A stretch of 64,000 nt of DNA from Syntrophales bacterium (GTDB taxonomy: Bacteria; Desulfobacterota; Syntrophia; Syntrophales; PHBD01): NCBI GenBank assembly GCA_963668175.1, contig OY764159.1, positions 320,001 through 384,000 on the forward strand, in the 5' to 3' direction. Under the pieces are notes generated by a model. The model saw nothing but the letters and a program-made list of their open reading frames with translations. It had not been told where the DNA came from and searched no databases. A program made the position numbers and the translations under genes. Shown piece by piece: positions 1-64,000 of the stretch (the stretch's first letter is position 1; each line of letters opens with the position of its first letter).

Positions 1-163
1 CAACTTGAAATAGATCATGAATTCGGCGCCTTTGGTGCAGATCGTTCATTATCGCAGTATGCAGGACCGCCGCACTCTTCGCGGCAGACGATCACTTTTA
101 CCCGCAGGTTCCGGGGGGACGGCGTCCGGTACTCGCTTTTCGCCTCGGCAAAGAATGATATCG

Positions 164-910
164 TCAAGACTTCCAACGGGAAACCAGCCGCACGATCCGG
201 CTGAAATTGGCATTTACCACAGACTGGGGGGATTTAAGAAATGCAATTTCCTGCTTCATGATGGATTTGGGGACAAGCTCGTCCTGGGAGATCCATCCGA
301 GATAATCCAGTGAAAACCCTAAAAATCTTTTGCAGATGGAATCGAGATGGCCGTATATTTTATCGGCTTCCTTTTCATTGGCCGTGGAGTTGACGACGAC
401 GCTGAATGTATCCCGCCCGAAGACCTGAAACATAACCTTCACCATGGCATAGGCGTCCGTCAGGCAGGTGAGTTCTCGATTGATGATCAGGATGTTCTTT
501 GCCGCCAGTAGGTTAAACTGCAGGACCATTTCGGATATGCCGGCGCCGGTATCCAGAAGGATTACGTCGTAGTCCTGGAAGGAGAGGATCAATTCCTTGA
601 TGGTCTCGATCTTTTCGAACATCAGCTGGGCCATTTCCCGAACGCCGGAGCTTGCCGGTATCAGGTCGAAGCCGCCCTTGGTGCCAACGATGACCTTGCT
701 CAGTTCGACATCGCCGAAGATGATATCTTTCATGGTATGGACGGGATTGATTCCCAGCATGACATCCATGTTGGCAAGCCCCAGATCGCAATCTACAACG
801 AGGACCTTCTTGCCCGCCTGGACCAGTCCCGCGGCGAGGTTGACCGTCACGAATGTCTTGCCGACGCCGCCTTTCCCGCTGGTGATCGATGCTATTAGAG
901 GTTTTTTCAT
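164..910 (-). CDS. FlhG/FleN/MinD-family ATPase
   Basis: Deviant Walker A SGKGGVGKT, DCDLGLAN, DTGAGI, DAYAMVK and a short amphipathic C-terminus. Start placed at ATG 910 behind GAGGAG (track start 964). Confidence 0.85.
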   Translation of the reverse strand: MKKPLIASITSGKGGVGKTFVTVNLAAGLVQAGKKVLVVDCDLGLANMDVMLGINPVHTMKDIIFGDVELSKVIVGTKGGFDLIPASSGVREMAQLMFEKIETIKELILSFQDYDVILLDTGAGISEMVLQFNLLAAKNILIINRELTCLTDAYAMVKVMFQVFGRDTFSVVVNSTANEKEADKIYGHLDSICKRFLGFSLDYLGWISQDELVPKSIMKQEIAFLKSPQSVVNANFSRIVRLVSRWKS

Positions 911-964
911 CTTCTCCTCGCTCATCCGTCCTTTACCGGGCATGTATGCAGTACCCGGGGCCAT

Positions 965-1792
965 TTACAGTTTGGTAATCGCCGACCGCTCCTCCGGGCT
1001 CAGGGCCGTTTCATCCGGGAATCTTTTCTTCACTTCTTCCGCGTAGGCGATCCTGTTCTTCCCCTCCCGTTTGGCCCGATACAGCTCTTCGTCGGCCTTC
1101 TTGAAGAACTCTTCCGGAGTCTGCCGGGACTGCGGTTCATAATCGGCCATGCCGACACTGATCGAGATTTGTTTCTTGACCTTCAATCTCATCCTGGCGA
1201 TTTCCCGGTTGACGGCAGCCTGGATACGGACGGCAATACGGACTCCTTCCGCCAGCCCCGCCGAAGGCATGATGGCCGCGAATTCGTCGCCGCCAAAGCG
1301 GCAGGCATAATCGGTGGGGCGCAGATTGTCCTGCAGGACCTTACCCATCCGGACCAGGAAACGATCTCCGGCATCGTGGCCGGCTGTATCGTTGATCAAT
1401 TTAAAATTATCGAAATCTATCATGATGAGACAACACGCATGCCCTGTGCGCCTCGTTCTTGCCATCTCCATCTTGAGCTGCATCGTGAAGAAACGCCTGT
1501 TGAAAAGGCCGGTCAGATCGTCCGTCAGGAGGAGGGAACGCAAATGGCGGTTTTCCTTTTCCATGTTCATCAATTGGCGGAGGTCGGATTTTTTAGCACC
1601 GATGACGAGAGGGACGCGTCTGTTCAGAATTTTGCGGTCTTCCTCGCTGAGATCTTCCACCAGGGCGATGAACAGTTCGGGATTCCTGTCTTTTCTGGAA
1701 CTGAGCCAGGCGGCGAAAGCGTCCGTCCGACGCAGGAGATCGTAAAAGGAGGGTCCGGAAGTTTTATTATTGTTGATTCTCTTGGCTGTCAA
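965..1792 (-). CDS. GGDEF diguanylate cyclase
   Basis: TDDLTGLFNRR, DFDNFKLIND, GHDAGD, RFGGDEF; RxxD I-site (RPTD) five residues before the GGDEF. Confidence 0.9.
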   Translation of the reverse strand: MTAKRINNNKTSGPSFYDLLRRTDAFAAWLSSRKDRNPELFIALVEDLSEEDRKILNRRVPLVIGAKKSDLRQLMNMEKENRHLRSLLLTDDLTGLFNRRFFTMQLKMEMARTRRTGHACCLIMIDFDNFKLINDTAGHDAGDRFLVRMGKVLQDNLRPTDYACRFGGDEFAAIMPSAGLAEGVRIAVRIQAAVNREIARMRLKVKKQISISVGMADYEPQSRQTPEEFFKKADEELYRAKREGKNRIAYAEEVKKRFPDETALSPEERSAITKL

Positions 1793-1924
1793 TGCGACCT
1801 TCGTCGTCTCTTTTCATGGCCTGTCATGATCTGTATGCGCATCCCATCTGTCTGTTGTTATGTAACATACCCGCCCTGACGTGTGCAAGGGCGAATATCC
1901 GCGACGGCCGCTGTACCGGCAACG

Positions 1925-3625
1925 CTAGTCGCAATCGGCACCGATGGCCTTTTCGTATTCTCTGCGGAGAAGCGATTTGGCCGTACCGTAATCGATAAAA
2001 TCCCAGGGGAATATTTCGTCAGCAGGCTTCGGACGATAGACAAAGAAGTCCGGATTCATGTCGGTTTCCTTAAGTGCCCGCGTCCAATCTCCCCCGCATG
2101 CATGGACGGCCAGCAGGATTTTGGCGACCCGCCGGTCCCCCAGGGAGAGAAGGGCCTGGATATAGTTCCATTTGGGGAGATCGTGAATGACGGAGATGCT
2201 GCGGTCTTTCTTCAAGGCCTCCTTGATCTTCCGGATTCTTGTCTTGACGACCGTCGTATCTTCCAGGGGATGCCACTGAAAAGGGGTCGCCGGTTTGGGT
2301 ATGAACTGATTGATGCTGACCGTGATTTTTCGGAAACGCTTCTTTCCCGATGAAGCTTTAACAGCCTGATGCTGAACCTTCTTCACCAGCTGAACGATCA
2401 TATCGATATCGTCGTCCGTCTCCATGGGAAGCCCAACCATAAAATAGAAGCGGATCGAGAGAATGCCGGCATGGACGATGAGTTCGGCGGCATTCAGGAT
2501 ATGCGCCTCCGTGATGCCTTTGCCGAGGGAATCCCTCAATCTCTGGCTTCCTGCCTCGGGCGCCAGCGAGACGGTATCGACGCCCGATTCCTGCAGCAGG
2601 CCGACTGTCTCTTTCGTGATGCGGTCCAGGCGGAGAGAGCCGATGGACACCCGGCCGCCTTCATCCATGACGGTCCGGCACAGTCGGCCAAGCTGAGGAT
2701 GGTCTGAAACGGCCGTACCGAGCAGTCCGATTCTCTTGCCGTAACCTATCCCCTGCCGGAAAGACTCTTCCAGGGTTGCCGGTTTTCTGAATCTTGGCGG
2801 TCTGTAGATAAAACCGGCAGCACAGAAGCGGCACCCGCGACGGCACCCGCGGCTGACTTCCGTGAGGTACATGTCGCCGAATTCCGAATCGGCCGGAATA
2901 ATTTTCTGGCTGGTGGCAAAGGCATCGATGTCTTTGATCCAGCGCCGGGCGACCACCCAGGGAATCGCCGAATCGACGGGCTCGAAGCCGGCAATGGCCG
3001 CCTCTTTTCCATATGATACGGCATAGAGTCCGGGCACATAGATCCCTTCGATCGTCCGTTGAACGCGCAGGAGAGCCTCCGCCTTCGACAGGCCTTGCCG
3101 TCTGGCTTCGCCCCAGGCCTGCATGAATTCCGGCAGGACCTCTTCAGCTTCTCCGATGATGAAGAGATCGAAGAAATCGGCCAGCGGTTCCGGATTCATG
3201 GTCACGGATATGCCACCGCCGACGATGAGTGGATGGCCCTCTCCACGTTCGGAAGACTCCAGGGGAATTCTGGCCAGATCCAGTATTTTTAATATATTGG
3301 GGTAGTCGTTTTCAAAAGAAAGGGAAAAGGCGACGATGTCGAATTCATTTAAAGGACTTTGTGTCTCGATGCTGAGCAGGGGGCTCCGGACACGAAGGAG
3401 TTCTTCTTCGATGTGAACTTCCGGCAGAAAGGCCCTTTCGCACAAACCGGCCGGCTGCCTGTTGATGATGTCGTATACGGTTTGAAAGCCGAGATTGGCC
3501 ATCCCCACGCGATAAACATTCGGATAGACCAAACATACGGAAAGACCTTCTCCCCGCGCTTTCTGCTCGTAACCTTTCTCCCGGGCCAGCAATTCCCGGT
3601 GGCTTTTTTTTATGGTCCAGGACAT
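1925..3625 (-). CDS. Radical SAM protein (B12-binding/YgiQ-like group)
   Basis: EVSRGCRRGCRFC CxxxCxxC, YPNVYRVGMANLG, APEAGSQRLR, FIPKPATPFQW. Start at MSWTIKK is estimated. Confidence 0.8.
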   Translation of the reverse strand: MSWTIKKSHRELLAREKGYEQKARGEGLSVCLVYPNVYRVGMANLGFQTVYDIINRQPAGLCERAFLPEVHIEEELLRVRSPLLSIETQSPLNEFDIVAFSLSFENDYPNILKILDLARIPLESSERGEGHPLIVGGGISVTMNPEPLADFFDLFIIGEAEEVLPEFMQAWGEARRQGLSKAEALLRVQRTIEGIYVPGLYAVSYGKEAAIAGFEPVDSAIPWVVARRWIKDIDAFATSQKIIPADSEFGDMYLTEVSRGCRRGCRFCAAGFIYRPPRFRKPATLEESFRQGIGYGKRIGLLGTAVSDHPQLGRLCRTVMDEGGRVSIGSLRLDRITKETVGLLQESGVDTVSLAPEAGSQRLRDSLGKGITEAHILNAAELIVHAGILSIRFYFMVGLPMETDDDIDMIVQLVKKVQHQAVKASSGKKRFRKITVSINQFIPKPATPFQWHPLEDTTVVKTRIRKIKEALKKDRSISVIHDLPKWNYIQALLSLGDRRVAKILLAVHACGGDWTRALKETDMNPDFFVYRPKPADEIFPWDFIDYGTAKSLLRREYEKAIGADCD

Positions 3626-3707
3626 AGCATCAACCGTCCGCTGCTGTCTGCATCCCTGTTTGGCGGGAACAGGCACGCATCGCGCCGACCATGTCCTGTT
3701 CCGCCGA

Positions 3708-4862
3708 TCAGTCTGCCTGTTTTCTCAAGAATGTCGGAATCTCTATATCGGCCGTATGGTCATCGATCATACCCATCTTAACGACCGTCATATTCTCCAT
3801 CTTCTCTATCGCCCTCTCTTTTCTCAAATAGGCGGGGACAGAGAGATCTTCCTTCTTGAACGACCCCATGTGGGCCACGTTTTGCGGTTTATCTTTTTTC
3901 AGCCGCTGTTCGTCGAATCCCGTGGCGATCAGGGTGATGCGGATATCGTCGCCCATCGTGTCGTCGATCACCGTTCCGAAGATAATGTTCGCGTCCTCAT
4001 GGGCTTCCGCGTGGATCAGCGAAGAAGCCTCGTTGACTTCATAAAGGGTCATATCGGGACCGCCGGTGATGTTGAGAAGAATGCCCTGAGCCCCCTGTAT
4101 CGTATTGTCTTCGAGAAGAGGCGACGAGATGGCCTTTTGCGCGGCTTCGACGGCCCGGTTCTCTCCTCTGGCTATACCGGTGCCCATGAGCGCCATGCCC
4201 ATCTGGGACATGATATTTTTCACATCGGCAAAGTCAAGGTTAATGTATCCGGGGATGATAATCAAGTCGGAGATTCCCTTGACGGCGTGATACAGGATGT
4301 CGTCCGCCTTCTTGAAGGCATCCAGGAGGGACAGGCTCCGTCCGCCGATGCTCATCAGTCTTTGATTGGGAATGACGATCAGCGTGTCGACGATTTTTTT
4401 CATTTCGATCACGCCGTCTTCCGCCTGCTGATTTCTCCGCTTCCCTTCAAACTGGAAAGGCTTGGTCACGACGCCGACCGTCAGCGCCCCGACCTCTTTG
4501 GCGATTTCCGCAACGATAGGAGCGCCCCCCGTGCCTGTCCCGCCTCCCAGGCCGGCGGTGATGAAGACCATATCGGCGCCTTCCAGATGGGACAGCAGGA
4601 TATCCCGGGTTTCGATGGTTGCTTTCTTCCCGATTTCGGGGTTGGCGCCAGCGCCGAGCCCTTTGGTCGTCTCGAGACCAAGCTGGAGCTTGACGGGTGC
4701 CGAGGAGGCCCCCAGCGCCTGGGCGTCCGTGTTGGCGGCAATGAAATCAACGCCCACCAGATTATAGGAAATCATGGTGTTCAAGGCATTGCCCCCGCCG
4801 CCTCCTATGCCGATTACCTTGATTTTTGCCGTTGTGTTGCCGATGTCTGATAATTCGAACAT
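3708..4862 (-). CDS. ftsZ: Cell division GTPase FtsZ
   Basis: GGGTGTGG tubulin signature, NLDFADV, C-terminal IPTFLRKQAD. Confidence 0.99.
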   Translation of the reverse strand: MFELSDIGNTTAKIKVIGIGGGGGNALNTMISYNLVGVDFIAANTDAQALGASSAPVKLQLGLETTKGLGAGANPEIGKKATIETRDILLSHLEGADMVFITAGLGGGTGTGGAPIVAEIAKEVGALTVGVVTKPFQFEGKRRNQQAEDGVIEMKKIVDTLIVIPNQRLMSIGGRSLSLLDAFKKADDILYHAVKGISDLIIIPGYINLDFADVKNIMSQMGMALMGTGIARGENRAVEAAQKAISSPLLEDNTIQGAQGILLNITGGPDMTLYEVNEASSLIHAEAHEDANIIFGTVIDDTMGDDIRITLIATGFDEQRLKKDKPQNVAHMGSFKKEDLSVPAYLRKERAIEKMENMTVVKMGMIDDHTADIEIPTFLRKQAD

Positions 4863-4877
4863 AATTAGACCTCCCCT

Positions 4878-6107
4878 TTAGAAAAATTCTAAGAACCATT
4901 GCTTAACTTTTTTTGTCAGCCGATTGGACACGGAACGTTCCGCCTTGCTGCTGCGGTCCGACGTGTTCTTCCTGTTTCCGTATACAACCAGACCCACGGC
5001 GGCAGCATACATAGGACTGTTGACGATATCGGTCAGGCCTCCCACGCCGGTGGGACTTCCTCTCCTGACCGGCATATGAAAGATCCTTTCCGTTAATTCC
5101 ACAATACCTTCGATGATGGCCGTTCCTCCGGTCAGCACAATGCCGGCCGCCAGGAGATCGTCGAATCCTGAACGGACAATCTCCTTGTGGGCCATCGAAA
5201 TGATCTCCTCCATACGGGCCTCGATGATCCGGCAAAGGATCTGGCGGGAGACTTCCCGGGGGTCCCGTCCTCCCACGCTCGATACCTCGATAGTCTCATC
5301 CCGGGCGATCAGCGGGCCGTAAGCGCAGCCATATTTGATCTTCAATTTCTCCGCTTCGGCAACGGGCGTTCTTAAACCCGTGGCGATGTCGTTCGTCAGG
5401 TAATTGCCTCCGACGGGAATCACTGCCGTATGTTGAATGCTGCCGTTGGCAAAAACGGCGATATCCGTCGTTCCGCCGCCGATGTCTATGAGGGCCACGC
5501 CCAGGTCTTTCTCGTCGTCGCTCAGTACGGCGTCGCTCGTGGCAAGCTGCTGGAGAATGACGTCGTTGATGTCGAGACCGACCCGGTTGACGGACTTGAT
5601 GATATTCTGAATCGAGGTGACGGAACCGGTAACGATGTGGACCTTGGCTTCAAGACGGACGCCGGACATCCCCACGGGAACCTTGATGCCGTCCTGATCG
5701 TCGACGATGAAGTTCTGCGGCAGGACATGGAGTATCTCCCGGTCAAGCGGGATGGCAATGGCTTTGGCTGCGTCAACGGCCCTCTGCACATCCTCTTCAT
5801 CGACTTCGCGGCCTTTAACGGCTACGATCCCCAAGCTGTTCTGTCCCTGGATGTGCCCGCCGGCAACTCCCGCGTAAACGGAGCTGATCTCGCACCCCGA
5901 CATATGTTCGGCTTCTTCAACGGCCCTTTTAATGGCGTTGACCGTACTTTCGATATTGACAACAACACCCTTTCTTAAGCCCTGTGAGGGATGGGAACCG
6001 ATACCTATGATATCGACGCCGGCGTCCGTTATCTCTCCCACGACGACGCATGTCTTGGTCGTTCCAACATCGAGACCTACAATCAGTCTGCTTTTTTTCT
6101 TTGCCAT
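4878..6107 (-). CDS. ftsA: Cell division protein FtsA
   Basis: GLDVGTTK, DIGGGTTD, amphipathic WFLEFF tail; adjacent to ftsZ. Confidence 0.98.
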   Translation of the reverse strand: MAKKKSRLIVGLDVGTTKTCVVVGEITDAGVDIIGIGSHPSQGLRKGVVVNIESTVNAIKRAVEEAEHMSGCEISSVYAGVAGGHIQGQNSLGIVAVKGREVDEEDVQRAVDAAKAIAIPLDREILHVLPQNFIVDDQDGIKVPVGMSGVRLEAKVHIVTGSVTSIQNIIKSVNRVGLDINDVILQQLATSDAVLSDDEKDLGVALIDIGGGTTDIAVFANGSIQHTAVIPVGGNYLTNDIATGLRTPVAEAEKLKIKYGCAYGPLIARDETIEVSSVGGRDPREVSRQILCRIIEARMEEIISMAHKEIVRSGFDDLLAAGIVLTGGTAIIEGIVELTERIFHMPVRRGSPTGVGGLTDIVNSPMYAAAVGLVVYGNRKNTSDRSSKAERSVSNRLTKKVKQWFLEFF

Positions 6108-6175
6108 CGACTTACCCCCGTATCCGCCGCCGGATATCCATCCAACCGCAACCGGCCGACAGTTTTTCCGGCCCC

Positions 6176-7030
6176 CTAAATCCTATGTCCTTTCTTCGAT
6201 TCCGCAGATTCTGCGGCTATAGATACATTTTTCCATTTCACCGTTACCTTTTCAGGGTCGCTGAGATCTATATTGGAGTATGCCAGTTTGAAATTCTTGG
6301 CCTCCAGATCCGCGATCACGGCATTCAATCGGGACAGCTTGTTTTCAAATCCGTCAAAACCAAGATGGAGACAAATGCCTTTATCCGTAAAAACCGAAAC
6401 GCCCAGGGTATCGCTGTTATGTACCTCCGATATGTTGCTGGCCTGCGGAAATGTTTTCGAGGCAGCCGCATACTTCAAAAGATCCATGGTCTTCTTAAGG
6501 ATTTGCGTGTTATCTTTGTTTTCGCTCTGATAACCCGTTAACACTGGCAGGTCCGCCTCATCGGCCGTCTCGACCTTTTTGATGGGGTTACCTTCCGTAT
6601 CCATGAGAAAGAACCCCTCTTCCTTCTTGATGACCGCCAGCGCTTTTTTCTCGCGAATTTCGATAATCAGCCGGCTCGGAAGCTCACGGCTGACCGTTAC
6701 ATCTTTGATCCACGGGTTCTCTCTGATCTTATTGGAAGTAACACGTACATTCACCGCAAGAAGACTTTGCGGCGATCTGAGCGAAGCAAGCGAGAGTACG
6801 TCCTTCTCCGTAACTTCCTTGCAGCCGCGGACGACCGTCTCCTTGATCCAGAAATAGGGCGAACTGATCAGGATGTTCGCTCCGTAAATCAGGACGGCCC
6901 CGACCAGGGATATGGCGGCAACCAGCATGGTTGCCCTGAATACATCCCGGGAAATATTTCCGGCCCTCCTTCTGAGGCGGCTTTTTACAGTCAGGAACCG
7001 CGCCCGCATCGATCTCTTCATAAAGCTCAC
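6176..7030 (-). CDS. ftsQ: Cell division protein FtsQ/DivIB
   Basis: Basic N-terminus, one TM, POTRA-like PWIKDVTVSRELPSRLIIEIRE; dcw position. Confidence 0.9.
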   Translation of the reverse strand: MSFMKRSMRARFLTVKSRLRRRAGNISRDVFRATMLVAAISLVGAVLIYGANILISSPYFWIKETVVRGCKEVTEKDVLSLASLRSPQSLLAVNVRVTSNKIRENPWIKDVTVSRELPSRLIIEIREKKALAVIKKEEGFFLMDTEGNPIKKVETADEADLPVLTGYQSENKDNTQILKKTMDLLKYAAASKTFPQASNISEVHNSDTLGVSVFTDKGICLHLGFDGFENKLSRLNAVIADLEAKNFKLAYSNIDLSDPEKVTVKWKNVSIAAESAESKKGHRI

Positions 7031-7956
7031 TCGCCTACGACTTTTACTTCCAGTTCCAGCCCTATCCCCCGCTCTTTGGAAACCCGCTCCTGTACGAGTT
7101 CGATCAGGGCAAGGATATCGGCCGCTTTCGCTCCGCCCGTATTGACGATGAAGTTGCCGTGTTTCTCCGATATCTTGGCTCCGCCTATCGCCGTACCCTT
7201 CAGGCCGATTTCTTCGATTATCCGGCCCGCGGGGACATCTTTGGGATTCTTGAATATGGAACCTGCGTTGCGTTCTCCAAGGGGATGCCTCGCTTTCCGC
7301 CGATCCATAATATCACCGATTTGACGGCGTACATCCCTTTCGGCACCTTTCTCCAGCACGAACGTGGCGGCGGCCACAACGGCCCCTTCCGGTAATTCCA
7401 GGTTCCGATAGGAAAAATGCATTTCGTCCCGGTGCATATCGACCATGGCCCCGCCGCCGGTCAGGATGGATATTTTCGCGACAATGTCCTTCATCTCTCG
7501 CCCGAAGGCTCCGGCATTCATCCTCACGGCACCGCCGACACTCCCGGGAATTCCCGCGCAAAATTCCATCCCCGCAAGGGAAGACCGGGCCGCAAAGTCG
7601 ACAAACTCGGCCAGGGCTATGCCGGCCTCTGCGTAAATGGCTGAAACGTCTCCTTCCTTATCCTCCACGCGGATATTCCTGAGGCCTTTAAGGGATATGA
7701 CAACGCCCCTGATACCTCCGTCCCTGACGATAATATTGGTCCAGTTGCCCACCGGCAGGTATCCGATACCGCGCTCTGAAAGCCGGGATACAATGCGCCG
7801 CAACGCATCGATCGTCCTAGGCATGACCATGACGTCCGCCTTGCCCCCGACACCCATCGACGTATGCTTATGAAGCGGCTCATCCCGTAGGACATCTCCT
7901 AGGTCCAGGTTTTCCATCTCATCCAAAAAGTTTCCAGTAAACCCATTCGCCGGCAT
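7027..7956 (-). CDS. murB: UDP-N-acetylenolpyruvoylglucosamine reductase
   Basis: GIPGSVGGAVRMNAGA, AGSIFKNP, SEKHGNFIVN. Start uncertain. Confidence 0.96.
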   Translation of the reverse strand: MPANGFTGNFLDEMENLDLGDVLRDEPLHKHTSMGVGGKADVMVMPRTIDALRRIVSRLSERGIGYLPVGNWTNIIVRDGGIRGVVISLKGLRNIRVEDKEGDVSAIYAEAGIALAEFVDFAARSSLAGMEFCAGIPGSVGGAVRMNAGAFGREMKDIVAKISILTGGGAMVDMHRDEMHFSYRNLELPEGAVVAAATFVLEKGAERDVRRQIGDIMDRRKARHPLGERNAGSIFKNPKDVPAGRIIEEIGLKGTAIGGAKISEKHGNFIVNTGGAKAADILALIELVQERVSKERGIGLELEVKVVGE

Positions 7957-7958
7957 CG

Positions 7959-9383
7959 TCAGCGCTCTCCCCCATCCGGCCCTGTTTCCGCCCTCTTCTG
8001 CAGGAATGCCTCGCCGATCTTCCAGACGCTGCCGGCACCCTGAGTAATAATCGTGTCCGTCGGCCTCGCCACCTCTTTCAGATAGTCGACGATGGCTTCC
8101 ATCTTCGGCATATAGACGACATGCGGATGCCCCGCCTCCCGGATACCATCGCAGAGGCTCTGCGAGGTGATGCCCGGAATGGGCTCTTCGCTTGCGGCAT
8201 AGATATCCATGACGATCAGGATATCGGCATCTTTAAAGCAGGCAAGGAACTCCTTAAACAGTCCCTTGGTCCGTGTGTAACGGTGGGGCTGAAAGACCAC
8301 GACAAGCCGTCCGTCAGGCCACACTTGCTTTGCCGCCGCTAGCGTCGCCAGGATTTCCGTCGGATGATGTCCGTAATCGTCAACGACCCGGATGCCGCAG
8401 GCGGTCCCTTTCAATTCCAGCCGGCGCTGCACGCCGACAAATGTCTTGATCCCTTCGCAAATGTCGGGAAAAGGCATACCGATCTCAGAGGCAACGGCGA
8501 TCGTTGCCATTGCGTTGTATACGTTGAACATGCCCGGCACTTTCAATTGAACGGCGCCCAGAAGCTGATCCCGGAAATAGAGATCGAACCCGGTTCCGGC
8601 ACCCGTAAACGATACTCGTTCGGCCCGATATTCAGCCGTTTCGGTCAAGCCGTACGTAATGGTTCGTCGCTTGATCATGGGAAAGATTTCCCGGGCATGG
8701 GGGCTGTCGATGCAGAGTACCGTCGAGCCGTAAAAGGGGACGATGTTGGCGAACTGCAGAAAGGCCTCCTTGATGTCCTCGATGTCCCGGTAATGGTCCA
8801 GATGCTCGAGATCAATATTCGTGATGACGGCCAGCGTCGGACCAAGTTTCAGGAAGGAGCGGTCGCTTTCGTCGGCCTCCGCCACAATGATCTCGCCGTC
8901 GCCTATCTTCGCATTGCTGCCGATGCTGGACAGCTTGCCGCCGATGACCATCGTCGGATCGAACTTTCCGTAAGCCAGCACCGTCGAGATCATCGAAGTC
9001 GTCGTCGTTTTGCCGTGGCTTCCCGAAACGGCGATGGAAAACTTCATCTTGAGGAGTTCCGCAAGCATCTCCGCCCGAGGTATCACCGGAATACCTTTTC
9101 TGTGGGCCTCCAAAACCTCCGGATTGTCCTGTCTGACCGCTGTCGACGTGACGACCACGTCGGCCTGCCCGACATTCTCCGCACGATGCCCATTGTGGAC
9201 GACGGCGCCCAGGGATACGAGGCGATAGGTAATGTCCGTCGGATTGAGATCGGAGCCGCTTACATCATACCCCAAATTTAAGAGGACCTCCGCGATACCG
9301 CTCATACCGATGCCGCCGATTCCGACGAAATGAATCCGTCGTACCTTGCGGCGCATCGCATCGATCCGTTGTATCTCTTTCAT
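7959..9383 (-). CDS. murC: UDP-N-acetylmuramate-L-alanine ligase
   Basis: HFVGIGGIGMSG, GSHGKTTTT, EADESD, DDYGHHPTE, FQPHRYTRT. Start estimated. Confidence 0.97.
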   Translation of the reverse strand: MKEIQRIDAMRRKVRRIHFVGIGGIGMSGIAEVLLNLGYDVSGSDLNPTDITYRLVSLGAVVHNGHRAENVGQADVVVTSTAVRQDNPEVLEAHRKGIPVIPRAEMLAELLKMKFSIAVSGSHGKTTTTSMISTVLAYGKFDPTMVIGGKLSSIGSNAKIGDGEIIVAEADESDRSFLKLGPTLAVITNIDLEHLDHYRDIEDIKEAFLQFANIVPFYGSTVLCIDSPHAREIFPMIKRRTITYGLTETAEYRAERVSFTGAGTGFDLYFRDQLLGAVQLKVPGMFNVYNAMATIAVASEIGMPFPDICEGIKTFVGVQRRLELKGTACGIRVVDDYGHHPTEILATLAAAKQVWPDGRLVVVFQPHRYTRTKGLFKEFLACFKDADILIVMDIYAASEEPIPGITSQSLCDGIREAGHPHVVYMPKMEAIVDYLKEVARPTDTIITQGAGSVWKIGEAFLQKRAETGPDGGER

Positions 9384-9396
9384 AGTTAACTCATCC

Positions 9397-10473
9397 TTAA
9401 TGAACCAGCGCCATGCAGGCGTCGACGACATCCGCGGCAGCCCTGGCGTTGCCAAGCTGTGCCGATGCCTGCTCCATTTCCCTTAATGCTTCCGGATGGC
9501 TGTACATATGCTCAATGACCTCAGCCAGACGCCTGCCATTCAGTTCCTGCTGGGGAATCATCCTGGCCGCCCCGCCGCGGACCAGGACCTGGGCGTTCTT
9601 GGTCTGGTGGTCGTTGATGGCATATGGGAAAGGAACCAATATGGAAGCCTTGCCCATGGCCGTGATTTCGGCGATGGAAGTGGCGCCTGCCCTGCAGATC
9701 AGGAGATCGGCCGACCTGTAGGCCGCCGCCATGTCCATAATAAAGGGTTCCACCGACGCCTCGACGCCGTAGCCCTTGTAACCTTTGACGACGCCGTCCC
9801 TGTCGTCCGTACCCGTCTGATGGGTAAACCTGATCCTGTCTTTCAAATGCTGCAGATATTCCAGGGAACCGATAACCGCCTCGTTTACGGCGTGAGCCCC
9901 CTGGCTGCCTCCGAAGACGAGAATCCGGAACAAATCGTCTTTCTTCTCCTCCGCTTTTCCGGAGACGGTGAAATTCGCCCGGATGGGATTGCCGGTAACG
10001 ACGGTTTTCCGTTTGGCAAACCACTTTTCCGTTTCGGCAAAACTTACGAAAATACGTGCGGCAATCCGACCGAGAATTCGATTGGTCAAACCCGGGATGG
10101 CGTTCTGTTCGGCGATCGCGGTTTTTATCCCTCGCAGGAACGCCGCCAGAACAGCCGGCCCGGATGCGTAACCTCCCACACCGATGACGATGGCGGGGTT
10201 GAATTCGCCGATGATCTTAGCCGCCTGCATCAAGCTGCCGGGAATCTTCATAAGAGCCCTTAACGTCTTCGCCAGTCCTCTACCCTTCACGCCTTCGACA
10301 TCGATCGTACGCAAAGTGAAGCCCAAGCCGCCGAGGACTCTTTTTTCCAGTCCGCGGTCCGTACCGACAAAGAGGATCCGATGCCGTTTGTCGCGGCGCA
10401 GAAATTCTTCCGCTATGGCAACACCGGGAAAGAGATGTCCCCCGGTTCCTCCTCCGGCAATTAAAATGTTCAT
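9397..10473 (-). CDS. murG: Lipid II GlcNAc transferase MurG
   Basis: AGGGTGGHLFP, GGYAS, FGGSQGA, CRAGATS, HQTKNA. Confidence 0.97.
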   Translation of the reverse strand: MNILIAGGGTGGHLFPGVAIAEEFLRRDKRHRILFVGTDRGLEKRVLGGLGFTLRTIDVEGVKGRGLAKTLRALMKIPGSLMQAAKIIGEFNPAIVIGVGGYASGPAVLAAFLRGIKTAIAEQNAIPGLTNRILGRIAARIFVSFAETEKWFAKRKTVVTGNPIRANFTVSGKAEEKKDDLFRILVFGGSQGAHAVNEAVIGSLEYLQHLKDRIRFTHQTGTDDRDGVVKGYKGYGVEASVEPFIMDMAAAYRSADLLICRAGATSIAEITAMGKASILVPFPYAINDHQTKNAQVLVRGGAARMIPQQELNGRRLAEVIEHMYSHPEALREMEQASAQLGNARAAADVVDACMALVH

Positions 10474-10514
10474 AAACATCCCGGTTCCAGTCATTTAAAC
10501 CAGTTACAATTTCT

Positions 10515-11648
10515 TTACGTCGCTTCCGCCGGCCGTTTTGCCTGGGCGGATATGTTTAAAAGGACGCCTATCGCGACCAAACTCATGATCAACGAAGTCC
10601 CTCCGTAACTCAAAAACGGCAGGGCCAGACCCTTGAGGGGAACCAGACCCATGACGCCGGCAATATTGATGAAAGCTTCCAGAGCAAGAACCATGGTCAG
10701 ACCGGCGGCAAGGAACATGCCGAAACGGTCCGCCGCCTTGAAGGATATCCAGAAGCCTCTCAGAATGAGGAGCGTAAACAGGACAATCACGAGAGCCACG
10801 CCGAAGAAACCGCTTTCCTCCGCAATAATCGCCAATATAAAATCCGTATGAGGCTCAGGCAGGTAGAAAAGCTTCTGCATGCCGTCGCCGATACCGACGC
10901 CGAAAGACCCTCCGGACCCGAAGGACAGGAGGGACTGGATGATTTGGAAGCCCGACTTTCCCGGATCCCGCCAGGGATCGAGGAAGGTCATCATCCGCTC
11001 CATGCGGTAGCTCTTGTGCATGATGAGCCACAGACCGATAGGCAGAAAGAGCGACGCAAGGCCGGCCAGGTGAATGATCCGGCTGCCGGCCAAATAGAGC
11101 ATGAACATCATGGTTACCATGATGATCATCGCCGTCCCGAAATCGGGCTCCAGGAGAATCAGGCAAACCAGGAAAACGACGGTACCCAAAGGGACCATGA
11201 TCCCCCGTTTGAACTCTTTCAACTGGCCGGCTTTTCTTGTCAGGTACTGGGCCAGAAAGAGAACGACAACGATCTTGACCATTTCGGTGACCTGAAAAGA
11301 GAAGAAACCCATCTTCAGCCAGCGGGTCGCCCCCCCGGCCCGGATACCCACATGGGGAATCAGCACCAGCGTGAGCATAACGGCGCTCACAGCAACCGCC
11401 GGATACGCTACGAGCTTAAGCTTGCTGTAATGAATCCGGGATAGAATCAGCATAGACGCCACACCGATGCACACGAAGAAGGCCTGTTTCTTCAGAAAGT
11501 ATTGACCGTCTTTATAACGTTCCATGGCCAGGATGGAACTCGAGCTGTAAATCATGACCGTTCCGGCAGTGACCAGAATGAGCGTGATAATGAGCAATAC
11601 GAAATCGGGGCTCTTGTCGGCCGTTTGAGGCTGAGGAAGCTCGCTCAT
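10515..11648 (-). CDS. ftsW: SEDS peptidoglycan polymerase FtsW
   Basis: GATRWL, EPDFG, YLPEPHTDFI, LPFLSYGGTS; dcw position. Confidence 0.96.
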   Translation of the reverse strand: MSELPQPQTADKSPDFVLLIITLILVTAGTVMIYSSSSILAMERYKDGQYFLKKQAFFVCIGVASMLILSRIHYSKLKLVAYPAVAVSAVMLTLVLIPHVGIRAGGATRWLKMGFFSFQVTEMVKIVVVLFLAQYLTRKAGQLKEFKRGIMVPLGTVVFLVCLILLEPDFGTAMIIMVTMMFMLYLAGSRIIHLAGLASLFLPIGLWLIMHKSYRMERMMTFLDPWRDPGKSGFQIIQSLLSFGSGGSFGVGIGDGMQKLFYLPEPHTDFILAIIAEESGFFGVALVIVLFTLLILRGFWISFKAADRFGMFLAAGLTMVLALEAFINIAGVMGLVPLKGLALPFLSYGGTSLIMSLVAIGVLLNISAQAKRPAEAT

Positions 11649-12994
11649 GATACCATCTTCTCCACGGTTTGCCTGAAAAACCGTCCTCTGTCCTTATAAT
11701 CCGTAAATTCATCGAAGCTTGCACACCCCGGGGACAGAAGGACAATCTGCCCGGGAGCCGCATGGCGGGCAGCCAATTCCGTCGCTTCCTTGAGCGTCGC
11801 TGCCATTGAGGTCCCAACCACATCGCCGATGACGGCCTTGATTCTCTCCCGGGCTTCTCCGAACAGGATAAGCTCCGCAACCCTCTCCTTGATGGTGTTT
11901 CGCAGGATATTGAAATCGCTATCCTTATCCCGCCCTCCCATCAGGAGAACCACGGGGTCGGAGAAGGTTTCAAGGGCCCGTTTCACGGCATCGACATTCG
12001 TACCTTTCGAATCGTCGAAATATTTGACTCCGCCCTTTTCAGCAACAAACTCAATCCGGTGCGCTATGCTCCGAAAACCGCTAATGGTCCGTGTCACATC
12101 CGCTGCGGGGCAGCCGCAGAATCTTGTTGCCATGATTGCCGCCATGACGTTTTCGATATTGTGCCTGCCCGGCAATTGAATCATGGACAGTGGATACGTC
12201 TCCCTCTCCCCGGACGGCATACCGTAAACCAGGCTTTCGCCTTCAACGAACATCCCTGCGGCCACATGCCGGGACGAGCTGAAGAACCGTACGTCGGCGG
12301 CCAGCCTTCCGGCAAGCTCGACCGTTTCACTGTCGTCATCATTGAGAATGGCCAGATCGCCCGGGATCTGGTTTTCGAAAATGCGCTCCTTCGCCGCCCG
12401 ATAGGCGGCAAACGATCCGTGATAATCGACATGGTCGCAAGTCGTATTCAAAAGTACGGCGACCTTCGGATGAAACCGTTCGATCCACTGCAGTTGGAAG
12501 CTGCTCACCTCGACGACGACATAATCGGCCTCTTGCGGACCCGTCACATAACCGATAAGCGGACTGCCGATGTTTCCTCCTACGAAGACCTTTTTGCCCC
12601 AGGCCTTCAATATATCCCCGACGAGTGTCGTGGTCGTCGTCTTGCCGTTTGTGCCGGTGATGGCGACCATCGGCGTCTTGAGAAACCGGGATGCCAATTC
12701 CAACTCGCTCAGAATCGGAATGCCCCGCTTGCCGCTCTCGACGAGCAGCGGATTCGAGGGCGACACGCCGGGAGAAGGGATCACCAGGTCTGCCTCATCG
12801 AGGAGCGCCGTGCCGTATGGACCGAACACGACGGACAGTCCGCGGATATCGTCCAAAGCCTGGGTCAATTGCTCCGCCGGTTTTGCATCGGTCACGCAAA
12901 CCTTTGCACAGCGACCGGACAGAAACCGTGCCGTGGCAACCCCGGTTTTGCCTAATCCGATTACCAATACCTTCTTGGCGGAAAGATCAATCAT
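11645..12994 (-). CDS. murD: UDP-MurNAc-L-Ala-D-Glu ligase
   Basis: ITGTNGKTTT, EVSSFQL, DDSKGTN, LLSPGCASFD. Confidence 0.97.
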   Translation of the reverse strand: MIDLSAKKVLVIGLGKTGVATARFLSGRCAKVCVTDAKPAEQLTQALDDIRGLSVVFGPYGTALLDEADLVIPSPGVSPSNPLLVESGKRGIPILSELELASRFLKTPMVAITGTNGKTTTTTLVGDILKAWGKKVFVGGNIGSPLIGYVTGPQEADYVVVEVSSFQLQWIERFHPKVAVLLNTTCDHVDYHGSFAAYRAAKERIFENQIPGDLAILNDDDSETVELAGRLAADVRFFSSSRHVAAGMFVEGESLVYGMPSGERETYPLSMIQLPGRHNIENVMAAIMATRFCGCPAADVTRTISGFRSIAHRIEFVAEKGGVKYFDDSKGTNVDAVKRALETFSDPVVLLMGGRDKDSDFNILRNTIKERVAELILFGEARERIKAVIGDVVGTSMAATLKEATELAARHAAPGQIVLLSPGCASFDEFTDYKDRGRFFRQTVEKMVS

Positions 12995-13000
12995 GAAAAA

Positions 13001-14080
13001 CTACCTCAACTTCAGTGTGCTGATCGCCACAAGCGCCAGCAGAATCGATATGATCCAGAAACGGACGATGACCTTCGGCTCCGGCCACCCTTTGAGTTCG
13101 AAATGGTGGTGTATCGGCGCCATCCGGAAAATGCGCTCGCCCTTCGACAATTTAAACCAACCGACCTGCAGGATGACGGACAGGGTCTCCATGACGAACA
13201 CTCCCCCGACGATGGCAAGGAGAATTTCCTGCTTCGTGAGAATGGCCAGCGTCCCCAGAGAACCACCCAGCGAGAGCGCGCCAACGTCTCCCATGAAGAC
13301 CTGGGCGGGGTAGGTATTGTACCAGAGAAACCCAATGCCCGCCCCTGCCATCGCCCCGCAGAAAACGGACAATTCGCCGGTTCCGGAGACATACGGAATC
13401 TGAAGATATCCGGCGATCCTGATATTGCCCGCAAGATAGGCAAAAATCAGGTATGTCAGGAAACAGGTAATGACCGGCCCGATGGCGAGTCCGTCCAGCC
13501 CGTCCGTTAAATTGACGGCATTGGCGGAACCGACAATGACAAAGGTCGTCAGGACGAAGTATCCCCAGCCCAGATCGGGCAGAACCGTCTTGAAGAAGGG
13601 GATGGTAATCGCCGTCGTGAATCCCGTCTTGAAATAGAGATAAATGCTGATAAAAAGGGCGATCGCGATTTCACCGGTGAGCCTCACTTTTCCCGAGAGC
13701 CCTTTGCTGTTCTTCTTGATAAGTTTCTGATAATCATCGAGATATCCTATGAATCCGTATCCCGCTGTCACGAGAAGGACAAGCCAGACATAGTCGACCG
13801 TCAGATTGGCCCACAGCAATGTCGACAGCACTACGGCAAAAATGATCAGGAGCCCACCCATCGTCGGCGTGCCCTGTTTGGCAAGATGGGAATTCGGACC
13901 ATCGTTGCGTACCTGCTGACCTATCTGCAGGGCCTGCAGTTTCCTGATCATCCACGGTCCCACGACAAAACAGATGATCAGCGCCGTAATGGCGGCGTAA
14001 ATCGTCCGGAAAGTGATATAGCGGAAGACGTTAAACGACGAAAACGTCGTATGCAGTGGATATAATAAATGATATATCAC
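13001..14080 (-). CDS. mraY: Phospho-MurNAc-pentapeptide transferase
   Basis: [35 protein letters not shown]. Confidence 0.98.
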
Positions 14081-14117
14081 GTCATTCCCTTTCCGTCATC
14101 TTTGCCCATGTCGATTC

Positions 14118-15539
14118 TCAGTTACGGTCCTGTTTTAACCCGATCATGCTTACGATACGTTGTACGATCTGCTCCATCTTCATGCGTCTCGACCCTTTAA
14201 CGAGGGCCCAGTCACCGTCATGAAGATACGGTTTAGCGAATTCGGCAGCGTCTCCATCTTCCTGAAAGCAGATGACGGCATCAGCCGGCATCCCCATCCT
14301 TAAGGCGCCCGCCGCAGTCGCAGACGCAAATTCCCCTTTCAGAAGAAGGCGGTCGACACCGGTTTGCGCAGCGACTTCGCCGATGGATTCGTGCAGGGAA
14401 CGGGACTGCTCTCCCAATTCGAGCATATCTCCCAGAACGGCGATTGCGCGTCCTTGGCCGCGAAGATTCCGCAATGCCTTCAAGGCCTCGGTGACCGACG
14501 CGGGATTGGCGTTATAGGTATCGTCGATAATAAAGGACCCGTTCGCCAGACTTCGAATCGCCATCCTGCCGGCAACAGGCTGAAAGGAGGCGAGGCCCTT
14601 GCCGATAAAAGCCCCGTCCATCCCGAGAGCCCGGGCCACGGCGGCGGCGGCTAGGGCATTATAGACATGATGCCGCCCGGCTATTTTCATGAAGACATCG
14701 CTCTTTTCCGCGCCGGACACGAGGCGGAAAGAGATCCCGGCCGCATCCATTGTTTCCATATTCTCTGCGGTTACATCCGCCGGCCCATCTATGCTGAAGG
14801 TAACGCGTTTTCCGCTCCAGGAACGGCTCACTTCACGGATGTTCCCGTCGTCCAGGTTGACGACGGCCGTTCCCTGGTTCCCCATATAGCGGAAGAGATC
14901 GCCCTTTTCCTCCCTGATCGTGTCGAGGGAGTGCAATCCCTGGAGGTGCGCGGGGCCGATATTCGTGACCAAACCTATATTGGGCCCGGCAATGTCGGTC
15001 AAACGGGCGATTTCACCCCGCTGATTGGTCCCCAGTTCCAGGATGGCCGCTTCATGTTCATCCGTCAACCGCAACAGGGTCATAGGCATACCGATCAGAT
15101 TGTTCAAATTGCCCTCCGTTTTGAGGACATTTTTCGATTGACCGACAATTCCCGCCAGCATCTCCTTCGTCGTCGTTTTTCCCGAGCTTCCCGTTATCGC
15201 TATCACAGGAATGGAAAACCTGTTCCTCCAGCAGCGCGCCAAGTCGCCCAGGGCCTTCAGGGTGTCGTCAACGAGAATAAGCGTTGTATCACCCGATATC
15301 TTTTTCTTCGGTTCCTCCTGGACCAGGACCGCCGATGCGCCGACATTGACAGCCGCATCGAGAAAATCATGGCCGTCGAATGTTTCCCCCTTCAGGGCTA
15401 TAAAGAGGTTCCCCGTTCTTACCGTCCGGGAATCCGTGGAAACGCCGCAGCATGTTACATTGCCGTCGCCATTGACGAGACGTCCGTTTACGGCCTCTAA
15501 AATCTCATGCCCGCTCAAGACGGGCGTCGTCTCAGCCAC
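14118..15539 (-). CDS. murF: UDP-MurNAc-tripeptide:D-Ala-D-Ala ligase
   Basis: TGSSGKTTTKE, DDTYNANPAS, LGDMLELG, VKGSR. Confidence 0.96.
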   Translation of the reverse strand: MAETTPVLSGHEILEAVNGRLVNGDGNVTCCGVSTDSRTVRTGNLFIALKGETFDGHDFLDAAVNVGASAVLVQEEPKKKISGDTTLILVDDTLKALGDLARCWRNRFSIPVIAITGSSGKTTTKEMLAGIVGQSKNVLKTEGNLNNLIGMPMTLLRLTDEHEAAILELGTNQRGEIARLTDIAGPNIGLVTNIGPAHLQGLHSLDTIREEKGDLFRYMGNQGTAVVNLDDGNIREVSRSWSGKRVTFSIDGPADVTAENMETMDAAGISFRLVSGAEKSDVFMKIAGRHHVYNALAAAAVARALGMDGAFIGKGLASFQPVAGRMAIRSLANGSFIIDDTYNANPASVTEALKALRNLRGQGRAIAVLGDMLELGEQSRSLHESIGEVAAQTGVDRLLLKGEFASATAAGALRMGMPADAVICFQEDGDAAEFAKPYLHDGDWALVKGSRRMKMEQIVQRIVSMIGLKQDRN

Positions 15540-17070
15540 GAGGCCCCCCGCCGGAAGCCGATCTTAATGCTTCCGCCGCCACCAGGCGGTCGTCGAAGAA
15601 TATCTTCCGGTCGCCCAGGATCTGATAATCTTCATGTCCCTTCCCGGCGATCAGGACGATATCGCCCGGTTGGGCAAAGGCAATGGCCCTTGTGATGGCT
15701 GTCTTACGATCCGGAACGACGGCATAGGATCTTCGCCCGGAGACCATCGCCCACGCATCGCCCTCCAGTTTGCTTGCAGAACCGTTTTGTATTCCCGCTT
15801 CAATCTCCCGGATGATGGATAACGGATCCTCCGTCCGCGGATTATCCGACGTGATAATCGCCAGGTCACTGAAATGCGTTGCCGCTTCTCCCATGAGCGG
15901 CCTTTTTCCCCTGTCACGGTCGCCGCCGCAGCCGAAAACGGAAATCAGCCGTTTCTGTTTAAAGCCCGACAGATTCTCAAGAACGCGTCTCAAGGCATCT
16001 TCCGTATGGGCATAATCGACAAATACCCGGATGTCCCGGGACCCCTCGACCCGCTCCAGACGCCCCGGCACATTCTTCAATGCCTCGATCCCGTTTCGGA
16101 TATGGCTGGAAGCAATATCCAGGGATACGGCCGCACCGACTGCGGCCAGGATGTTCGACAGGTTAAATTTTCCAATTAATGGGGATGTGACATCGAGACG
16201 CTCTCCCCGGAGATCGAGTCGGGCTTCGATACCGTCAACGAGAAGTCGGTATTCCTCTGCATGAATGTCGCAGGCGCTTTCGATGCCGTAGGTAAGCGCC
16301 GCTATGTTCGCCTCGCGGGTGAGCCTCTGTCCCCATGAATCATCGTTGTTTACGATCATCCGGTATTTTCTCTTTTTTCCGCTTTGCGGCAGAACTTCCG
16401 TAAAGAATCGTTTTTTGGCCTGGAAATAATTCTCCATGGTCAGGTGGTAATCGAGATGATCCTGTGTGAGATTCGTAAAAACGCCGATATCGAAATCACA
16501 GTCGTCGACCCTTCTCAAATCCAGCGAATGGGACGAGACCTCGGAGACGACATGGGTCACTCCGTCCTCCTCCATTTCCCACAGAATCTTCTGCATCTCG
16601 AGCGACTCCGGGGTTGTATTGGGTGCGGGTTTTACGACGTCGTGAAAACGATAATTGACCGTCCCCAAAACACCCGTTCTGTAACCTGCGGCCCTAAGTA
16701 TGGATTCAAGCAAATAAGTGATTGTGGTTTTGCCGTTGGTTCCGATAATACCTATCAGGCAGAGACGGGAAGAGGGATGCTGGTAGAAGTTCTTTCCGAG
16801 GATGCCGAGAGCCCTGCGGCCGTCCTTCACCCGAATCGCCGTAACGCCCTCGGGCGGGACATAATCGCTCTCGCAGACGATAAATCGGGCTCCCCGGGCG
16901 ACAGCTTCCGGGATATAGTCATGGCCGTCGGACTTCAGACCCCGAACGGCCACAAATAGGCTTCCTTCCGAACAAGCTTTCGAATTATAGCAAATATGCG
17001 CCACGTCACCTGAAAAGGTTCGTTTTTGATCGACGACATCAATGCCCTGGATCAGGTGATTTAACTTCAA
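15532..17070 (-). CDS. murE: UDP-MurNAc-dipeptide:meso-DAP ligase
   Basis: GTNGKTT, EVSSH, DYAHT, GCGGDRD, DNPR (DAP-type motif), AGKGHEDYQ. Confidence 0.96.
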   Translation of the reverse strand: MKLNHLIQGIDVVDQKRTFSGDVAHICYNSKACSEGSLFVAVRGLKSDGHDYIPEAVARGARFIVCESDYVPPEGVTAIRVKDGRRALGILGKNFYQHPSSRLCLIGIIGTNGKTTITYLLESILRAAGYRTGVLGTVNYRFHDVVKPAPNTTPESLEMQKILWEMEEDGVTHVVSEVSSHSLDLRRVDDCDFDIGVFTNLTQDHLDYHLTMENYFQAKKRFFTEVLPQSGKKRKYRMIVNNDDSWGQRLTREANIAALTYGIESACDIHAEEYRLLVDGIEARLDLRGERLDVTSPLIGKFNLSNILAAVGAAVSLDIASSHIRNGIEALKNVPGRLERVEGSRDIRVFVDYAHTEDALRRVLENLSGFKQKRLISVFGCGGDRDRGKRPLMGEAATHFSDLAIITSDNPRTEDPLSIIREIEAGIQNGSASKLEGDAWAMVSGRRSYAVVPDRKTAITRAIAFAQPGDIVLIAGKGHEDYQILGDRKIFFDDRLVAAEALRSASGGGPRG

Positions 17071-17079
17071 ATAAACCTC

Positions 17080-19095
17080 TCACTCGCCGGTGCTGAAAGA
17101 TACGACACACGATCTGTTTTCTCCAATGGGAGTCCCGGGCGCCGGTCTCTGACTTACGGCCCAGCCACTTCCGTTGACGGTTAATGCAATGCCCTGTGCG
17201 GTGGCTTTTTTCAAAGCTGCCCGAACAGTCTGACCGCGGAAATTGGGCATCAGCGTCTCGTCATCCTCCGCGTTGCCTGGGCCCGCATCGTTCTCAATGA
17301 CGCTCTCCTGAGTCGATACCAGTCTCACCTTCACACCGCTGTTGATTTTTTCGTCTTCGCGCAGAGGAAGAGGTTTGGTCCTGATATTCGTCTTGAAGCA
17401 GGTAAGAATCTGTTCCCCGATGTTCTTAAAGACCGGGGCCGCCGCTAATCCGCCCCATTTATCGACCTGCGGTTCGTCGAGGATGACCAGCATAGCCACC
17501 TGGGGCTCTTCGGCGGGGAAAAAGCCCATAAAGGAGGTACGCACTCTTTCGTTCGAATAGACGTGTTTACGGAAATCGAATTTCTGCGACGTTCCCGTTT
17601 TCCCGGCCACGGCAACGTTCACAATCTTCGCATTCTTTCCGGTTCCGTCGGGGTCGCCGACAACGCCGGTCATGATGGAAGTCAGCTTCCGGGCTGTCTC
17701 GGGCGATATCACCTTCCTTACGGCAGTGGGCGACGTCGTTTGAACCATGGTACCTTTGTTGTCCATAAGCCCCTTTACGATATAAGGCTTCATCAAAACG
17801 CCGTGATTAGCGATTGCCGACAGCGCCGTCACCAGTTGTACGGCCGTTACGGAGATGCCTTGCCCGAAAGCGATGGTTGCCGTATCGACCTTGGACCATT
17901 TCTTGACCGGGCGGAGAAGACCGGACGATTCTCCCGGAAGTTCTATTCCCGTTTTTAGACCGAAACCGAATCTTGCAATATAATCGTAGAATTTATCTTT
18001 CCCCAACCTTTCGGAAATTTTCACACAACCGATGTTGCTGGAATATTTGACAATGTCCTTAACGGCGAGCGTCCCGTGCCTTTGTCTGTTCGCTTCGTGT
18101 ATGACCCGGTCGGCGACCTTGTATTGACCGTTTTCGCAATTGAAACGGCTATTCACATTAACAATCGACTCTTCCAGGGCGGCCGCAACGAGAAAGGGCT
18201 TAAAGGTCGATCCCGGATCAAAACAATCGGCGATGGCCTTGTTCTTGCCCTTGTCAGGACTGTCTTTCGACTTATTCGGATTGTAGCTGGGCTCGTTGGC
18301 AAGGGCCAGGATTTCACCGGTCTTAGGATCCATTACGATGGCAAAGCCGCCTTTGGCGCTTTTGGCCCGGACGGCTTCCTTGAGCTTCGATTCGACAAGG
18401 TACTGAATGCGGCTGTCGATCGTGAGAACCAGGCTATGGCTTTCATCCTTCTTGACATTCGTTTTATCGGCACGTGGATACAGTTTATTGCCCTTGGCAT
18501 CCCTTGCCCAGACCAGATTTTCGGAAGTACCTTTCAAATCGTTATCGTAGCGCAATTCGAGTCCGTCGAGACCTTTTGAATCAAGGCCGACGAAACCGAG
18601 CAACGATCCCGCCAGTTCGCCGTTGGGATAAAATCGCTTCGGTTCCTTGACCAGGAAAATACCGTCCAGATTGAGATTTTCAATCGCGTTCGCCTGATCA
18701 GGCGTGACTTTCCGGGCAATCCAGCTGAAGCGCTTTCCGTCGGAGAGTTTTTTGGCAACGGTGGCCCGATCGATCATGAGAATGGAGGACAGCTTGGAAA
18801 CCGCGGCGTTGCGGTCTTCTATCTTCGATGGGTCCGCACAGACGGAATCGGCCATGATGCTGACGGCCAGTTTTTCTCCGTTGCGATCGAAAATAACGCC
18901 GCGTTCCGGCTGAAGTTGGATGGAGCGCGTATGCTGTTTATTGGCCAGGGTTTTCAGGGCATCGCCGGACAGCACCTGGAGCTGCATGGCCCGGGAAATC
19001 AAGGCGACGAAGAGAACGACAAAGAACAGCAAAAGGCTTCCCAGCCTTATCTTCAACCATTTTTCCGGATCTCTGTTCTTCGCGGTTTTTTTCAT
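17080..19095 (-). CDS. ftsI: Class B PBP FtsI with C-terminal PASTA domain
   Basis: STFK (SxxK), SSN, KTGT motifs; MPNFRG...SQRPAPG PASTA-like tail. Confidence 0.93.
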   Translation of the reverse strand: MKKTAKNRDPEKWLKIRLGSLLLFFVVLFVALISRAMQLQVLSGDALKTLANKQHTRSIQLQPERGVIFDRNGEKLAVSIMADSVCADPSKIEDRNAAVSKLSSILMIDRATVAKKLSDGKRFSWIARKVTPDQANAIENLNLDGIFLVKEPKRFYPNGELAGSLLGFVGLDSKGLDGLELRYDNDLKGTSENLVWARDAKGNKLYPRADKTNVKKDESHSLVLTIDSRIQYLVESKLKEAVRAKSAKGGFAIVMDPKTGEILALANEPSYNPNKSKDSPDKGKNKAIADCFDPGSTFKPFLVAAALEESIVNVNSRFNCENGQYKVADRVIHEANRQRHGTLAVKDIVKYSSNIGCVKISERLGKDKFYDYIARFGFGLKTGIELPGESSGLLRPVKKWSKVDTATIAFGQGISVTAVQLVTALSAIANHGVLMKPYIVKGLMDNKGTMVQTTSPTAVRKVISPETARKLTSIMTGVVGDPDGTGKNAKIVNVAVAGKTGTSQKFDFRKHVYSNERVRTSFMGFFPAEEPQVAMLVILDEPQVDKWGGLAAAPVFKNIGEQILTCFKTNIRTKPLPLREDEKINSGVKVRLVSTQESVIENDAGPGNAEDDETLMPNFRGQTVRAALKKATAQGIALTVNGSGWAVSQRPAPGTPIGENRSCVVSFSTGE

Positions 19096-19415
19096 TTCTT
19101 TATCGCTATAACCTGTTCCCTGTCGGGATACGTCATCTGCAGATTATTTCTTGCTATGCTCTCGATGCGCCGGGGAGATTTGAGGGTGGCATGCTCAAGT
19201 TTCAGTTTTCTCTGTTCTTCCAGCAATGCCTCTTTCTTGCTGATTTCCGCGGCAATTCTGTATTCCATCTGGGTCATGTGAATATGGGACCAGACATAGG
19301 CCAGGGCAAGAATCATCAGGACGAACGCGACGACGATGAGCGTTGAGAGCTTCAAACCGCTCAAGGCCCGCCTGCCGTCGAAAATCCCTTCTCTGATCGT
19401 CTCCACCAGGGCCAT
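19092..19415 (-). CDS. ftsL: Cell division protein FtsL
   Basis: One TM, coiled coil, SPRRIESIA...LQM.YP; lies between rsmH and ftsI. Confidence 0.88.
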   Translation of the reverse strand: MALVETIREGIFDGRRALSGLKLSTLIVVAFVLMILALAYVWSHIHMTQMEYRIAAEISKKEALLEEQRKLKLEHATLKSPRRIESIARNNLQMTYPDREQVIAIKK

Positions 19416-19418
19416 CGT

Positions 19419-20354
19419 TTATACTCTCTCCGCCGTTCTTAAACGGGCACTTCTCGACCGCGGATTCAATCGCGCCTCCTCCTCGCCGGGCTTTGCTGCT
19501 CGTTTCGCCACCAGCCTGAGGGACGGTTTCTTATGACAGACACATACGGGAAGATTCGGCGGACAGTGACACCCTGCCGCCTCATCGCGAAACATGTTCT
19601 TAACAATCCTGTCCTCCAGAGAATGGAAGGAAATTACGGAAATCCTGCCACCCGTACGGAGGGTCCCGATCGCATCCGGAAGGACCTTCTGCAAATTCGC
19701 AAGTTCGTCGTTCACGGCGATACGCAAGGCCTGAAAAGTTCTTGTCGCCGGATGGATGCTCTTTTTTCCTCCACGGCCGGATACGGCGGCGGCAACAACC
19801 GATGCCAGTTCCGCCGTCGTCTCGATGGAAGCGATACCTCGTCTTTTCACTATGGCCCTCGCAATCCTGGCCGCCATCGCTTCCTCGCCGTACGTTCTGA
19901 TGATATTCGCCAATTCCCTTTCAGGCAGAGTGTTGACAAGATCATGTGCGTCAAGTCCGCCTTTGCGATCCATTCTCATGTCCAGGCGGCCGCTTCGGGC
20001 TATTCCGAATCCTCTCTCAGGGTCATCCAACTGATGCGAAGAAACGCCTAAATCGAGCAGGAACCCGTCAATCTCGTCAATCCCCAAGTCTCCCAAAATG
20101 GAGACGATATCGGCAAAATTCCCCCTGACGAGGATCTTTCTTGCGCCGAATTCCTGCAGTCGTTCCGAGGCCGCCTGCACGGCTTCTTCATCCTTGTCGA
20201 TGCCGACGAGAAGACCTTCCGGATATACTCTTTTCAGTATCTCGTATGCGTGACCGCCACCTCCCACTGTACCGTCAACATAGATGCCTCCCTTTTTACA
20301 GGCGAGAGAGGCTATCGTTTCCTCCAGCATGACCGGTTGATGATATCCGTCCAT
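19419..20354 (-). CDS. rsmH: 16S rRNA m4C1402 methyltransferase
   Basis: HQPVML, DGTVGGGGH, DLGVSSHQLD, SFHSLEDRIVK, NPRSRSARLR. Confidence 0.97.
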   Translation of the reverse strand: MDGYHQPVMLEETIASLACKKGGIYVDGTVGGGGHAYEILKRVYPEGLLVGIDKDEEAVQAASERLQEFGARKILVRGNFADIVSILGDLGIDEIDGFLLDLGVSSHQLDDPERGFGIARSGRLDMRMDRKGGLDAHDLVNTLPERELANIIRTYGEEAMAARIARAIVKRRGIASIETTAELASVVAAAVSGRGGKKSIHPATRTFQALRIAVNDELANLQKVLPDAIGTLRTGGRISVISFHSLEDRIVKNMFRDEAAGCHCPPNLPVCVCHKKPSLRLVAKRAAKPGEEEARLNPRSRSARLRTAERV

Positions 20355-20358
20355 TCCA

Positions 20359-20805
20359 TCATATTCCCAGATCGGCCATGTATTCGCTGAAATTGGGCAG
20401 GTCTTCTTCCGTCTTCTTCATAGCTTCGGCAAACCGCTCCTTGTTCCATATCTCGATGACCCTGATCATACCTGCCAGAACGACTTCCTTATCTATCTGA
20501 GCATATTCCCGCAGATTGGGAGGAACCAGAATCCTCCCCTGGCTGTCCAGGGTACAATCGACGGCACCGGACATGAAGAAACGCTGAAAGGCCCGGACTT
20601 CCTTTTTCAAAATCGATTGATGAGACACCTTCGCTTCGATAATCTGCCATTCGTCATAGGGAAAGACCATGAGATAACCGTCCCAGGTCGTAATGACCAT
20701 GCGATTATCCTTCTTTTCGGCAAATACATCCCGCAGCCGGGAAGGCAGTGTAATCCTTCCCTTATCATCAAGACTGTGGTAATATTGACCTCTGAAAACA
20801 GACAA
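20359..20805 (-). CDS. mraZ: Transcriptional regulator MraZ
   Basis: FRGQY, LDDKGR and LDSQGR repeats. TTG start at 20805 behind GGAGGG; the longer track start runs through the promoter. Confidence 0.93.
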   Translation of the reverse strand: MSVFRGQYYHSLDDKGRITLPSRLRDVFAEKKDNRMVITTWDGYLMVFPYDEWQIIEAKVSHQSILKKEVRAFQRFFMSGAVDCTLDSQGRILVPPNLREYAQIDKEVVLAGMIRVIEIWNKERFAEAMKKTEEDLPNFSEYMADLGI

Positions 20806-20814
20806 TTCTATCCC

Positions 20815-20839
20815 TCCACAATGACCCACTTTGACCCAC
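20815..20839 (-). promoter_or_regulatory. MraZ-binding boxes (GTGGG/GTGGA at 10-bp period)
   Basis: Minus strand reads GTGGGtcaaaGTGGGtcattGTGGA just upstream of mraZ, matching the known TGGG-type direct-repeat MraZ operator. Confidence 0.8.
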
Positions 20840-20847
20840 GTTGTCCG

Positions 20848-20876
20848 ACTATAAAGGCGGCCTTTGGGTTTGTCAA
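20848..20876 (-). promoter_or_regulatory. sigma70 promoter of the dcw operon
   Basis: TTGACA (20876-20871), 17-bp spacer, TATAGT (20853-20848) on the minus strand. Confidence 0.8.
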
Positions 20877-21010
20877 GCAAAAATTGTGGTGTTTTCCTTG
20901 CAATTTGACGTCTTAGGAATACTTTTCCCACCGGACAGCTTTCCCGTCGAATCCGCTATTACGAAATCCCGATGTCATACCCGGGGCAGGAATTCTAACC
21001 GGCGGCGATA

Positions 21011-22018
21011 TCACCTGGCATGTTGATAATAATGGATGGCATTCTGGTGGGAACGGAAGGACGACGAGAAGAGATGAGAACCGTTTCTATTGGAGACGAA
21101 GTAAAGATAGTCGACCGAGGCAGGAAACAGGGCGGCGCGGATGGAATCGATCCCCGGATTCGCGATCGGACCGGGAGGAAGCCCATCAATAATATAAGTA
21201 TTGTATGGGGATTGTCTTTTCAGGTGCCCTTTCTTGACGGCGCCGTTGAAGTCGCTCAGGTCATAAACCGCCGTGGGGTCGCTCTGCAACTTCATGCCTT
21301 GTCTCAGGCGGTTATGAAACACGGCGGCAATCAGATTCTTTTCATCCTTGAAACCGGATTCCTTGCCGATCAGCGAGGCCAGGGTAACCACTTTTTCCGT
21401 CGTCCATCCCAGTTCTTCGGTTCTTTTTCGCAAGTCGGGCGTATAAGACTTCCAGAATTGGTTGACCATCACCTTGATGATCTCCCTTGCCCCCATCGAA
21501 CGGGTGAAATTATACGTATTCGGGAACATAAATCCCTCAACGGAAGCGGACCGGACATTTAAGGATTGGAGGAATGCCTTGTCCCGCGTCAGCGCGTAAA
21601 ATTCCTTTTCGTCGATGAGCTTGTTGGCGGACAGGCGGGCGGCAATTTCCCGGATCGTTAAGTCCTCCGGGATGGTCACTTTATATGCCTTCACAAGGCC
21701 CTTCACGAGTTTATCGATAATCTCCGCCGGTGTCATGGCCGTCGTGAATTCATACTCGCCGGCATGGATATGTTTATGGGCCTTTTTGAAAACGGCTAAT
21801 CCGGAGAAGAACACCTTGTTCTTAATAAGGCCCGCGTTATCGAGAATCTGGACAATCTGCCGGAATCCGGAACCGATGGGAATTTCTACCGTTACGGTCG
21901 TCTGCTGATCGTCCACGGGACTTGTCGCATACACGATAAACAGAAATCCGGCGATCAGGATGCCCGCCAGGATACAAAAACTGAGGATTTTCAGTTTCTT
22001 GACCAACCGCTTCTTCAT
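21011..22018 (-). CDS. mltG: Endolytic transglycosylase MltG
   Basis: N-terminal TM, EGFMFPNTY, LASLIGKE, LQSDPT, SPYNTY..GLPPGPIANPG, YLYFV. Confidence 0.95.
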   Translation of the reverse strand: MKKRLVKKLKILSFCILAGILIAGFLFIVYATSPVDDQQTTVTVEIPIGSGFRQIVQILDNAGLIKNKVFFSGLAVFKKAHKHIHAGEYEFTTAMTPAEIIDKLVKGLVKAYKVTIPEDLTIREIAARLSANKLIDEKEFYALTRDKAFLQSLNVRSASVEGFMFPNTYNFTRSMGAREIIKVMVNQFWKSYTPDLRKRTEELGWTTEKVVTLASLIGKESGFKDEKNLIAAVFHNRLRQGMKLQSDPTAVYDLSDFNGAVKKGHLKRQSPYNTYIIDGLPPGPIANPGIDSIRAALFPASVDYLYFVSNRNGSHLFSSSFRSHQNAIHYYQHAR

Positions 22019-22470
22019 GCGTCACCCGCATCCGTTGGCGTGCTCGATGTCTCTTCCCGATTCCGCAGTGAATCCAGGTAAGCCTGGAGGATGATGCCGG
22101 CGGCCAGCTTATCGACCAGGAGTTTCCGCTTTTCCCTCCGCACGTTTGCCTGGATGAGAATGGACTCCGCCTCCTTGGTCGTCAGGGTTTCATCCTGAAA
22201 TACTACGGGAATGGACAAAGCCGCCTTCAACCGTCCGGCAAAACGTTTAACTTTTTCACACTGGATGCCCTCTTCACCGTTCAGGCGGATGGGGTAGCCG
22301 ATGACGATCTTCTCCGCACCGGTTTCGCGGGCGATTTTTCCGATGCGCTCCACGTCATGGGCTGCATTTTTACGCTGAACGGTCTCCAGCCCCTGAGCGG
22401 TCAGTCCCAGCTCATCGCTTACGGCAACCCCGATCCTTTTTTCCCCGTAATCCAATCCGAGTATTCTCAT
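22015..22470 (-). CDS. ruvX: YqgF/RuvX family nuclease
   Basis: MRILGLDYGEKRIGVAVSD, DETLTT, DKLAA..ILQ.YL. Confidence 0.93.
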   Translation of the reverse strand: MRILGLDYGEKRIGVAVSDELGLTAQGLETVQRKNAAHDVERIGKIARETGAEKIVIGYPIRLNGEEGIQCEKVKRFAGRLKAALSIPVVFQDETLTTKEAESILIQANVRREKRKLLVDKLAAGIILQAYLDSLRNREETSSTPTDAGDA

Positions 22471-22606
22471 AACATCACCGATATCAAGGACCTGTTCCTT
22501 AACAGCCCGCCCCGCCATTTTCAATAGATATTTCGGGATGACCTTTCTGCCGCCGCTCGAACGTTCTTCTTTGCAACCGTATCAATGCGTGATGACGCGA
22601 CCGGAG

Positions 22607-22641
22607 AAAAAAAGGCCATGACCGGGAAGGTCATGGCCTTT
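22607..22641 (-). terminator. Rho-independent terminator of the fad operon
   Basis: Hairpin AAAGGCCATGACC-gggaa-GGTCATGGCCTTT followed by a U-run on the minus strand. Confidence 0.8.
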
Positions 22642-22662
22642 CTATCGACAACGATTAAAATG

Positions 22663-23850
22663 TTACAGCATTTCGAAGATGCCCGCAGCGCCCATTCCGC
22701 CGGCGATGCACATCGACACCATGCCGCGTTTGGCCTTGCGGCGTTTCATTTCATAGAGAAGCTGGGCAGTGAGTTTGCCGCCGCTGGCTCCCAGGGGATG
22801 CCCCAGGGCGATGGCGCCGCCGTTGGGATTAATATCGGCCATCCTGTCCTCGATCCCGATTTTGCGGATCGAATAGAGGGCCTGGGAAGCAAAGGCTTCA
22901 TTGATTTCAAAAACATCGATGTCCTTGGACGTTAAACCCGCCATTTTGAGAACCTTGGGGATCGCATAGGCCGGCCCGATTCCCATCTCTTCGGGCTTGC
23001 AGCCGGCGACGGCATAATGGGTAAGCCTGGCCAGGGGTTTCACTCCGATCTCTTTGGCCTTCTCCGCACTCATCACAAGCGCAAAGGCGGCGCCGTCGGT
23101 CATCTGTGAAGAATTTCCGGCCGTTACGGTTCCACCGGCCTTGAAGGGCGATTTCAATTTGGCAAGGTCCTCCATCGTCGTCGGCCACCGCACACCGTCA
23201 TCCTCGGCAAACACGAATGTCTCGCGGACCCGCTTGCCGTTTTTCAATTTTTTATACTTGTAGGCGGTGATGGGAATGATCTCTTCCTTGAATTTGCCCG
23301 CCTTGATGGCCTCGAAGGCCCTGCGGTTACTTTCCACCGCGAATTTATCCATATCTTCGCGGGAAACGTTATAGTTTGCCGCCACGTTTTCCGCCGTATT
23401 ACCCATGGATATGTAAACATTCGGCATCGAGTCGAATTTCCAGCCGGGATTGGGGCGAAAGATTCCGCCGCCCATGGGAATATGGGACATCGTTTCACAG
23501 CCGCCGGCGATGATGACCTCCGACCAGCCTGCCCTTATTTTTGCCGTGGCATCGGCGATGGCCTGGAGCCCCGACGAACAGAAACGATTGATGACCATGC
23601 CGCAGACCTGCTCCGTTATTCCGGCGCCGACTGCGATGACTTTTCCCAAATTCATTCCCTGCTCGGCCTCCGGAAACGCGCAGCCGGCGATGACATCGTC
23701 GACATCTTCCGGCTTCAGGGCAGGAACCCTTGCCAGGAGACCCTTAACAACCTGAATCCCAATGTCATCCCCCCGGGTTGCCCCCAGACCGCCTCTCTTA
23801 TAACGTCCACCGGGACTTCTCACGGATTCAACGATTACAGCATCACTCAT
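22663..23850 (-). CDS. Acetyl-CoA C-acyltransferase (thiolase)
   Basis: NRFCSSGLQ, NEAFA, GGAIALGHPLGASG, MCIAGGMG; RBS AGGAGG before ATG 23850. Confidence 0.95.
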   Translation of the reverse strand: MSDAVIVESVRSPGGRYKRGGLGATRGDDIGIQVVKGLLARVPALKPEDVDDVIAGCAFPEAEQGMNLGKVIAVGAGITEQVCGMVINRFCSSGLQAIADATAKIRAGWSEVIIAGGCETMSHIPMGGGIFRPNPGWKFDSMPNVYISMGNTAENVAANYNVSREDMDKFAVESNRRAFEAIKAGKFKEEIIPITAYKYKKLKNGKRVRETFVFAEDDGVRWPTTMEDLAKLKSPFKAGGTVTAGNSSQMTDGAAFALVMSAEKAKEIGVKPLARLTHYAVAGCKPEEMGIGPAYAIPKVLKMAGLTSKDIDVFEINEAFASQALYSIRKIGIEDRMADINPNGGAIALGHPLGASGGKLTAQLLYEMKRRKAKRGMVSMCIAGGMGAAGIFEML

Positions 23851-23941
23851 GGTTTTCCTCCTTCTTATGGATACAGTCAGTACGTTTCGGCCCGGTCTTA
23901 AATCTTCCCAAGGAAACGGGCCGTCCACTGAAAGAATAGGG

Positions 23942-26362
23942 TTAATTGCGTAAAGGCTTACCTGTATTCAGCATATGCATGATCCTGTCCTGGGTCTTCG
24001 TCTCACCGCAGAGGCTGAGGAACGCCTCTCTCTCCAGATCCAGAAGTTCCTGTTCCGCAACCAGCGTTCCTTCCGGGCATTCGCCGCCGGAAAGGATGTA
24101 AGCAACTTTGCGACCGATAAAACAATCATATTCGGAAGCGAATTTCCCATGCTTCATGTTGTAAAGAATCGCTTCGGCCATACCCATGAAGTTTTCACCC
24201 ATGACGGGGATCAGGACCTTTTTCGGGGGTTTATAGGACAGGGCCAGTCCAAGAACAAGCTGCTTGGCATCCCAGAGTTGCTGATCCCGGTTTAGGCTTA
24301 TCCTTTCCGTCTTGCGGATGTATCCCAGTTCCATGGCCTCGGCGGCGCTGGTGGCGACTTTCGCCGTGGCGATATTCTCGAAGGCCTTGGCGTAGAACGT
24401 CTGCAGATTCAATCCCGCTGCAATGAGTCCGTCGGGAATGCCTTCCGTCATGCGCACCGCCATCTCCTTGCACCCTCCACCGGCGGGAATGACGCCGACG
24501 CCGACCTCGACAAGGCCGATATAGGTCTCGCCGCATGGCTGGCAGCGGGCTCCGTGCATGGCCATTTCGCAGCCTCCCCCCAACGCCAGGCCGGCCGGAG
24601 CGGTAACGACCGGTTTCGAGAGGTATTTCATCCTCATATTGGCGTTCTGGAATCCCTGGGTCAGCTGTTCGAGGACATCCCAGTCTCCCTTCTGGCAGGC
24701 CATCAGGACTTTAAAGATATTGGCGCCGGCCGAGAAATTCGACGCATGATTGCCGACAACCATGCCGACGAAGTCCTTTTCGACGATGTCGCAGCTGTCG
24801 AACAGCATCTGGACCATGCCGTCATCGACCGCATTCATCTTCGTATGGAATTCGAGGCAGGCGACACCGTCGCCGATATCGATGAGGCTGGCGCTCTGGT
24901 TCTTCTTGACAACCTTGTTTCTCTCCTTCAGTGAAGGCAGGAGGATGATCCGGGGATTCTCACCCAGTTTCACATAACCCTTGGTCTCGAAATCGTAATA
25001 ATACAGTCCGTCTTCCTTCTTCGCATAGAAGGAGTCGAAACCTTTCTTCAGCATTTCCTCGACCTTCTTCGGCACCTTCTTCTTCAGCTTTTTCATGACA
25101 TCGACGACCGCCTTGACGCCGATGGCATCCCAGGTCTCGAACGGGCCAAGCTGATGGTTGTAGCCCCATTTCATGGCATTGTCGATGCCGACGATATTGT
25201 CGCAGATCTCGGGTACACGGTTGGCCGCGTAGATGAAATTGTTGCAGAGATATTCCCGGACATAATCCGAAGCGGCATCCGTGCCGAAAAAGAGGGTTTT
25301 CGCCATGGCGGCGACGCCGTCGTCGCTCTTTTTCTTGGCCAGGGAGACCGATTCAAATTTAGGTTTCGTCGTCGGAGCATATTCCAGGGTGTTATAATCG
25401 ATGGCCGTCTTGACGCTCTTGCCTTTAGCGTCTTTCGTCTTCTTATAGAAACCCTGTTTCGTCTTGTTGCCCAGCCACTTCTTCTCAATCATCTTGTTCA
25501 TGAAGTCGAGCGGGATGAACGTGTCGCGGGACTCGTCGTCGGGAACTGCATCGTACAGATTTTTCATAACGTGATGCCCGGTATCGAGCCCTACAAGATC
25601 GAGGGTGCCGAAGATGGCCGTCCCCGGCCTGCCGACCGCCTTGCCGATAATGGCATCCACGGCCTCGACGGACAGGTTCTTCTCCACCATGAGCCGGATG
25701 GCGTTGGCGATATCGAAAACGCCAATACGATTGCCGATAAAGTTGGGAACGTCCTTGCAGATAACCACGCCCTTACCGAGAACGCGTTCACAAAAGTCCA
25801 CCATGAAATCGACGACGTCCTTCTTGGTCTCTTTACCGGGAATGATTTCAAGGAGTTTCATATAACGGGGCGGATTGAAAAAATGCGTCCCCAGGAAACG
25901 GTCTTTCAGTTTCTTGCCGAAATTCGCCGAAATGTCCGATATGGGAATACCGGATGTATTGGTAGAGACGATACAGGTCGGCTTCACGATCTTTTCGACC
26001 TTGGCGAAAAGCTCCTGTTTGATCTTCAGATTCTCGATGACGACCTCGCATATCCAGTCGACATCCGCGAGCCAGTTCAAGTTGTCCTCGAAGTTGCCGA
26101 TCGTGATCATCGAGGCGTTTTTCTTCGTATAGAAACTCGCCGGCTTGGATTTTGTCACCCCGGCCAACCCATTGGCGGCAAAACGGTTCCGCCACGCCGG
26201 GCTCTTCTCCGTCAAACCCTTCTTTTTGTCATCCTCAGTAAGCTCGAAGGGAATGATATCAAGCAGATAGCACTCGATTCCCGCATTGGTCAAATGTGCG
26301 GCAATCGTGGCACCCATGACGCCCGCGCCTAAAACAGCTGCTTTTTTTATCTCATACGACAT
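23942..26362 (-). CDS. 3-hydroxyacyl-CoA dehydrogenase/enoyl-CoA hydratase fusion (FadN-like)
   Basis: VLGAGVMG, STNTSG, HFFNPPRYM, then crotonase-fold FSAGAN, ALGGGCE; GKPLRN terminus. Confidence 0.93.
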   Translation of the reverse strand: MSYEIKKAAVLGAGVMGATIAAHLTNAGIECYLLDIIPFELTEDDKKKGLTEKSPAWRNRFAANGLAGVTKSKPASFYTKKNASMITIGNFEDNLNWLADVDWICEVVIENLKIKQELFAKVEKIVKPTCIVSTNTSGIPISDISANFGKKLKDRFLGTHFFNPPRYMKLLEIIPGKETKKDVVDFMVDFCERVLGKGVVICKDVPNFIGNRIGVFDIANAIRLMVEKNLSVEAVDAIIGKAVGRPGTAIFGTLDLVGLDTGHHVMKNLYDAVPDDESRDTFIPLDFMNKMIEKKWLGNKTKQGFYKKTKDAKGKSVKTAIDYNTLEYAPTTKPKFESVSLAKKKSDDGVAAMAKTLFFGTDAASDYVREYLCNNFIYAANRVPEICDNIVGIDNAMKWGYNHQLGPFETWDAIGVKAVVDVMKKLKKKVPKKVEEMLKKGFDSFYAKKEDGLYYYDFETKGYVKLGENPRIILLPSLKERNKVVKKNQSASLIDIGDGVACLEFHTKMNAVDDGMVQMLFDSCDIVEKDFVGMVVGNHASNFSAGANIFKVLMACQKGDWDVLEQLTQGFQNANMRMKYLSKPVVTAPAGLALGGGCEMAMHGARCQPCGETYIGLVEVGVGVIPAGGGCKEMAVRMTEGIPDGLIAAGLNLQTFYAKAFENIATAKVATSAAEAMELGYIRKTERISLNRDQQLWDAKQLVLGLALSYKPPKKVLIPVMGENFMGMAEAILYNMKHGKFASEYDCFIGRKVAYILSGGECPEGTLVAEQELLDLEREAFLSLCGETKTQDRIMHMLNTGKPLRN

Positions 26363-26447
26363 AGTTCTCCTCCTCTTCATTTCTTGTCCGACAGGCACCG
26401 GTCACGCAACTGACGGCGGTATCTGCCGGTCATAGGGTGACAATGCA

Positions 26448-28313
26448 TTAAGATGTAAAGGACTCATCAGCGATTTCGATGGGTGTCCTGTCGCCGAACT
26501 TGATCGATTCACACCGCGATTTTACGGTCGCCAGGGATTCCGAGGCAAAGAACTTCGCCGAGGCGATTTTACCCGCGTAGAAAGCAACCTCGGAATTGGT
26601 GTGAATCAGAGAACGCTGTTTGCCAATGGAATCTTCAGCGCCATTTTCCTTATAGATGGCTTGCAGCTTTTCTTCCGCAATGACGGCAGCCTGCATAAGC
26701 AGCCAACCGCCGACCACGTCGCCGAAGACGTCCATGAAGGGCGATGCATTCAAAATAGGCATCAGGAAGCCCGAGCTCTTGCCGAGCTGACCGAACGTCA
26801 TGGTGAGATCGACCAGGGCATTGCCTGCTTCTTCCAGGAACGCCGCAGACTTCTTCAACGGCTCCATAGCCTTTGCCTTGGCGATCGTATTCAGAATTTC
26901 ACCGGCCAGGTTCATCACGTTGGCACCCTTGTTAGAACCCAGTTTCCGTCCGACCAGATCGAGACACTGAATGCCGTTGGTTCCTTCGTAAATGGTCGTG
27001 ATCTTGCAGTCCCGCAGATACTGTTCGACCGGGTATTCGGAACAGTAGCCATAGCCGCCATAAACATCCATGGCCTTTGAACAGACTGTCATAGCGTTAT
27101 CCGATATCCAGGCCTTGGTGACCGGAATGAGCAATTCGGCCAATCCGAGCCATTTTTTCTTTTCTTCTTTTGTCTTGGCACTCTCCGCCATGTCCAGGTA
27201 TAGGGAAGTCAACAATCCAATAGCCCTCATGGCTTCAACCCGCGCTTTCATCCAGAGCAGATCGCGCCTCACATCGAGGTGCTGTATAATCGGAACGGCT
27301 TTGGCGTCGGGATTCTTCATCTCCCAGACGGGAATGCTCTGAATCCTCTCTTTTGCATAGGCGACGGCATGTTCATACGCCGCCGTGGCGGTTCCCAGGG
27401 CCTGAAAGCCGACTTCCAGCCGCGCTTCATTCATCAACTGGAACATCACGCGCAGGCCTTCGCGTTCCTTGCCCAGGAGTTCGCCGATGCAGTTGCCGTC
27501 TTCGCCGAAATTCAGAACGCACGTCGCGTTCCCTTTAATACCCATCTTGTGCTCGATATTCCCCGTCTTGACATCGTTGAACTCGCCGAGACTGCCGTCA
27601 TCCTTCACCCGATATTTGGGAACGATGAAGATGGAGATGCCGCCCGTTCCGGCAGGATCTCCCTCAATGCGGGCCAAGACCGGATGGACGATATTGTTGG
27701 TGAGATTATGATCGCCGCTGGAAATGAAGCACTTGGTTCCCGTGATGCTGAAAGTACCGTCCGGAAGACGTTTGGCCGTCGTCTTGAGGGATCCGACGTC
27801 GCTGCCTGCCCCCGGCTCGGTCAGGCACATGGTGCCTCCCCATTCACCGGCATACATCCGGCTCATATACTTGGTTTTTTGTTCTTCCGTACCGAAATTC
27901 TCGATCAACGCTGCGGCCCCATTGGTCAAGCCCGGATACATAATGAAAGGGTAATTGGCAGCCTGAAAAAATTCCATGCAGGCATTGGACATCACGGCGG
28001 GCATGCCCTGTCCGCCGACTTCCGGCGAACGCATGCAGCAAAGCCACCCTGCTTCGACAAACAGCTTAAAGGCGTTATGGAAGCTCTCGGGTACGGATAC
28101 CTTGCCATCCTTGAAAGTACATCCCTGGTGGTCTCCTTCAGCATTGATCGGAGCCAGCACGTTTACGGACAATTTCTCGGCCTCATTGAGCATCATCAGC
28201 ACGTCGTCTTTCGAAAACGCCGAGTACTTATCGGTTTCAAACAGTTTTTCGATACCCAACTGTTCGAAAAGCACAAAGTGTTGATCTCTCAGGTTAACCA
28301 ACAAATTACTCAT
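26448..28313 (-). CDS. Acyl-CoA dehydrogenase (long form)
   Basis: TMCLTEPGAGSD, GTKCFIS, EHKMGI, GGYGY, IYEGTNGIQ. Confidence 0.95.
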   Translation of the reverse strand: MSNLLVNLRDQHFVLFEQLGIEKLFETDKYSAFSKDDVLMMLNEAEKLSVNVLAPINAEGDHQGCTFKDGKVSVPESFHNAFKLFVEAGWLCCMRSPEVGGQGMPAVMSNACMEFFQAANYPFIMYPGLTNGAAALIENFGTEEQKTKYMSRMYAGEWGGTMCLTEPGAGSDVGSLKTTAKRLPDGTFSITGTKCFISSGDHNLTNNIVHPVLARIEGDPAGTGGISIFIVPKYRVKDDGSLGEFNDVKTGNIEHKMGIKGNATCVLNFGEDGNCIGELLGKEREGLRVMFQLMNEARLEVGFQALGTATAAYEHAVAYAKERIQSIPVWEMKNPDAKAVPIIQHLDVRRDLLWMKARVEAMRAIGLLTSLYLDMAESAKTKEEKKKWLGLAELLIPVTKAWISDNAMTVCSKAMDVYGGYGYCSEYPVEQYLRDCKITTIYEGTNGIQCLDLVGRKLGSNKGANVMNLAGEILNTIAKAKAMEPLKKSAAFLEEAGNALVDLTMTFGQLGKSSGFLMPILNASPFMDVFGDVVGGWLLMQAAVIAEEKLQAIYKENGAEDSIGKQRSLIHTNSEVAFYAGKIASAKFFASESLATVKSRCESIKFGDRTPIEIADESFTS

Positions 28314-28409
28314 AACCAACCTCCTTCTCTCTTGAAGTAAAACCGTTGCCTATTCGGGGTACGACGACTGCCCCATCTCCTCAGTTATCGCCGATCGAAC
28401 CGGTCGGCG

Positions 28410-29045
28410 CTATTTTCTGCCTTGAAGTCCCTGAATGAAGATGTTCAAACCCGCATTGACCGTGCTGCGGATTCTCTCCTCCCGCAACGTGGCCGGTCCG
28501 GTAAATAAATAAAGCGAGATGACACCGTTGAGCATTCCCCATAATGCATTCCTGCTTTGCCGCAGGTTGGTTGAACGGGGGAATTCTCCTTTGTCGATAC
28601 CGTCCTGAAAGATCTTCTCGAAGATTGTCACCGTCTTATTGGTCATATTAACGGCACTGTTATGAAGTCCGTCCGGGAGGTTCATCTGATCCGTATTGAG
28701 CATAAAAGCCATGAAGATGCGGAAGAGCTCTTTTTCGTTAAGGAAAAAGTCGATATAGATATTGGCCAGGCGTTTCAGGGTGTCCGACGCCTGCTCCTCG
28801 AATTGCAATAAATCATTTATTTTACGATGAAATTTGTCAATATCATTAAGGAGAATATGGGTATAGATTTCTTCTTTGCTTTTGAAATAGAGGTATACGG
28901 ATCCTTTGCTCAGTTCGGCTTTCTGGGCAATGTTATCAACGGTAACGGCCTTGAAACCTTTTTCGAAGAAAAGCTTTCTGGCAGCCTTTAGGATTGCTTG
29001 TTTTCTGTTCTCTTTTTCACGTCTTCGTCTTTCTTCAAGTCCCAT
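28410..29045 (-). CDS. TetR/AcrR family regulator
   Basis: ILKAARKLFFEKGF..VTVDNIAQKAELSKGSVYLYFKSKEEI HTH. Confidence 0.93.
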   Translation of the reverse strand: MGLEERRRREKENRKQAILKAARKLFFEKGFKAVTVDNIAQKAELSKGSVYLYFKSKEEIYTHILLNDIDKFHRKINDLLQFEEQASDTLKRLANIYIDFFLNEKELFRIFMAFMLNTDQMNLPDGLHNSAVNMTNKTVTIFEKIFQDGIDKGEFPRSTNLRQSRNALWGMLNGVISLYLFTGPATLREERIRSTVNAGLNIFIQGLQGRK

Positions 29046-29153
29046 AGATCGTCCTCGGCATGCTCTGATGGCAAAGGGCTGGCAACTGGACACCTCCTCT
29101 TCGGAAGCTGTAATGTCTTGATAAAGTGAGATAATTTAAGACGTGTCCGAATA

Positions 29154-29178
29154 GCAGTCATTATATGACTGCCGGTCA
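29154..29178. promoter_or_regulatory. Candidate TetR operator
   Basis: Perfect palindrome GCAGTCAT-tat-ATGACTGC (29154-29172) overlapping TGAC-N5-GTCA (29166-29178), upstream of the TetR-fad operon. Confidence 0.55.
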
Positions 29179-29338
29179 CTAAATGTGTACATGAATATTT
29201 TCAGCTTGTCAAGGGGAATAAATTTGATGCTGCATTTTTTTATAAAGGCTTTTTCAGGAACGGAGGCCGGGCAGACAAAACGTTGTCATTATTTGATACG
29301 AAGGAACTGCATCGTGTCATGGAACAGGAACAACGACG

Positions 29339-30106
29339 TCACGGGCGTTTGATAGCCTTGATGAGAAGGACTGCGGCCAGCCCCCGGGGCATGATCCTGG
29401 CGTCAAGCCATACGAAAACTCCGTAGATGCGGTTGATCCATTTAGACATAGATATGACGGCCGCGGGAAGACGCTTGCTTCTATTGTCTTTACCATCACC
29501 TTTCGCCAACTGCTGAAGCGCGGCATAGACATAAACGACGAGCAACATGGTCAGTTTTTCCAGGGGCCCCAAGACTTTTCGGATAATCAAAGGATCGAGA
29601 CCGGCCGCCTGTAAATTGCTCACCATCTCGGCCAATTCATATCGACGCAGATGTCGGACAAACCGGTCGTCAGCACCATAGTAGAAACGACGGTGTGGGA
29701 AAGTCACAATGAGGTTTCCCGAGGGTGCCAAAACTCGGGCGATCTCCCGCATCACTGATCGGTCATCGCTTATATGTTCCATGACTTCCGAACAGACAAC
29801 CTGGGCAAAGGACCCGTCCTTGAAGGGAAGCATTGTACCGTCGGCAGCGACAAACCGGTTGCCGATTTGCGTCGTTTTCAGCTCCCGCAGGGCCGACCAT
29901 GATAAATCGGAATAAACGACGGAACGAATGCGGGTGATCATGGGCGAGAGACCGCTGCCCACCTCCAGAATCGGCTTCCCGCTGTTTTTCGCCACGAATT
30001 TATTAATATCTCGTTTTCTCAGGAAATAATTATAGAGGTGATTTTTTAAGGCTACATATCGATGATCATCGAAAAAATCCTGAAAGCGATTTTTATTGTT
30101 TGACAT
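29339..30106 (-). CDS. Class I SAM-dependent methyltransferase
   Basis: ILEVGSG, LPFKDGSFAQVVCSEVMEHI, EIARVLAPSG, HLRRY. Start ATG 30106 overlaps the GT2 stop (TAATG). Confidence 0.85.
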   Translation of the reverse strand: MSNNKNRFQDFFDDHRYVALKNHLYNYFLRKRDINKFVAKNSGKPILEVGSGLSPMITRIRSVVYSDLSWSALRELKTTQIGNRFVAADGTMLPFKDGSFAQVVCSEVMEHISDDRSVMREIARVLAPSGNLIVTFPHRRFYYGADDRFVRHLRRYELAEMVSNLQAAGLDPLIIRKVLGPLEKLTMLLVVYVYAALQQLAKGDGKDNRSKRLPAAVISMSKWINRIYGVFVWLDARIMPRGLAAVLLIKAIKRP

Positions 30107-30858
30107 TAGCGGATGCCCGGAAACAGGTTTGATGAAGTGAGCTTCATCCGGGACAAACGAAAAAGGAGAGACGTCCACAGGCAGCCCATGCCGTAGATCA
30201 TACTGCGCCGGAGATTGATCGATGAGGCTTCGGCAAAATACTTCGTCGGACAACTCACTTCGGCAATCGTGTAGCCGAACCAGATAATCTGGGCCAGCAT
30301 TTGATTATCAAAGACAAAATCATCGGAATTCTGATCAAGCGGCAATTTTTCCAGAAGCTGCCGGGAGAAGGCCCGATAGCCCGTATGATATTCTGAGAGT
30401 TTAGCACCAAGCATAATATTTTCTGTCAGAGTGAGAAGGCGATTGGAAATGTACTTCCACAGCGGCATGCCCCCTTTGAGGGCATAGCCGCCAAGAATCC
30501 GGGACCCCAGAACGCATTCATAAAGACCGTTTCCAATCAGGGAGGCCATGGCGGGAATTAGCATCGGCGTATATTGATAATCGGGATGTACCATCACGAC
30601 GATATCAGCCCCTTCTTTCAGGGCCAATTCATAGCATGTCTTTTGATTTCTCCCGTAACCGCTGTTACGTTCGTGAACGTGGACCAGCGTATGGTCGAGT
30701 TCCCCGGCAATGGCGGCGGTATTATCAGAACTGGCATCATCGACGAGAATTACCATATCGACAATGCCCTGCGCCATGACTTCAGCATACGTTTTCTTGA
30801 GGGTCTGCGCCGCATTATAGGCCGGCATGACCACAATAACTTTCTTATCCTTATACAT
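30106..30858 (-). CDS. GT2 glycosyltransferase (DPM1/polyprenyl-phosphate sugar synthase-like)
   Basis: [43 protein letters not shown]. Confidence 0.88.
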
Positions 30859-31180
30859 AATATGATGATTTCCGGGGATTAAAATATGAACCGATCATTC
30901 CCAAAGGAACATGATCCTTTTCTTATTTCTCTAAAAGAGATATCATAGATTCTCTCTAGGGTCGATGACTTATCGACGACTTCTCGCTTGCAACAGATGT
31001 ATTACCATGTTATCTTCTCTGTGTTACATTAAATGAAATCATATATTGTTATTAATCTGACGTTATACTTTTACATCAATAAAATCTCAACCGATTTTGC
31101 TGCGACGGAATAAAAGCGACCAATGGCGGTCCTACTGGGAGAAGTCGCCCGGTACAGGGAATTAAAACACAGATGATAAA

Positions 31181-32698
31181 ATGATGTTTTCCATGCATTT
31201 ACAAAGTTTCCGTTCCGACAATCCGCGCTTCAGAACCTATCTATTGTATGGATTGGTCGCCGCCGGCACAATAGCCCTGATATTGGGACGCATGACAGAA
31301 ACGCTGGCCGATCCCGATTTATGGGGTTATTTGACATTCGGAAGACTTTATTGGAATAATGACGGATTCCCCTACCACGATCCCTACGCCTACACGCCGA
31401 TCAAGGCCTTCTGGATATACCACGAATGGCTCACCGGGGTGTTATTCCATCCATTATACAAATACGTAGGCTCTTTCGGATTACAGGGACTCAAATATAT
31501 CATCGGCTTGATGACCGCTTTCACCATCTTCAAAACCGCCCGGAACCGCCGGGCATCCAGGGAGGCTTCCGCCGCTTCCCTCATCTTAATAAGCCCTCTG
31601 TTCAGTTTTGCCTACTCACCCGTCAGAGCCCAGATTTTCACCAATCTATTTTTTGCCTTGACCCTTTATATCCTGGAACGGGCCGGTCGAGAGAACCGTT
31701 CACGCCATATCTGGTGTTTGATACCCATGTATCTGCTATGGTCAAATCTCCATGGGGGTGTTGTCGCCGGCCTCGGTATTATAGGACTGTATGCTGCAGG
31801 CAAAGCCCTGGCAGGGGAAAAGTCTTTGCCGTATTGGCTTGCCCTGGCGGCCGCAGTCTTCGTGACACTCATTAATCCCTACGGCCTGGAATACTGGCTT
31901 TACCTAAAGGACGCTCTACTCATGCCCCGGCCGGACATCGACGAGTGGCACTCCGTCTTCGCCGCGCTGCGAAACGGTGAGTCGACAGCCAATCATCTTG
32001 TCTTTCTCCTTCTTTTCTTTTTGGCCGCCTTGATGTTGGCGCTGCTGCGCAACCGCCGGACAACCGACATTCTTGTACTTACGGCGACTTCTCTTATGGC
32101 CTTTCAGCACGTCCGGCACGAAAGCCTGTTCTTCATCGCCATGGGCTGTTACGGGCCATGCTATTTCACGCAGGCATGGGACATCATGAAAACATCCTCG
32201 GCACGGGCGGAATTCTGGAGTAATTCGGTCCGGCGCATCGCACCGGTTCTGTTCTTGGTTCTTCTTATCGTTTTCGGAGCCCGGTTTGTGACCGGACACC
32301 CCTTCGACTTGACGCTTCGCTCCCCGAACAAAGAGAAGGCGGTCGATTTCAACTATCCCACGGGTGCCGTAAATTTCATCCGCGATAATCATCTAAAGGG
32401 CAATATCCTGACCGAATTCAGTTGGGGTGAATTCATCATCTGGAACCTGCCCGAAAGCCGAGTCGCCATGGACGGGCGATACGAAACGCTCTACACGGAA
32501 GAGGCAACCCGCGAGTATTTTCGCTTCACGAAAGGCGAGACCGTCTGGCGGGATTATCTTCTCAAGTATCGCCACGATCTTATCCTTTTCCGCCCGGACA
32601 GCATCGTCAGTGATATGCTGAGCAGGGACCCTGGCTGGGTGAAAATATATGCCGATGCCGACTGTATTTTGTTTATCCGAAGGAAAATCCCGTCATGA
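31181..32698 (+). CDS. Polytopic membrane protein, putative GT-C glycosyltransferase (paralogue 1)
   Basis: Many TMs; DPDLWGYL in first loop, HEWL, RAQIFT, WSNLHGG, INPYG; soluble C-terminal FSWGEF...MDGR. Confidence 0.6.
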   Translation: MMFSMHLQSFRSDNPRFRTYLLYGLVAAGTIALILGRMTETLADPDLWGYLTFGRLYWNNDGFPYHDPYAYTPIKAFWIYHEWLTGVLFHPLYKYVGSFGLQGLKYIIGLMTAFTIFKTARNRRASREASAASLILISPLFSFAYSPVRAQIFTNLFFALTLYILERAGRENRSRHIWCLIPMYLLWSNLHGGVVAGLGIIGLYAAGKALAGEKSLPYWLALAAAVFVTLINPYGLEYWLYLKDALLMPRPDIDEWHSVFAALRNGESTANHLVFLLLFFLAALMLALLRNRRTTDILVLTATSLMAFQHVRHESLFFIAMGCYGPCYFTQAWDIMKTSSARAEFWSNSVRRIAPVLFLVLLIVFGARFVTGHPFDLTLRSPNKEKAVDFNYPTGAVNFIRDNHLKGNILTEFSWGEFIIWNLPESRVAMDGRYETLYTEEATREYFRFTKGETVWRDYLLKYRHDLILFRPDSIVSDMLSRDPGWVKIYADADCILFIRRKIPS

Positions 32699-33924
32699 AA
32701 CAGCGCCACGCCGACACGCCCTTGCGGTTGCATGTTCTAACGACTCGGCAGATCGGTATGATCATGTCGGCGGCGGCCTTGGTCATGATGTTCTGGTTTT
32801 GTGCATCGACGTTACCTCTTTCATTTAACGGGGAGCGGCCGAACGATTTTCCCAATTATTATGTCGCCGGCCTCCGACTGTTTGAGGAGCGCCCTATTTA
32901 TGAACCGCTGGAAGCGGAAGTATTCCACCGCCTGGGTTTTGCCCATTATCCGACCAACATCGCCGACACGCCGGCAACGGTCGTCCTGCTTGCCCCTTTG
33001 TCACGATTGACCTATCGAGCCGCTTTTTTCACATTATACTTTTTTTCTCTCCTGTCCGTTCCGCTGTTAACCTATTATGCGGGAAGATATCTAGGAATGA
33101 CATTCTGGGAAGCGGTCTGTGCCGTTTCGTTGTTGACCTTCAGTAACCACTATCGCTTTCTCCTCCTCTGCAATCATATGGAGTCTATTCTTCTTCTGTG
33201 CCTGACCTTTGGCTGGATATACCTCAAAAAAGACTGGGATCGCACCGGCGGTTTCTTTTGGGGTTTGGCTGCGGCATTGAAACTCATTCCGGGCCTACTG
33301 CTGTTCTTGCTGATGCTTTCCCGCTGGAAACGGGCAGCCTTGACCGGTATCATTGCAGCCGCCGTCCTGCTCGCCCTTGCCGGCGTCACGATCGGTCGAG
33401 CCGATTCTTTCGCCTACATCATTCAGGTTATTCCACAGTCTCAACAATGGTACGGTCATGACGGTAACTTCTCTCTTATGTCCATCGGTTATCGTCTGGG
33501 CGGCCTGACCGTCGGATGGACGTTGACCATCGCGGCAGTTATCGTCATTACCGTTCTCGCGTTTAAGAACAGGGACAATAAAGATTGTATTTTTGCAGTG
33601 GGGACGGCCGGCATGCTTATAATCAGTCCTCTTTCCTGGTTGGGATACGGCATTCTTCTCATTCCCGTCCTTCTTCTCTTATTTACAAAACTCGACCGGA
33701 AGACATCGCGTCTGAACGTATGGATATTCATAACAGCGTTGGTGCTGACTCAGTATTGGCCTTTTCAATCCAAACCAATGATAAGTTCCATGATCGAATT
33801 TCTGTTATTCACGATTCCCCCTGTTTGCGGGTATACATTGGTTATATTTCTTGCCTGTCGATTACTGGACGTTGAACCGACTCGGGTAGTAACGGAAATC
33901 TCACCGGAAAGGACGGCCGCCTGA
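32695..33924 (+). CDS. GT87/DUF2029-like membrane glycosyltransferase
   Basis: NDFPNYY, LKLIP, NFSL, SPLSW motifs with about 10 hydrophobic segments; ATGA-coupled to upstream gene. Confidence 0.7.
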   Translation: MKQRHADTPLRLHVLTTRQIGMIMSAAALVMMFWFCASTLPLSFNGERPNDFPNYYVAGLRLFEERPIYEPLEAEVFHRLGFAHYPTNIADTPATVVLLAPLSRLTYRAAFFTLYFFSLLSVPLLTYYAGRYLGMTFWEAVCAVSLLTFSNHYRFLLLCNHMESILLLCLTFGWIYLKKDWDRTGGFFWGLAAALKLIPGLLLFLLMLSRWKRAALTGIIAAAVLLALAGVTIGRADSFAYIIQVIPQSQQWYGHDGNFSLMSIGYRLGGLTVGWTLTIAAVIVITVLAFKNRDNKDCIFAVGTAGMLIISPLSWLGYGILLIPVLLLLFTKLDRKTSRLNVWIFITALVLTQYWPFQSKPMISSMIEFLLFTIPPVCGYTLVIFLACRLLDVEPTRVVTEISPERTAA

Positions 33925-33926
33925 CC

Positions 33927-35396
33927 TTGAAAATACCGAAAATGCATTGGGGAGCCTTGTTGACGATCGCCGGCTTTTCAGCCTACTTTCTCGGCCGCTT
34001 TGTTAATATCCTTGCGGACTACGACCTGTGGGGCTACCTCGCCTTCGGAAGGCTCTTCTGGGAAAACGGTTTCCCTTACTGTGACGTCTTCTCCTATGTC
34101 CCGACGAACAACGTATGGGTCTACCACGAATGGCTGACCGGCGTGATTTTCTTTCCGATTTATGAACGATTCGGATCGGAAGGGCTGCAATTGCTGCGTT
34201 ATGCCGTTATGATGGCGACCTTGGCGTTCATGGTCAGCGCTGCCCTCAGGCGCAACGGCAATAAATTGGCCATAGGAATTGCCTTATTCCTGTCAGGAAA
34301 CGGCCTCACATACGGCTATGCCCCGGTAAGGGCCCAGGTCTTCACTTACCTGTTTTTCGCCTTCTTCATCTATATTCTCGAACGCTATAAAGGAGAGCGC
34401 AAGCCCTACCTTCTCTGGTTTCTGCCTATTCTCGAAATCGTCTGGTGTAACGTTCACGGCGGTTTTGTAGCCGGACTTGGTCTTATTGCTCTTTATGCGC
34501 TCGGCGAGGGGCTCGCGCGGCGGCCATTCACGCCCTACCTAAAAATAGCGCTCGTAACCGTCCTGGCAACACTTGTGAACCCTTATGGCTTCTCCTACTG
34601 GATATTTATCATCCAGGCCGTCACCCTGCCCCGTGCGGACATTACGGAATGGATGTCTGTCCCTTCCGCAATCGCAAGCGGCAATTATCGCGACGAGACG
34701 ATCCTCTTCGCCGCTCTTTTGCTCATCACGGTTTTTCTGATGGTCAGATCAAGAAAGAAGAATCCTACCGATATCCTCGTTCTGGCCGTTACGGCTTTTC
34801 TCGGATTCAAGTCTATCCGCCACATCATCCTCTTTTTCCTGGTTTTCGGCGCTTACGTGCCGGCGCTTATGTCAGAGTATATGGATTCCCTGAAAAGAGA
34901 CCCCAAAGTGGCGTCCACATTAAACAGGGTCCGTAAACCCGTCTTGCTGCTCTTAAGCCTGATCTTTCTGTGTCTCGCGGCGCTGTCATTCCGGCATTTT
35001 ATATTCAGTCCTCGTTTCGCCTTGGTAACGCCGGCGCATTCCTATCCGATTCGGGCTCTCGAATGGATCGACGCCAACCGCTGGCAGGGCAATATCATCC
35101 CCAACTTTGAATGGGGCGAGTATGTCATATGGCGAACTTACCCCCGCTGCCGCGTATCAATGGACGGCCGCTTGGAAACGGTGTACGGCACAGAGCTGCA
35201 AAAGGAATATTTCGATTTCCTTCATGGGAGGGCCGGCTGGCAGATATTTCTGAAGAAATATGCTCATGATATGGTCCTTATTAGAAAAGGTTCAAGGACC
35301 GACAGCCTTATGAGAGAACAACAGGACTGGCGGTTGGCGTATGAAGACGGTCTGAGCGTAATTTTTCTTCGCGCAGCGAGGCAGATCACCCGATGA
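33927..35396 (+). CDS. Polytopic membrane protein, putative GT-C glycosyltransferase (paralogue 2)
   Basis: Same motifs as 31181-32698: DYDLWGYLAFGR, HEWLTG, RAQVFT, WCNVHGG, VNPYG, FEWGEY...MDGR. Confidence 0.6.
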   Translation: MKIPKMHWGALLTIAGFSAYFLGRFVNILADYDLWGYLAFGRLFWENGFPYCDVFSYVPTNNVWVYHEWLTGVIFFPIYERFGSEGLQLLRYAVMMATLAFMVSAALRRNGNKLAIGIALFLSGNGLTYGYAPVRAQVFTYLFFAFFIYILERYKGERKPYLLWFLPILEIVWCNVHGGFVAGLGLIALYALGEGLARRPFTPYLKIALVTVLATLVNPYGFSYWIFIIQAVTLPRADITEWMSVPSAIASGNYRDETILFAALLLITVFLMVRSRKKNPTDILVLAVTAFLGFKSIRHIILFFLVFGAYVPALMSEYMDSLKRDPKVASTLNRVRKPVLLLLSLIFLCLAALSFRHFIFSPRFALVTPAHSYPIRALEWIDANRWQGNIIPNFEWGEYVIWRTYPRCRVSMDGRLETVYGTELQKEYFDFLHGRAGWQIFLKKYAHDMVLIRKGSRTDSLMREQQDWRLAYEDGLSVIFLRAARQITR

Positions 35397-35414
35397 GGCT
35401 GTTTTTTTAAAGAC

Positions 35415-37283
35415 ATGGATAATGGCGGATTGATAAAAAAACTTGACCTCATCATCAGGTCAAGGACAGACCGGCATCTTGTTTTGCTCGGTCTGTTTGT
35501 TATGGCCTTGACGGTCAAGATCGCGATCTTCCTTCTCTTAACGGACCCTATCATCTTCAGCAAATATCCTTACTTCGCCGAAAGGATTGTTCAGGGCCTC
35601 GATATCGGGGAAAGGCTGGTCGATCTCAGCCCGGCTTATTTATACATCAACGTTATTTTTTACAGAGTATTCGGACCTGATTGGCAATTGCTGACTATCT
35701 TTCAAGTTCTCGTCGGCAGTATGACTTGCGTGATCGTTTTCACCATCGGCGAGAGATTATTTAACCAATCCGTCGGGATCATCGGAGCTGTCATCCTCGC
35801 CCTTTACGGCAACCTTACCCTGATCGAGTTGACACTGGAGCCCGAAACATTTGTCCTCTTTTTCAATTCACTGGCCGTCCTGTCTCTCATCCTGGCGCAA
35901 AATGACCCTTTTTGGAGGCAATGTTCCACTAAAAATGTGATTGAAACCGCAGACAGGAATGGGGTTGGCATCATACACGGGCGGATACCGATCATGGCCG
36001 GGCTTCCATGGAAGTGGTTTGCGGCCGGAATGCTCCTCGGCCTGTCGGTCATCACCAAGCCCAACGCTTTGCTTGTGATCCCCGGAGCCCTTATTTGGAT
36101 CTGGTGGAATAAAATTTCGGTCAATAGAAGGTTAATGGCAACCGTATCCCTGCTGCTCGGCTCAGCATTGCTGATTTCGCCGGTGACATTGCGAAACTAT
36201 ACTAAATTCCATGATGTCATCCTGGTCAGCGCTGACGGCGGCAAGGTCTTTTTCCACGGCAACGGCCCCGGGGCCACTGGCATGGACCGGGCGGATCTGC
36301 CTCATCAGGGATTCCTCGAAGAGGGACAAGCCGAACCTGATTACGCCCATAAGCTTTTCAGAAATACGGCGAGGACATTGAGCGGAAAATCTCTCAAACT
36401 GTCAGAGTGCTCAGAATATTGGTTCCGTTACACCCTAAATTACATGGCTGCTCATCCAATGGCCGCCTTTGTACTTGAGATTAAAAAATTCTGCTTTTTT
36501 TGGAATAACTATGAGGTCCACGATATCGACTCGAATTATAAGAATTATGTCACCATCCAATCCTGGCCGCTCATTCCTTTCGGAGCAATAGCTGCTTTGG
36601 GAATCATTGGCATGGTCATAGCACGTCAGCGTTTCAGGGACGTATTCCTGCTTTACTGGCTGGTTCTTGTTTATCTTGTTTCTGTTCTTGTCTTCTTTGC
36701 CGCTACCCGTTACCGCCTGCCGGCGGCTCCGTATCTTGCGATCTTTGCAGCTCTTGCACTCTACCACTTGTCGTCGCTAATAAGAGACAAGCAGTGGAAA
36801 AAATGCGGTGCTTACCTGATCTCCAGCGCGATTCTTGCCGCAGGCACCGTATTGCCCTTCCGGCACGATATTGCAAGATTTGACCGCTGGCAGCAAGCGT
36901 CGAGAATCCATTATTCTCTGGGCGGTATGATGTTCTTCAAGAAGGGGTTCTACAAGGAAGCTATCACTGAATTTCAACGCGCTTTAGCGATAGACCCGAA
37001 TTTTCTTCCAGCCTACAACTATCTTGGTAAATCTTACGCCATCCTCAACGATTATGCTCGCGCAGAAGAGGCCTTCATGAAGGTTATTCAGTCGGCGCCG
37101 ACTATCGATGAGGGTTATATGAATTTGGGGATGCTCTACGAGTTACAAGGCCGCATTCCTCAAGCGATCAAGTATCTCCAGGAGGCGCTTGCCATCAATC
37201 CCGGAAACGAAAAGGCTTTACGCCACCTGCAGGCTTTATCGGTCCAGCCGCAAGATCAGGCCCATCAGAGGAGTCAGAAATGA
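35415..37283 (+). CDS. GT39/PMT_2-like membrane glycosyltransferase with C-terminal TPRs
   Basis: SPAYLY, EPET, TKPN, PVTLRNY, RYRLP plus TPR repeats (ALAIDPN...YNYLG, YMNLG...ALAINPG). Confidence 0.7.
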   Translation: MDNGGLIKKLDLIIRSRTDRHLVLLGLFVMALTVKIAIFLLLTDPIIFSKYPYFAERIVQGLDIGERLVDLSPAYLYINVIFYRVFGPDWQLLTIFQVLVGSMTCVIVFTIGERLFNQSVGIIGAVILALYGNLTLIELTLEPETFVLFFNSLAVLSLILAQNDPFWRQCSTKNVIETADRNGVGIIHGRIPIMAGLPWKWFAAGMLLGLSVITKPNALLVIPGALIWIWWNKISVNRRLMATVSLLLGSALLISPVTLRNYTKFHDVILVSADGGKVFFHGNGPGATGMDRADLPHQGFLEEGQAEPDYAHKLFRNTARTLSGKSLKLSECSEYWFRYTLNYMAAHPMAAFVLEIKKFCFFWNNYEVHDIDSNYKNYVTIQSWPLIPFGAIAALGIIGMVIARQRFRDVFLLYWLVLVYLVSVLVFFAATRYRLPAAPYLAIFAALALYHLSSLIRDKQWKKCGAYLISSAILAAGTVLPFRHDIARFDRWQQASRIHYSLGGMMFFKKGFYKEAITEFQRALAIDPNFLPAYNYLGKSYAILNDYARAEEAFMKVIQSAPTIDEGYMNLGMLYELQGRIPQAIKYLQEALAINPGNEKALRHLQALSVQPQDQAHQRSQK

Positions 37284-39181
37284 CTATCGTGAAAGAGCGG
37301 CATGTTAAACTCGTCGGATTGATGCTGATAGTCGTCCTAGTCGCCGCGGCATATTCCAACACAATGCAAGTGCCTTTCCTTTTTGACGACCAGGGCAACA
37401 TAGCGGACAACATGTCGATCAGGAGCGTATGGCCGCCATGGGAGCCCTTCTATATCTCCGCCGATACGGGCATCACCGGGAGGCCGCTGATCAACTTCAC
37501 TTTCGCCCTCAACTACGCCGTCAGCGGCGATCATGTCTGGAGCTACCATCTCTTCAACCTCGCCATTCACATCCTGGCGGCCCTGATTCTGTGGGGATTA
37601 ATAAGGCGAACACTGGAACGTCAGCAACTCGACATCAACAAGACATGGCAACCGGCATGGACCGCCCTCGGATGCACACTCGTGTGGGCCCTCCATCCCC
37701 TCCAGACCCAGGCCGTGACCTACCTGTCCCAGCGATGCGAATCCCTGATGGGGCTTTTCTTTCTCCTGGTCTTCTACTGTGCCGTCAGGGGCTGGCAATC
37801 AGACCGGCACCAGAGGGCGTGGCACCTGCTGGCCATCCTCTCCTTCGTTGCAGGAGCCGGCTGCAAGGAGGTGATCGCCGCCTCTCCCGTCCTTCTGTTC
37901 CTCTACGAATGGGTATTCACCAGAAGGAGTTGGAAGGACATACTGAAGGCTTCCCCCTTGCTGTATACAGGGCTCGCGCTGGGCCTGGCCTGCGAACTCC
38001 TCCTCATCGCCGCAGGAGGGACGGCCTCGACCAATACGGCCCATGCACCGTTTACCTTGGTAGAATACTGGCTGCTCCAGCCTCCCGTGATCCTTCATTA
38101 CATCCGTCAAGTATTCTGGCCTTCGGACCTGTGTCTCGACTATGGCATGGATTTTCACGGTATGATCGAAACATGGCCGGCCCTTTTCATCGTCGCCGCC
38201 CTGATCGTCAGCTCTCTGTGGCTGTTGTACAGAAGACGGCCGGCAGGATTCTTGTCTGCCTGGTTCTTCGTCATCCTGGCCCCGACATCGCTGTTCCCCC
38301 TACCCGACGTCGTCTATGAACACCGGATGTATCTTCCTTCCTTAACGGTTATTATCCTAGCCCTAGGCTGTTTATATCGGGGTACTTTCCTGGCAAGCAA
38401 AAGGCTCTTCCCCGAAACCGTTGCCCGGCAAGCCATTTTGTCTAAAACCAGTTTATATATCATGTTCCTGCTTGTTCCGGCGGTCGGTGTTTCAACCTAT
38501 ACGCGTAATCTATACTACCAAACAGATCTTTCTCTTTGGGCGGACAACACAGCGACAAGACCTCGAAGCGCAAGGGCTCAGGTTAACCTGGGCAACGCCT
38601 TCTTCGCAGTTGGCAGACCGGTGGATGCGCTCCGCCATATGCATCAGGGGATCCGCCTCATGGAATCGCAATATCTTCAGCCCCACTCTCAAAATCTCAT
38701 AGACGCTTATAACAATTTGGGTGTTGTTTACCTCCATACAGGTCAAGGGGAGTTGGCGGAGTCCTATTTGCGGAAATCGCTGAAAATCGGACCGAATAAT
38801 GCCCATGCCCATTCCAATTTAGGGCGGGTACTATTCATGCTGAATAGAAACGACGAAGCCTTGCACCATTTCAGGCAAGCGCTATCCCTGGATCCAGATT
38901 ATGTTGACGGTCACACCAATTTAGGCGTCTTGCTTCTTAAGCAGGGGAATCTGCAAGACGCTTCAATCCATTTTCAAACAGCCCTGAATATAAGACCAAA
39001 CCATATCGGGGCCATGAACGGCATGGGCAGGGTGATGTACTTGCGAGGACGATTTCCTGAAGCCAGGGTCTATTTCGAAAAATCGCTGGCTTCAAAAGCA
39101 GACAACGCATATGCCCGCAACATGCTGATCGAAATCGACAAAAGAAACGGGGCAACGGGACGCCCTTCGGAGAAACCTTAA
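37280..39181 (+). CDS. TMTC-like GT-C/TPR protein (copy A)
   Basis: FLFDD, GRPL, YHLFNLAIH, ALHPLQTQAV...QRCE, KE, EHRMYLP, then about 5 TPRs. Confidence 0.75.
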   Translation: MTIVKERHVKLVGLMLIVVLVAAAYSNTMQVPFLFDDQGNIADNMSIRSVWPPWEPFYISADTGITGRPLINFTFALNYAVSGDHVWSYHLFNLAIHILAALILWGLIRRTLERQQLDINKTWQPAWTALGCTLVWALHPLQTQAVTYLSQRCESLMGLFFLLVFYCAVRGWQSDRHQRAWHLLAILSFVAGAGCKEVIAASPVLLFLYEWVFTRRSWKDILKASPLLYTGLALGLACELLLIAAGGTASTNTAHAPFTLVEYWLLQPPVILHYIRQVFWPSDLCLDYGMDFHGMIETWPALFIVAALIVSSLWLLYRRRPAGFLSAWFFVILAPTSLFPLPDVVYEHRMYLPSLTVIILALGCLYRGTFLASKRLFPETVARQAILSKTSLYIMFLLVPAVGVSTYTRNLYYQTDLSLWADNTATRPRSARAQVNLGNAFFAVGRPVDALRHMHQGIRLMESQYLQPHSQNLIDAYNNLGVVYLHTGQGELAESYLRKSLKIGPNNAHAHSNLGRVLFMLNRNDEALHHFRQALSLDPDYVDGHTNLGVLLLKQGNLQDASIHFQTALNIRPNHIGAMNGMGRVMYLRGRFPEARVYFEKSLASKADNAYARNMLIEIDKRNGATGRPSEKP

Positions 39182-39201
39182 TCATGTCCAAGGAGGAGGA
39201 A

Positions 39202-41133
39202 GTGCCTACATCCCGTGAGACAAAATACAATCTGATCTGTGTCCTCATTACGGTTCTTCTAATCGTGGCCGCCTATTCGAATACCCTGCGCGCGCCCTTT
39301 ATCTTTGACGACCAAGTCAATATCGCCGACAACATGTCCATCCGGAGCATGTGGCCGCCCTGGGAGCCTCTCTATGTCTCCCCAGACACGGGCATAACCG
39401 GAAGACCTTTAATCAACTTCACCTTCGCCCTCAACTATGCCGTCAGTGGCGACGATGTCTGGAGCTATCACGCCCTCAATATTATCATCCAAATCCTGGC
39501 GGCCCTGATTCTGTGGGGATTCATCAGGCGAACACTGGAACGTCAGCAACTCGACATCAACAAGACATGGCAACCGGCATGGGTTGCCCTCGGCTGCACA
39601 CTCGTGTGGGCTCTCCACCCCCTCCAGACCCAGGCTGTGACCTACCTGTCCCAGCGATGCGAATCCCTGATGGGGCTTTTCTTTCTCCTGGTCTTCTACT
39701 GTGCCGTCAGGGGCTGGCAATCAGACCGGCACCAGAGGGCGTGGCACCTGCTGGCCATTCTCTCCTTCGTTGCAGGAGCCGGCTGCAAGGAGGTGATCGC
39801 CGCCTCTCCCGTCCTTCTGTTCCTCTACGAATGGGTATTCACCAGAAGGAGTTGGAAAGACATACTGAAGACTTCCCCCTTGCTGTACTCGGGACTCGCG
39901 TTGGGTTTGGCCTGCGAACTCCTCCTCGTCGCCGCGGGAGGGACGACCTCAACCGGCACGGGTAATCATGCTTTTACTTTAACGGAATACTGGCTGACGC
40001 AGACTCCGGTGATTCTTCACTACATTCGGCTGGTCTTCTGGCCTTCCGATCTCGCTCTCGATTACGGCATGGATTTTCACGGCATGATCGAAACATGGCC
40101 GGCCCTTTTCATCGTCGCCGCCCTGATCGTCAGTTCTCTGTGGCTGTTGTACAGAAGACGGCCGGCAGGATTCTTGTCTGCCTGGTTCTTCGCCATCCTG
40201 GCCCCGACATCGCTGTTCCCCCTTCCCGACGTTGTTTTTGAGCACCGGATGTATCTTCCTTCCATGGCGGTCATCGTTTTGTCCATATGCTGCTTATATC
40301 GAATGGGGATCTTGATCTGTCGGCGGTTCGCTTTTTTGGACCCGCAAGACACTTTGATCAGGACCGGCAGATATGTCATGGTTTTACTCATTCTGACCGT
40401 GGCAATATCGACTTACGCCAGGAATCTTTACTACCAGTCGGCGCTCTCCATCTGGGCGGACAATGTCGCCAAGAGACCGCATTCGGCCGGGGCGCAGGTT
40501 AATTTCGGTAAAGCCCTCTCGGATGCAAATAGGCCGTTGGACGCCTTGCCCCATTTACGACAGGGAATCCATCTTATAGAAACGCAACAGGCAAAGGCTC
40601 GTCCGGAGACATTGCTCACGGCCTACAATAATACTGGTGCCGTGTATCTTCAACTTGGCCAATGGAAGGCCGCAGAATATTTTTTACGAAGATCGCTGCA
40701 AATCCAAACGAAAAGTATCTACGCTCGCGCCAGTGCTCATTCGAATTTAGGGATTACTTTATTCATGCTCAAGAAAAGCGATGAAGCCGGTGAGCATTTT
40801 CGTCAGGCCATTCTGCTTAGACCGAATTTCGCCAACGGTCATGCCAATTACGGAGCTTTTCTTCGCGCACAGGGAAATACAAAAGAAGCGACGGATCATT
40901 TCCAAGTTGCCCTTCAATTGAAACCCGATCATATCGAGGCCAACGATGCCATGGGCACGATTATGTACCAACGCAGTCAATATCGAGAAGCCAGGGCCTA
41001 TTTCGAGAAATCGCTGGCTTCAAAAGCAGACAACGCATATGCCCGCAACATGTTGATCGAAATCGACAAAAGAGACGGGGTAACGGGAAGCCCTTCAAAG
41101 AAACCTTCATCATATCCAAGGAGAATGAAGTGA
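39202..41133 (+). CDS. TMTC-like GT-C/TPR protein (copy B)
   Basis: Same motifs as copy A. GTG 39202 preferred over ATG 39184 because of the AAGGAGG RBS and homology to copy C's GTG start. Confidence 0.75.
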   Translation: MPTSRETKYNLICVLITVLLIVAAYSNTLRAPFIFDDQVNIADNMSIRSMWPPWEPLYVSPDTGITGRPLINFTFALNYAVSGDDVWSYHALNIIIQILAALILWGFIRRTLERQQLDINKTWQPAWVALGCTLVWALHPLQTQAVTYLSQRCESLMGLFFLLVFYCAVRGWQSDRHQRAWHLLAILSFVAGAGCKEVIAASPVLLFLYEWVFTRRSWKDILKTSPLLYSGLALGLACELLLVAAGGTTSTGTGNHAFTLTEYWLTQTPVILHYIRLVFWPSDLALDYGMDFHGMIETWPALFIVAALIVSSLWLLYRRRPAGFLSAWFFAILAPTSLFPLPDVVFEHRMYLPSMAVIVLSICCLYRMGILICRRFAFLDPQDTLIRTGRYVMVLLILTVAISTYARNLYYQSALSIWADNVAKRPHSAGAQVNFGKALSDANRPLDALPHLRQGIHLIETQQAKARPETLLTAYNNTGAVYLQLGQWKAAEYFLRRSLQIQTKSIYARASAHSNLGITLFMLKKSDEAGEHFRQAILLRPNFANGHANYGAFLRAQGNTKEATDHFQVALQLKPDHIEANDAMGTIMYQRSQYREARAYFEKSLASKADNAYARNMLIEIDKRDGVTGSPSKKPSSYPRRMK

Positions 41134-42040
41134 TAAAATCCGTTGAGAGAAAGCACGCTCTGGTCTGTGTCCTCGTTACGGTTCTTCTAATCGTGGCCGC
41201 CTATTCGAATACCCTGCGCGCGCCCTTCATCTTTGACGACCGAGTCAATATCGCCGACAACATGTCCATCCGGAGCATGTGGCCGCCCTGGGAGCCTCTC
41301 TATGTCTCCCCAGACACGGGCATAACCGGAAGACCTTTAATCAACTTCACCTTCGCCCTCAACTATGCCGTCAGTGGCGACGATGTCTGGAGCTATCACG
41401 CCCTCAATATTATCATCCAAATCCTGGCGGCCCTGATTCTGTGGGGATTAATAAGGCGAACACTGGAACGGCAGCAACTCGACATCAACAAGACATGGCA
41501 ACCGGCATGGGTTGCCCTCGGCTGCACACTCGTGTGGGCTCTCCACCCCCTCCAGACCCAGGCTGTGACCTACCTGTCCCAGCGATGCGAATCCCTGATG
41601 GGGCTTTTCTTTCTCCTGGTCTTCTACTGTGCCGTCAGGGGCTGGCAATCAGACCGGCACCAGAGGGCCTGGCACCTGCTGGCCATCCTCTCCTTCGTTG
41701 CAGGAGCCGGCTGCAAGGAGGTGATCGCCGCCTCTCCCGTCCTTCTGTTCCTCTACGAATGGGTATTCACCAGAAGGAGTTGGAAAGACATACTGAAGAC
41801 TTCCCCCTTGCTGTACTCGGGACTCGCGTTGGGTTTGGCCTGCGAACTCCTCCTCGTCGCCGCGGGAGGGACGACCTCAACCGGCACGGGTAATCATGCT
41901 TTTACTTTAACGGAATACTGGCTGACGCAGACTCCGGTGATTCTTCACTACATTCGGCTGGTCTTCTGGCCTTCCGATCTCGCTCTCGATTACGGCATGG
42001 ATTTTCACGGCATGATTGAAACATGGCCGGCCCTTTTCAT
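39236..42040 (+). repeat. Near-identical direct repeat, 39236-40112 vs 41164-42040 (877 bp, offset 1928)
   Basis: Read by eye with roughly ten mismatches. Shorter blocks are shared between copies A and B: 37571-37966/39493-39888, 38144-38310/40066-40232, 39059-39204/40987-41132. Confidence 0.92.
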
Positions 42041-43028
42041 TGTTGCTGCTTTGCTTCCTGTCTCTCTATGGCTTCTGTATAGGCGACAGCCGACGGGATT
42101 TTTGTCCGCCTGGTTCTTCATCATCCTGTCCCCGACATCGCTGTATCCTCTGCCCGACGTAATTTACGAGCATCGCATGTATCTGCCATCCATAGCGATC
42201 GTCGTCCTGGCCACAGGCGGGTTATATCAAATCATTCGCCTGGCAAGCGAGCATTTCATTCCAGGTGTCGCTGCCCGGCGAGTTATTTTAAACAAATCCG
42301 GCCAATATGTCTTGACCCTGCTTATTCTGGCCGTGGCGGTGTCGACCTATGCCAGGAATCTCTACTATCAAGCAGATGTTTCCATCTGGGCGGATAATGT
42401 AGCCAAAAGGCCACAATGCGCCAGAGCACACGTCAATTTAGGGAATGCGCTTTCTGTCATTGGAAGGCCTGTCGATGCCATCCGCCACTTTCAACAGGCT
42501 ATCTCTCTTATAAAATCGCAAGGCATGAGAACCAATTCTCAGAGTCTTATCAACGCTTACAGCAATATGGGTGTTGCTTATCTTCAACTCGAGCAATGGA
42601 AGTCGGCGGAATACTATTTCCGGAAAGCTCTCCAGATTTGGCCGAATAGCGCCCATGCACATACGAATTTAGGTAGGGCTTTATTAATGCTGAAACAAAA
42701 CGATGAAGCCTTTTTTCACTTTCAACAGGCAATTTTAATCAAGCCCCATTATGCCGATGCTCAAGCCAATTATGGTGTCTTCCTTAATGAACAAGGAAAT
42801 TCTGAAGAGGCGATGGTTCATTTTCAGACCGCTCTTCAGGTCATGCCAAAACATGTTGAAGCCAATAACGGCATGGGCACTGTCATGTATCGACGGGGGC
42901 TGTACCCTGCGGCTCGAAACTATTTTAATAAAGTCCTTGAGGTGAGACCGAATCACGAATTCGCACGCAACATGTTGATCGAGCTTGACAAGAAGTCAGA
43001 CAATGGGAGAGAAAGAACAGGTAGATAA
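41130..43028 (+). CDS. TMTC-like GT-C/TPR protein (copy C)
   Basis: Same motifs; GTGA overlap with the copy B stop. Confidence 0.75.
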   Translation: MIKSVERKHALVCVLVTVLLIVAAYSNTLRAPFIFDDRVNIADNMSIRSMWPPWEPLYVSPDTGITGRPLINFTFALNYAVSGDDVWSYHALNIIIQILAALILWGLIRRTLERQQLDINKTWQPAWVALGCTLVWALHPLQTQAVTYLSQRCESLMGLFFLLVFYCAVRGWQSDRHQRAWHLLAILSFVAGAGCKEVIAASPVLLFLYEWVFTRRSWKDILKTSPLLYSGLALGLACELLLVAAGGTTSTGTGNHAFTLTEYWLTQTPVILHYIRLVFWPSDLALDYGMDFHGMIETWPALFIVAALLPVSLWLLYRRQPTGFLSAWFFIILSPTSLYPLPDVIYEHRMYLPSIAIVVLATGGLYQIIRLASEHFIPGVAARRVILNKSGQYVLTLLILAVAVSTYARNLYYQADVSIWADNVAKRPQCARAHVNLGNALSVIGRPVDAIRHFQQAISLIKSQGMRTNSQSLINAYSNMGVAYLQLEQWKSAEYYFRKALQIWPNSAHAHTNLGRALLMLKQNDEAFFHFQQAILIKPHYADAQANYGVFLNEQGNSEEAMVHFQTALQVMPKHVEANNGMGTVMYRRGLYPAARNYFNKVLEVRPNHEFARNMLIELDKKSDNGRERTGR

Positions 43029-43040
43029 AGGGAATTCAAC

Positions 43041-44465
43041 ATGAAAGTATTGCTTATTTATCCGCCCATCACCATGTGGGAGCGCTATTCGTCGGATATC
43101 GGACACGCGGGAGGGCGGCAGTTGCCCCTCGGCATTTTTTATCTGGCATCCTACATCAGGAGCAAGGGTCACGAAGTGTGTGTCATCGATGCGGAAGCGC
43201 AACAAAAGACGGTTGCCGATCTGGTGGCCATCGCAAGTCAATTTCACCCCGATGCCGTAGGCATCAGTGCCACCACCGTCGCATTCCCCCGGGCCATTCA
43301 GGTTGCCGAGGCTATCAAAGAACAGTTAGGCGATATTCCGATCATTTTGGGCGGCCCCCATGTGACGGCGGCAGCCGAGGATGCGATGTCTCATCCGTCC
43401 GTCGACCTAGCCGTCATGGGCGAAGGAGAAGTCACGCTGACCGCTCTGCTCGAAACCCTGGACAAGGGAGGCGACTTGTCCACCCTCGATGGAATTGTCT
43501 TCCGTCGCAACGGACAGGTGGTTTCGACGCCTCGTCACCCCTATATCGATGATATCGACAATATACCGTTTCCCGCCTACGACCTGGTGCCGGACATGAC
43601 CCTCTACAATCCGCCGCCGGCCAATTACAAAGCCTTGCCCATCGCCAACATTATCACCAGCCGCGGCTGCCCGAATCAATGCACCTTCTGCGACCGCTCG
43701 GTTTTCGGCCAGAAATTACGACTCCGGAGCCCTGAAAACATCGCTGCGGAAATCGAAATGCTTTACCGGCAATACCATGTCCGGGAAATCGCGTTCGTGG
43801 ACGACACGTTTACACTACGTCCCGACCACATTATTGAACTATTTAAAATCCTTGACGAAAAAAACATCCACTTCCCATGGACATGCATGAGCCGTATCAA
43901 CACGGTCGATCATGACATATTGAAATTCATGAAGGAGCATGGATGCTGGCACATTTCTTTTGGCATCGAATCCGGCAGCGACGAGATACTGAAACTGATC
44001 AAAAAGAAGATATCTCTGAAAAGAGCCGCGGAGATTATCGCCATATGCAGCAATCTTCATATCCGGACAAAAGGCTTTTTCATCGTTGGTCATCCCGGGG
44101 AAACTGCCGACACCATCGAGCAGACGATTCGGTTGGCTCTCGGACTCCCTCTCGACGATGTCGTTGTTACACTCAATACACCCTTACCGGGAACAGAACA
44201 GTATGAGGCGGCCGCAGATTTCGGGACACTGGGCATGTTGGATTGGTCAACTTTCAACATGTGGAATCCCGTCTTTGTTCCCAGAGGACTTTCCCGGGAA
44301 TTCCTAATTTCGAAACACAAGGAGTTCTATCGCCGGTTTTATCTGAGACCCCGGATCGTGGCCAGGTACCTGCTGAGTTTTTTGTCCGCATCGGGTATCC
44401 GCCGTTTTTTTGCACTATTGCAGAGCCTACCGTTTCTCCTGCAAACCAGAAAAGGAAAACGGTAG
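43041..44465 (+). CDS. Cobalamin-binding radical SAM enzyme (class B methyltransferase-like)
   Basis: PLGIFYLAS and GGPHVT B12-binding region, TSRGCPNQCTFC, FVDDTF, GIESGS, PLPGT. Confidence 0.88.
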   Translation: MKVLLIYPPITMWERYSSDIGHAGGRQLPLGIFYLASYIRSKGHEVCVIDAEAQQKTVADLVAIASQFHPDAVGISATTVAFPRAIQVAEAIKEQLGDIPIILGGPHVTAAAEDAMSHPSVDLAVMGEGEVTLTALLETLDKGGDLSTLDGIVFRRNGQVVSTPRHPYIDDIDNIPFPAYDLVPDMTLYNPPPANYKALPIANIITSRGCPNQCTFCDRSVFGQKLRLRSPENIAAEIEMLYRQYHVREIAFVDDTFTLRPDHIIELFKILDEKNIHFPWTCMSRINTVDHDILKFMKEHGCWHISFGIESGSDEILKLIKKKISLKRAAEIIAICSNLHIRTKGFFIVGHPGETADTIEQTIRLALGLPLDDVVVTLNTPLPGTEQYEAAADFGTLGMLDWSTFNMWNPVFVPRGLSREFLISKHKEFYRRFYLRPRIVARYLLSFLSASGIRRFFALLQSLPFLLQTRKGKR

Positions 44466-44567
44466 CCGCTACGGATCAAAAGCTTCAGACCTGCTATTGA
44501 AAGGGAATGCAAAGCGTCTTTTCATGCTGTTCTCTCTCATGGCTTCGGAAAAGGAGTGAATGAAAAA

Positions 44568-45584
44568 ATGGGAATCGAAAATCGAAACCTCGCCGTCGTG
44601 ATCCCGGCTTACAAAGCGGAAGCGACAATTTCGGCCGTCGTGGACCTGATCCCATCGTATGTCGATTGGATCGTTATCGTCAATGACGCCTCGACGGACA
44701 GAACGCAGGAAGTTGTCGAGCGTATTCGCGATCCCCGCATTCATTTGATCAACCATCAAAAGAATCAGGGAGTCGGTGGGGCCATGCTCTCCGGTTTCAA
44801 AAAGGCAGTGGACCTCGGTGCGGATATCATTGCCAAGCTCGATGCGGACGGTCAGATGGATCCCCGGTTTCTGGATCGTTTCGCTCTCACGGCGATCCGC
44901 TACCAATGCGACTACGTCAAGGCCAACCGCTTCGGCCACATCGAGGCCCTTCCCGCCATGCCCAAAATCCGGCTGGCCGGAAATCTTCTCCTCACGTTTT
45001 TAACCAAATGGGCGTCCGGCTACTGGAACGTCTTCGATCCTCAAAACGGCTATGTGATGATTACCCGAAGAATGATCAAACGCCTTGATTTTACAAAAAT
45101 AGATAAGAGCTATTTCTTTGAAAACAGTATGCTCATCAACCTGAATATTTTAAGGGCCCAAATCGGCGAAATTTACCTTCCGGCCCTTTACGGTGAGGAG
45201 GTGTCCTCCATGCGGTTGGGAAGAATCATCAAGGATTTTCCCGTGAAACTGATGCGCGGCTATTTGCATCGCATCTACCAGAAATACATCTTCCGGAGCC
45301 TCTCTCCGTTTATCTTTCTTTTCCTCTTCGGAATTCTGTCCACGGCTTGGGGCTGTGCATGGGGCGGCGTCGCCTGGTGGAAGTCCTATTTCACCGGAAC
45401 ACCGGCGACCACCGGCACAGTCATTCTTGCCCTGCTACCCCTTCTCTTAGGCTGGACGGCCCTGCTGCAGGCATTCATTCTGGATGTTCAGGATGCGGGC
45501 CCTTGCTTACTCTTCGATCACGATGACGAAACATTAAAATCGGTTGAAAGGAACGAATCCGATCGTTTAAGAAATCGGGGATGA
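44568..45584 (+). CDS. GT2 glycosyltransferase with two C-terminal TMs (GtrB/DPM-like)
   Basis: VIPAYK, VNDASTD, NQGVG, KLDADGQMDP (DxD), DPQNGY; hydrophobic C-terminal helices. Start is 44556 (GTG) or 44568 (ATG). Confidence 0.85.
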   Translation: MGIENRNLAVVIPAYKAEATISAVVDLIPSYVDWIVIVNDASTDRTQEVVERIRDPRIHLINHQKNQGVGGAMLSGFKKAVDLGADIIAKLDADGQMDPRFLDRFALTAIRYQCDYVKANRFGHIEALPAMPKIRLAGNLLLTFLTKWASGYWNVFDPQNGYVMITRRMIKRLDFTKIDKSYFFENSMLINLNILRAQIGEIYLPALYGEEVSSMRLGRIIKDFPVKLMRGYLHRIYQKYIFRSLSPFIFLFLFGILSTAWGCAWGGVAWWKSYFTGTPATTGTVILALLPLLLGWTALLQAFILDVQDAGPCLLFDHDDETLKSVERNESDRLRNRG

Positions 45585-45614
45585 TTCGACCCTATTCCGT
45601 CGGTTTTATAAAAT

Positions 45615-45643
45615 AAAAAAGGGGGCAAGTAAACTTGCCCCCT
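45615..45643 (-). terminator. Rho-independent terminator of pilA
   Basis: Hairpin AGGGGGCAAGT-aa-ACTTGCCCCCT followed by a U-run on the minus strand; lies between convergent genes. Confidence 0.8.
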
Positions 45644-45667
45644 GCATAAAAACCGGTTACGTTATCG

Positions 45668-46039
45668 TTACGGTGCTGAGGTGATGACGCCGGCCGAGTC
45701 GATGGTGAACGTCTTGGGACCGCTTGCATGTTTCGCAGTGATGGTACCCGCACTCTGACCCATGGCAGGAGTTACCGCGACATCCGTCGTCTGGTTAAAC
45801 CCGTAGGACTTCAAATTATCCAGAGTCGGCGTGCCAGCGGGATTGTCCGAGAAATAGGCCTGCGCCGCTGTATAGGCATTCTTGACGTCCGCATTGGCGG
45901 AAGCATTGTAGCCTCTCTGCCTGTAAGCCGTAAACTGCGGGATGGCGATGGCAGCCAGAATACCGATGATCGCGATGACGATCATGAGTTCGATCAACGT
46001 GAAACCTTTCTGTCCTCTCTTGTGAAACGCTCTAATCAT
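45668..46039 (-). CDS. pilA: Type IVa major pilin
   Basis: Reverse complement of 46039 onward reads ATGATTAGAGCG..., so the gene is on the minus strand (ORF track strand label is wrong). Class III leader [27 protein letters not shown] with E5; RBS AAGGAG. Confidence 0.93.
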
Positions 46040-46207
46040 ATTTTTTCTCCTTTATTTAAAGTATATTATTTCTTATTCATTGAAAACCGCATAAAACTTC
46101 TATCTCTTCCCAAATCACCTCCTTTTCTGATCGTTCGTTTTACGATGGTTTCCTTTTCAAACGAATTTGAATTTCAAAGTCTCTTGTATCGGACGTTAAT
46201 GACCGTT

Positions 46208-46223
46208 TGCAACCCGTGTGCCA
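46208..46223 (-). promoter_or_regulatory. sigma54 (RpoN) -24/-12 promoter of pilA
   Basis: Minus strand TGGCAC-ACGGG-TTGCA is an exact consensus match about 170 bp upstream of pilA. Confidence 0.85.
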
Positions 46224-46467
46224 CGCTCTCCCGCGGCACAACATATTCATGAATTTATCTTTACATATAGATACTTGCGATTTCGCAACCATTCACGTTG
46301 CACGCAGAGGCTGATATGGGTTGGTCCTTAAATCCGGTGATTTTCACCGCTCACTGTTTTTTTCACGACTTTTTCATGAAACACGGGCGGAGCTCACGAC
46401 TTTGTGATATTGATCTTCCCATTGCATATCGTGATACCGTAGCGAGAGAACGTGAACATTGTAAATC

Positions 46468-48339
46468 ATGATAAACACTTATATACATCACGCTTTCACC
46501 CTTCTGCTCATGATCGTTTTGAGCGGGGTTGCTGTTGGGACCGGCACCATCTTCTTGAACAGAATAAACGTTGCTTTCGCCGGCATCGCAGAGCGAATAT
46601 TTTATTCGCTGGGATTGGGATTGGCTGCCATGGCTTATGCAGTCTTCATCCTTTGCGCCCTACAAGCCATTTATCCGTCTGTTATTTATACTCTTATGGC
46701 CTTTTTTTCACTCGTTGGCCTGCCGGGTAGTCTGAATCTCATTAGACAGATCACACCCTCGCGCGCGTTGTCACACCAAGGTATATTAGAGAGTGGGGCC
46801 TTCATTCTTTTGGCAATAACCCTGGGTTCGCTGTTCCTCCTCGTTCTGACACCGGAAATCGGTAAAGACGCCCTCATCTATCACCTGGCCGTCCCAAAGC
46901 TCTTCATCGAACACCATGGCTTCTATTTCATCGAAGGCAACGCTTTCGCAAACTACCCTCTCTTCGGCGAGATGCTGTATATTATGGGATTGGTCCTCCA
47001 GGATGACATCCTGGCAAAAACCATCCATTTTATTCCCTTGTTAGCGATTCTCACGGGTACAGGGATATTCATCCATCAACGGTTCGGCAAAAGCGCTTTT
47101 CCTTATCTTACGCTCCTCATCTTCTTGTCCGTTCCATCTGTCTTCATAACAGCCCATATGGCCTATAATGATTTTTTCGTTACCTATTTCTGCTTAGCGG
47201 CGGTTCTTGCTTTCATCTCGTGGTCGGAACAAAATGGCGACGGATGGCTGATATTGTGCGGGCTATATTCGGGACTGGCTGTCGCCTGCAAATACACGGC
47301 CCTGCTGTTGCCTTTTCTGGGGGTGCTGGGCCTTCTCTGGAACGCCAGAAGCCGGAGCTTATCCACACGGGAAACCGTTCATATCCTTATTCTTTATGCG
47401 ATCAGCCTGATTCTGGCCGGCAGTCCTTTCTACATCAAGAACTGGATCGTAACCGGCAATCCCGTTTATCCTTTTCTGTATAGCATCTTCGGCGGCGTGG
47501 GTTGGGATCCTGATCAGGCAAGGCTTTACGATATCTTCGTTCAAACGCTCGGCATGGGTAAAGAGGCGATAGATTATCTCCTCCTTCCCTGGAATGTGAG
47601 CCTCAGGGCAAAATTGGACAGTCCCCAATTCGACGGTATCCTGGGACCGGTTTTTCTGCTGACCCTGCCTTTCATTCTGGGCATACGCAAGCAGGGACGT
47701 GACTTCACGATCATCCTGATATATTGTGCCTGCATGCTGATCTTCTGGGCTGCTTCCGTCCATCAGATCCGCTACCTGTTCCCGGTCCTGCCGATGCTAT
47801 GCATCACGATAGCTTATATTCTTTCTTACTATAAGGATCGCAAGTCCGTATCGGCCGTCCTTTTTATCCTTGTTGCCATCTCTCTGATCTATAATTTTTA
47901 TTACATCGCACAGGATTTCCGGAAAATAAGGCCCCTCGGCGTCGTTTCCGGAATGGAAAAACGGACCGATTTTCTAAAGCGCACAATCCCCGTATACGTT
48001 ATGTACGACTACATCAACCGCGAACTGCCGCCCGATGCGAAAGTCTATCTCGTCTTCATGAAAAATTACGGTTTTCTCTGCGATCGCACATTTTATGCCG
48101 ATGCGATGTTTGAATCATACACCCTTCAGAAGATTCTCTCGATCTCTCGAAATGGACAGGAAGTCAACGAAGCGTTTAAGAAAAAAGGGGTCACCCATAT
48201 CCTGTACGACGCCCATTATGTTACCGGGGACCTGAGCACGCTGTCGCCTCAGGAAAAACGTCTTTTTACATCTTATCGGAACGAATACCTGAACTTTATC
48301 GCAGGAGATAAGTCTTATCTTCTGTACGTTTTAAAATAA
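46468..48339 (+). CDS. Polytopic membrane protein, putative GT-C (PMT_2/ArnT-like) glycosyltransferase
   Basis: More than 10 TMs; DALIYHL, NYP, KYT, PFYIKNWIVTGNPVYPF, IRYLFP; divergent from pilA. Confidence 0.6.
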   Translation: MINTYIHHAFTLLLMIVLSGVAVGTGTIFLNRINVAFAGIAERIFYSLGLGLAAMAYAVFILCALQAIYPSVIYTLMAFFSLVGLPGSLNLIRQITPSRALSHQGILESGAFILLAITLGSLFLLVLTPEIGKDALIYHLAVPKLFIEHHGFYFIEGNAFANYPLFGEMLYIMGLVLQDDILAKTIHFIPLLAILTGTGIFIHQRFGKSAFPYLTLLIFLSVPSVFITAHMAYNDFFVTYFCLAAVLAFISWSEQNGDGWLILCGLYSGLAVACKYTALLLPFLGVLGLLWNARSRSLSTRETVHILILYAISLILAGSPFYIKNWIVTGNPVYPFLYSIFGGVGWDPDQARLYDIFVQTLGMGKEAIDYLLLPWNVSLRAKLDSPQFDGILGPVFLLTLPFILGIRKQGRDFTIILIYCACMLIFWAASVHQIRYLFPVLPMLCITIAYILSYYKDRKSVSAVLFILVAISLIYNFYYIAQDFRKIRPLGVVSGMEKRTDFLKRTIPVYVMYDYINRELPPDAKVYLVFMKNYGFLCDRTFYADAMFESYTLQKILSISRNGQEVNEAFKKKGVTHILYDAHYVTGDLSTLSPQEKRLFTSYRNEYLNFIAGDKSYLLYVLK

Positions 48340-48428
48340 GCATTCCGGCCGATGCACGGCTTAAGGAATAAAAAGGATTTCATCGTGTCTTAAGAAAGGC
48401 ATACCGCAATTGTCTCGACAATCGAGCC

Positions 48429-48458
48429 TTGACACTCATCCGATATTCGCATTATAGA
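48429..48458 (+). promoter_or_regulatory. Candidate sigma70 promoter of the queD operon
   Basis: TTGACA at 48429 with an imperfect -10 (TATAGA) after an 18-bp spacer. Confidence 0.45.
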
Positions 48459-48490
48459 TGGCATAGAGAATGGATTGGAACTTACAGAAA

Positions 48491-48871
48491 ATGTACGAAG
48501 TTACCATAAAACGGTCTTTCTCCGCCGCCCACACCCTGAAGAACATCGGGGGACAATGCGAAACGCTCCATGGGCACAACTTCGTCGTGGAGGTGACTGT
48601 ATCGGGACAGAAATTGAATGGGGAAGGCGTTCTCATCGATTTCAGAATTCTCAAGCAGTGGACCGACCAGGTCCTCGTATCCCTGGATCATCAATACTTA
48701 AACGATCTTCCTTATTTCAAGGATATCAACCCCTCTTCCGAACAGATTGCGAAATATATTTACGATTGGATCGGCGGCCGGACCAAATCGCTTGATCTGG
48801 TCGTGGCGAGCGTTACCGTCTGGGAATCGGAAAACGCCAAGGCAACGTACCGCGTTGAAACGAAGGAATGA
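48491..48871 (+). CDS. queD: 6-carboxy-tetrahydropterin synthase QueD/PTPS
   Basis: FSAAH, CETLHGHNF, DHQYLN, NPSSE, VWES. Confidence 0.9.
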   Translation: MYEVTIKRSFSAAHTLKNIGGQCETLHGHNFVVEVTVSGQKLNGEGVLIDFRILKQWTDQVLVSLDHQYLNDLPYFKDINPSSEQIAKYIYDWIGGRTKSLDLVVASVTVWESENAKATYRVETKE

Positions 48872-49638
48872 TGATCGATATCCAGAACCAGAAAGATACG
48901 AGAAAGATCAATATCCAGAAGGTCGGGGTCAAGGGCATCAAGTACCCTATCATCGTCCTGGACCGCGCTCACGGCACCCAGCCGGTCAATGCCTCCATCA
49001 ACATGTACGTCAATCTGCCCCATCATTTCAAGGGAACCCATATGAGCCGGTTCGTCGAGGTTCTGAATGAATTCCGCGGTCAGATCAACATTAAGACCTT
49101 CCAGACGATTCTGACGAAAGTGAAAGAAAAACTCCATGCCGCCTCGGCGCATATGGAGATCGAATTCCCCTATTTCCTGGAAAAAACGGCTCCGGTATCC
49201 AAGGCCAAGAGCCTGATGGAATATCGATGTTCGTTCTGCGGCGAGAACAACGGCCGAAAGACGGACTTTCTGGTGAGCGTCGTCGTTCCTATAACCACCG
49301 TTTGTCCTTGTTCAAAAGAAATCAGCAATATGGGCGCTCATAACCAGCGCAGCATAGTTACCGTGAAGGTTCGATTTGCGAAATTTTTCTGGATAGAGGA
49401 TATTATCAGGATCGTCGAAAATTCGGGAAGCGGCGAGGTCTATTCCCTCCTCAAGCGGATCGATGAGAAGTACGTCACGGAAAAGGGATTCGAAAACCCG
49501 ATGTTTGTAGAGGACGTGGTTCGCAACGTGGCACAGCAACTCAAGAAAGACGATAATTTTACCTGGTTCAGCGTCGAAGCGGAAAACTTCGAAAGCATCC
49601 ACAACCACAGCGCCTACGCCTATGTGGAGAAAGAGTAG
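48868..49638 (+). CDS. folE2: GTP cyclohydrolase I type 2 (FolE2)
   Basis: DIQN, KGTHMSRF, CPCSKEIS..GAHNQR, LLKRIDE, NPMFVED, ESIHNH. Confidence 0.95.
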   Translation: MMIDIQNQKDTRKINIQKVGVKGIKYPIIVLDRAHGTQPVNASINMYVNLPHHFKGTHMSRFVEVLNEFRGQINIKTFQTILTKVKEKLHAASAHMEIEFPYFLEKTAPVSKAKSLMEYRCSFCGENNGRKTDFLVSVVVPITTVCPCSKEISNMGAHNQRSIVTVKVRFAKFFWIEDIIRIVENSGSGEVYSLLKRIDEKYVTEKGFENPMFVEDVVRNVAQQLKKDDNFTWFSVEAENFESIHNHSAYAYVEKE

Positions 49639-49641
49639 CCT

Positions 49642-51714
49642 ATGACCCAATCTGCATCGCTGCCTGACTATTTCAATTTGTACCGGCACGGCTTCATCCG
49701 GACTGCCGTCTGTATACCCGAGGTGAAAGTCGCCGACCCGGCCTTTAACGCCAAAAGCATCCTCGACCTCGCGCGAAAGGCCGCATCGCGTAAGGCGATT
49801 CTAGCTCTCTTTCCCGAGCTGGGCCTTTCGGCCTATTCGAACGAAGACCTTTTCCATCAGGAGGCCCTGCTGGGAGGCGTATTGCAGTCTTTGGAAACGA
49901 TCATTGCGGCCAGCACAGAGCTCGACCTTATCATGATCGTCGGAGCGCCTCTCCGTTTTGATAATCGCCTGTTCAATTGCGGGATCATCCTATACAGGGG
50001 GCGCATTCTCGGCATCGCCGTAAAGTCATACCTGCCGAATTACCGGGAGTTTTATGAAGCCCGTCAATTCAGTCCGGCGGAGGATGCATTGTCCAAAACT
50101 GTAAATCTATGCGGTCAGCGAGATATCCCATTCGGTGCGGACCTCTTGTTCCAAGTGGTCAATATACCTAATTTTGTTTGTTATTTCGAAATTTGCGAAG
50201 ATGTCTGGGTTCCCATTCCGCCATCCAGTTTTGCCGCGATGGCCGGCGCCACGGTGATGGGAAACCTTTCTGCTTCCAACATTACGATCGGCAAGGCGGA
50301 ATACAGGAAAAGCCTGGCGGAAAACCAATCCGCCCGATGCGTATCCGCGTATCTTTACGCCGCAGCGGGTCCCGGGGAATCGACGACGGACCTCGCCTGG
50401 GACGGACATGCCCTGATCTGCGAAAATGGCAATCTCCTTGCGGAATCGGAAAGGTTTGCCCAGGAGGCGCAAATCGTCTACTCGGACATCGATCTCGACC
50501 GACTGGCTTTGGACCGCATGCGCCAGACGAGTTTTGGGCAGAACGCCCGAACGCATAGGGAACGCGTTCTGCAATTTCGCAAGATACCCTTTTCGGTGGA
50601 CGTCATGGAGGGCAGAATCCTGCTCGACCGTATTTATCCCAGGTTCCCATACATACCGACCGACCCGGAGAAACAGAATCAGCGATGTTACGAGGCGTAT
50701 AATATCCAGGTCCAGGGACTGGCCCAACGTCTGAAATCTTCCGGCATTGAAAACGTCGTCATCGGCATCTCGGGAGGGCTCGATTCAACCCATGCCTTGA
50801 TCGTTGCCGCCCGTACAATGGATTTGCTGAAGCGGCCGAGACAGAATATCAAGGCATACACCATGCCGGGATTTGCAACGACGGGCAAGACCTATACCAA
50901 CGCCAAATTGCTCATGGATTCTCTGGGCGTGGAAGCCAACGAAATCGATATTAGACCAAGCTGTATGCAGATGCTCAAGGATCTGGGACATCCCTATGCG
51001 GAAGGACAGGAACTTTACGACATCACTTTCGAAAACATTCAGGCCGGCGAACGGACGTCCCATCTCTTTCGCATCGCCAACATGCGGAACGGCCTTGTGG
51101 TCGGTACGGGCGATTTGAGCGAACTGGCTCTGGGATGGTGTACGTACGGCGTGGGCGACCATATGTCCCATTACAACGTCAATGCAGGCGTCCCTAAAAC
51201 CCTGATTCAGCACTTGATCCACTGGGTCGCCAGTCAAGTCATCTTTTCGAAAGAGACTTCGTCCATTCTGCTGGATATTCTCGACACGGAAATCAGTCCT
51301 GAATTGATACCCAGCCAGGAAGCCGGCGGGCCGACGCAGAAAACGGAATCCGTTATCGGCCCCTACGAACTGCAGGATTTCAACAATTTTTACACCACGC
51401 GCTTCGGCTACCTACCGACCAAGATCGCCTTTATGGCTTACTGTACATGGAAAGACAAAGAGGCCGGCTTCTGGCCGGACACGCCGCAAGAAAAGAGAAA
51501 TCAATATACCATCGGAGAAATCAAGCGTTGGCTGGAACTCTATGTCTGCCGATTCTTCAAGACGAGCCAGTACAAACGCTCCTGCATTCCGAACAGTCCG
51601 AAGGTGGGCTCCGGCGGTTCCCTTTCGCCCCGGGGAGACTACCGGGCTCCGAGTGACAGCGAAGCCGTAGTTTGGCTGGACAATGTGCGGCTGATACCCG
51701 ATAACGACGTATAG
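49642..51714 (+). CDS. nadE: Glutamine-dependent NAD+ synthetase
   Basis: Nitrilase domain (FPEL, KSYLPNY, EICEDVW) plus SGGLDST, ENIQA, GTGDLSE. Confidence 0.96.
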
Positions 51715-51716
51715 CC

Positions 51717-51917
51717 ATGACAAGGGAACAGTACAAGGATTTCGACGCCACCCAGCTATATTGCGCCGCCTGCAAACAAGCGGTACCGGTCAGAAAAAGG
51801 TTGCTCCTCATACTGCCGGAAGGCGACAAGTACGACTACACCTGTGTATATTGCGGCGCGTCCGTAGGGGAGAAGATCGTGACCGATCAAAACCACCTCG
51901 GGACCATCATCAAATGA
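51717..51917 (+). CDS. Small zinc-ribbon protein
   Basis: 66 aa with CAAC...CVYC; tightly packed between nadE and the ADH gene (ATGA overlap). Confidence 0.7.
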   Translation: MTREQYKDFDATQLYCAACKQAVPVRKRLLLILPEGDKYDYTCVYCGASVGEKIVTDQNHLGTIIK

Positions 51918-52915
51918 AGGCCTTCGTGCTTAGTCAGCCCAAAAGCATCACGCAGGACCCGCTGCAGGCGGCCGACATGCCTCTGCCGTCGCTGAATCCA
52001 GACGAGATCCTGGTCAGAATTCATGTCTGCGGAATCTGTCACACCGACCTCCATACGGTCGAAGGAGATATTCATCCGCCGGCCCTGCCGATCGTTCCGG
52101 GACATCAGATCGTCGGTACCGTAACAGACAGGGGCCCTCAGGCCCATCGGTTCAATCAAGGAGACCGTGTCGGTATAGCCTGGCTCCAGTACACGTGCGG
52201 AAAGTGTGCCTTCTGCCGCTCGGGCAGGGAAAATCTCTGCGAGCGTCCTCTTTTTACGGGATTCCATCGAAACGGCGGCTATGCCGAATACGCGGCAGTC
52301 CATGAGGATTTCGCCTACCCTGTCCCGCCCGGATTTTCAGATCAGGATGCAGCGCCCCTTCTCTGCGCGGGCATCATCGGCTATCGTTCCTTGAAACGAA
52401 GCGAATTTGCGAGAGGAAAGCGCCTGGGGCTATACGGCTTCGGGGCTTCTGCCCATATAGCGATACAGATTGCCATTCACGAAGGATGCGAAGTTTTCGT
52501 CTTTACCCGGGGCAAGAGGCACCGGGAATTGGCTTCACAACTCGGAGCCGTGTGGACAGGCAGTGCCGCAGAAACCCCACCAGCCAAGATGGACAGCGCC
52601 ATCATCTTTGCACCTGCGGGAGAACTCGTCCCCTTAGCTCTGAAGAACCTTAACAAGGGTGGTGTTCTGGCCCTGGGCGGCATTCACATGAGCACGATCC
52701 CGCCACTCGATTATGCGGCCTGTCTCTTCGATGAACGGACCGTCCGCAGTGTAACGGCCAATACCAGGCAGGACGGCATGGAACTGATGAATCTCGCCGC
52801 CGAGATCCCGATCAAGACCGAAACCAGCCTGTTTCCCCTTCAGGAAGCCAATCGGGCCCTGAATTTATTAAAGACCGGGCAGATCAACGGTGCGGGTGTC
52901 CTCTCCGTCAGCTGA
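51914..52915 (+). CDS. Zn-dependent alcohol dehydrogenase family protein
   Basis: CGICHTD, PGHQ, CGKCAFC...C, CAGIIGY, GLYGFGASA. Start ATG 51914. Confidence 0.92.
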   Translation: MKAFVLSQPKSITQDPLQAADMPLPSLNPDEILVRIHVCGICHTDLHTVEGDIHPPALPIVPGHQIVGTVTDRGPQAHRFNQGDRVGIAWLQYTCGKCAFCRSGRENLCERPLFTGFHRNGGYAEYAAVHEDFAYPVPPGFSDQDAAPLLCAGIIGYRSLKRSEFARGKRLGLYGFGASAHIAIQIAIHEGCEVFVFTRGKRHRELASQLGAVWTGSAAETPPAKMDSAIIFAPAGELVPLALKNLNKGGVLALGGIHMSTIPPLDYAACLFDERTVRSVTANTRQDGMELMNLAAEIPIKTETSLFPLQEANRALNLLKTGQINGAGVLSVS

Positions 52916-52960
52916 TAAAAAAGGAGCCGTGACAAGAAATAATCACGGCTCCTCATTTTT
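52916..52960. terminator. Bidirectional terminator
   Basis: Stem AGGAGCCGTGA/TCACGGCTCCT flanked by an A-run and a T-run, between convergent genes. Confidence 0.75.
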
Positions 52961-52986
52961 AATGATCTTTGCGTCTTAAGCGGCTG

Positions 52987-53757
52987 CTATCTTCCGATCA
53001 CGTAGCGATAGGGATCGATCTCTTCGCGCAGAATGGACAGCTCCTGCTTCGTGGGCGGTTTGTTCTCGACGATCTTCTTCGCCTTCAGAAGCTCAAATCC
53101 GCAGTTTTCCTGAACGTCTTTCTCCGTGTAACCGGGATTGACGGCGATGATTCTCATTCTCTTCGATTCCGGTTCAAAATCCATGACGGCCATGTTCGTG
53201 ATGATCTTGTAAGGGCCGGCTCCCAGCGGAAGGCCGGATTTCGCGCGGGAATCCCCGCCCGTCAACCAACCGGGCGTCGTGATGTAGTTGATTTTCTCTG
53301 CGAATCGCTTGGGGTCCTGCGGCGTCATGACCATCATCCTCCAGCAGAAGGAGGCAAAATCATTGGCCCCACCGCTGCCGGGGAATCTGACCTTCGGTTT
53401 CTGGTGATCGGGACCGATTCGGGTCGAATTAAGGTTACCGTACATATCGATCTGGGCGCCGCCGAGGAACGTATAGTCCAGCATGCCTCTGCAGGCCGTT
53501 TCCATAATTTCGCACATACCGGCTGCGATAACCGCTTTGTAAGTGGTCCGGGAATCGCCGACCGAAATGGGCATTTCGGGAATCAAAGGGGCAGCTCCGC
53601 CGGCCTCGAAGAAAATGGCCAGGTTCGGGCTACCGGTTTTTTGGGCAAGCATCGCCGCGGCGCAGGGAGCACCGGTTCCGACGCCGATGGAGGCACCGTC
53701 TTCCAGCTCGCGGGCTGCGGTCGTTATCATCAGTTCCATGGTATTGTAATCAGCCAT
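52987..53757 (-). CDS. Family I CoA-transferase beta subunit (GctB-like)
   Basis: GVGTG, FEAG catalytic-Glu position, GGAQIDMYGNLNST, PGSGGAND. Confidence 0.88.
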   Translation of the reverse strand: MADYNTMELMITTAARELEDGASIGVGTGAPCAAAMLAQKTGSPNLAIFFEAGGAAPLIPEMPISVGDSRTTYKAVIAAGMCEIMETACRGMLDYTFLGGAQIDMYGNLNSTRIGPDHQKPKVRFPGSGGANDFASFCWRMMVMTPQDPKRFAEKINYITTPGWLTGGDSRAKSGLPLGAGPYKIITNMAVMDFEPESKRMRIIAVNPGYTEKDVQENCGFELLKAKKIVENKPPTKQELSILREEIDPYRYVIGR

Positions 53758-53775
53758 ACCGTATTCTCCTCCTTT

Positions 53776-54768
53776 CTAGTCTCTGGCTTTGGTGAACATG
53801 AACTCTTTGGCTCTCAGCTTCAACAGCTTGTGCATCCCGCCATTCTTGTCGATGTAATCGAAGTGATCCTTGCAGCTGTATATGTTCTTATCGAGGAATT
53901 TTTTCAATTCATCGGGATTCTCTTCCACCTTCATCCATTCTTTAAGGTGGTCCTCGTCAGAGAAATATTCCCCGTACATGTTGCCGGGGTAGCTGCCGTA
54001 AGGCACTTCGCACACCGCGTCCACGAGCCAGTAAGGAATTACGGTGAAACTTGGGTCTCTGCGAATTTCCTCGTTGGGAATCAGTCTTTCGCAGGTGATG
54101 ATAAGACGCTTGGATGCCCGGGCCACGTCGTAGTCGGATACGGTGATGCCGCGCATACGGCAGTTCCCGTAAATGTCCGCCTCATGAACATGGATGGCCG
54201 ACACATCGGGATAGATGGCCGGCTGGGCAACATACTTGGTCCCCGTGAAGGGGCATTGAATGATTTTGCCGCCGCTGAACTTGAACGTATCGGTTCCCAT
54301 CATGTTTCTTGCGGGATAGAACGATACGCCGGCCGCAGCAGCCTTGAAACGGACGGACAGAGAATAGTTCGTCCATTCGCTGACATCGACTTTGCCGCTT
54401 TCCATGTAGCGTCTTGCATTGGGAGAGAGCCCGCGGGCCTCAAGACCTACGATATAAGCGACATCCAGTTTGTTAAAAACCTCGCCGGCACAGAGAATCT
54501 GGAAATCGTGGGTTGACGTGTGGCCTGCGAAACCCATGTTCTTTCTGCCCTGCCTGACAATTTCATGGGCGACCGCCGCAGGGATCCTGTTGGCGCCGAA
54601 CCCGCCAAGGGTCAAGTAGTCGCCGTCATGGACAAACTTCTCCACGGCCTCTTTGACAGACATCACCTTGGATTCCAGTTTTCGGCTTTTCTTTCGGAAA
54701 AATGCCCTTGCCTTGTCCGCATCAGGGTCTGTGAAGATTTTGCCTACACCTTGATCAATTACTTCCAC
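53776..54768 (-). CDS. Family I CoA-transferase alpha subunit (GctA-like)
   Basis: EAVEKFVHDGD..GGF, CPFTG, HVHEADIYGN, GSYP. GTG 54768 follows AAGGAGGT. Confidence 0.88.
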   Translation of the reverse strand: MEVIDQGVGKIFTDPDADKARAFFRKKSRKLESKVMSVKEAVEKFVHDGDYLTLGGFGANRIPAAVAHEIVRQGRKNMGFAGHTSTHDFQILCAGEVFNKLDVAYIVGLEARGLSPNARRYMESGKVDVSEWTNYSLSVRFKAAAAGVSFYPARNMMGTDTFKFSGGKIIQCPFTGTKYVAQPAIYPDVSAIHVHEADIYGNCRMRGITVSDYDVARASKRLIITCERLIPNEEIRRDPSFTVIPYWLVDAVCEVPYGSYPGNMYGEYFSDEDHLKEWMKVEENPDELKKFLDKNIYSCKDHFDYIDKNGGMHKLLKLRAKEFMFTKARD

Positions 54769-54959
54769 TGGACTTACCTCCTTCATGATTATTCTTGGCG
54801 ATACGTCAAATAAGCAAACAATACCGCCTTGTTGCCATCGTCCACCTCGTTGGCAAGCAACACCACACCATGTGAATTAATCGTCAAGGCACTAGCATAA
54901 ACAACATGTCTTGGCAAGGAAAAACACAAAAGAAACGATTGGAAGTATATGAGGACGGG

Positions 54960-55421
54960 CTATGAATCCTTTTTCTTATCAGCAAGGACTTTCCTGAGTT
55001 TTTCTCCCAGGGTTCCAAGGCCGGATTCCGACCTTTCCTGATAGGCAACGGCTACATCCGGCTTGGATGCCTGGCCGCCGAAATAGTCCCCCAGAAGTCC
55101 CCGGCTGTGTTCATCTTCATGACAATAGACGCAGAGGTTCTCCCAGTTGCTTCCGTCCGGGGGATTGTTGTCGTGATTGCCGTCTTTATGATGGACGGTA
55201 AGCAAGTGGCGGTTGGTGTGATCGAATTCTCTCCCGCAATGGGCGCATATCAGGCCGTGGATGGCAAGCGATCTCTCGCGGTAATCGGCCCCGGCCTGCA
55301 GTTGCTGCGCGGCTTTTATATCGCGGACGACATCTTCCAGAGGCCTGGCCGATTTCGTGTCGACTTTGACCGGGCGGGAACGCATCCGCGTCCCCTTGGG
55401 TCCGAAGCTCATTTTCGCCAT
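54960..55421 (-). CDS. yajD: YajD family HNH nuclease
   Basis: YRERSL, CAHCGREF, LTVHHKDGNHDNNPPDGSNWENLCVYCHEDEH. Confidence 0.88.
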   Translation of the reverse strand: MAKMSFGPKGTRMRSRPVKVDTKSARPLEDVVRDIKAAQQLQAGADYRERSLAIHGLICAHCGREFDHTNRHLLTVHHKDGNHDNNPPDGSNWENLCVYCHEDEHSRGLLGDYFGGQASKPDVAVAYQERSESGLGTLGEKLRKVLADKKKDS

Positions 55422-55442
55422 GACCGGGCTCCTTCAAGACAT

Positions 55443-55829
55443 TCATTTCCCCGAACGATAGACGGAAAGGAATGCCATAAGCCCTCTCTTGAAGGCCATG
55501 AAATTCGTAAGGATATGGAAGGCGGGCAATTTCATTTTCCCCCGCAGCAGTTCTTCCAGATCGAGAATGAAACCCATGATGCTTTGTATCCTTCCTACGA
55601 CAAGAGCCAGCCCCTCCACCTGCACTTGAACCGTATTGGATGCCAGACGGATATTGAGAGTGATTTCTTCAAGGTTCTTCAATATCCCCGGGAGACTGCC
55701 GTTGAGCGTTGACAAAGTCTCGGAGAGATGCTTAGCCGCTCTGCGTACTTGCAGAAGTGAAGGAATGATGAATATCACCATAAGAAGAAACGCCACGCTT
55801 ATAAGGGCGATGCCGGTCTCCAGAGACAT
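55443..55829 (-). CDS. DUF948-like membrane-anchored coiled-coil protein
   Basis: N-terminal TM followed by heptad-like helices; RBS AGGAGAG. Confidence 0.6.
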   Translation of the reverse strand: MSLETGIALISVAFLLMVIFIIPSLLQVRRAAKHLSETLSTLNGSLPGILKNLEEITLNIRLASNTVQVQVEGLALVVGRIQSIMGFILDLEELLRGKMKLPAFHILTNFMAFKRGLMAFLSVYRSGK

Positions 55830-56067
55830 ACGTTCTCTCCTTTATAGGTCACGGTTGTCGGTTCATGAAGTCTCGTGCCGAATGCCGTTATGATACAGAC
55901 TGTACCATAAGTATCCATCGACACACAAGAAACAATTCGAAACACCTGGATAGCAAGCCTCTGGGCGCCCGCGTTTTCATGTCGCGGGAGTAACAGCGCT
56001 GCCTTTTCTCGTCACCTTTAACCGACCATTCAGCATTCCGGCACGTCTCATTTCATGCTCCTTCCCG

Positions 56068-56112
56068 AAAAAAAGCCAGCCGGAAATTCCCATTGCGGGT
56101 TTTCTGGCTGGC
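56068..56112 (-). terminator. Terminator downstream of the small lipoprotein
   Basis: Stem GCCAGCCGGAAA/TTTCTGGCTGGC (one mismatch) with a U-run on the minus strand. Confidence 0.7.
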
Positions 56113-56144
56113 CTTCTTGATTCAGGACTATGCTACTGTCTATG

Positions 56145-56366
56145 CTATTTTGCTGCCGGTGTTGTCGCCGCGGGGGCCGCCGGAGGTACGGCGGGAGCGG
56201 GCGTCGTCGCTGCAGTCGTGGCTGCAGGAGCGGGTGCCGGCGGTGGCGCAACGGTCTTAACCTCGGCAGGCTTCTGCTCTTCTGTTTTCTGGCAACCAAT
56301 TACGAAAAAAGAACTCGTGACCAAGAACAAAAGAGACAGCGTCATCGCGAACATCTTCTTCATCAT
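56145..56366 (-). CDS. Small Pro/Ala/Thr-rich lipoprotein
   Basis: MKK, hydrophobic core and lipobox VIGC; low-complexity tail; strong RBS GAGGAGGTG; own terminator. Confidence 0.75.
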   Translation of the reverse strand: MMKKMFAMTLSLLFLVTSSFFVIGCQKTEEQKPAEVKTVAPPPAPAPAATTAATTPAPAVPPAAPAATTPAAK

Positions 56367-56496
56367 GGGTTCACCTCCTCTCGTAAATTATGGTAAGTGC
56401 CTGTGAAAATACGCTTATTTTTTACCTTGTCAAGACATATTTATCATTATATAAGGTTGCACGAACGGGTGTTTTCACGCACGGGGAGACTGTTGC

Positions 56497-58158
56497 ATGA
56501 TACTGGGTATCGATGTCGGAGGCACACACACAGATGCGGTTCTTATAAAAAATCACGAAGTCGTAAAAAAAGCAAAAGTCCTCACGGAAAATCAGAATAT
56601 CCTGGCTTCACTTCTCAAGGTAACCGAGGCCTTGTTCCGGGACAGAAATCCCGGGGACCTGCAACGGGTGGTTCTCAGTACTACTATCTCGACCAATGCC
56701 ATTGTTCAGAACAAAATCGGACGGGTGGGAATGGTCCTTGTCGCCGGTCCCGGTTTGTCCCATTCCTATCTGAAAATCAGTGACGATACCCATTTCGTTT
56801 CCGGTTACATCAATCATCGGGGTATCGAAGCTGCACCGCTCAACAACGAAGAAATATCCGGCATACGAAAAACCTTTCAAAATGAAGGCATCGTGCACGC
56901 GGGCGTCGTGGGAAAATTTTCCTCGCGCAATCCGGAGCAGGAAATAGCCATCCGGGACGGCATCAACCACGGAATGGAACATGTCTCCATGGGCCATCGG
57001 TTGTCCGGTCATCTCAATTTCCCCCGCCGTATAGCGACTACTTTTCTCAATGAAGCCATTTGGGACATTTACAGCAATTTCGTAACCCAGGTCGTTCGTT
57101 TCGTCAGGGAACTGAAGATCACGGCCCCTATTTACATCCTCAAGGCGGACGGCGGCACTTTCGATATCCGTCAATCAACGGAGTATCCTGTCGAGACGAT
57201 TCTGTCGGGACCGGCGGCAAGCATCATGGGTATATTAAGCCTGGCGGACATCAAGGAAGATGCCGTTGCGCTGGACATAGGCGGGACGACGACCGATATC
57301 GCCGTCTTTGCCGACGCAGTCCCATTGCTTGAACCTTACGGCGTTCAGATCGACCGTTACAAGACCCTGATCCGCGGTCTTCAGACCAAATCCATCGGCA
57401 TCGGCGGCGACAGCCGCGTGAAACTGGAAGCGGGCAAACTGGTCGTCGGTCCTGAGCGGGAAGGTCCGGCCGCTGCGTGCGGCGGTGCACATCCCACTCC
57501 GACGGACGCCATGGTTGTTTTGGGTTTGACGGATTTCGGCGATAAACGTGCTGCGGAAACCGCCATTGCCGGCATTGCCGATCAATGGAAACGCTCCGTC
57601 ATGGAGACGGCAAAGGCGATCTATGAAGAAAGCTGCTTGAAGATCGCATCTCATGTTTCCGAAATGATACGAAAAATCAATGACAAACCCGTGTACACCA
57701 TCCACGAACTTCTGGAAGGCAAACGGCTGGCCCCCAAAATCCTTTATGTCGTGGGCGGACCTGCCGGGGCCATGGCCCCCAGGCTGGGAGAACTTTTGGA
57801 GTGCCCCGTGCAGATTCCCCCCAATGCCGAAGTCGCCAATGCCATCGGGGCGGCCCTGGCCAGAGCAACGGCCGAATTGACGATTCTTGCCGATACGGAG
57901 CGCAAGACCCTCGTCGTTGCCGAAGAAGGACTGCAAATGTCTATCCCCGCGCGCTTTTCCCGGGAAGACGCCGTAAAGATCGGCAGGGAAAAATTGCGGG
58001 AAAAGGCGGCCGTTATGGGTGCAGAAGACAAGGATCTGGCCGTTGAAGTCGTCGAATCTCAGGAATTCAACATGGTGAGGGGCTTTTACACATCCGGCAA
58101 GAATATCCGGGTGAAGCTGCAAATTAAACCGGGCTTGATCTCAGGGCCGTCGAAGTGA
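56497..58158 (+). CDS. Hydantoinase A/oxoprolinase family protein
   Basis: GIDVGGTHTD, STTISTNA, LSGPAAS, DIGGTTTD, PTPTDA, ANAIGAA. Confidence 0.9.
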   Translation: MILGIDVGGTHTDAVLIKNHEVVKKAKVLTENQNILASLLKVTEALFRDRNPGDLQRVVLSTTISTNAIVQNKIGRVGMVLVAGPGLSHSYLKISDDTHFVSGYINHRGIEAAPLNNEEISGIRKTFQNEGIVHAGVVGKFSSRNPEQEIAIRDGINHGMEHVSMGHRLSGHLNFPRRIATTFLNEAIWDIYSNFVTQVVRFVRELKITAPIYILKADGGTFDIRQSTEYPVETILSGPAASIMGILSLADIKEDAVALDIGGTTTDIAVFADAVPLLEPYGVQIDRYKTLIRGLQTKSIGIGGDSRVKLEAGKLVVGPEREGPAAACGGAHPTPTDAMVVLGLTDFGDKRAAETAIAGIADQWKRSVMETAKAIYEESCLKIASHVSEMIRKINDKPVYTIHELLEGKRLAPKILYVVGGPAGAMAPRLGELLECPVQIPPNAEVANAIGAALARATAELTILADTERKTLVVAEEGLQMSIPARFSREDAVKIGREKLREKAAVMGAEDKDLAVEVVESQEFNMVRGFYTSGKNIRVKLQIKPGLISGPSK

Positions 58159-59474
58159 GCAAAGACATGGCGAAACAACGAAAAACCGGCTTGATCTTTT
58201 TCCCGGCATTTGACTGGGCGATATCGCCCACGCATCCCGAGAGGGAAGAGCGACTGCTCTATACCCAGGACCAGGTGATCGAAGAAGGGCTGCTCGATCT
58301 GGACAACATCGTCGAATACAAACCCGGTTTGGCAACCGTTGCGGATATCAACCGTGCCCATATATGTGTCCCCAACGCGAAAAGCGTAATCACCGAATCC
58401 CATCTTATTTCAGCGGGGGGCGCCATAACGGCGGCAGAGAAGGTCATGCAAAAAGAGGTCGACAACGCCTTCGCCCTCGTCAGGCCGCCCGGCCATCATG
58501 CCATGCTCGTCGTTCACGGCGCCAGGGGTTTCTGCAACATCAATATCGAAGCGGTCATGATCGAATATATCAGGCAGCATTACGGCGTCCGCAGGATCGC
58601 CGTCATCGATACGGATTGCCATCACGGGGACGGCACCCAGGACATTTATTGGAACGATCCTGATACTTTATGCATATCCATTCACCAGGACGGACGCACC
58701 CTTTACCCGGGAACAGGTTTCGTCGAAGACCTCGGAGGCCCCAACGCCCTGGGCGCGACGATCAATATTCCCCTTCCGCCCAGAACGGGTGCCGAAGGGT
58801 TTTTATATGCCCTGGATCATGCCATACTGCCCATCCTGGATGAATTCAAGCCTGATCTCATCATCAATTCGGCAGGACAGGACAACCACTACACGGACCC
58901 GATCACCAATATGCAGTTTACGGCCCAGGGCTATGCGACGTTAAATGAAAGGCTCCGTCCGGACATTGCCGTCCTGGAAGGGGGCTATTCCATCGAGAAC
59001 GCTTTGCCTTACGTAAATGTCGGGATTATCCTGGCCATGGCGGGAATCGATTACAGCGGCGTCAAAGAACCCGACTATAACCCTGATCTCCTCACCCAGT
59101 CGAAGGATATTACCCGAACCATAGAAAAGACCGCCGCAGAAATCTACAAAATCTGGAAGAATCGGGCCGCTTTGAAAGAGAAACTCGTAGGCGATGCCCG
59201 TTATGCCAAGCGCAGGAAACACATCTATTACGATACGGACGGCATCAGCGAACAGCAGGAAGAAACCGTGCGCATCTGTAACGATTGCGGCGGGCTTGTC
59301 GTCATCGACTCTATTTCCGACAGAGGCAACAGGATTTATGCCGTTATCGTGCCCCGCCACTCATGCCCGGACTGCAGGCACGACGGCGAAGAAATGTTCA
59401 ACTCCACCGATAAGGGCAAGTATCGCTTCATCTTTTTTCAAGACAAGGACAAGGATGTTTTCGAAGTGAAATAG
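58155..59474 (+). CDS. Histone deacetylase-family amidohydrolase with C-terminal Cys motifs
   Basis: RPPGHHA, GFC, DTDCHHGDGT, YPGTG, SAGQD, EGGY; CNDC...CPDC tail; GTGA overlap with upstream gene. Confidence 0.9.
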   Translation: MSKDMAKQRKTGLIFFPAFDWAISPTHPEREERLLYTQDQVIEEGLLDLDNIVEYKPGLATVADINRAHICVPNAKSVITESHLISAGGAITAAEKVMQKEVDNAFALVRPPGHHAMLVVHGARGFCNINIEAVMIEYIRQHYGVRRIAVIDTDCHHGDGTQDIYWNDPDTLCISIHQDGRTLYPGTGFVEDLGGPNALGATINIPLPPRTGAEGFLYALDHAILPILDEFKPDLIINSAGQDNHYTDPITNMQFTAQGYATLNERLRPDIAVLEGGYSIENALPYVNVGIILAMAGIDYSGVKEPDYNPDLLTQSKDITRTIEKTAAEIYKIWKNRAALKEKLVGDARYAKRRKHIYYDTDGISEQQEETVRICNDCGGLVVIDSISDRGNRIYAVIVPRHSCPDCRHDGEEMFNSTDKGKYRFIFFQDKDKDVFEVK

Positions 59475-59662
59475 CCGTGTCCGGATGGTGAAGGACGAAG
59501 CGATGGGACGGGACAACTGCCGCTTCCATGAATGCACGGTCTATCCCTTCATCTAAAATGTCAGTTTCCCGAACAGCTACCGATCAGTAACGATGCGTTT
59601 CCGGCTGTCCAAAGCAGCCGTTAAACGATCAAAATAAAAACAAAAAAGGAGAGGACGAGAGA

Positions 59663-60055
59663 ATGAGCGACGATGTCAACAAAAGAACACAGGAAACGGC
59701 GAAGAAGCTTTTTTCAAAAGGCGTCAAGATGGACCCGCCATACTTGATGTGGAAGGAATTTGACAAAGACCTCGCGAATGACTTTTCCCGGTTTATTACG
59801 GGAAATCTTTATTCGCGAACGGTTCTGACGCTTCCGGAACGGCAGATGGTTGCCTGCGCCATGTTGGCCGCCCTCCGTGCCGGCGGCGAACTCAAGCTGC
59901 ACGTCAATGCCGCATTGAACGTAGGCTGCGATCCTAAAAAACTTGCCGAAGTCTTTTTCCAGGTTGCGACTTACGCCGGCATGCCGGCCGTCAATGAGGC
60001 TCTGGAGGTATACAGGGAGGTTCTTAAAGAAAGAGGGGAATGGCCGGTTAAATAG
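59663..60055 (+). CDS. Carboxymuconolactone decarboxylase family protein
   Basis: YSR..L...ERQM, ELKLHVNAALNVG, YAGMPA; RBS GGAGAGG. Confidence 0.85.
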   Translation: MSDDVNKRTQETAKKLFSKGVKMDPPYLMWKEFDKDLANDFSRFITGNLYSRTVLTLPERQMVACAMLAALRAGGELKLHVNAALNVGCDPKKLAEVFFQVATYAGMPAVNEALEVYREVLKERGEWPVK

Positions 60056-60060
60056 AAAAG

Positions 60061-60978
60061 CTATGCGGTGCGGGATGCGGTTCTGATCCCGTCCGCCGAT
60101 TTTTTATCCGCCCCGGATATGATATCGATGATTTCGTCGCCGTGCTGGCCGATTTTGTCATTGGACAAGATCCCGGCATGCGCCAAATCATCCCTGCTTT
60201 GAACCTTGATTTTAGATAACGCGAACAGATTCTGATCGGACATAACCATGAAAGCTGCGCGGTTGGCGTCTCTGGCTTTGCGAAAACGCCAGCCGAACAG
60301 CTTTTTCAGAATAATTTTCTGCTCCGCACTCAAGGTCAGATAGCCTTTGATCTTTTTATGTCCTTGGGGGTCTAAATCCTTGGCCCGCCACGTGAGTGAG
60401 GCGATGTTCTCAAAATGCGCCGCCGCCATCTGCCCCAGCCCCTTCTCCTGGATGTCAGAAGCCAGCCTTTCATACAATGCCGGCAGATATGCCGTATCCA
60501 ACGCCGCATAAGCCATTTGCTCTTCCGTAAGGGGCCTGTTATCCCACTGGGACCGCTGAATGGTCTTCTTTTTTGAAAACTCAACCCCGAGGTAATCCGT
60601 AATCAACTTGGAAAGGGCCAGATAATGGTTGCCCAGGATGTAAGCGGCGCGATGCGTATCGAAGATATTGCGGAATTCAAATCCGTAATCGCGTTTGAGG
60701 AGACGTATATCGTTGTCACCGGCATGCAGAACCTTAAGGACATCCGGATCGGCAAAGGGTTCTCCCAGAAATGAGATGTCCAGGCCGTTGAGAGGATCGA
60801 GCAAGTAGGTCATCCTCTCCGTTTTCAACTGGATAAGACACAGTTTATCGTTGAAATATCTGAACGAATCATACTCCGTATCCAGGCAAATGATACGGGA
60901 TGACGCAACATCACTTTTGATTTCAGTGAGTTTGCGTATTGTATCGATCCATATCCAACGACGCTTCATGTTAGACAT
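60061..60978 (-). CDS. rnd: Ribonuclease D-like 3'-5' exonuclease with HRDC domain
   Basis: LDTE, LCLIQ, KVLHA, FDT, W..RPLT..Q..YAALD; HRDC-like WR...A...N. Confidence 0.85.
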   Translation of the reverse strand: MSNMKRRWIWIDTIRKLTEIKSDVASSRIICLDTEYDSFRYFNDKLCLIQLKTERMTYLLDPLNGLDISFLGEPFADPDVLKVLHAGDNDIRLLKRDYGFEFRNIFDTHRAAYILGNHYLALSKLITDYLGVEFSKKKTIQRSQWDNRPLTEEQMAYAALDTAYLPALYERLASDIQEKGLGQMAAAHFENIASLTWRAKDLDPQGHKKIKGYLTLSAEQKIILKKLFGWRFRKARDANRAAFMVMSDQNLFALSKIKVQSRDDLAHAGILSNDKIGQHGDEIIDIISGADKKSADGIRTASRTA

Positions 60979-61299
60979 CCGAATTTACATATTTTAAGGA
61001 GCTTGCCGCATAAGTCGCTTAATTATATTAAGCAATTAAAACAAGCGTGCCGCAAAATCCCGCCCCATTCGGGGACACCAGGCCTAACCGGCGGTGCATG
61101 CTTATCAGATTTTTGCGAAAAGGTCTAACTTAAAAAAACATTATTCGTCCATTCATTGGCATTATTTTCGACGGCATGTTATTGACGGTCTTCATCTTAA
61201 CGTTACGTGCGATCAGCAAAACGGGTCGGAATCCATCATTGATCTTAGTCATGCGCATCGCCTGGAAGAAAGTTTTCGGCGTGATTTGGAGGTAAGTAA

Positions 61300-62919
61300 T
61301 TGAGGTTGATGAATTCCCGGGCTTACACGGAATACCCTTTGAAATTTATATGGATTTTATCGATTATGGTCGCCATCGGCTCTGTTGCATCCGTCTATGC
61401 CGGCAACTCTCAGAATGACATGGCCAGGGCGGAAAGCCTGCTGGAAGATGGGCAGTATCTCGAAGCGGTTGCGGTTTATCAGGCCGTTGCCGAGGGAACC
61501 GCGGAAACCGAGATCAGGGCCAAGGCGATCTTGCGTATCGGCGACACTTACGGTTTTCTTCTCAACAATTACGACCTCGCCCTGAATAAATACTGGTTGA
61601 TTAAGAGAGATTATCCAAAGACGCCTCAGGCGGAAACGGCCTATTTTAATTCGGGCATGATCTATTACGAAAAGCGCCAGTACAAAGAGGCTCTACAGCA
61701 ATTCAGCACGTACTTGAAGAATTATCCTCGGGGCGACCGCAGAGAAACAGCAGCGTTCATGGTCGAGGCGTGCAAGAAATCCGCAACGCCCTCCGGATCG
61801 ACGGAGGCCCGCCGGGCACGAACCGACGACATCCTGAAGAAGGACCAAGGCAACGCGATCAGGGTCATCATCGCTGCAAACGTTCCGGACATCCGGCTCA
61901 GGGCCGATTCCCCTTTTACTCTTTCCAGCAGCTCCGTAGGGAAGCAGGGAGCCAGCAAAGCATACCGGGAGGCCGCCATAAGGATGGCCCGAGGCGGCCT
62001 GGTCATTAACGAAACGGAAACGGAAGCGACTGAGATCACGGCCCAGCCCTCAGGCAATTCCCCTTTGATATCCGTCAACGGAAAAGCATACCGGGGCATG
62101 CTGAAGATTCAAGTCGTCAACAGGAACAGCCTTAACGTCATCAATATATTGGACATCGAAAGTTACCTTTACGGCGTCATACCCAAGGAAATGTCGCCGC
62201 AATCGCCGCTGGAAGCCCTAAAGGCCCAATCCGTGGCCGCCAGGTCCTTTGCCTTATACCAGAAGGCAAAAAGCAGGAACAAGGCTTACGACGTCTCCGC
62301 ATCTACGGGATCGCAGGTTTACGGAGGATTTTCCGTGGAATCGGCCGCGGCCAATCGTGCCGTCGACGAAACGAAAGGCGTGGTCATGATGTATAAGGGG
62401 CAACCTGCGCTGGCCTATTTTCATGCCAACAGCGGAGGCATAACCGAAGATGCCGGGAACGTATGGACCGCCGAGATTCCATACCTGAAATCAATTGCGG
62501 ACGAACCGAGTACGAGGGCCGCGAATATTGCGTGGTCGGCCTCTCTGAGTTTGGATACATTAAAGAAAGCTCTTTACAATAACGGCGTCAGAATATCGGT
62601 TATAACGAAAATCCGCGTCCTGCAGAATAGCCCCTCGGGACGAGTGACGAAGATCGCGATATCCTCTCCGGAAGGTGAAGTCGTCATGGACGGCAACGAC
62701 TTCCGCCTGAAAATCGACCCGGCTGTCATCAAGAGCACGCTTTTCACTATATCTTCAGGCGAAGCTGATGAGAACGCGATGATTCGTTTCGAAGGAAGGG
62801 GTTTCGGGCACGGCGTCGGTATGAGCCAGGGAGGGGCGCTCGTCATGGCCCGCGACGGATCCACTTACCGGGACATTCTTGCCCATTACTATCGGGGCGT
62901 TGAAATCATGGGGCCGTGA
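61300..62919 (+). CDS. TPR plus SpoIID/LytB-domain peptidoglycan hydrolase
   Basis: N-terminal hydrophobic helix, TPRs (YP...A), YLYGVIPKEM, EALKAQSVAARS, QVY, GFGHGVGMSQ.GA, ILAHYY.G. Confidence 0.88.
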   Translation: MRLMNSRAYTEYPLKFIWILSIMVAIGSVASVYAGNSQNDMARAESLLEDGQYLEAVAVYQAVAEGTAETEIRAKAILRIGDTYGFLLNNYDLALNKYWLIKRDYPKTPQAETAYFNSGMIYYEKRQYKEALQQFSTYLKNYPRGDRRETAAFMVEACKKSATPSGSTEARRARTDDILKKDQGNAIRVIIAANVPDIRLRADSPFTLSSSSVGKQGASKAYREAAIRMARGGLVINETETEATEITAQPSGNSPLISVNGKAYRGMLKIQVVNRNSLNVINILDIESYLYGVIPKEMSPQSPLEALKAQSVAARSFALYQKAKSRNKAYDVSASTGSQVYGGFSVESAAANRAVDETKGVVMMYKGQPALAYFHANSGGITEDAGNVWTAEIPYLKSIADEPSTRAANIAWSASLSLDTLKKALYNNGVRISVITKIRVLQNSPSGRVTKIAISSPEGEVVMDGNDFRLKIDPAVIKSTLFTISSGEADENAMIRFEGRGFGHGVGMSQGGALVMARDGSTYRDILAHYYRGVEIMGP

Positions 62920-63024
62920 AGAGCAGGCCTTTTTTACTTCCGCATGATCAATCCCCCGTAGATATTTCATAACCTGATTTTGTCCCGATGGCATCCCCTT
63001 GACCAGTCGTATCGGACGGAAAAG

Positions 63025-63055
63025 AAAAAGCCGGAGTTTTCGAACTCCGGCTTTT
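63025..63055. terminator. Bidirectional terminator
   Basis: Perfect hairpin AAAAGCCGGAGTT-ttcg-AACTCCGGCTTTT between convergent genes. Confidence 0.85.
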
Positions 63056-63079
63056 CATTATACAGACCCCGAGAGACGA

Positions 63080-64000
63080 TTATTTGTCATCTTCCTCGTC
63101 ATCGTAGTGCTTGATGGCTTCCTGGGACTCCAGCGGGATCTCGGCTTCGATCGATCTCGTGATGCCCCTCGCCAGAAGCGCCATGATGAAGAATAGCAGA
63201 ACAACGGATATGATGATGATGAGTGTAATCGTTGTGATCCAGGATTTGGACTCTTCCTGGATTTTCTTCGCCGTGGCAGCAGCCAGTTCGTTCGTCTTAT
63301 CGACGTCTATCCCCATCCCGATCCATCCAAACCCGGCCGGTTTCGGCAGATTCGCCGCGTAAAATTTGATGGGTGCATAGGCCACAAACTTCGTGTGTCC
63401 GGCAAATTTATAGGTTTTCATTCCATCCTTGCCGGCAGCGGCATCTTTAGCAATACCCGGCAGATTCGGATCCATAAATCCAAGCAGATTCAGATTTAAG
63501 ACTTCCTCCCCCTTCTTGATTTCGGCATCCTTGTTCTGCTCGGTGAGAGGCGGAACGGCCGATCCGTCGGGATAAAGACCGGCGATGTGGTAATCGGCAG
63601 GATGGGAAATGATGAAGCCCCTGCTGTCAACCATATACGCGTAATTACCCGTCGAGGGATCCGCTTCAAAGACCGGGGTGGACTGCGTCGGGACGATGTG
63701 GTCCGTTATACCCTCCAGGTGCCTCACATCAACGGCAAGGCAAAGAACCCCTGCGAAACCTTCTTTCCCGAAAACCGGTGCGGCGAAACGAATAACACCG
63801 GTGAAACGCTTACCTTTATCGAACTCGGCCTTGTTAACGTACCAACCGGCTATGTTGGATACGTAAATCTCGCCCCTGTTCAAACTTTTCGCTTTATTAA
63901 AATAGTCTTCATTCTTAAAGGTCGTATTAGCGGGGACTCCGACATTAGCCAGCTTCGCCTTGGGCGCTATCTCGCCATTGGCGATCTTGATAACTTCGTT
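63080..64000 (-). CDS. Cache-like extracytoplasmic sensor-domain membrane protein (5' partial)
   Basis: Frame stays open to the window edge; DYF..A, GVIRFAAPV, YAYMVDSRGFIISHP, VAYAPI, then one TM and a short acidic tail. Confidence 0.7.
   Translation of the reverse strand, partial: NEVIKIANGEIAPKAKLANVGVPANTTFKNEDYFNKAKSLNRGEIYVSNIAGWYVNKAEFDKGKRFTGVIRFAAPVFGKEGFAGVLCLAVDVRHLEGITDHIVPTQSTPVFEADPSTGNYAYMVDSRGFIISHPADYHIAGLYPDGSAVPPLTEQNKDAEIKKGEEVLNLNLLGFMDPNLPGIAKDAAAGKDGMKTYKFAGHTKFVAYAPIKFYAANLPKPAGFGWIGMGIDVDKTNELAAATAKKIQEESKSWITTITLIIIISVVLLFFIMALLARGITRSIEAEIPLESQEAIKHYDDEEDDK

Follow-up and report, generated by a model that had tools for sequence, protein, structure and literature searches.

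A pilA-linked cassette of GT-C glycosyltransferases in a Syntrophales bacterium and its candidate role in periplasmic pilin glycosylation

Which acceptor is served by eight polytopic transferases whose genes lie beside one small pilin gene? We addressed this question in a window of 64,000 nucleotides (the whole stretch of DNA analysed) from a Syntrophales bacterium, in which GT-C-type glycosyltransferase genes are clustered near pilA at positions 29339–48339. A preliminary description of this DNA had proposed a TMTC-type protein glycosylation system at this locus.

Gene content and layout of the cassette

All 13 of the 13 genes were confirmed as intact open reading frames (Table 1). The eight GT-C-type proteins of the preliminary description were recovered, six of them by Pfam (B, D, E, F, G and H), one by its fold (C) and one as the 40%-identical paralogue of C (A); folds were predicted for C and E. 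Because E, F and G are paralogues of recent origin (72–76% identical), the eight genes represent five families. The two GT2 enzymes, the B12 radical SAM protein, the SAM methyltransferase, the GT87-like B and the PMT_2 protein with TPRs (D) were likewise all matched by Pfam, and H, described as PMT_2/ArnT-like, scored above the Pfam cut-off for PMT_2. TPRs were detected by Pfam in D, E, F and G. No flippase, initiating phosphoglycosyltransferase or GT4 was found by Pfam among the 13 genes, and no GtrA-family protein was found in a whole-genome search.

Table 1. Features of the pilA-linked cassette and their positions in the window
Feature	Position	Strand	Basis
Class I SAM methyltransferase, ~255 aa	29339..30106	-	Pfam Methyltransf_11, E 4e-14
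GT2a, DPM1-like soluble GT2, 250 aa	30106..30858	-	PF00535, E 3e-21
A, DxDLWG-family GT-C, 505 aa, compact STT3/PglB/DPY19-like	31181..32698	+	identity to C
B, GT87-family GT-C, 409 aa	32695..33924	+	PF09594, E 3e-17
C, DxDLWG-family GT-C, 489 aa	33927..35396	+	predicted fold; member of pilA-linked clade
D, PMT_2-type GT-C with short TPR tail, 622 aa	35415..37283	+	PMT_2, E 2e-8; TPRs
E, TMTC/TfpW-like GT-C + TPR, 633 aa	37280..39181	+	Pfam, motifs, model
F, E paralogue, 649 aa	39184..41133	+	Pfam, identity
G, E paralogue, 632 aa	41130..43028	+	Pfam, identity
B12-binding radical SAM protein, 474 aa	43041..44465	+	Pfam
GT2b, 342 aa, two C-terminal hydrophobic segments	44556..45584	+	PF00535, E 1e-22; hydropathy
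Terminator-like hairpin 3' of pilA	45620..45643	-	10-pair stem + T run
pilA, type IVa pilin, 123 aa	45668..46039	-	family matches; proposed acceptor
Sigma-54-type -24/-12 motif, ~180 nt upstream of pilA	46208..46223	-	zero mismatches
H, GT-C, 12–13 TM, 623 aa, divergent from pilA	46468..48339	+	PMT_2, E 1e-7

The genes from 31181 to 44465 had been described as overlapping or nearly abutting, with pilA surrounded by the eight polytopic genes. The spacing is indeed tight (intergenic gaps of -4, 2, 18, -4, 2, -4, 12 and 90 nt across 31181–45584), but pilA is outside the operon: it lies on the strand opposite to the operon (given as an 11-gene operon), convergent with it and divergent from H. The operon faces pilA here, and the two are not co-transcribed. 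The hairpin 3' of pilA, a consensus match only, ranked best of 31 such sites. The motif upstream of pilA, scored against the sigma-54 consensus, was the only match in the window; since the chance mean was 1.4 at one mismatch or fewer, its position rather than its count is the evidence. A sigma-70 promoter scan was at chance level (24 versus 20.9).

The longest open reading frame of the methyltransferase extends to 30253. Its start is probably at 30106, which gives 255 aa, the length of its homologues, and overlaps the stop of GT2a; through this stop-start overlap it is probably translationally coupled to GT2a. Pairs of GT2a and 255-aa methyltransferase homologues also occur at two other pilA loci (L002 and L011). 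The GC content of the block was only mildly lower than that of its flanks (0.506 versus 0.54 and 0.525), and the slot between pilA and tetR was empty in two relatives (L025 and L135). The cassette is an accessory, strain-variable block occupying this slot.

Mature PilA (111 aa) contains 7 Ser and 13 Thr and has neither Trp nor Cys. Tryptophan is the target of DPY19 C-mannosylation, and therefore DPY19-type C-mannosylation of PilA is excluded. For a pilin of 111 residues, eight transferases appear to be a large number. The genome has a second pilA copy (77% identical) at another place, with no cassette next to it; the Ser/Thr fraction of the two copies is equal (0.26), and two N-x-S/T sequons are encoded by the pilA of the window but none by the second copy.

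TMTC-like proteins and proteins with an oligosaccharyltransferase-like fold

Animal TMTC1–4 (CAZy GT105) are cadherin O-mannosyltransferases. The assignment of E, F and G as TMTC-like proteins with TPRs was supported by motifs and transitive homology, but not by DUF1736, the scores of which (13.3–13.8 bits) missed the cut-off of 27. In E, D36-D37, K196, E347-H-R349 and D287-Y288 correspond to TMTC loop signatures, and D36 was kept in 40/40 and D37 in 39/40 members of the family. Compared with the available text on TMTCs (PMC7801869), E shares the GT-C + TPR architecture, DD, RP, HP..T.AV, the loop-3 Lys, DY/DW and the Arg before TM10; it differs in lacking the His-Lys of SHKSYRP, of which E, F and G all keep only RP. 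Prokaryotic TMTC homologues are already mentioned in that text (PMC7801869).

Four of the five sub-threshold DUF1736 matches in the genome were E, F, G and their closest paralogue. None of 33 E-family members matched DUF1736 at E 0.1, and DUF1736 did not occur among the entries listed in the domain lists of the best 120 longer homologues. E matched 6/6 full-length bacterial ORFs at or near the DUF1736 cut-off plus one more (7/9 loci, E 6e-21 to 3e-8), and a eukaryotic DUF1736 cluster scored 0.91 in the Atlas. In whole-protein searches the PMT_2 scores of D, G and H were above the Pfam cut-off, compared with 25.8 bits for E and 24.7 bits for F against 26.1; E and F were above it in the genome-wide scan. 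The model of the E membrane domain (pLDDT 80.7; 8–9 TM segments by hydropathy) was GT-C, with matches to Pmt1/2 (Z 19.7) and AglB (Z 18.4). The fold list of E contained neither a TMTC nor a TMEM260 chain, which excludes nothing. Only three of the eight proteins are TMTC-like, which weakens the reading of the cassette as a TMTC-type system.

The catalytic part of F was 89% identical to that of E and 96% to that of G, compared with 54–56% in the TPR part. Near-identical catalytic domains with divergent TPRs suggest that the donor is common to all three and that the acceptor surfaces differ. Read depth was at the single-copy level in the unique parts of E, F and G (50–55 versus 62–67), and 98 in a shared piece, in reads that possibly come from the sample from which the window was assembled and are not independent evidence. 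This pattern speaks against an assembly artefact; all three copies appear to be genuine.

TfpW of Pseudomonas aeruginosa group IV (Pa5196, PA7) is, in the available text of the preprint, a pilin D-arabinofuranosyltransferase that uses a lipid-linked monosaccharide precursor and was reconstituted in vivo; it is an 11-TM GT-C with DDX in loop 1 and a C-terminal periplasmic TPR, and its gene lies just after pilA (10.1101/2020.04.19.049825). The E family likewise has DD and TPRs, and the corresponding loop region contains a Y-X6-P core (Y274 kept in 39/40 and P281 in 40/40); at 26/32 linked loci in relatives its gene is placed as tfpW is. In E, F and G the Phe and the second Pro of YX6PFX7P are missing, and the family consensus has a second Pro one place earlier. 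Because a GT-C with TPR beside pilA is the TfpW architecture, this design is already known and the concept is not new. However, TfpW is one enzyme, compared with eight from five families here; DPM1-like GT2s are the probable source of the donors here, in contrast to the DPPR/DprE route of TfpW; and E, F and G lie on the strand opposite to pilA, unlike tfpW directly after it.

The C model (pLDDT 92.7) was GT-C by structure comparison and matched STT3B (Z 20.3, rmsd 4.3, 451 aligned residues), PglB (Z 17.7), DPY19 (Z 17.4) and the AglB soluble domain (Z 7.8). For both the C and E models, the first rows outside the GT-C clan had Z <6. As modelled, C is a whole STT3/PglB/DPY19 fold with membrane and periplasmic domains, the fold of STT3/PglB/AglB (GT66) and DPY19 (GT98), and A likewise through its identity to C (40% across 477 residues), in a clade separate from C. 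A and C are thus not TMTC-like. Neither has a Pfam or NCBIfam family, apart from a weak PMT_2 match of A (E 0.0014, genome-wide scan), and Pfam STT3 had no match in A, C or anywhere in the genome. C differs from oligosaccharyltransferases in its size (~490 versus ~700 aa), its lack of WWD, of an aligned DXD and of an STT3 Pfam match, and its ~10% identity.

When the C profile was compared with 10 PglB homologues, NFEWG fell on WWDYG and DGR on DGG (E 1.6e-4, probability 50), and R298 aligned with the phosphate-binding Arg of PglB. WWDYG itself is absent from C; of the two Trp positions, one is variable in the family and the other is Phe (98/132). D33, kept in 132/132 sequences, fell on the loop-1 Asp when the alignment was made globally, a weak one with a probability of only 2.4. 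The PglB DXD fell in a gap, and the conserved E241 (127/132) was not placed on the TIXE Glu. When solved structures were searched by sequence with E, A1 and A3, nothing meaningful was matched, and we found no match of C in phages or of E in plasmids.

Linkage to pilin genes in relatives

The preliminary description had placed this cluster around pilA, and in a synteny survey of 60 relatives the link to pilin proved general. Cassette-family genes were within ~10 kb at 32/66 pilA loci (31/46 genomes), with profiles built from pilA-neighbour genes, which favours recovering them near pilA; none of the families was present at the other 34. At 30 of the linked loci such a gene was within 1.5 kb, and at 26/32 the gene that immediately follows pilA in the same orientation, as tfpW does, belonged to the E family. 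Here E–G sit 2.6–8.4 kb from pilA on the other strand. The cassette families included a 780-aa membrane neighbour of pilA that is common in relatives and has no Pfam match and no GT-C profile similarity; every locus with it also has an E-family gene. Genome-wide, the E family had 241 matches in 47/61 genomes, but just 62 of its ORFs were at the 66 pilA loci. The genome studied here has 11, 3 in the cassette and 8 away from pilA.

The family most tightly linked to pilA was that of H: for 14/18 homologues in the 60 relatives, the same contig carried a pilin gene no more than 8 kb away, and three of the other four were on contigs <10 kb. The three closest relatives of D (G011, G059 and G041) were also ~6 kb or less from pilA on the same contig. 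GT2a/b homologues occurred at only 7/32 linked loci, and in pilA loci of the Smithella type the DxDLWG gene is followed immediately by GT2b.

The C family comprises 29,027 clusters (50% identity) without a Pfam match here and was found in 80/251 genomes of a phylum sample. Of its loci, 32/80 were near a pilin system, 15 with pilA and 17 with Flp/Tad and none with both. One starred branch of the family tree was 15 pilA-linked and 0 Tad-linked, and another was 16 Tad-linked and 0 pilA-linked. In a phylum-wide sample, 18/40 loci were pilin-linked versus 1.3% of the 20-kb windows of this genome. No pilin marker was detected at 48/80 and 22/40 loci, many of which are short contigs. DPM1-like GT2s were frequent direct neighbours of C-family genes, radical SAM homologues were present at 9/80 DxDLWG loci, and at two Flp loci, L058 and L063, DxDLWG genes are likewise bordered by GT87 genes.

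The Ser/Thr fraction was 0.312 in linked pilins (n=33) versus 0.258 in unlinked pilins with long flanks (n=20); against all 33 unlinked pilins, kin that are not independent, it was 0.312 versus 0.289 (p 0.04). Sigma-54 motifs did not separate linked (15/35) from unlinked (11/33) pilins. Sequons were rejected as evidence for N-glycosylation, being present in 11/19 pilins beside C-family genes versus 24/35 others (p 0.55).

Proposed pathway and alternatives

We propose, with a probability of roughly 0.6, that the cassette directs periplasmic glycosylation of pilin from polyprenyl-phosphate sugars, with PilA as the candidate acceptor. GT2a and GT2b are probable polyprenyl-phosphate-sugar (lipid-phosphate-sugar) synthases and candidate donor makers, judged from sequence: their top NCBIfam models were of the polyprenyl-phosphate glycosyltransferase kind (50–62 bits versus cut-offs of 325–375), and the nearest models of GT2a were AglJ, dolichyl-phosphate hexose transferase and PpgS, all far under cut-off. 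They would attach one monosaccharide, or two different ones, to undecaprenyl phosphate at the cytoplasmic face. The GT-C enzymes would act at the periplasmic face, on pilin that is still anchored in the membrane and not yet assembled. E, F and G, and probably D and H, would attach single sugars to Ser/Thr as TfpW and the TMTCs do, and C and A may be further protein-directed transferases, O- or N-linked. B is a candidate chain-extending transferase that may lengthen the glycan, and the methyltransferase and the radical SAM protein may tailor a sugar; for the latter, with HpnJ (hopanoid-associated) as its best NCBIfam model at 238 bits versus a cut-off of 578, this is possible. Other periplasm-facing proteins might be further acceptors. 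By analogy, the coat would mask and vary a phage receptor and stabilise the filament; the available text of one report offers a precedent for phage protection by pilin glycosylation (10.1101/150227).

Of the preliminary description, the GT-C fold, the pilin linkage in relatives, the DPM1-like GT2s as probable makers of the donors and the TMTC-like character of E, F and G are supported. Its contrast with en-bloc systems is not established, because A and C have an oligosaccharyltransferase-like fold. B, D and H might instead build a short lipid-carried glycan, or a pyrophosphate-linked oligosaccharide might be imported from another locus, and A/C would transfer it whole to pilin. The best structural matches of C are oligosaccharyltransferases, including the periplasmic domain, the lipid-phosphate-binding Arg of PglB aligns with R298, and the available text on TfpW proposes polymerisation prior to transfer (10.1101/2020.04.19.049825). 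We nevertheless consider whole transfer quite unlikely, since a flippase, an initiating phosphoglycosyltransferase and GT4 are absent from the 13 genes, DPM1-like GT2s often adjoin C-family genes, the PglB DXD has no counterpart in the alignment with C, and the score of DPY19, which uses Dol-P-Man according to a structure entry title, is tied.

The wide distribution of these families would also fit general glycosylation of envelope proteins, with several periplasmic or surface clients, one per TPR, and the slot at pilA mainly a hotspot of surface variation. Most E-family copies lie away from pilA, one catalytic core carries three divergent TPR domains in an operon opposite to pilA, and some C-family genes are between housekeeping genes, e.g. 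cysS and uvrB. The co-oriented adjacency to pilA at linked loci and the ties of the C family to two pilin systems, in separate subclades, make this reading unlikely. Decoration of lipid, LPS or exopolysaccharide without a protein acceptor (ArnT/GtrII/PimE-like) appears improbable: four of the eight proteins carry TPRs, the closest folds are protein-directed enzymes, the pilin linkage is tight, and an arn-type operon (as read from its ORFs) with the strongest PMT_2 match of the genome lies elsewhere, at C1 near 1.396 Mb. In its favour, the GT87 and PMT_2 families, which are represented here, include lipid-modifying enzymes, HpnJ is the nearest, if far sub-threshold, model of the radical SAM protein, and the GT-C fold alone leaves the acceptor unfixed in the available text of PMC7801869.

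Returning to pilin glycosylation, a bolder version is tentative and rather doubtful. DxDLWG proteins would be a minimal, sequon-independent STT3/PglB/DPY19 branch dedicated to type IV pilins, with PilA and Flp subfamilies, and E, F and G would be working bacterial TMTC relatives, in which divergence of the TPRs reprogrammes the acceptor range and gene conversion keeps the catalytic domain constant. If true, one operon would build a multi-sugar pilus coat by a number of lipid-monosaccharide transfers, each independent of the others, and TMTC and oligosaccharyltransferase-fold chemistry could be studied in small bacterial models.

In literature mostly outside subscription papers, we found no characterisation of bacterial TMTC-like enzymes, the DxDLWG family or Syntrophales pilin glycosylation. 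TfpW is, however, a characterised bacterial precedent for the TMTC-type pilin design. The pilA cluster of cable bacteria (Ca. Electrothrix), likened here by annotation, contains a methyltransferase, a 'phospholipid carrier-dependent glycosyltransferase', another glycosyltransferase and TPR proteins; the available text gives annotation only and puts forward no mechanism or pilin glycosylation (PMC10580974). The enzyme families of the cassette, including the large one with the oligosaccharyltransferase fold, appear not yet characterised biochemically. The locus names concrete enzyme-acceptor candidates for two very large bacterial GT-C families, the TMTC-like TPR proteins and the compact oligosaccharyltransferase-fold proteins, and a small pilin beside its presumed enzymes makes reconstitution easy, as with TfpW. 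If syntroph pili carry variable glycans, this would bear on phage-receptor masking and on studies that treat pili as bare protein filaments.

Organization of the pilA island

The pilA island comprises 13 intact genes (29339-48339) in a genome represented by a single contig of 4.57 Mb, for which named homologues indicate an affiliation with Syntrophales. Genes A to H encode membrane transferases, and GT2a and GT2b are DPM1-like candidate lipid-phosphate-sugar synthases; we refer to these genes as the cassette. The preliminary description noted close packing from 31181 to 44465, and we found the genes closely packed from A to GT2b. It also placed pilA amid the GT-C genes; this is correct for the region, but pilA is encoded on the opposite strand from the long operon and H, and it therefore faces the operon and points away from H. 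pilA carries a terminator-like hairpin and, approximately 180 nt upstream, a sigma-54-type motif.

Features of the pilA island, its flanks and related genes elsewhere in the genome (window coordinates unless marked G000 C1, for the window's own genome)
Feature	Position	Strand	Remarks
Left flank	23942-29093		3-hydroxyacyl-CoA dehydrogenase, acyl-CoA dehydrogenase, TetR (partly ORF reading)
Methyltransferase, GT2a	29339-30858	minus	
A-B-C-D-E-F-G-radical SAM-GT2b	31181-45584	plus	gaps of -4 to 90 nt
E	37280-39181	plus	
F and G	39184-43028	plus	
pilA	45668-46039	minus	
H	46468-48339	plus	followed by queD, folE2, nadE (nadE from our ORF reading)
Right flank	48470-54786		queD, folE2, NAD synthetase, alcohol dehydrogenase, CoA-transferase-like genes (partly ORF reading)
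Second pilA	G000 C1:2273591-2274007		
Eight more TMTC-like genes	G000 C1: 980934-991202, 796713, 2290333, 3603992, 4125412		four clustered near 0.98 Mb, one within a polysaccharide-type locus near 4.12 Mb

Cassette genes were present, in many differing combinations, in 22 of the 28 pilA loci adjoining queD-folE2-nadE, and the window holds the largest set among the loci examined. The slot is empty in two loci of other genomes, L025 and L135, in which pilA is directly followed by the same tetR homologue that flanks the island in the window; L025 also retains the acyl-CoA dehydrogenase and 3-hydroxyacyl-CoA dehydrogenase of the island flank. Thus, the slot is fixed and the island is its accessory content.

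Folds and families of the membrane transferases

The GT-C hallmarks ascribed to these proteins were supported: B belongs to GT87 (Pfam), the PMT_2 scores of D, E, F, G and H reach or approach the cut-off, and the folds of C and E, the two checked, are both GT-C-like. TPRs are present in D, E, F and G. The model of the E membrane domain (pLDDT 80.7) resembled Pmt1/2 (Z 19.7) and AglB (18.4), and also ALG12, STT3B and ArnT. A and C, members of a family with a DxDLWG motif (the C family), matched no Pfam or NCBIfam model. When C was modeled from a 120-sequence alignment (pLDDT 92.7), the closest folds were STT3B (Z 20.3, rmsd 4.3, 451 residues aligned), PglB (17.7) and DPY19 (17.4), and its periplasmic domain taken alone resembled the AglB soluble domain (Z 7.8). 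Unrelated folds appeared only below Z 6, and Foldseek was concordant.

The C-family profile was aligned with 10 PglB homologues (one of 11 loci was omitted because the motif was absent), and NFEWG fell on WWDYG, DGR on DGG and R298 on a conserved Arg (E 1.6e-4, probability 50). A weak global alignment placed D33 on the loop-1 Asp and left the DXD unmatched. C and A are predicted to work like OST-fold transferases, yet they fall outside GT66. WWD is the sequon-reading element; sequons in the pilins showed no association with the C family. A search at an E cut-off of 0.001 gave 29,027 representatives of this family, which is present in 80 of the 251 genomes of the phylum sample and whose 30 nearest Atlas clusters have no Pfam family in common.

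E, F and G are tandem paralogues that are 87-96% identical over residues 25-360 and 54-56% identical in the TPR part. Their DNA is a mosaic of near-identical blocks, which suggests that they arose by duplication with gene conversion. Between F and G, identity over nt 100-900 is 97-100%, and G lacks two blocks that are 99% and 92% identical between E and F. Contig depths, from reads possibly of the source sample itself, were consistent with three real copies. The proposal that these proteins are of the TMTC type was upheld in part. Among the TMTC motifs given in PMC7801869, E possesses DD, RP, HP..T.AV, the Lys, DY and the Arg that precedes TM10, but it lacks His-Lys. E scored 13-14 bits on DUF1736 (cut-off 27), and none of 33 E-family members matched it. 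A connection is nevertheless provided by six of 151 genomes of the phylum, which have matches above the DUF1736 cut-off: the membrane domain of E matched the longest ORF in seven of the nine loci returned (E values between 6e-21 and 3e-8), and the motifs lined up. We therefore regard E, F and G as TMTC-like by sequence, and not as demonstrated TMTCs (background on TMTC and TMEM260: PMC11292533, PMC10214176). The E family has 11 matches in the window's genome and 241 in 47 of 61 genomes.

Linkage of cassette genes to pilins

The survey of pilA neighbourhoods covered 66 loci, comprising every pilA match with an E value of at most 1e-20 in 60 relatives; the weaker L008, L015 and L020, originally picked for GT-C neighbours, were dropped. 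A cassette-family gene lay within approximately 10 kb in 32 of the 66 loci (within 1.5 kb in 30); the other 34 had no such neighbour. Here and in the linkage counts below, related loci are not independent observations, and the profiles derive from genes next to pilA. By our count, linked loci were spread over 31 of 46 genomes. An E-family gene was directly downstream of pilA and co-oriented in 26 of the 32 linked loci; by our arithmetic, chance adjacency is expected at approximately 1% (approximately 230 E-family matches in approximately 170 Mb). H homologues lay within 8 kb of a pilin in 14 of 18 cases. Several results weigh on the other side, besides the 34 loci lacking such a neighbour and the sequon result above: the 66 loci contained only 62 E-family ORFs, only seven of the 32 had a GT2a/b homologue, and neither GtrA nor STT3 was found in the window's genome. 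The Ser/Thr enrichment of linked pilins was no more than modest (fraction 0.312 versus 0.258 or 0.289, depending on the control set).

A pilus marker was near the C family in 32 of 80 loci (15 pilA, 17 Flp/Tad). In a 40-locus phylum sample, taken from the listed matches by score band and contig size and with a few records duplicating the earlier homologue set, 18 loci were near a pilus marker versus 1.3% of windows of the window's genome. On a quick tree, the starred branch containing C had 15 rows linked to pilA and none linked to Tad, another starred branch had 16 linked to Tad and none to pilA, and A fell in a third, small group.

Several further arrangements were observed. Longer DxDLWG members (open frames of approximately 740-800 aa) in L192, L193, L197 and L208 of the phylum sample are co-oriented and directly 3' of pilA, the tfpW position. 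In L058 and L063, arrays of 2-5 Flp pilin genes are immediately preceded by alternating DxDLWG and GT87 genes, an arrangement resembling the A-B-C order. By eye and with no control set, most Flp pilins encoded immediately 3' of a DxDLWG gene (L058, L063, L065, L067, L100) had an N-x-S/T sequon, and most of those encoded at the distal end of a tad operon convergent to it (L053, L068, L107, L113) had none. A protein of 770-830 aa with 11-13 TMs and no Pfam match recurs in 11 pilA cassettes (L004, L021, L022, L024, L026-L030, L121, L122), often convergent to TPR genes. The second pilA shares 77% identity with the window copy and has a separate sigma-54-type motif, but no GT-C cassette adjoins it; from our reading, the neighbouring ORFs resemble genes for a DNA methyltransferase and a Vsr-type endonuclease, and an E-family gene lies approximately 16 kb away. 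In the mature pilin of the window, Phe and Tyr make up 10 of 111 residues (9%), which is close to a threshold that was once put forward for "electrically conductive" pili.

A candidate pilin-glycosylation cassette

The earlier view that this design lacks a bacterial precedent does not stand: according to 10.1101/2020.04.19.049825, the P. aeruginosa pilin glycosyltransferase TfpW has it. TfpW is an 11-TM GT-C protein with DDX and a periplasmic TPR; its gene immediately follows pilA, and it transfers sugar from a lipid-linked precursor to Ser/Thr of the pilin. Cable-bacterium pilA clusters contain lipid-carrier glycosyltransferase, methyltransferase and TPR genes (PMC10580974), and pilin glycosylation blocks phages (10.1101/150227). 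Our literature search found no characterisation of the TMTC-like E family or the DxDLWG family.

We consider it somewhat probable (approximately 0.6) that the island, which looks mobile, is a genuine cassette for pilin glycosylation, one that would most likely act in the periplasm and draw on polyprenyl-phosphate sugars. The analysis establishes the genes, the folds of C and E, the motifs, the pilin linkage and the empty slot; the donors, acceptor, order of steps and purpose of the cassette are inferred. The greatest interest lies in the unnamed compact OST-fold family, above the TMTC label.
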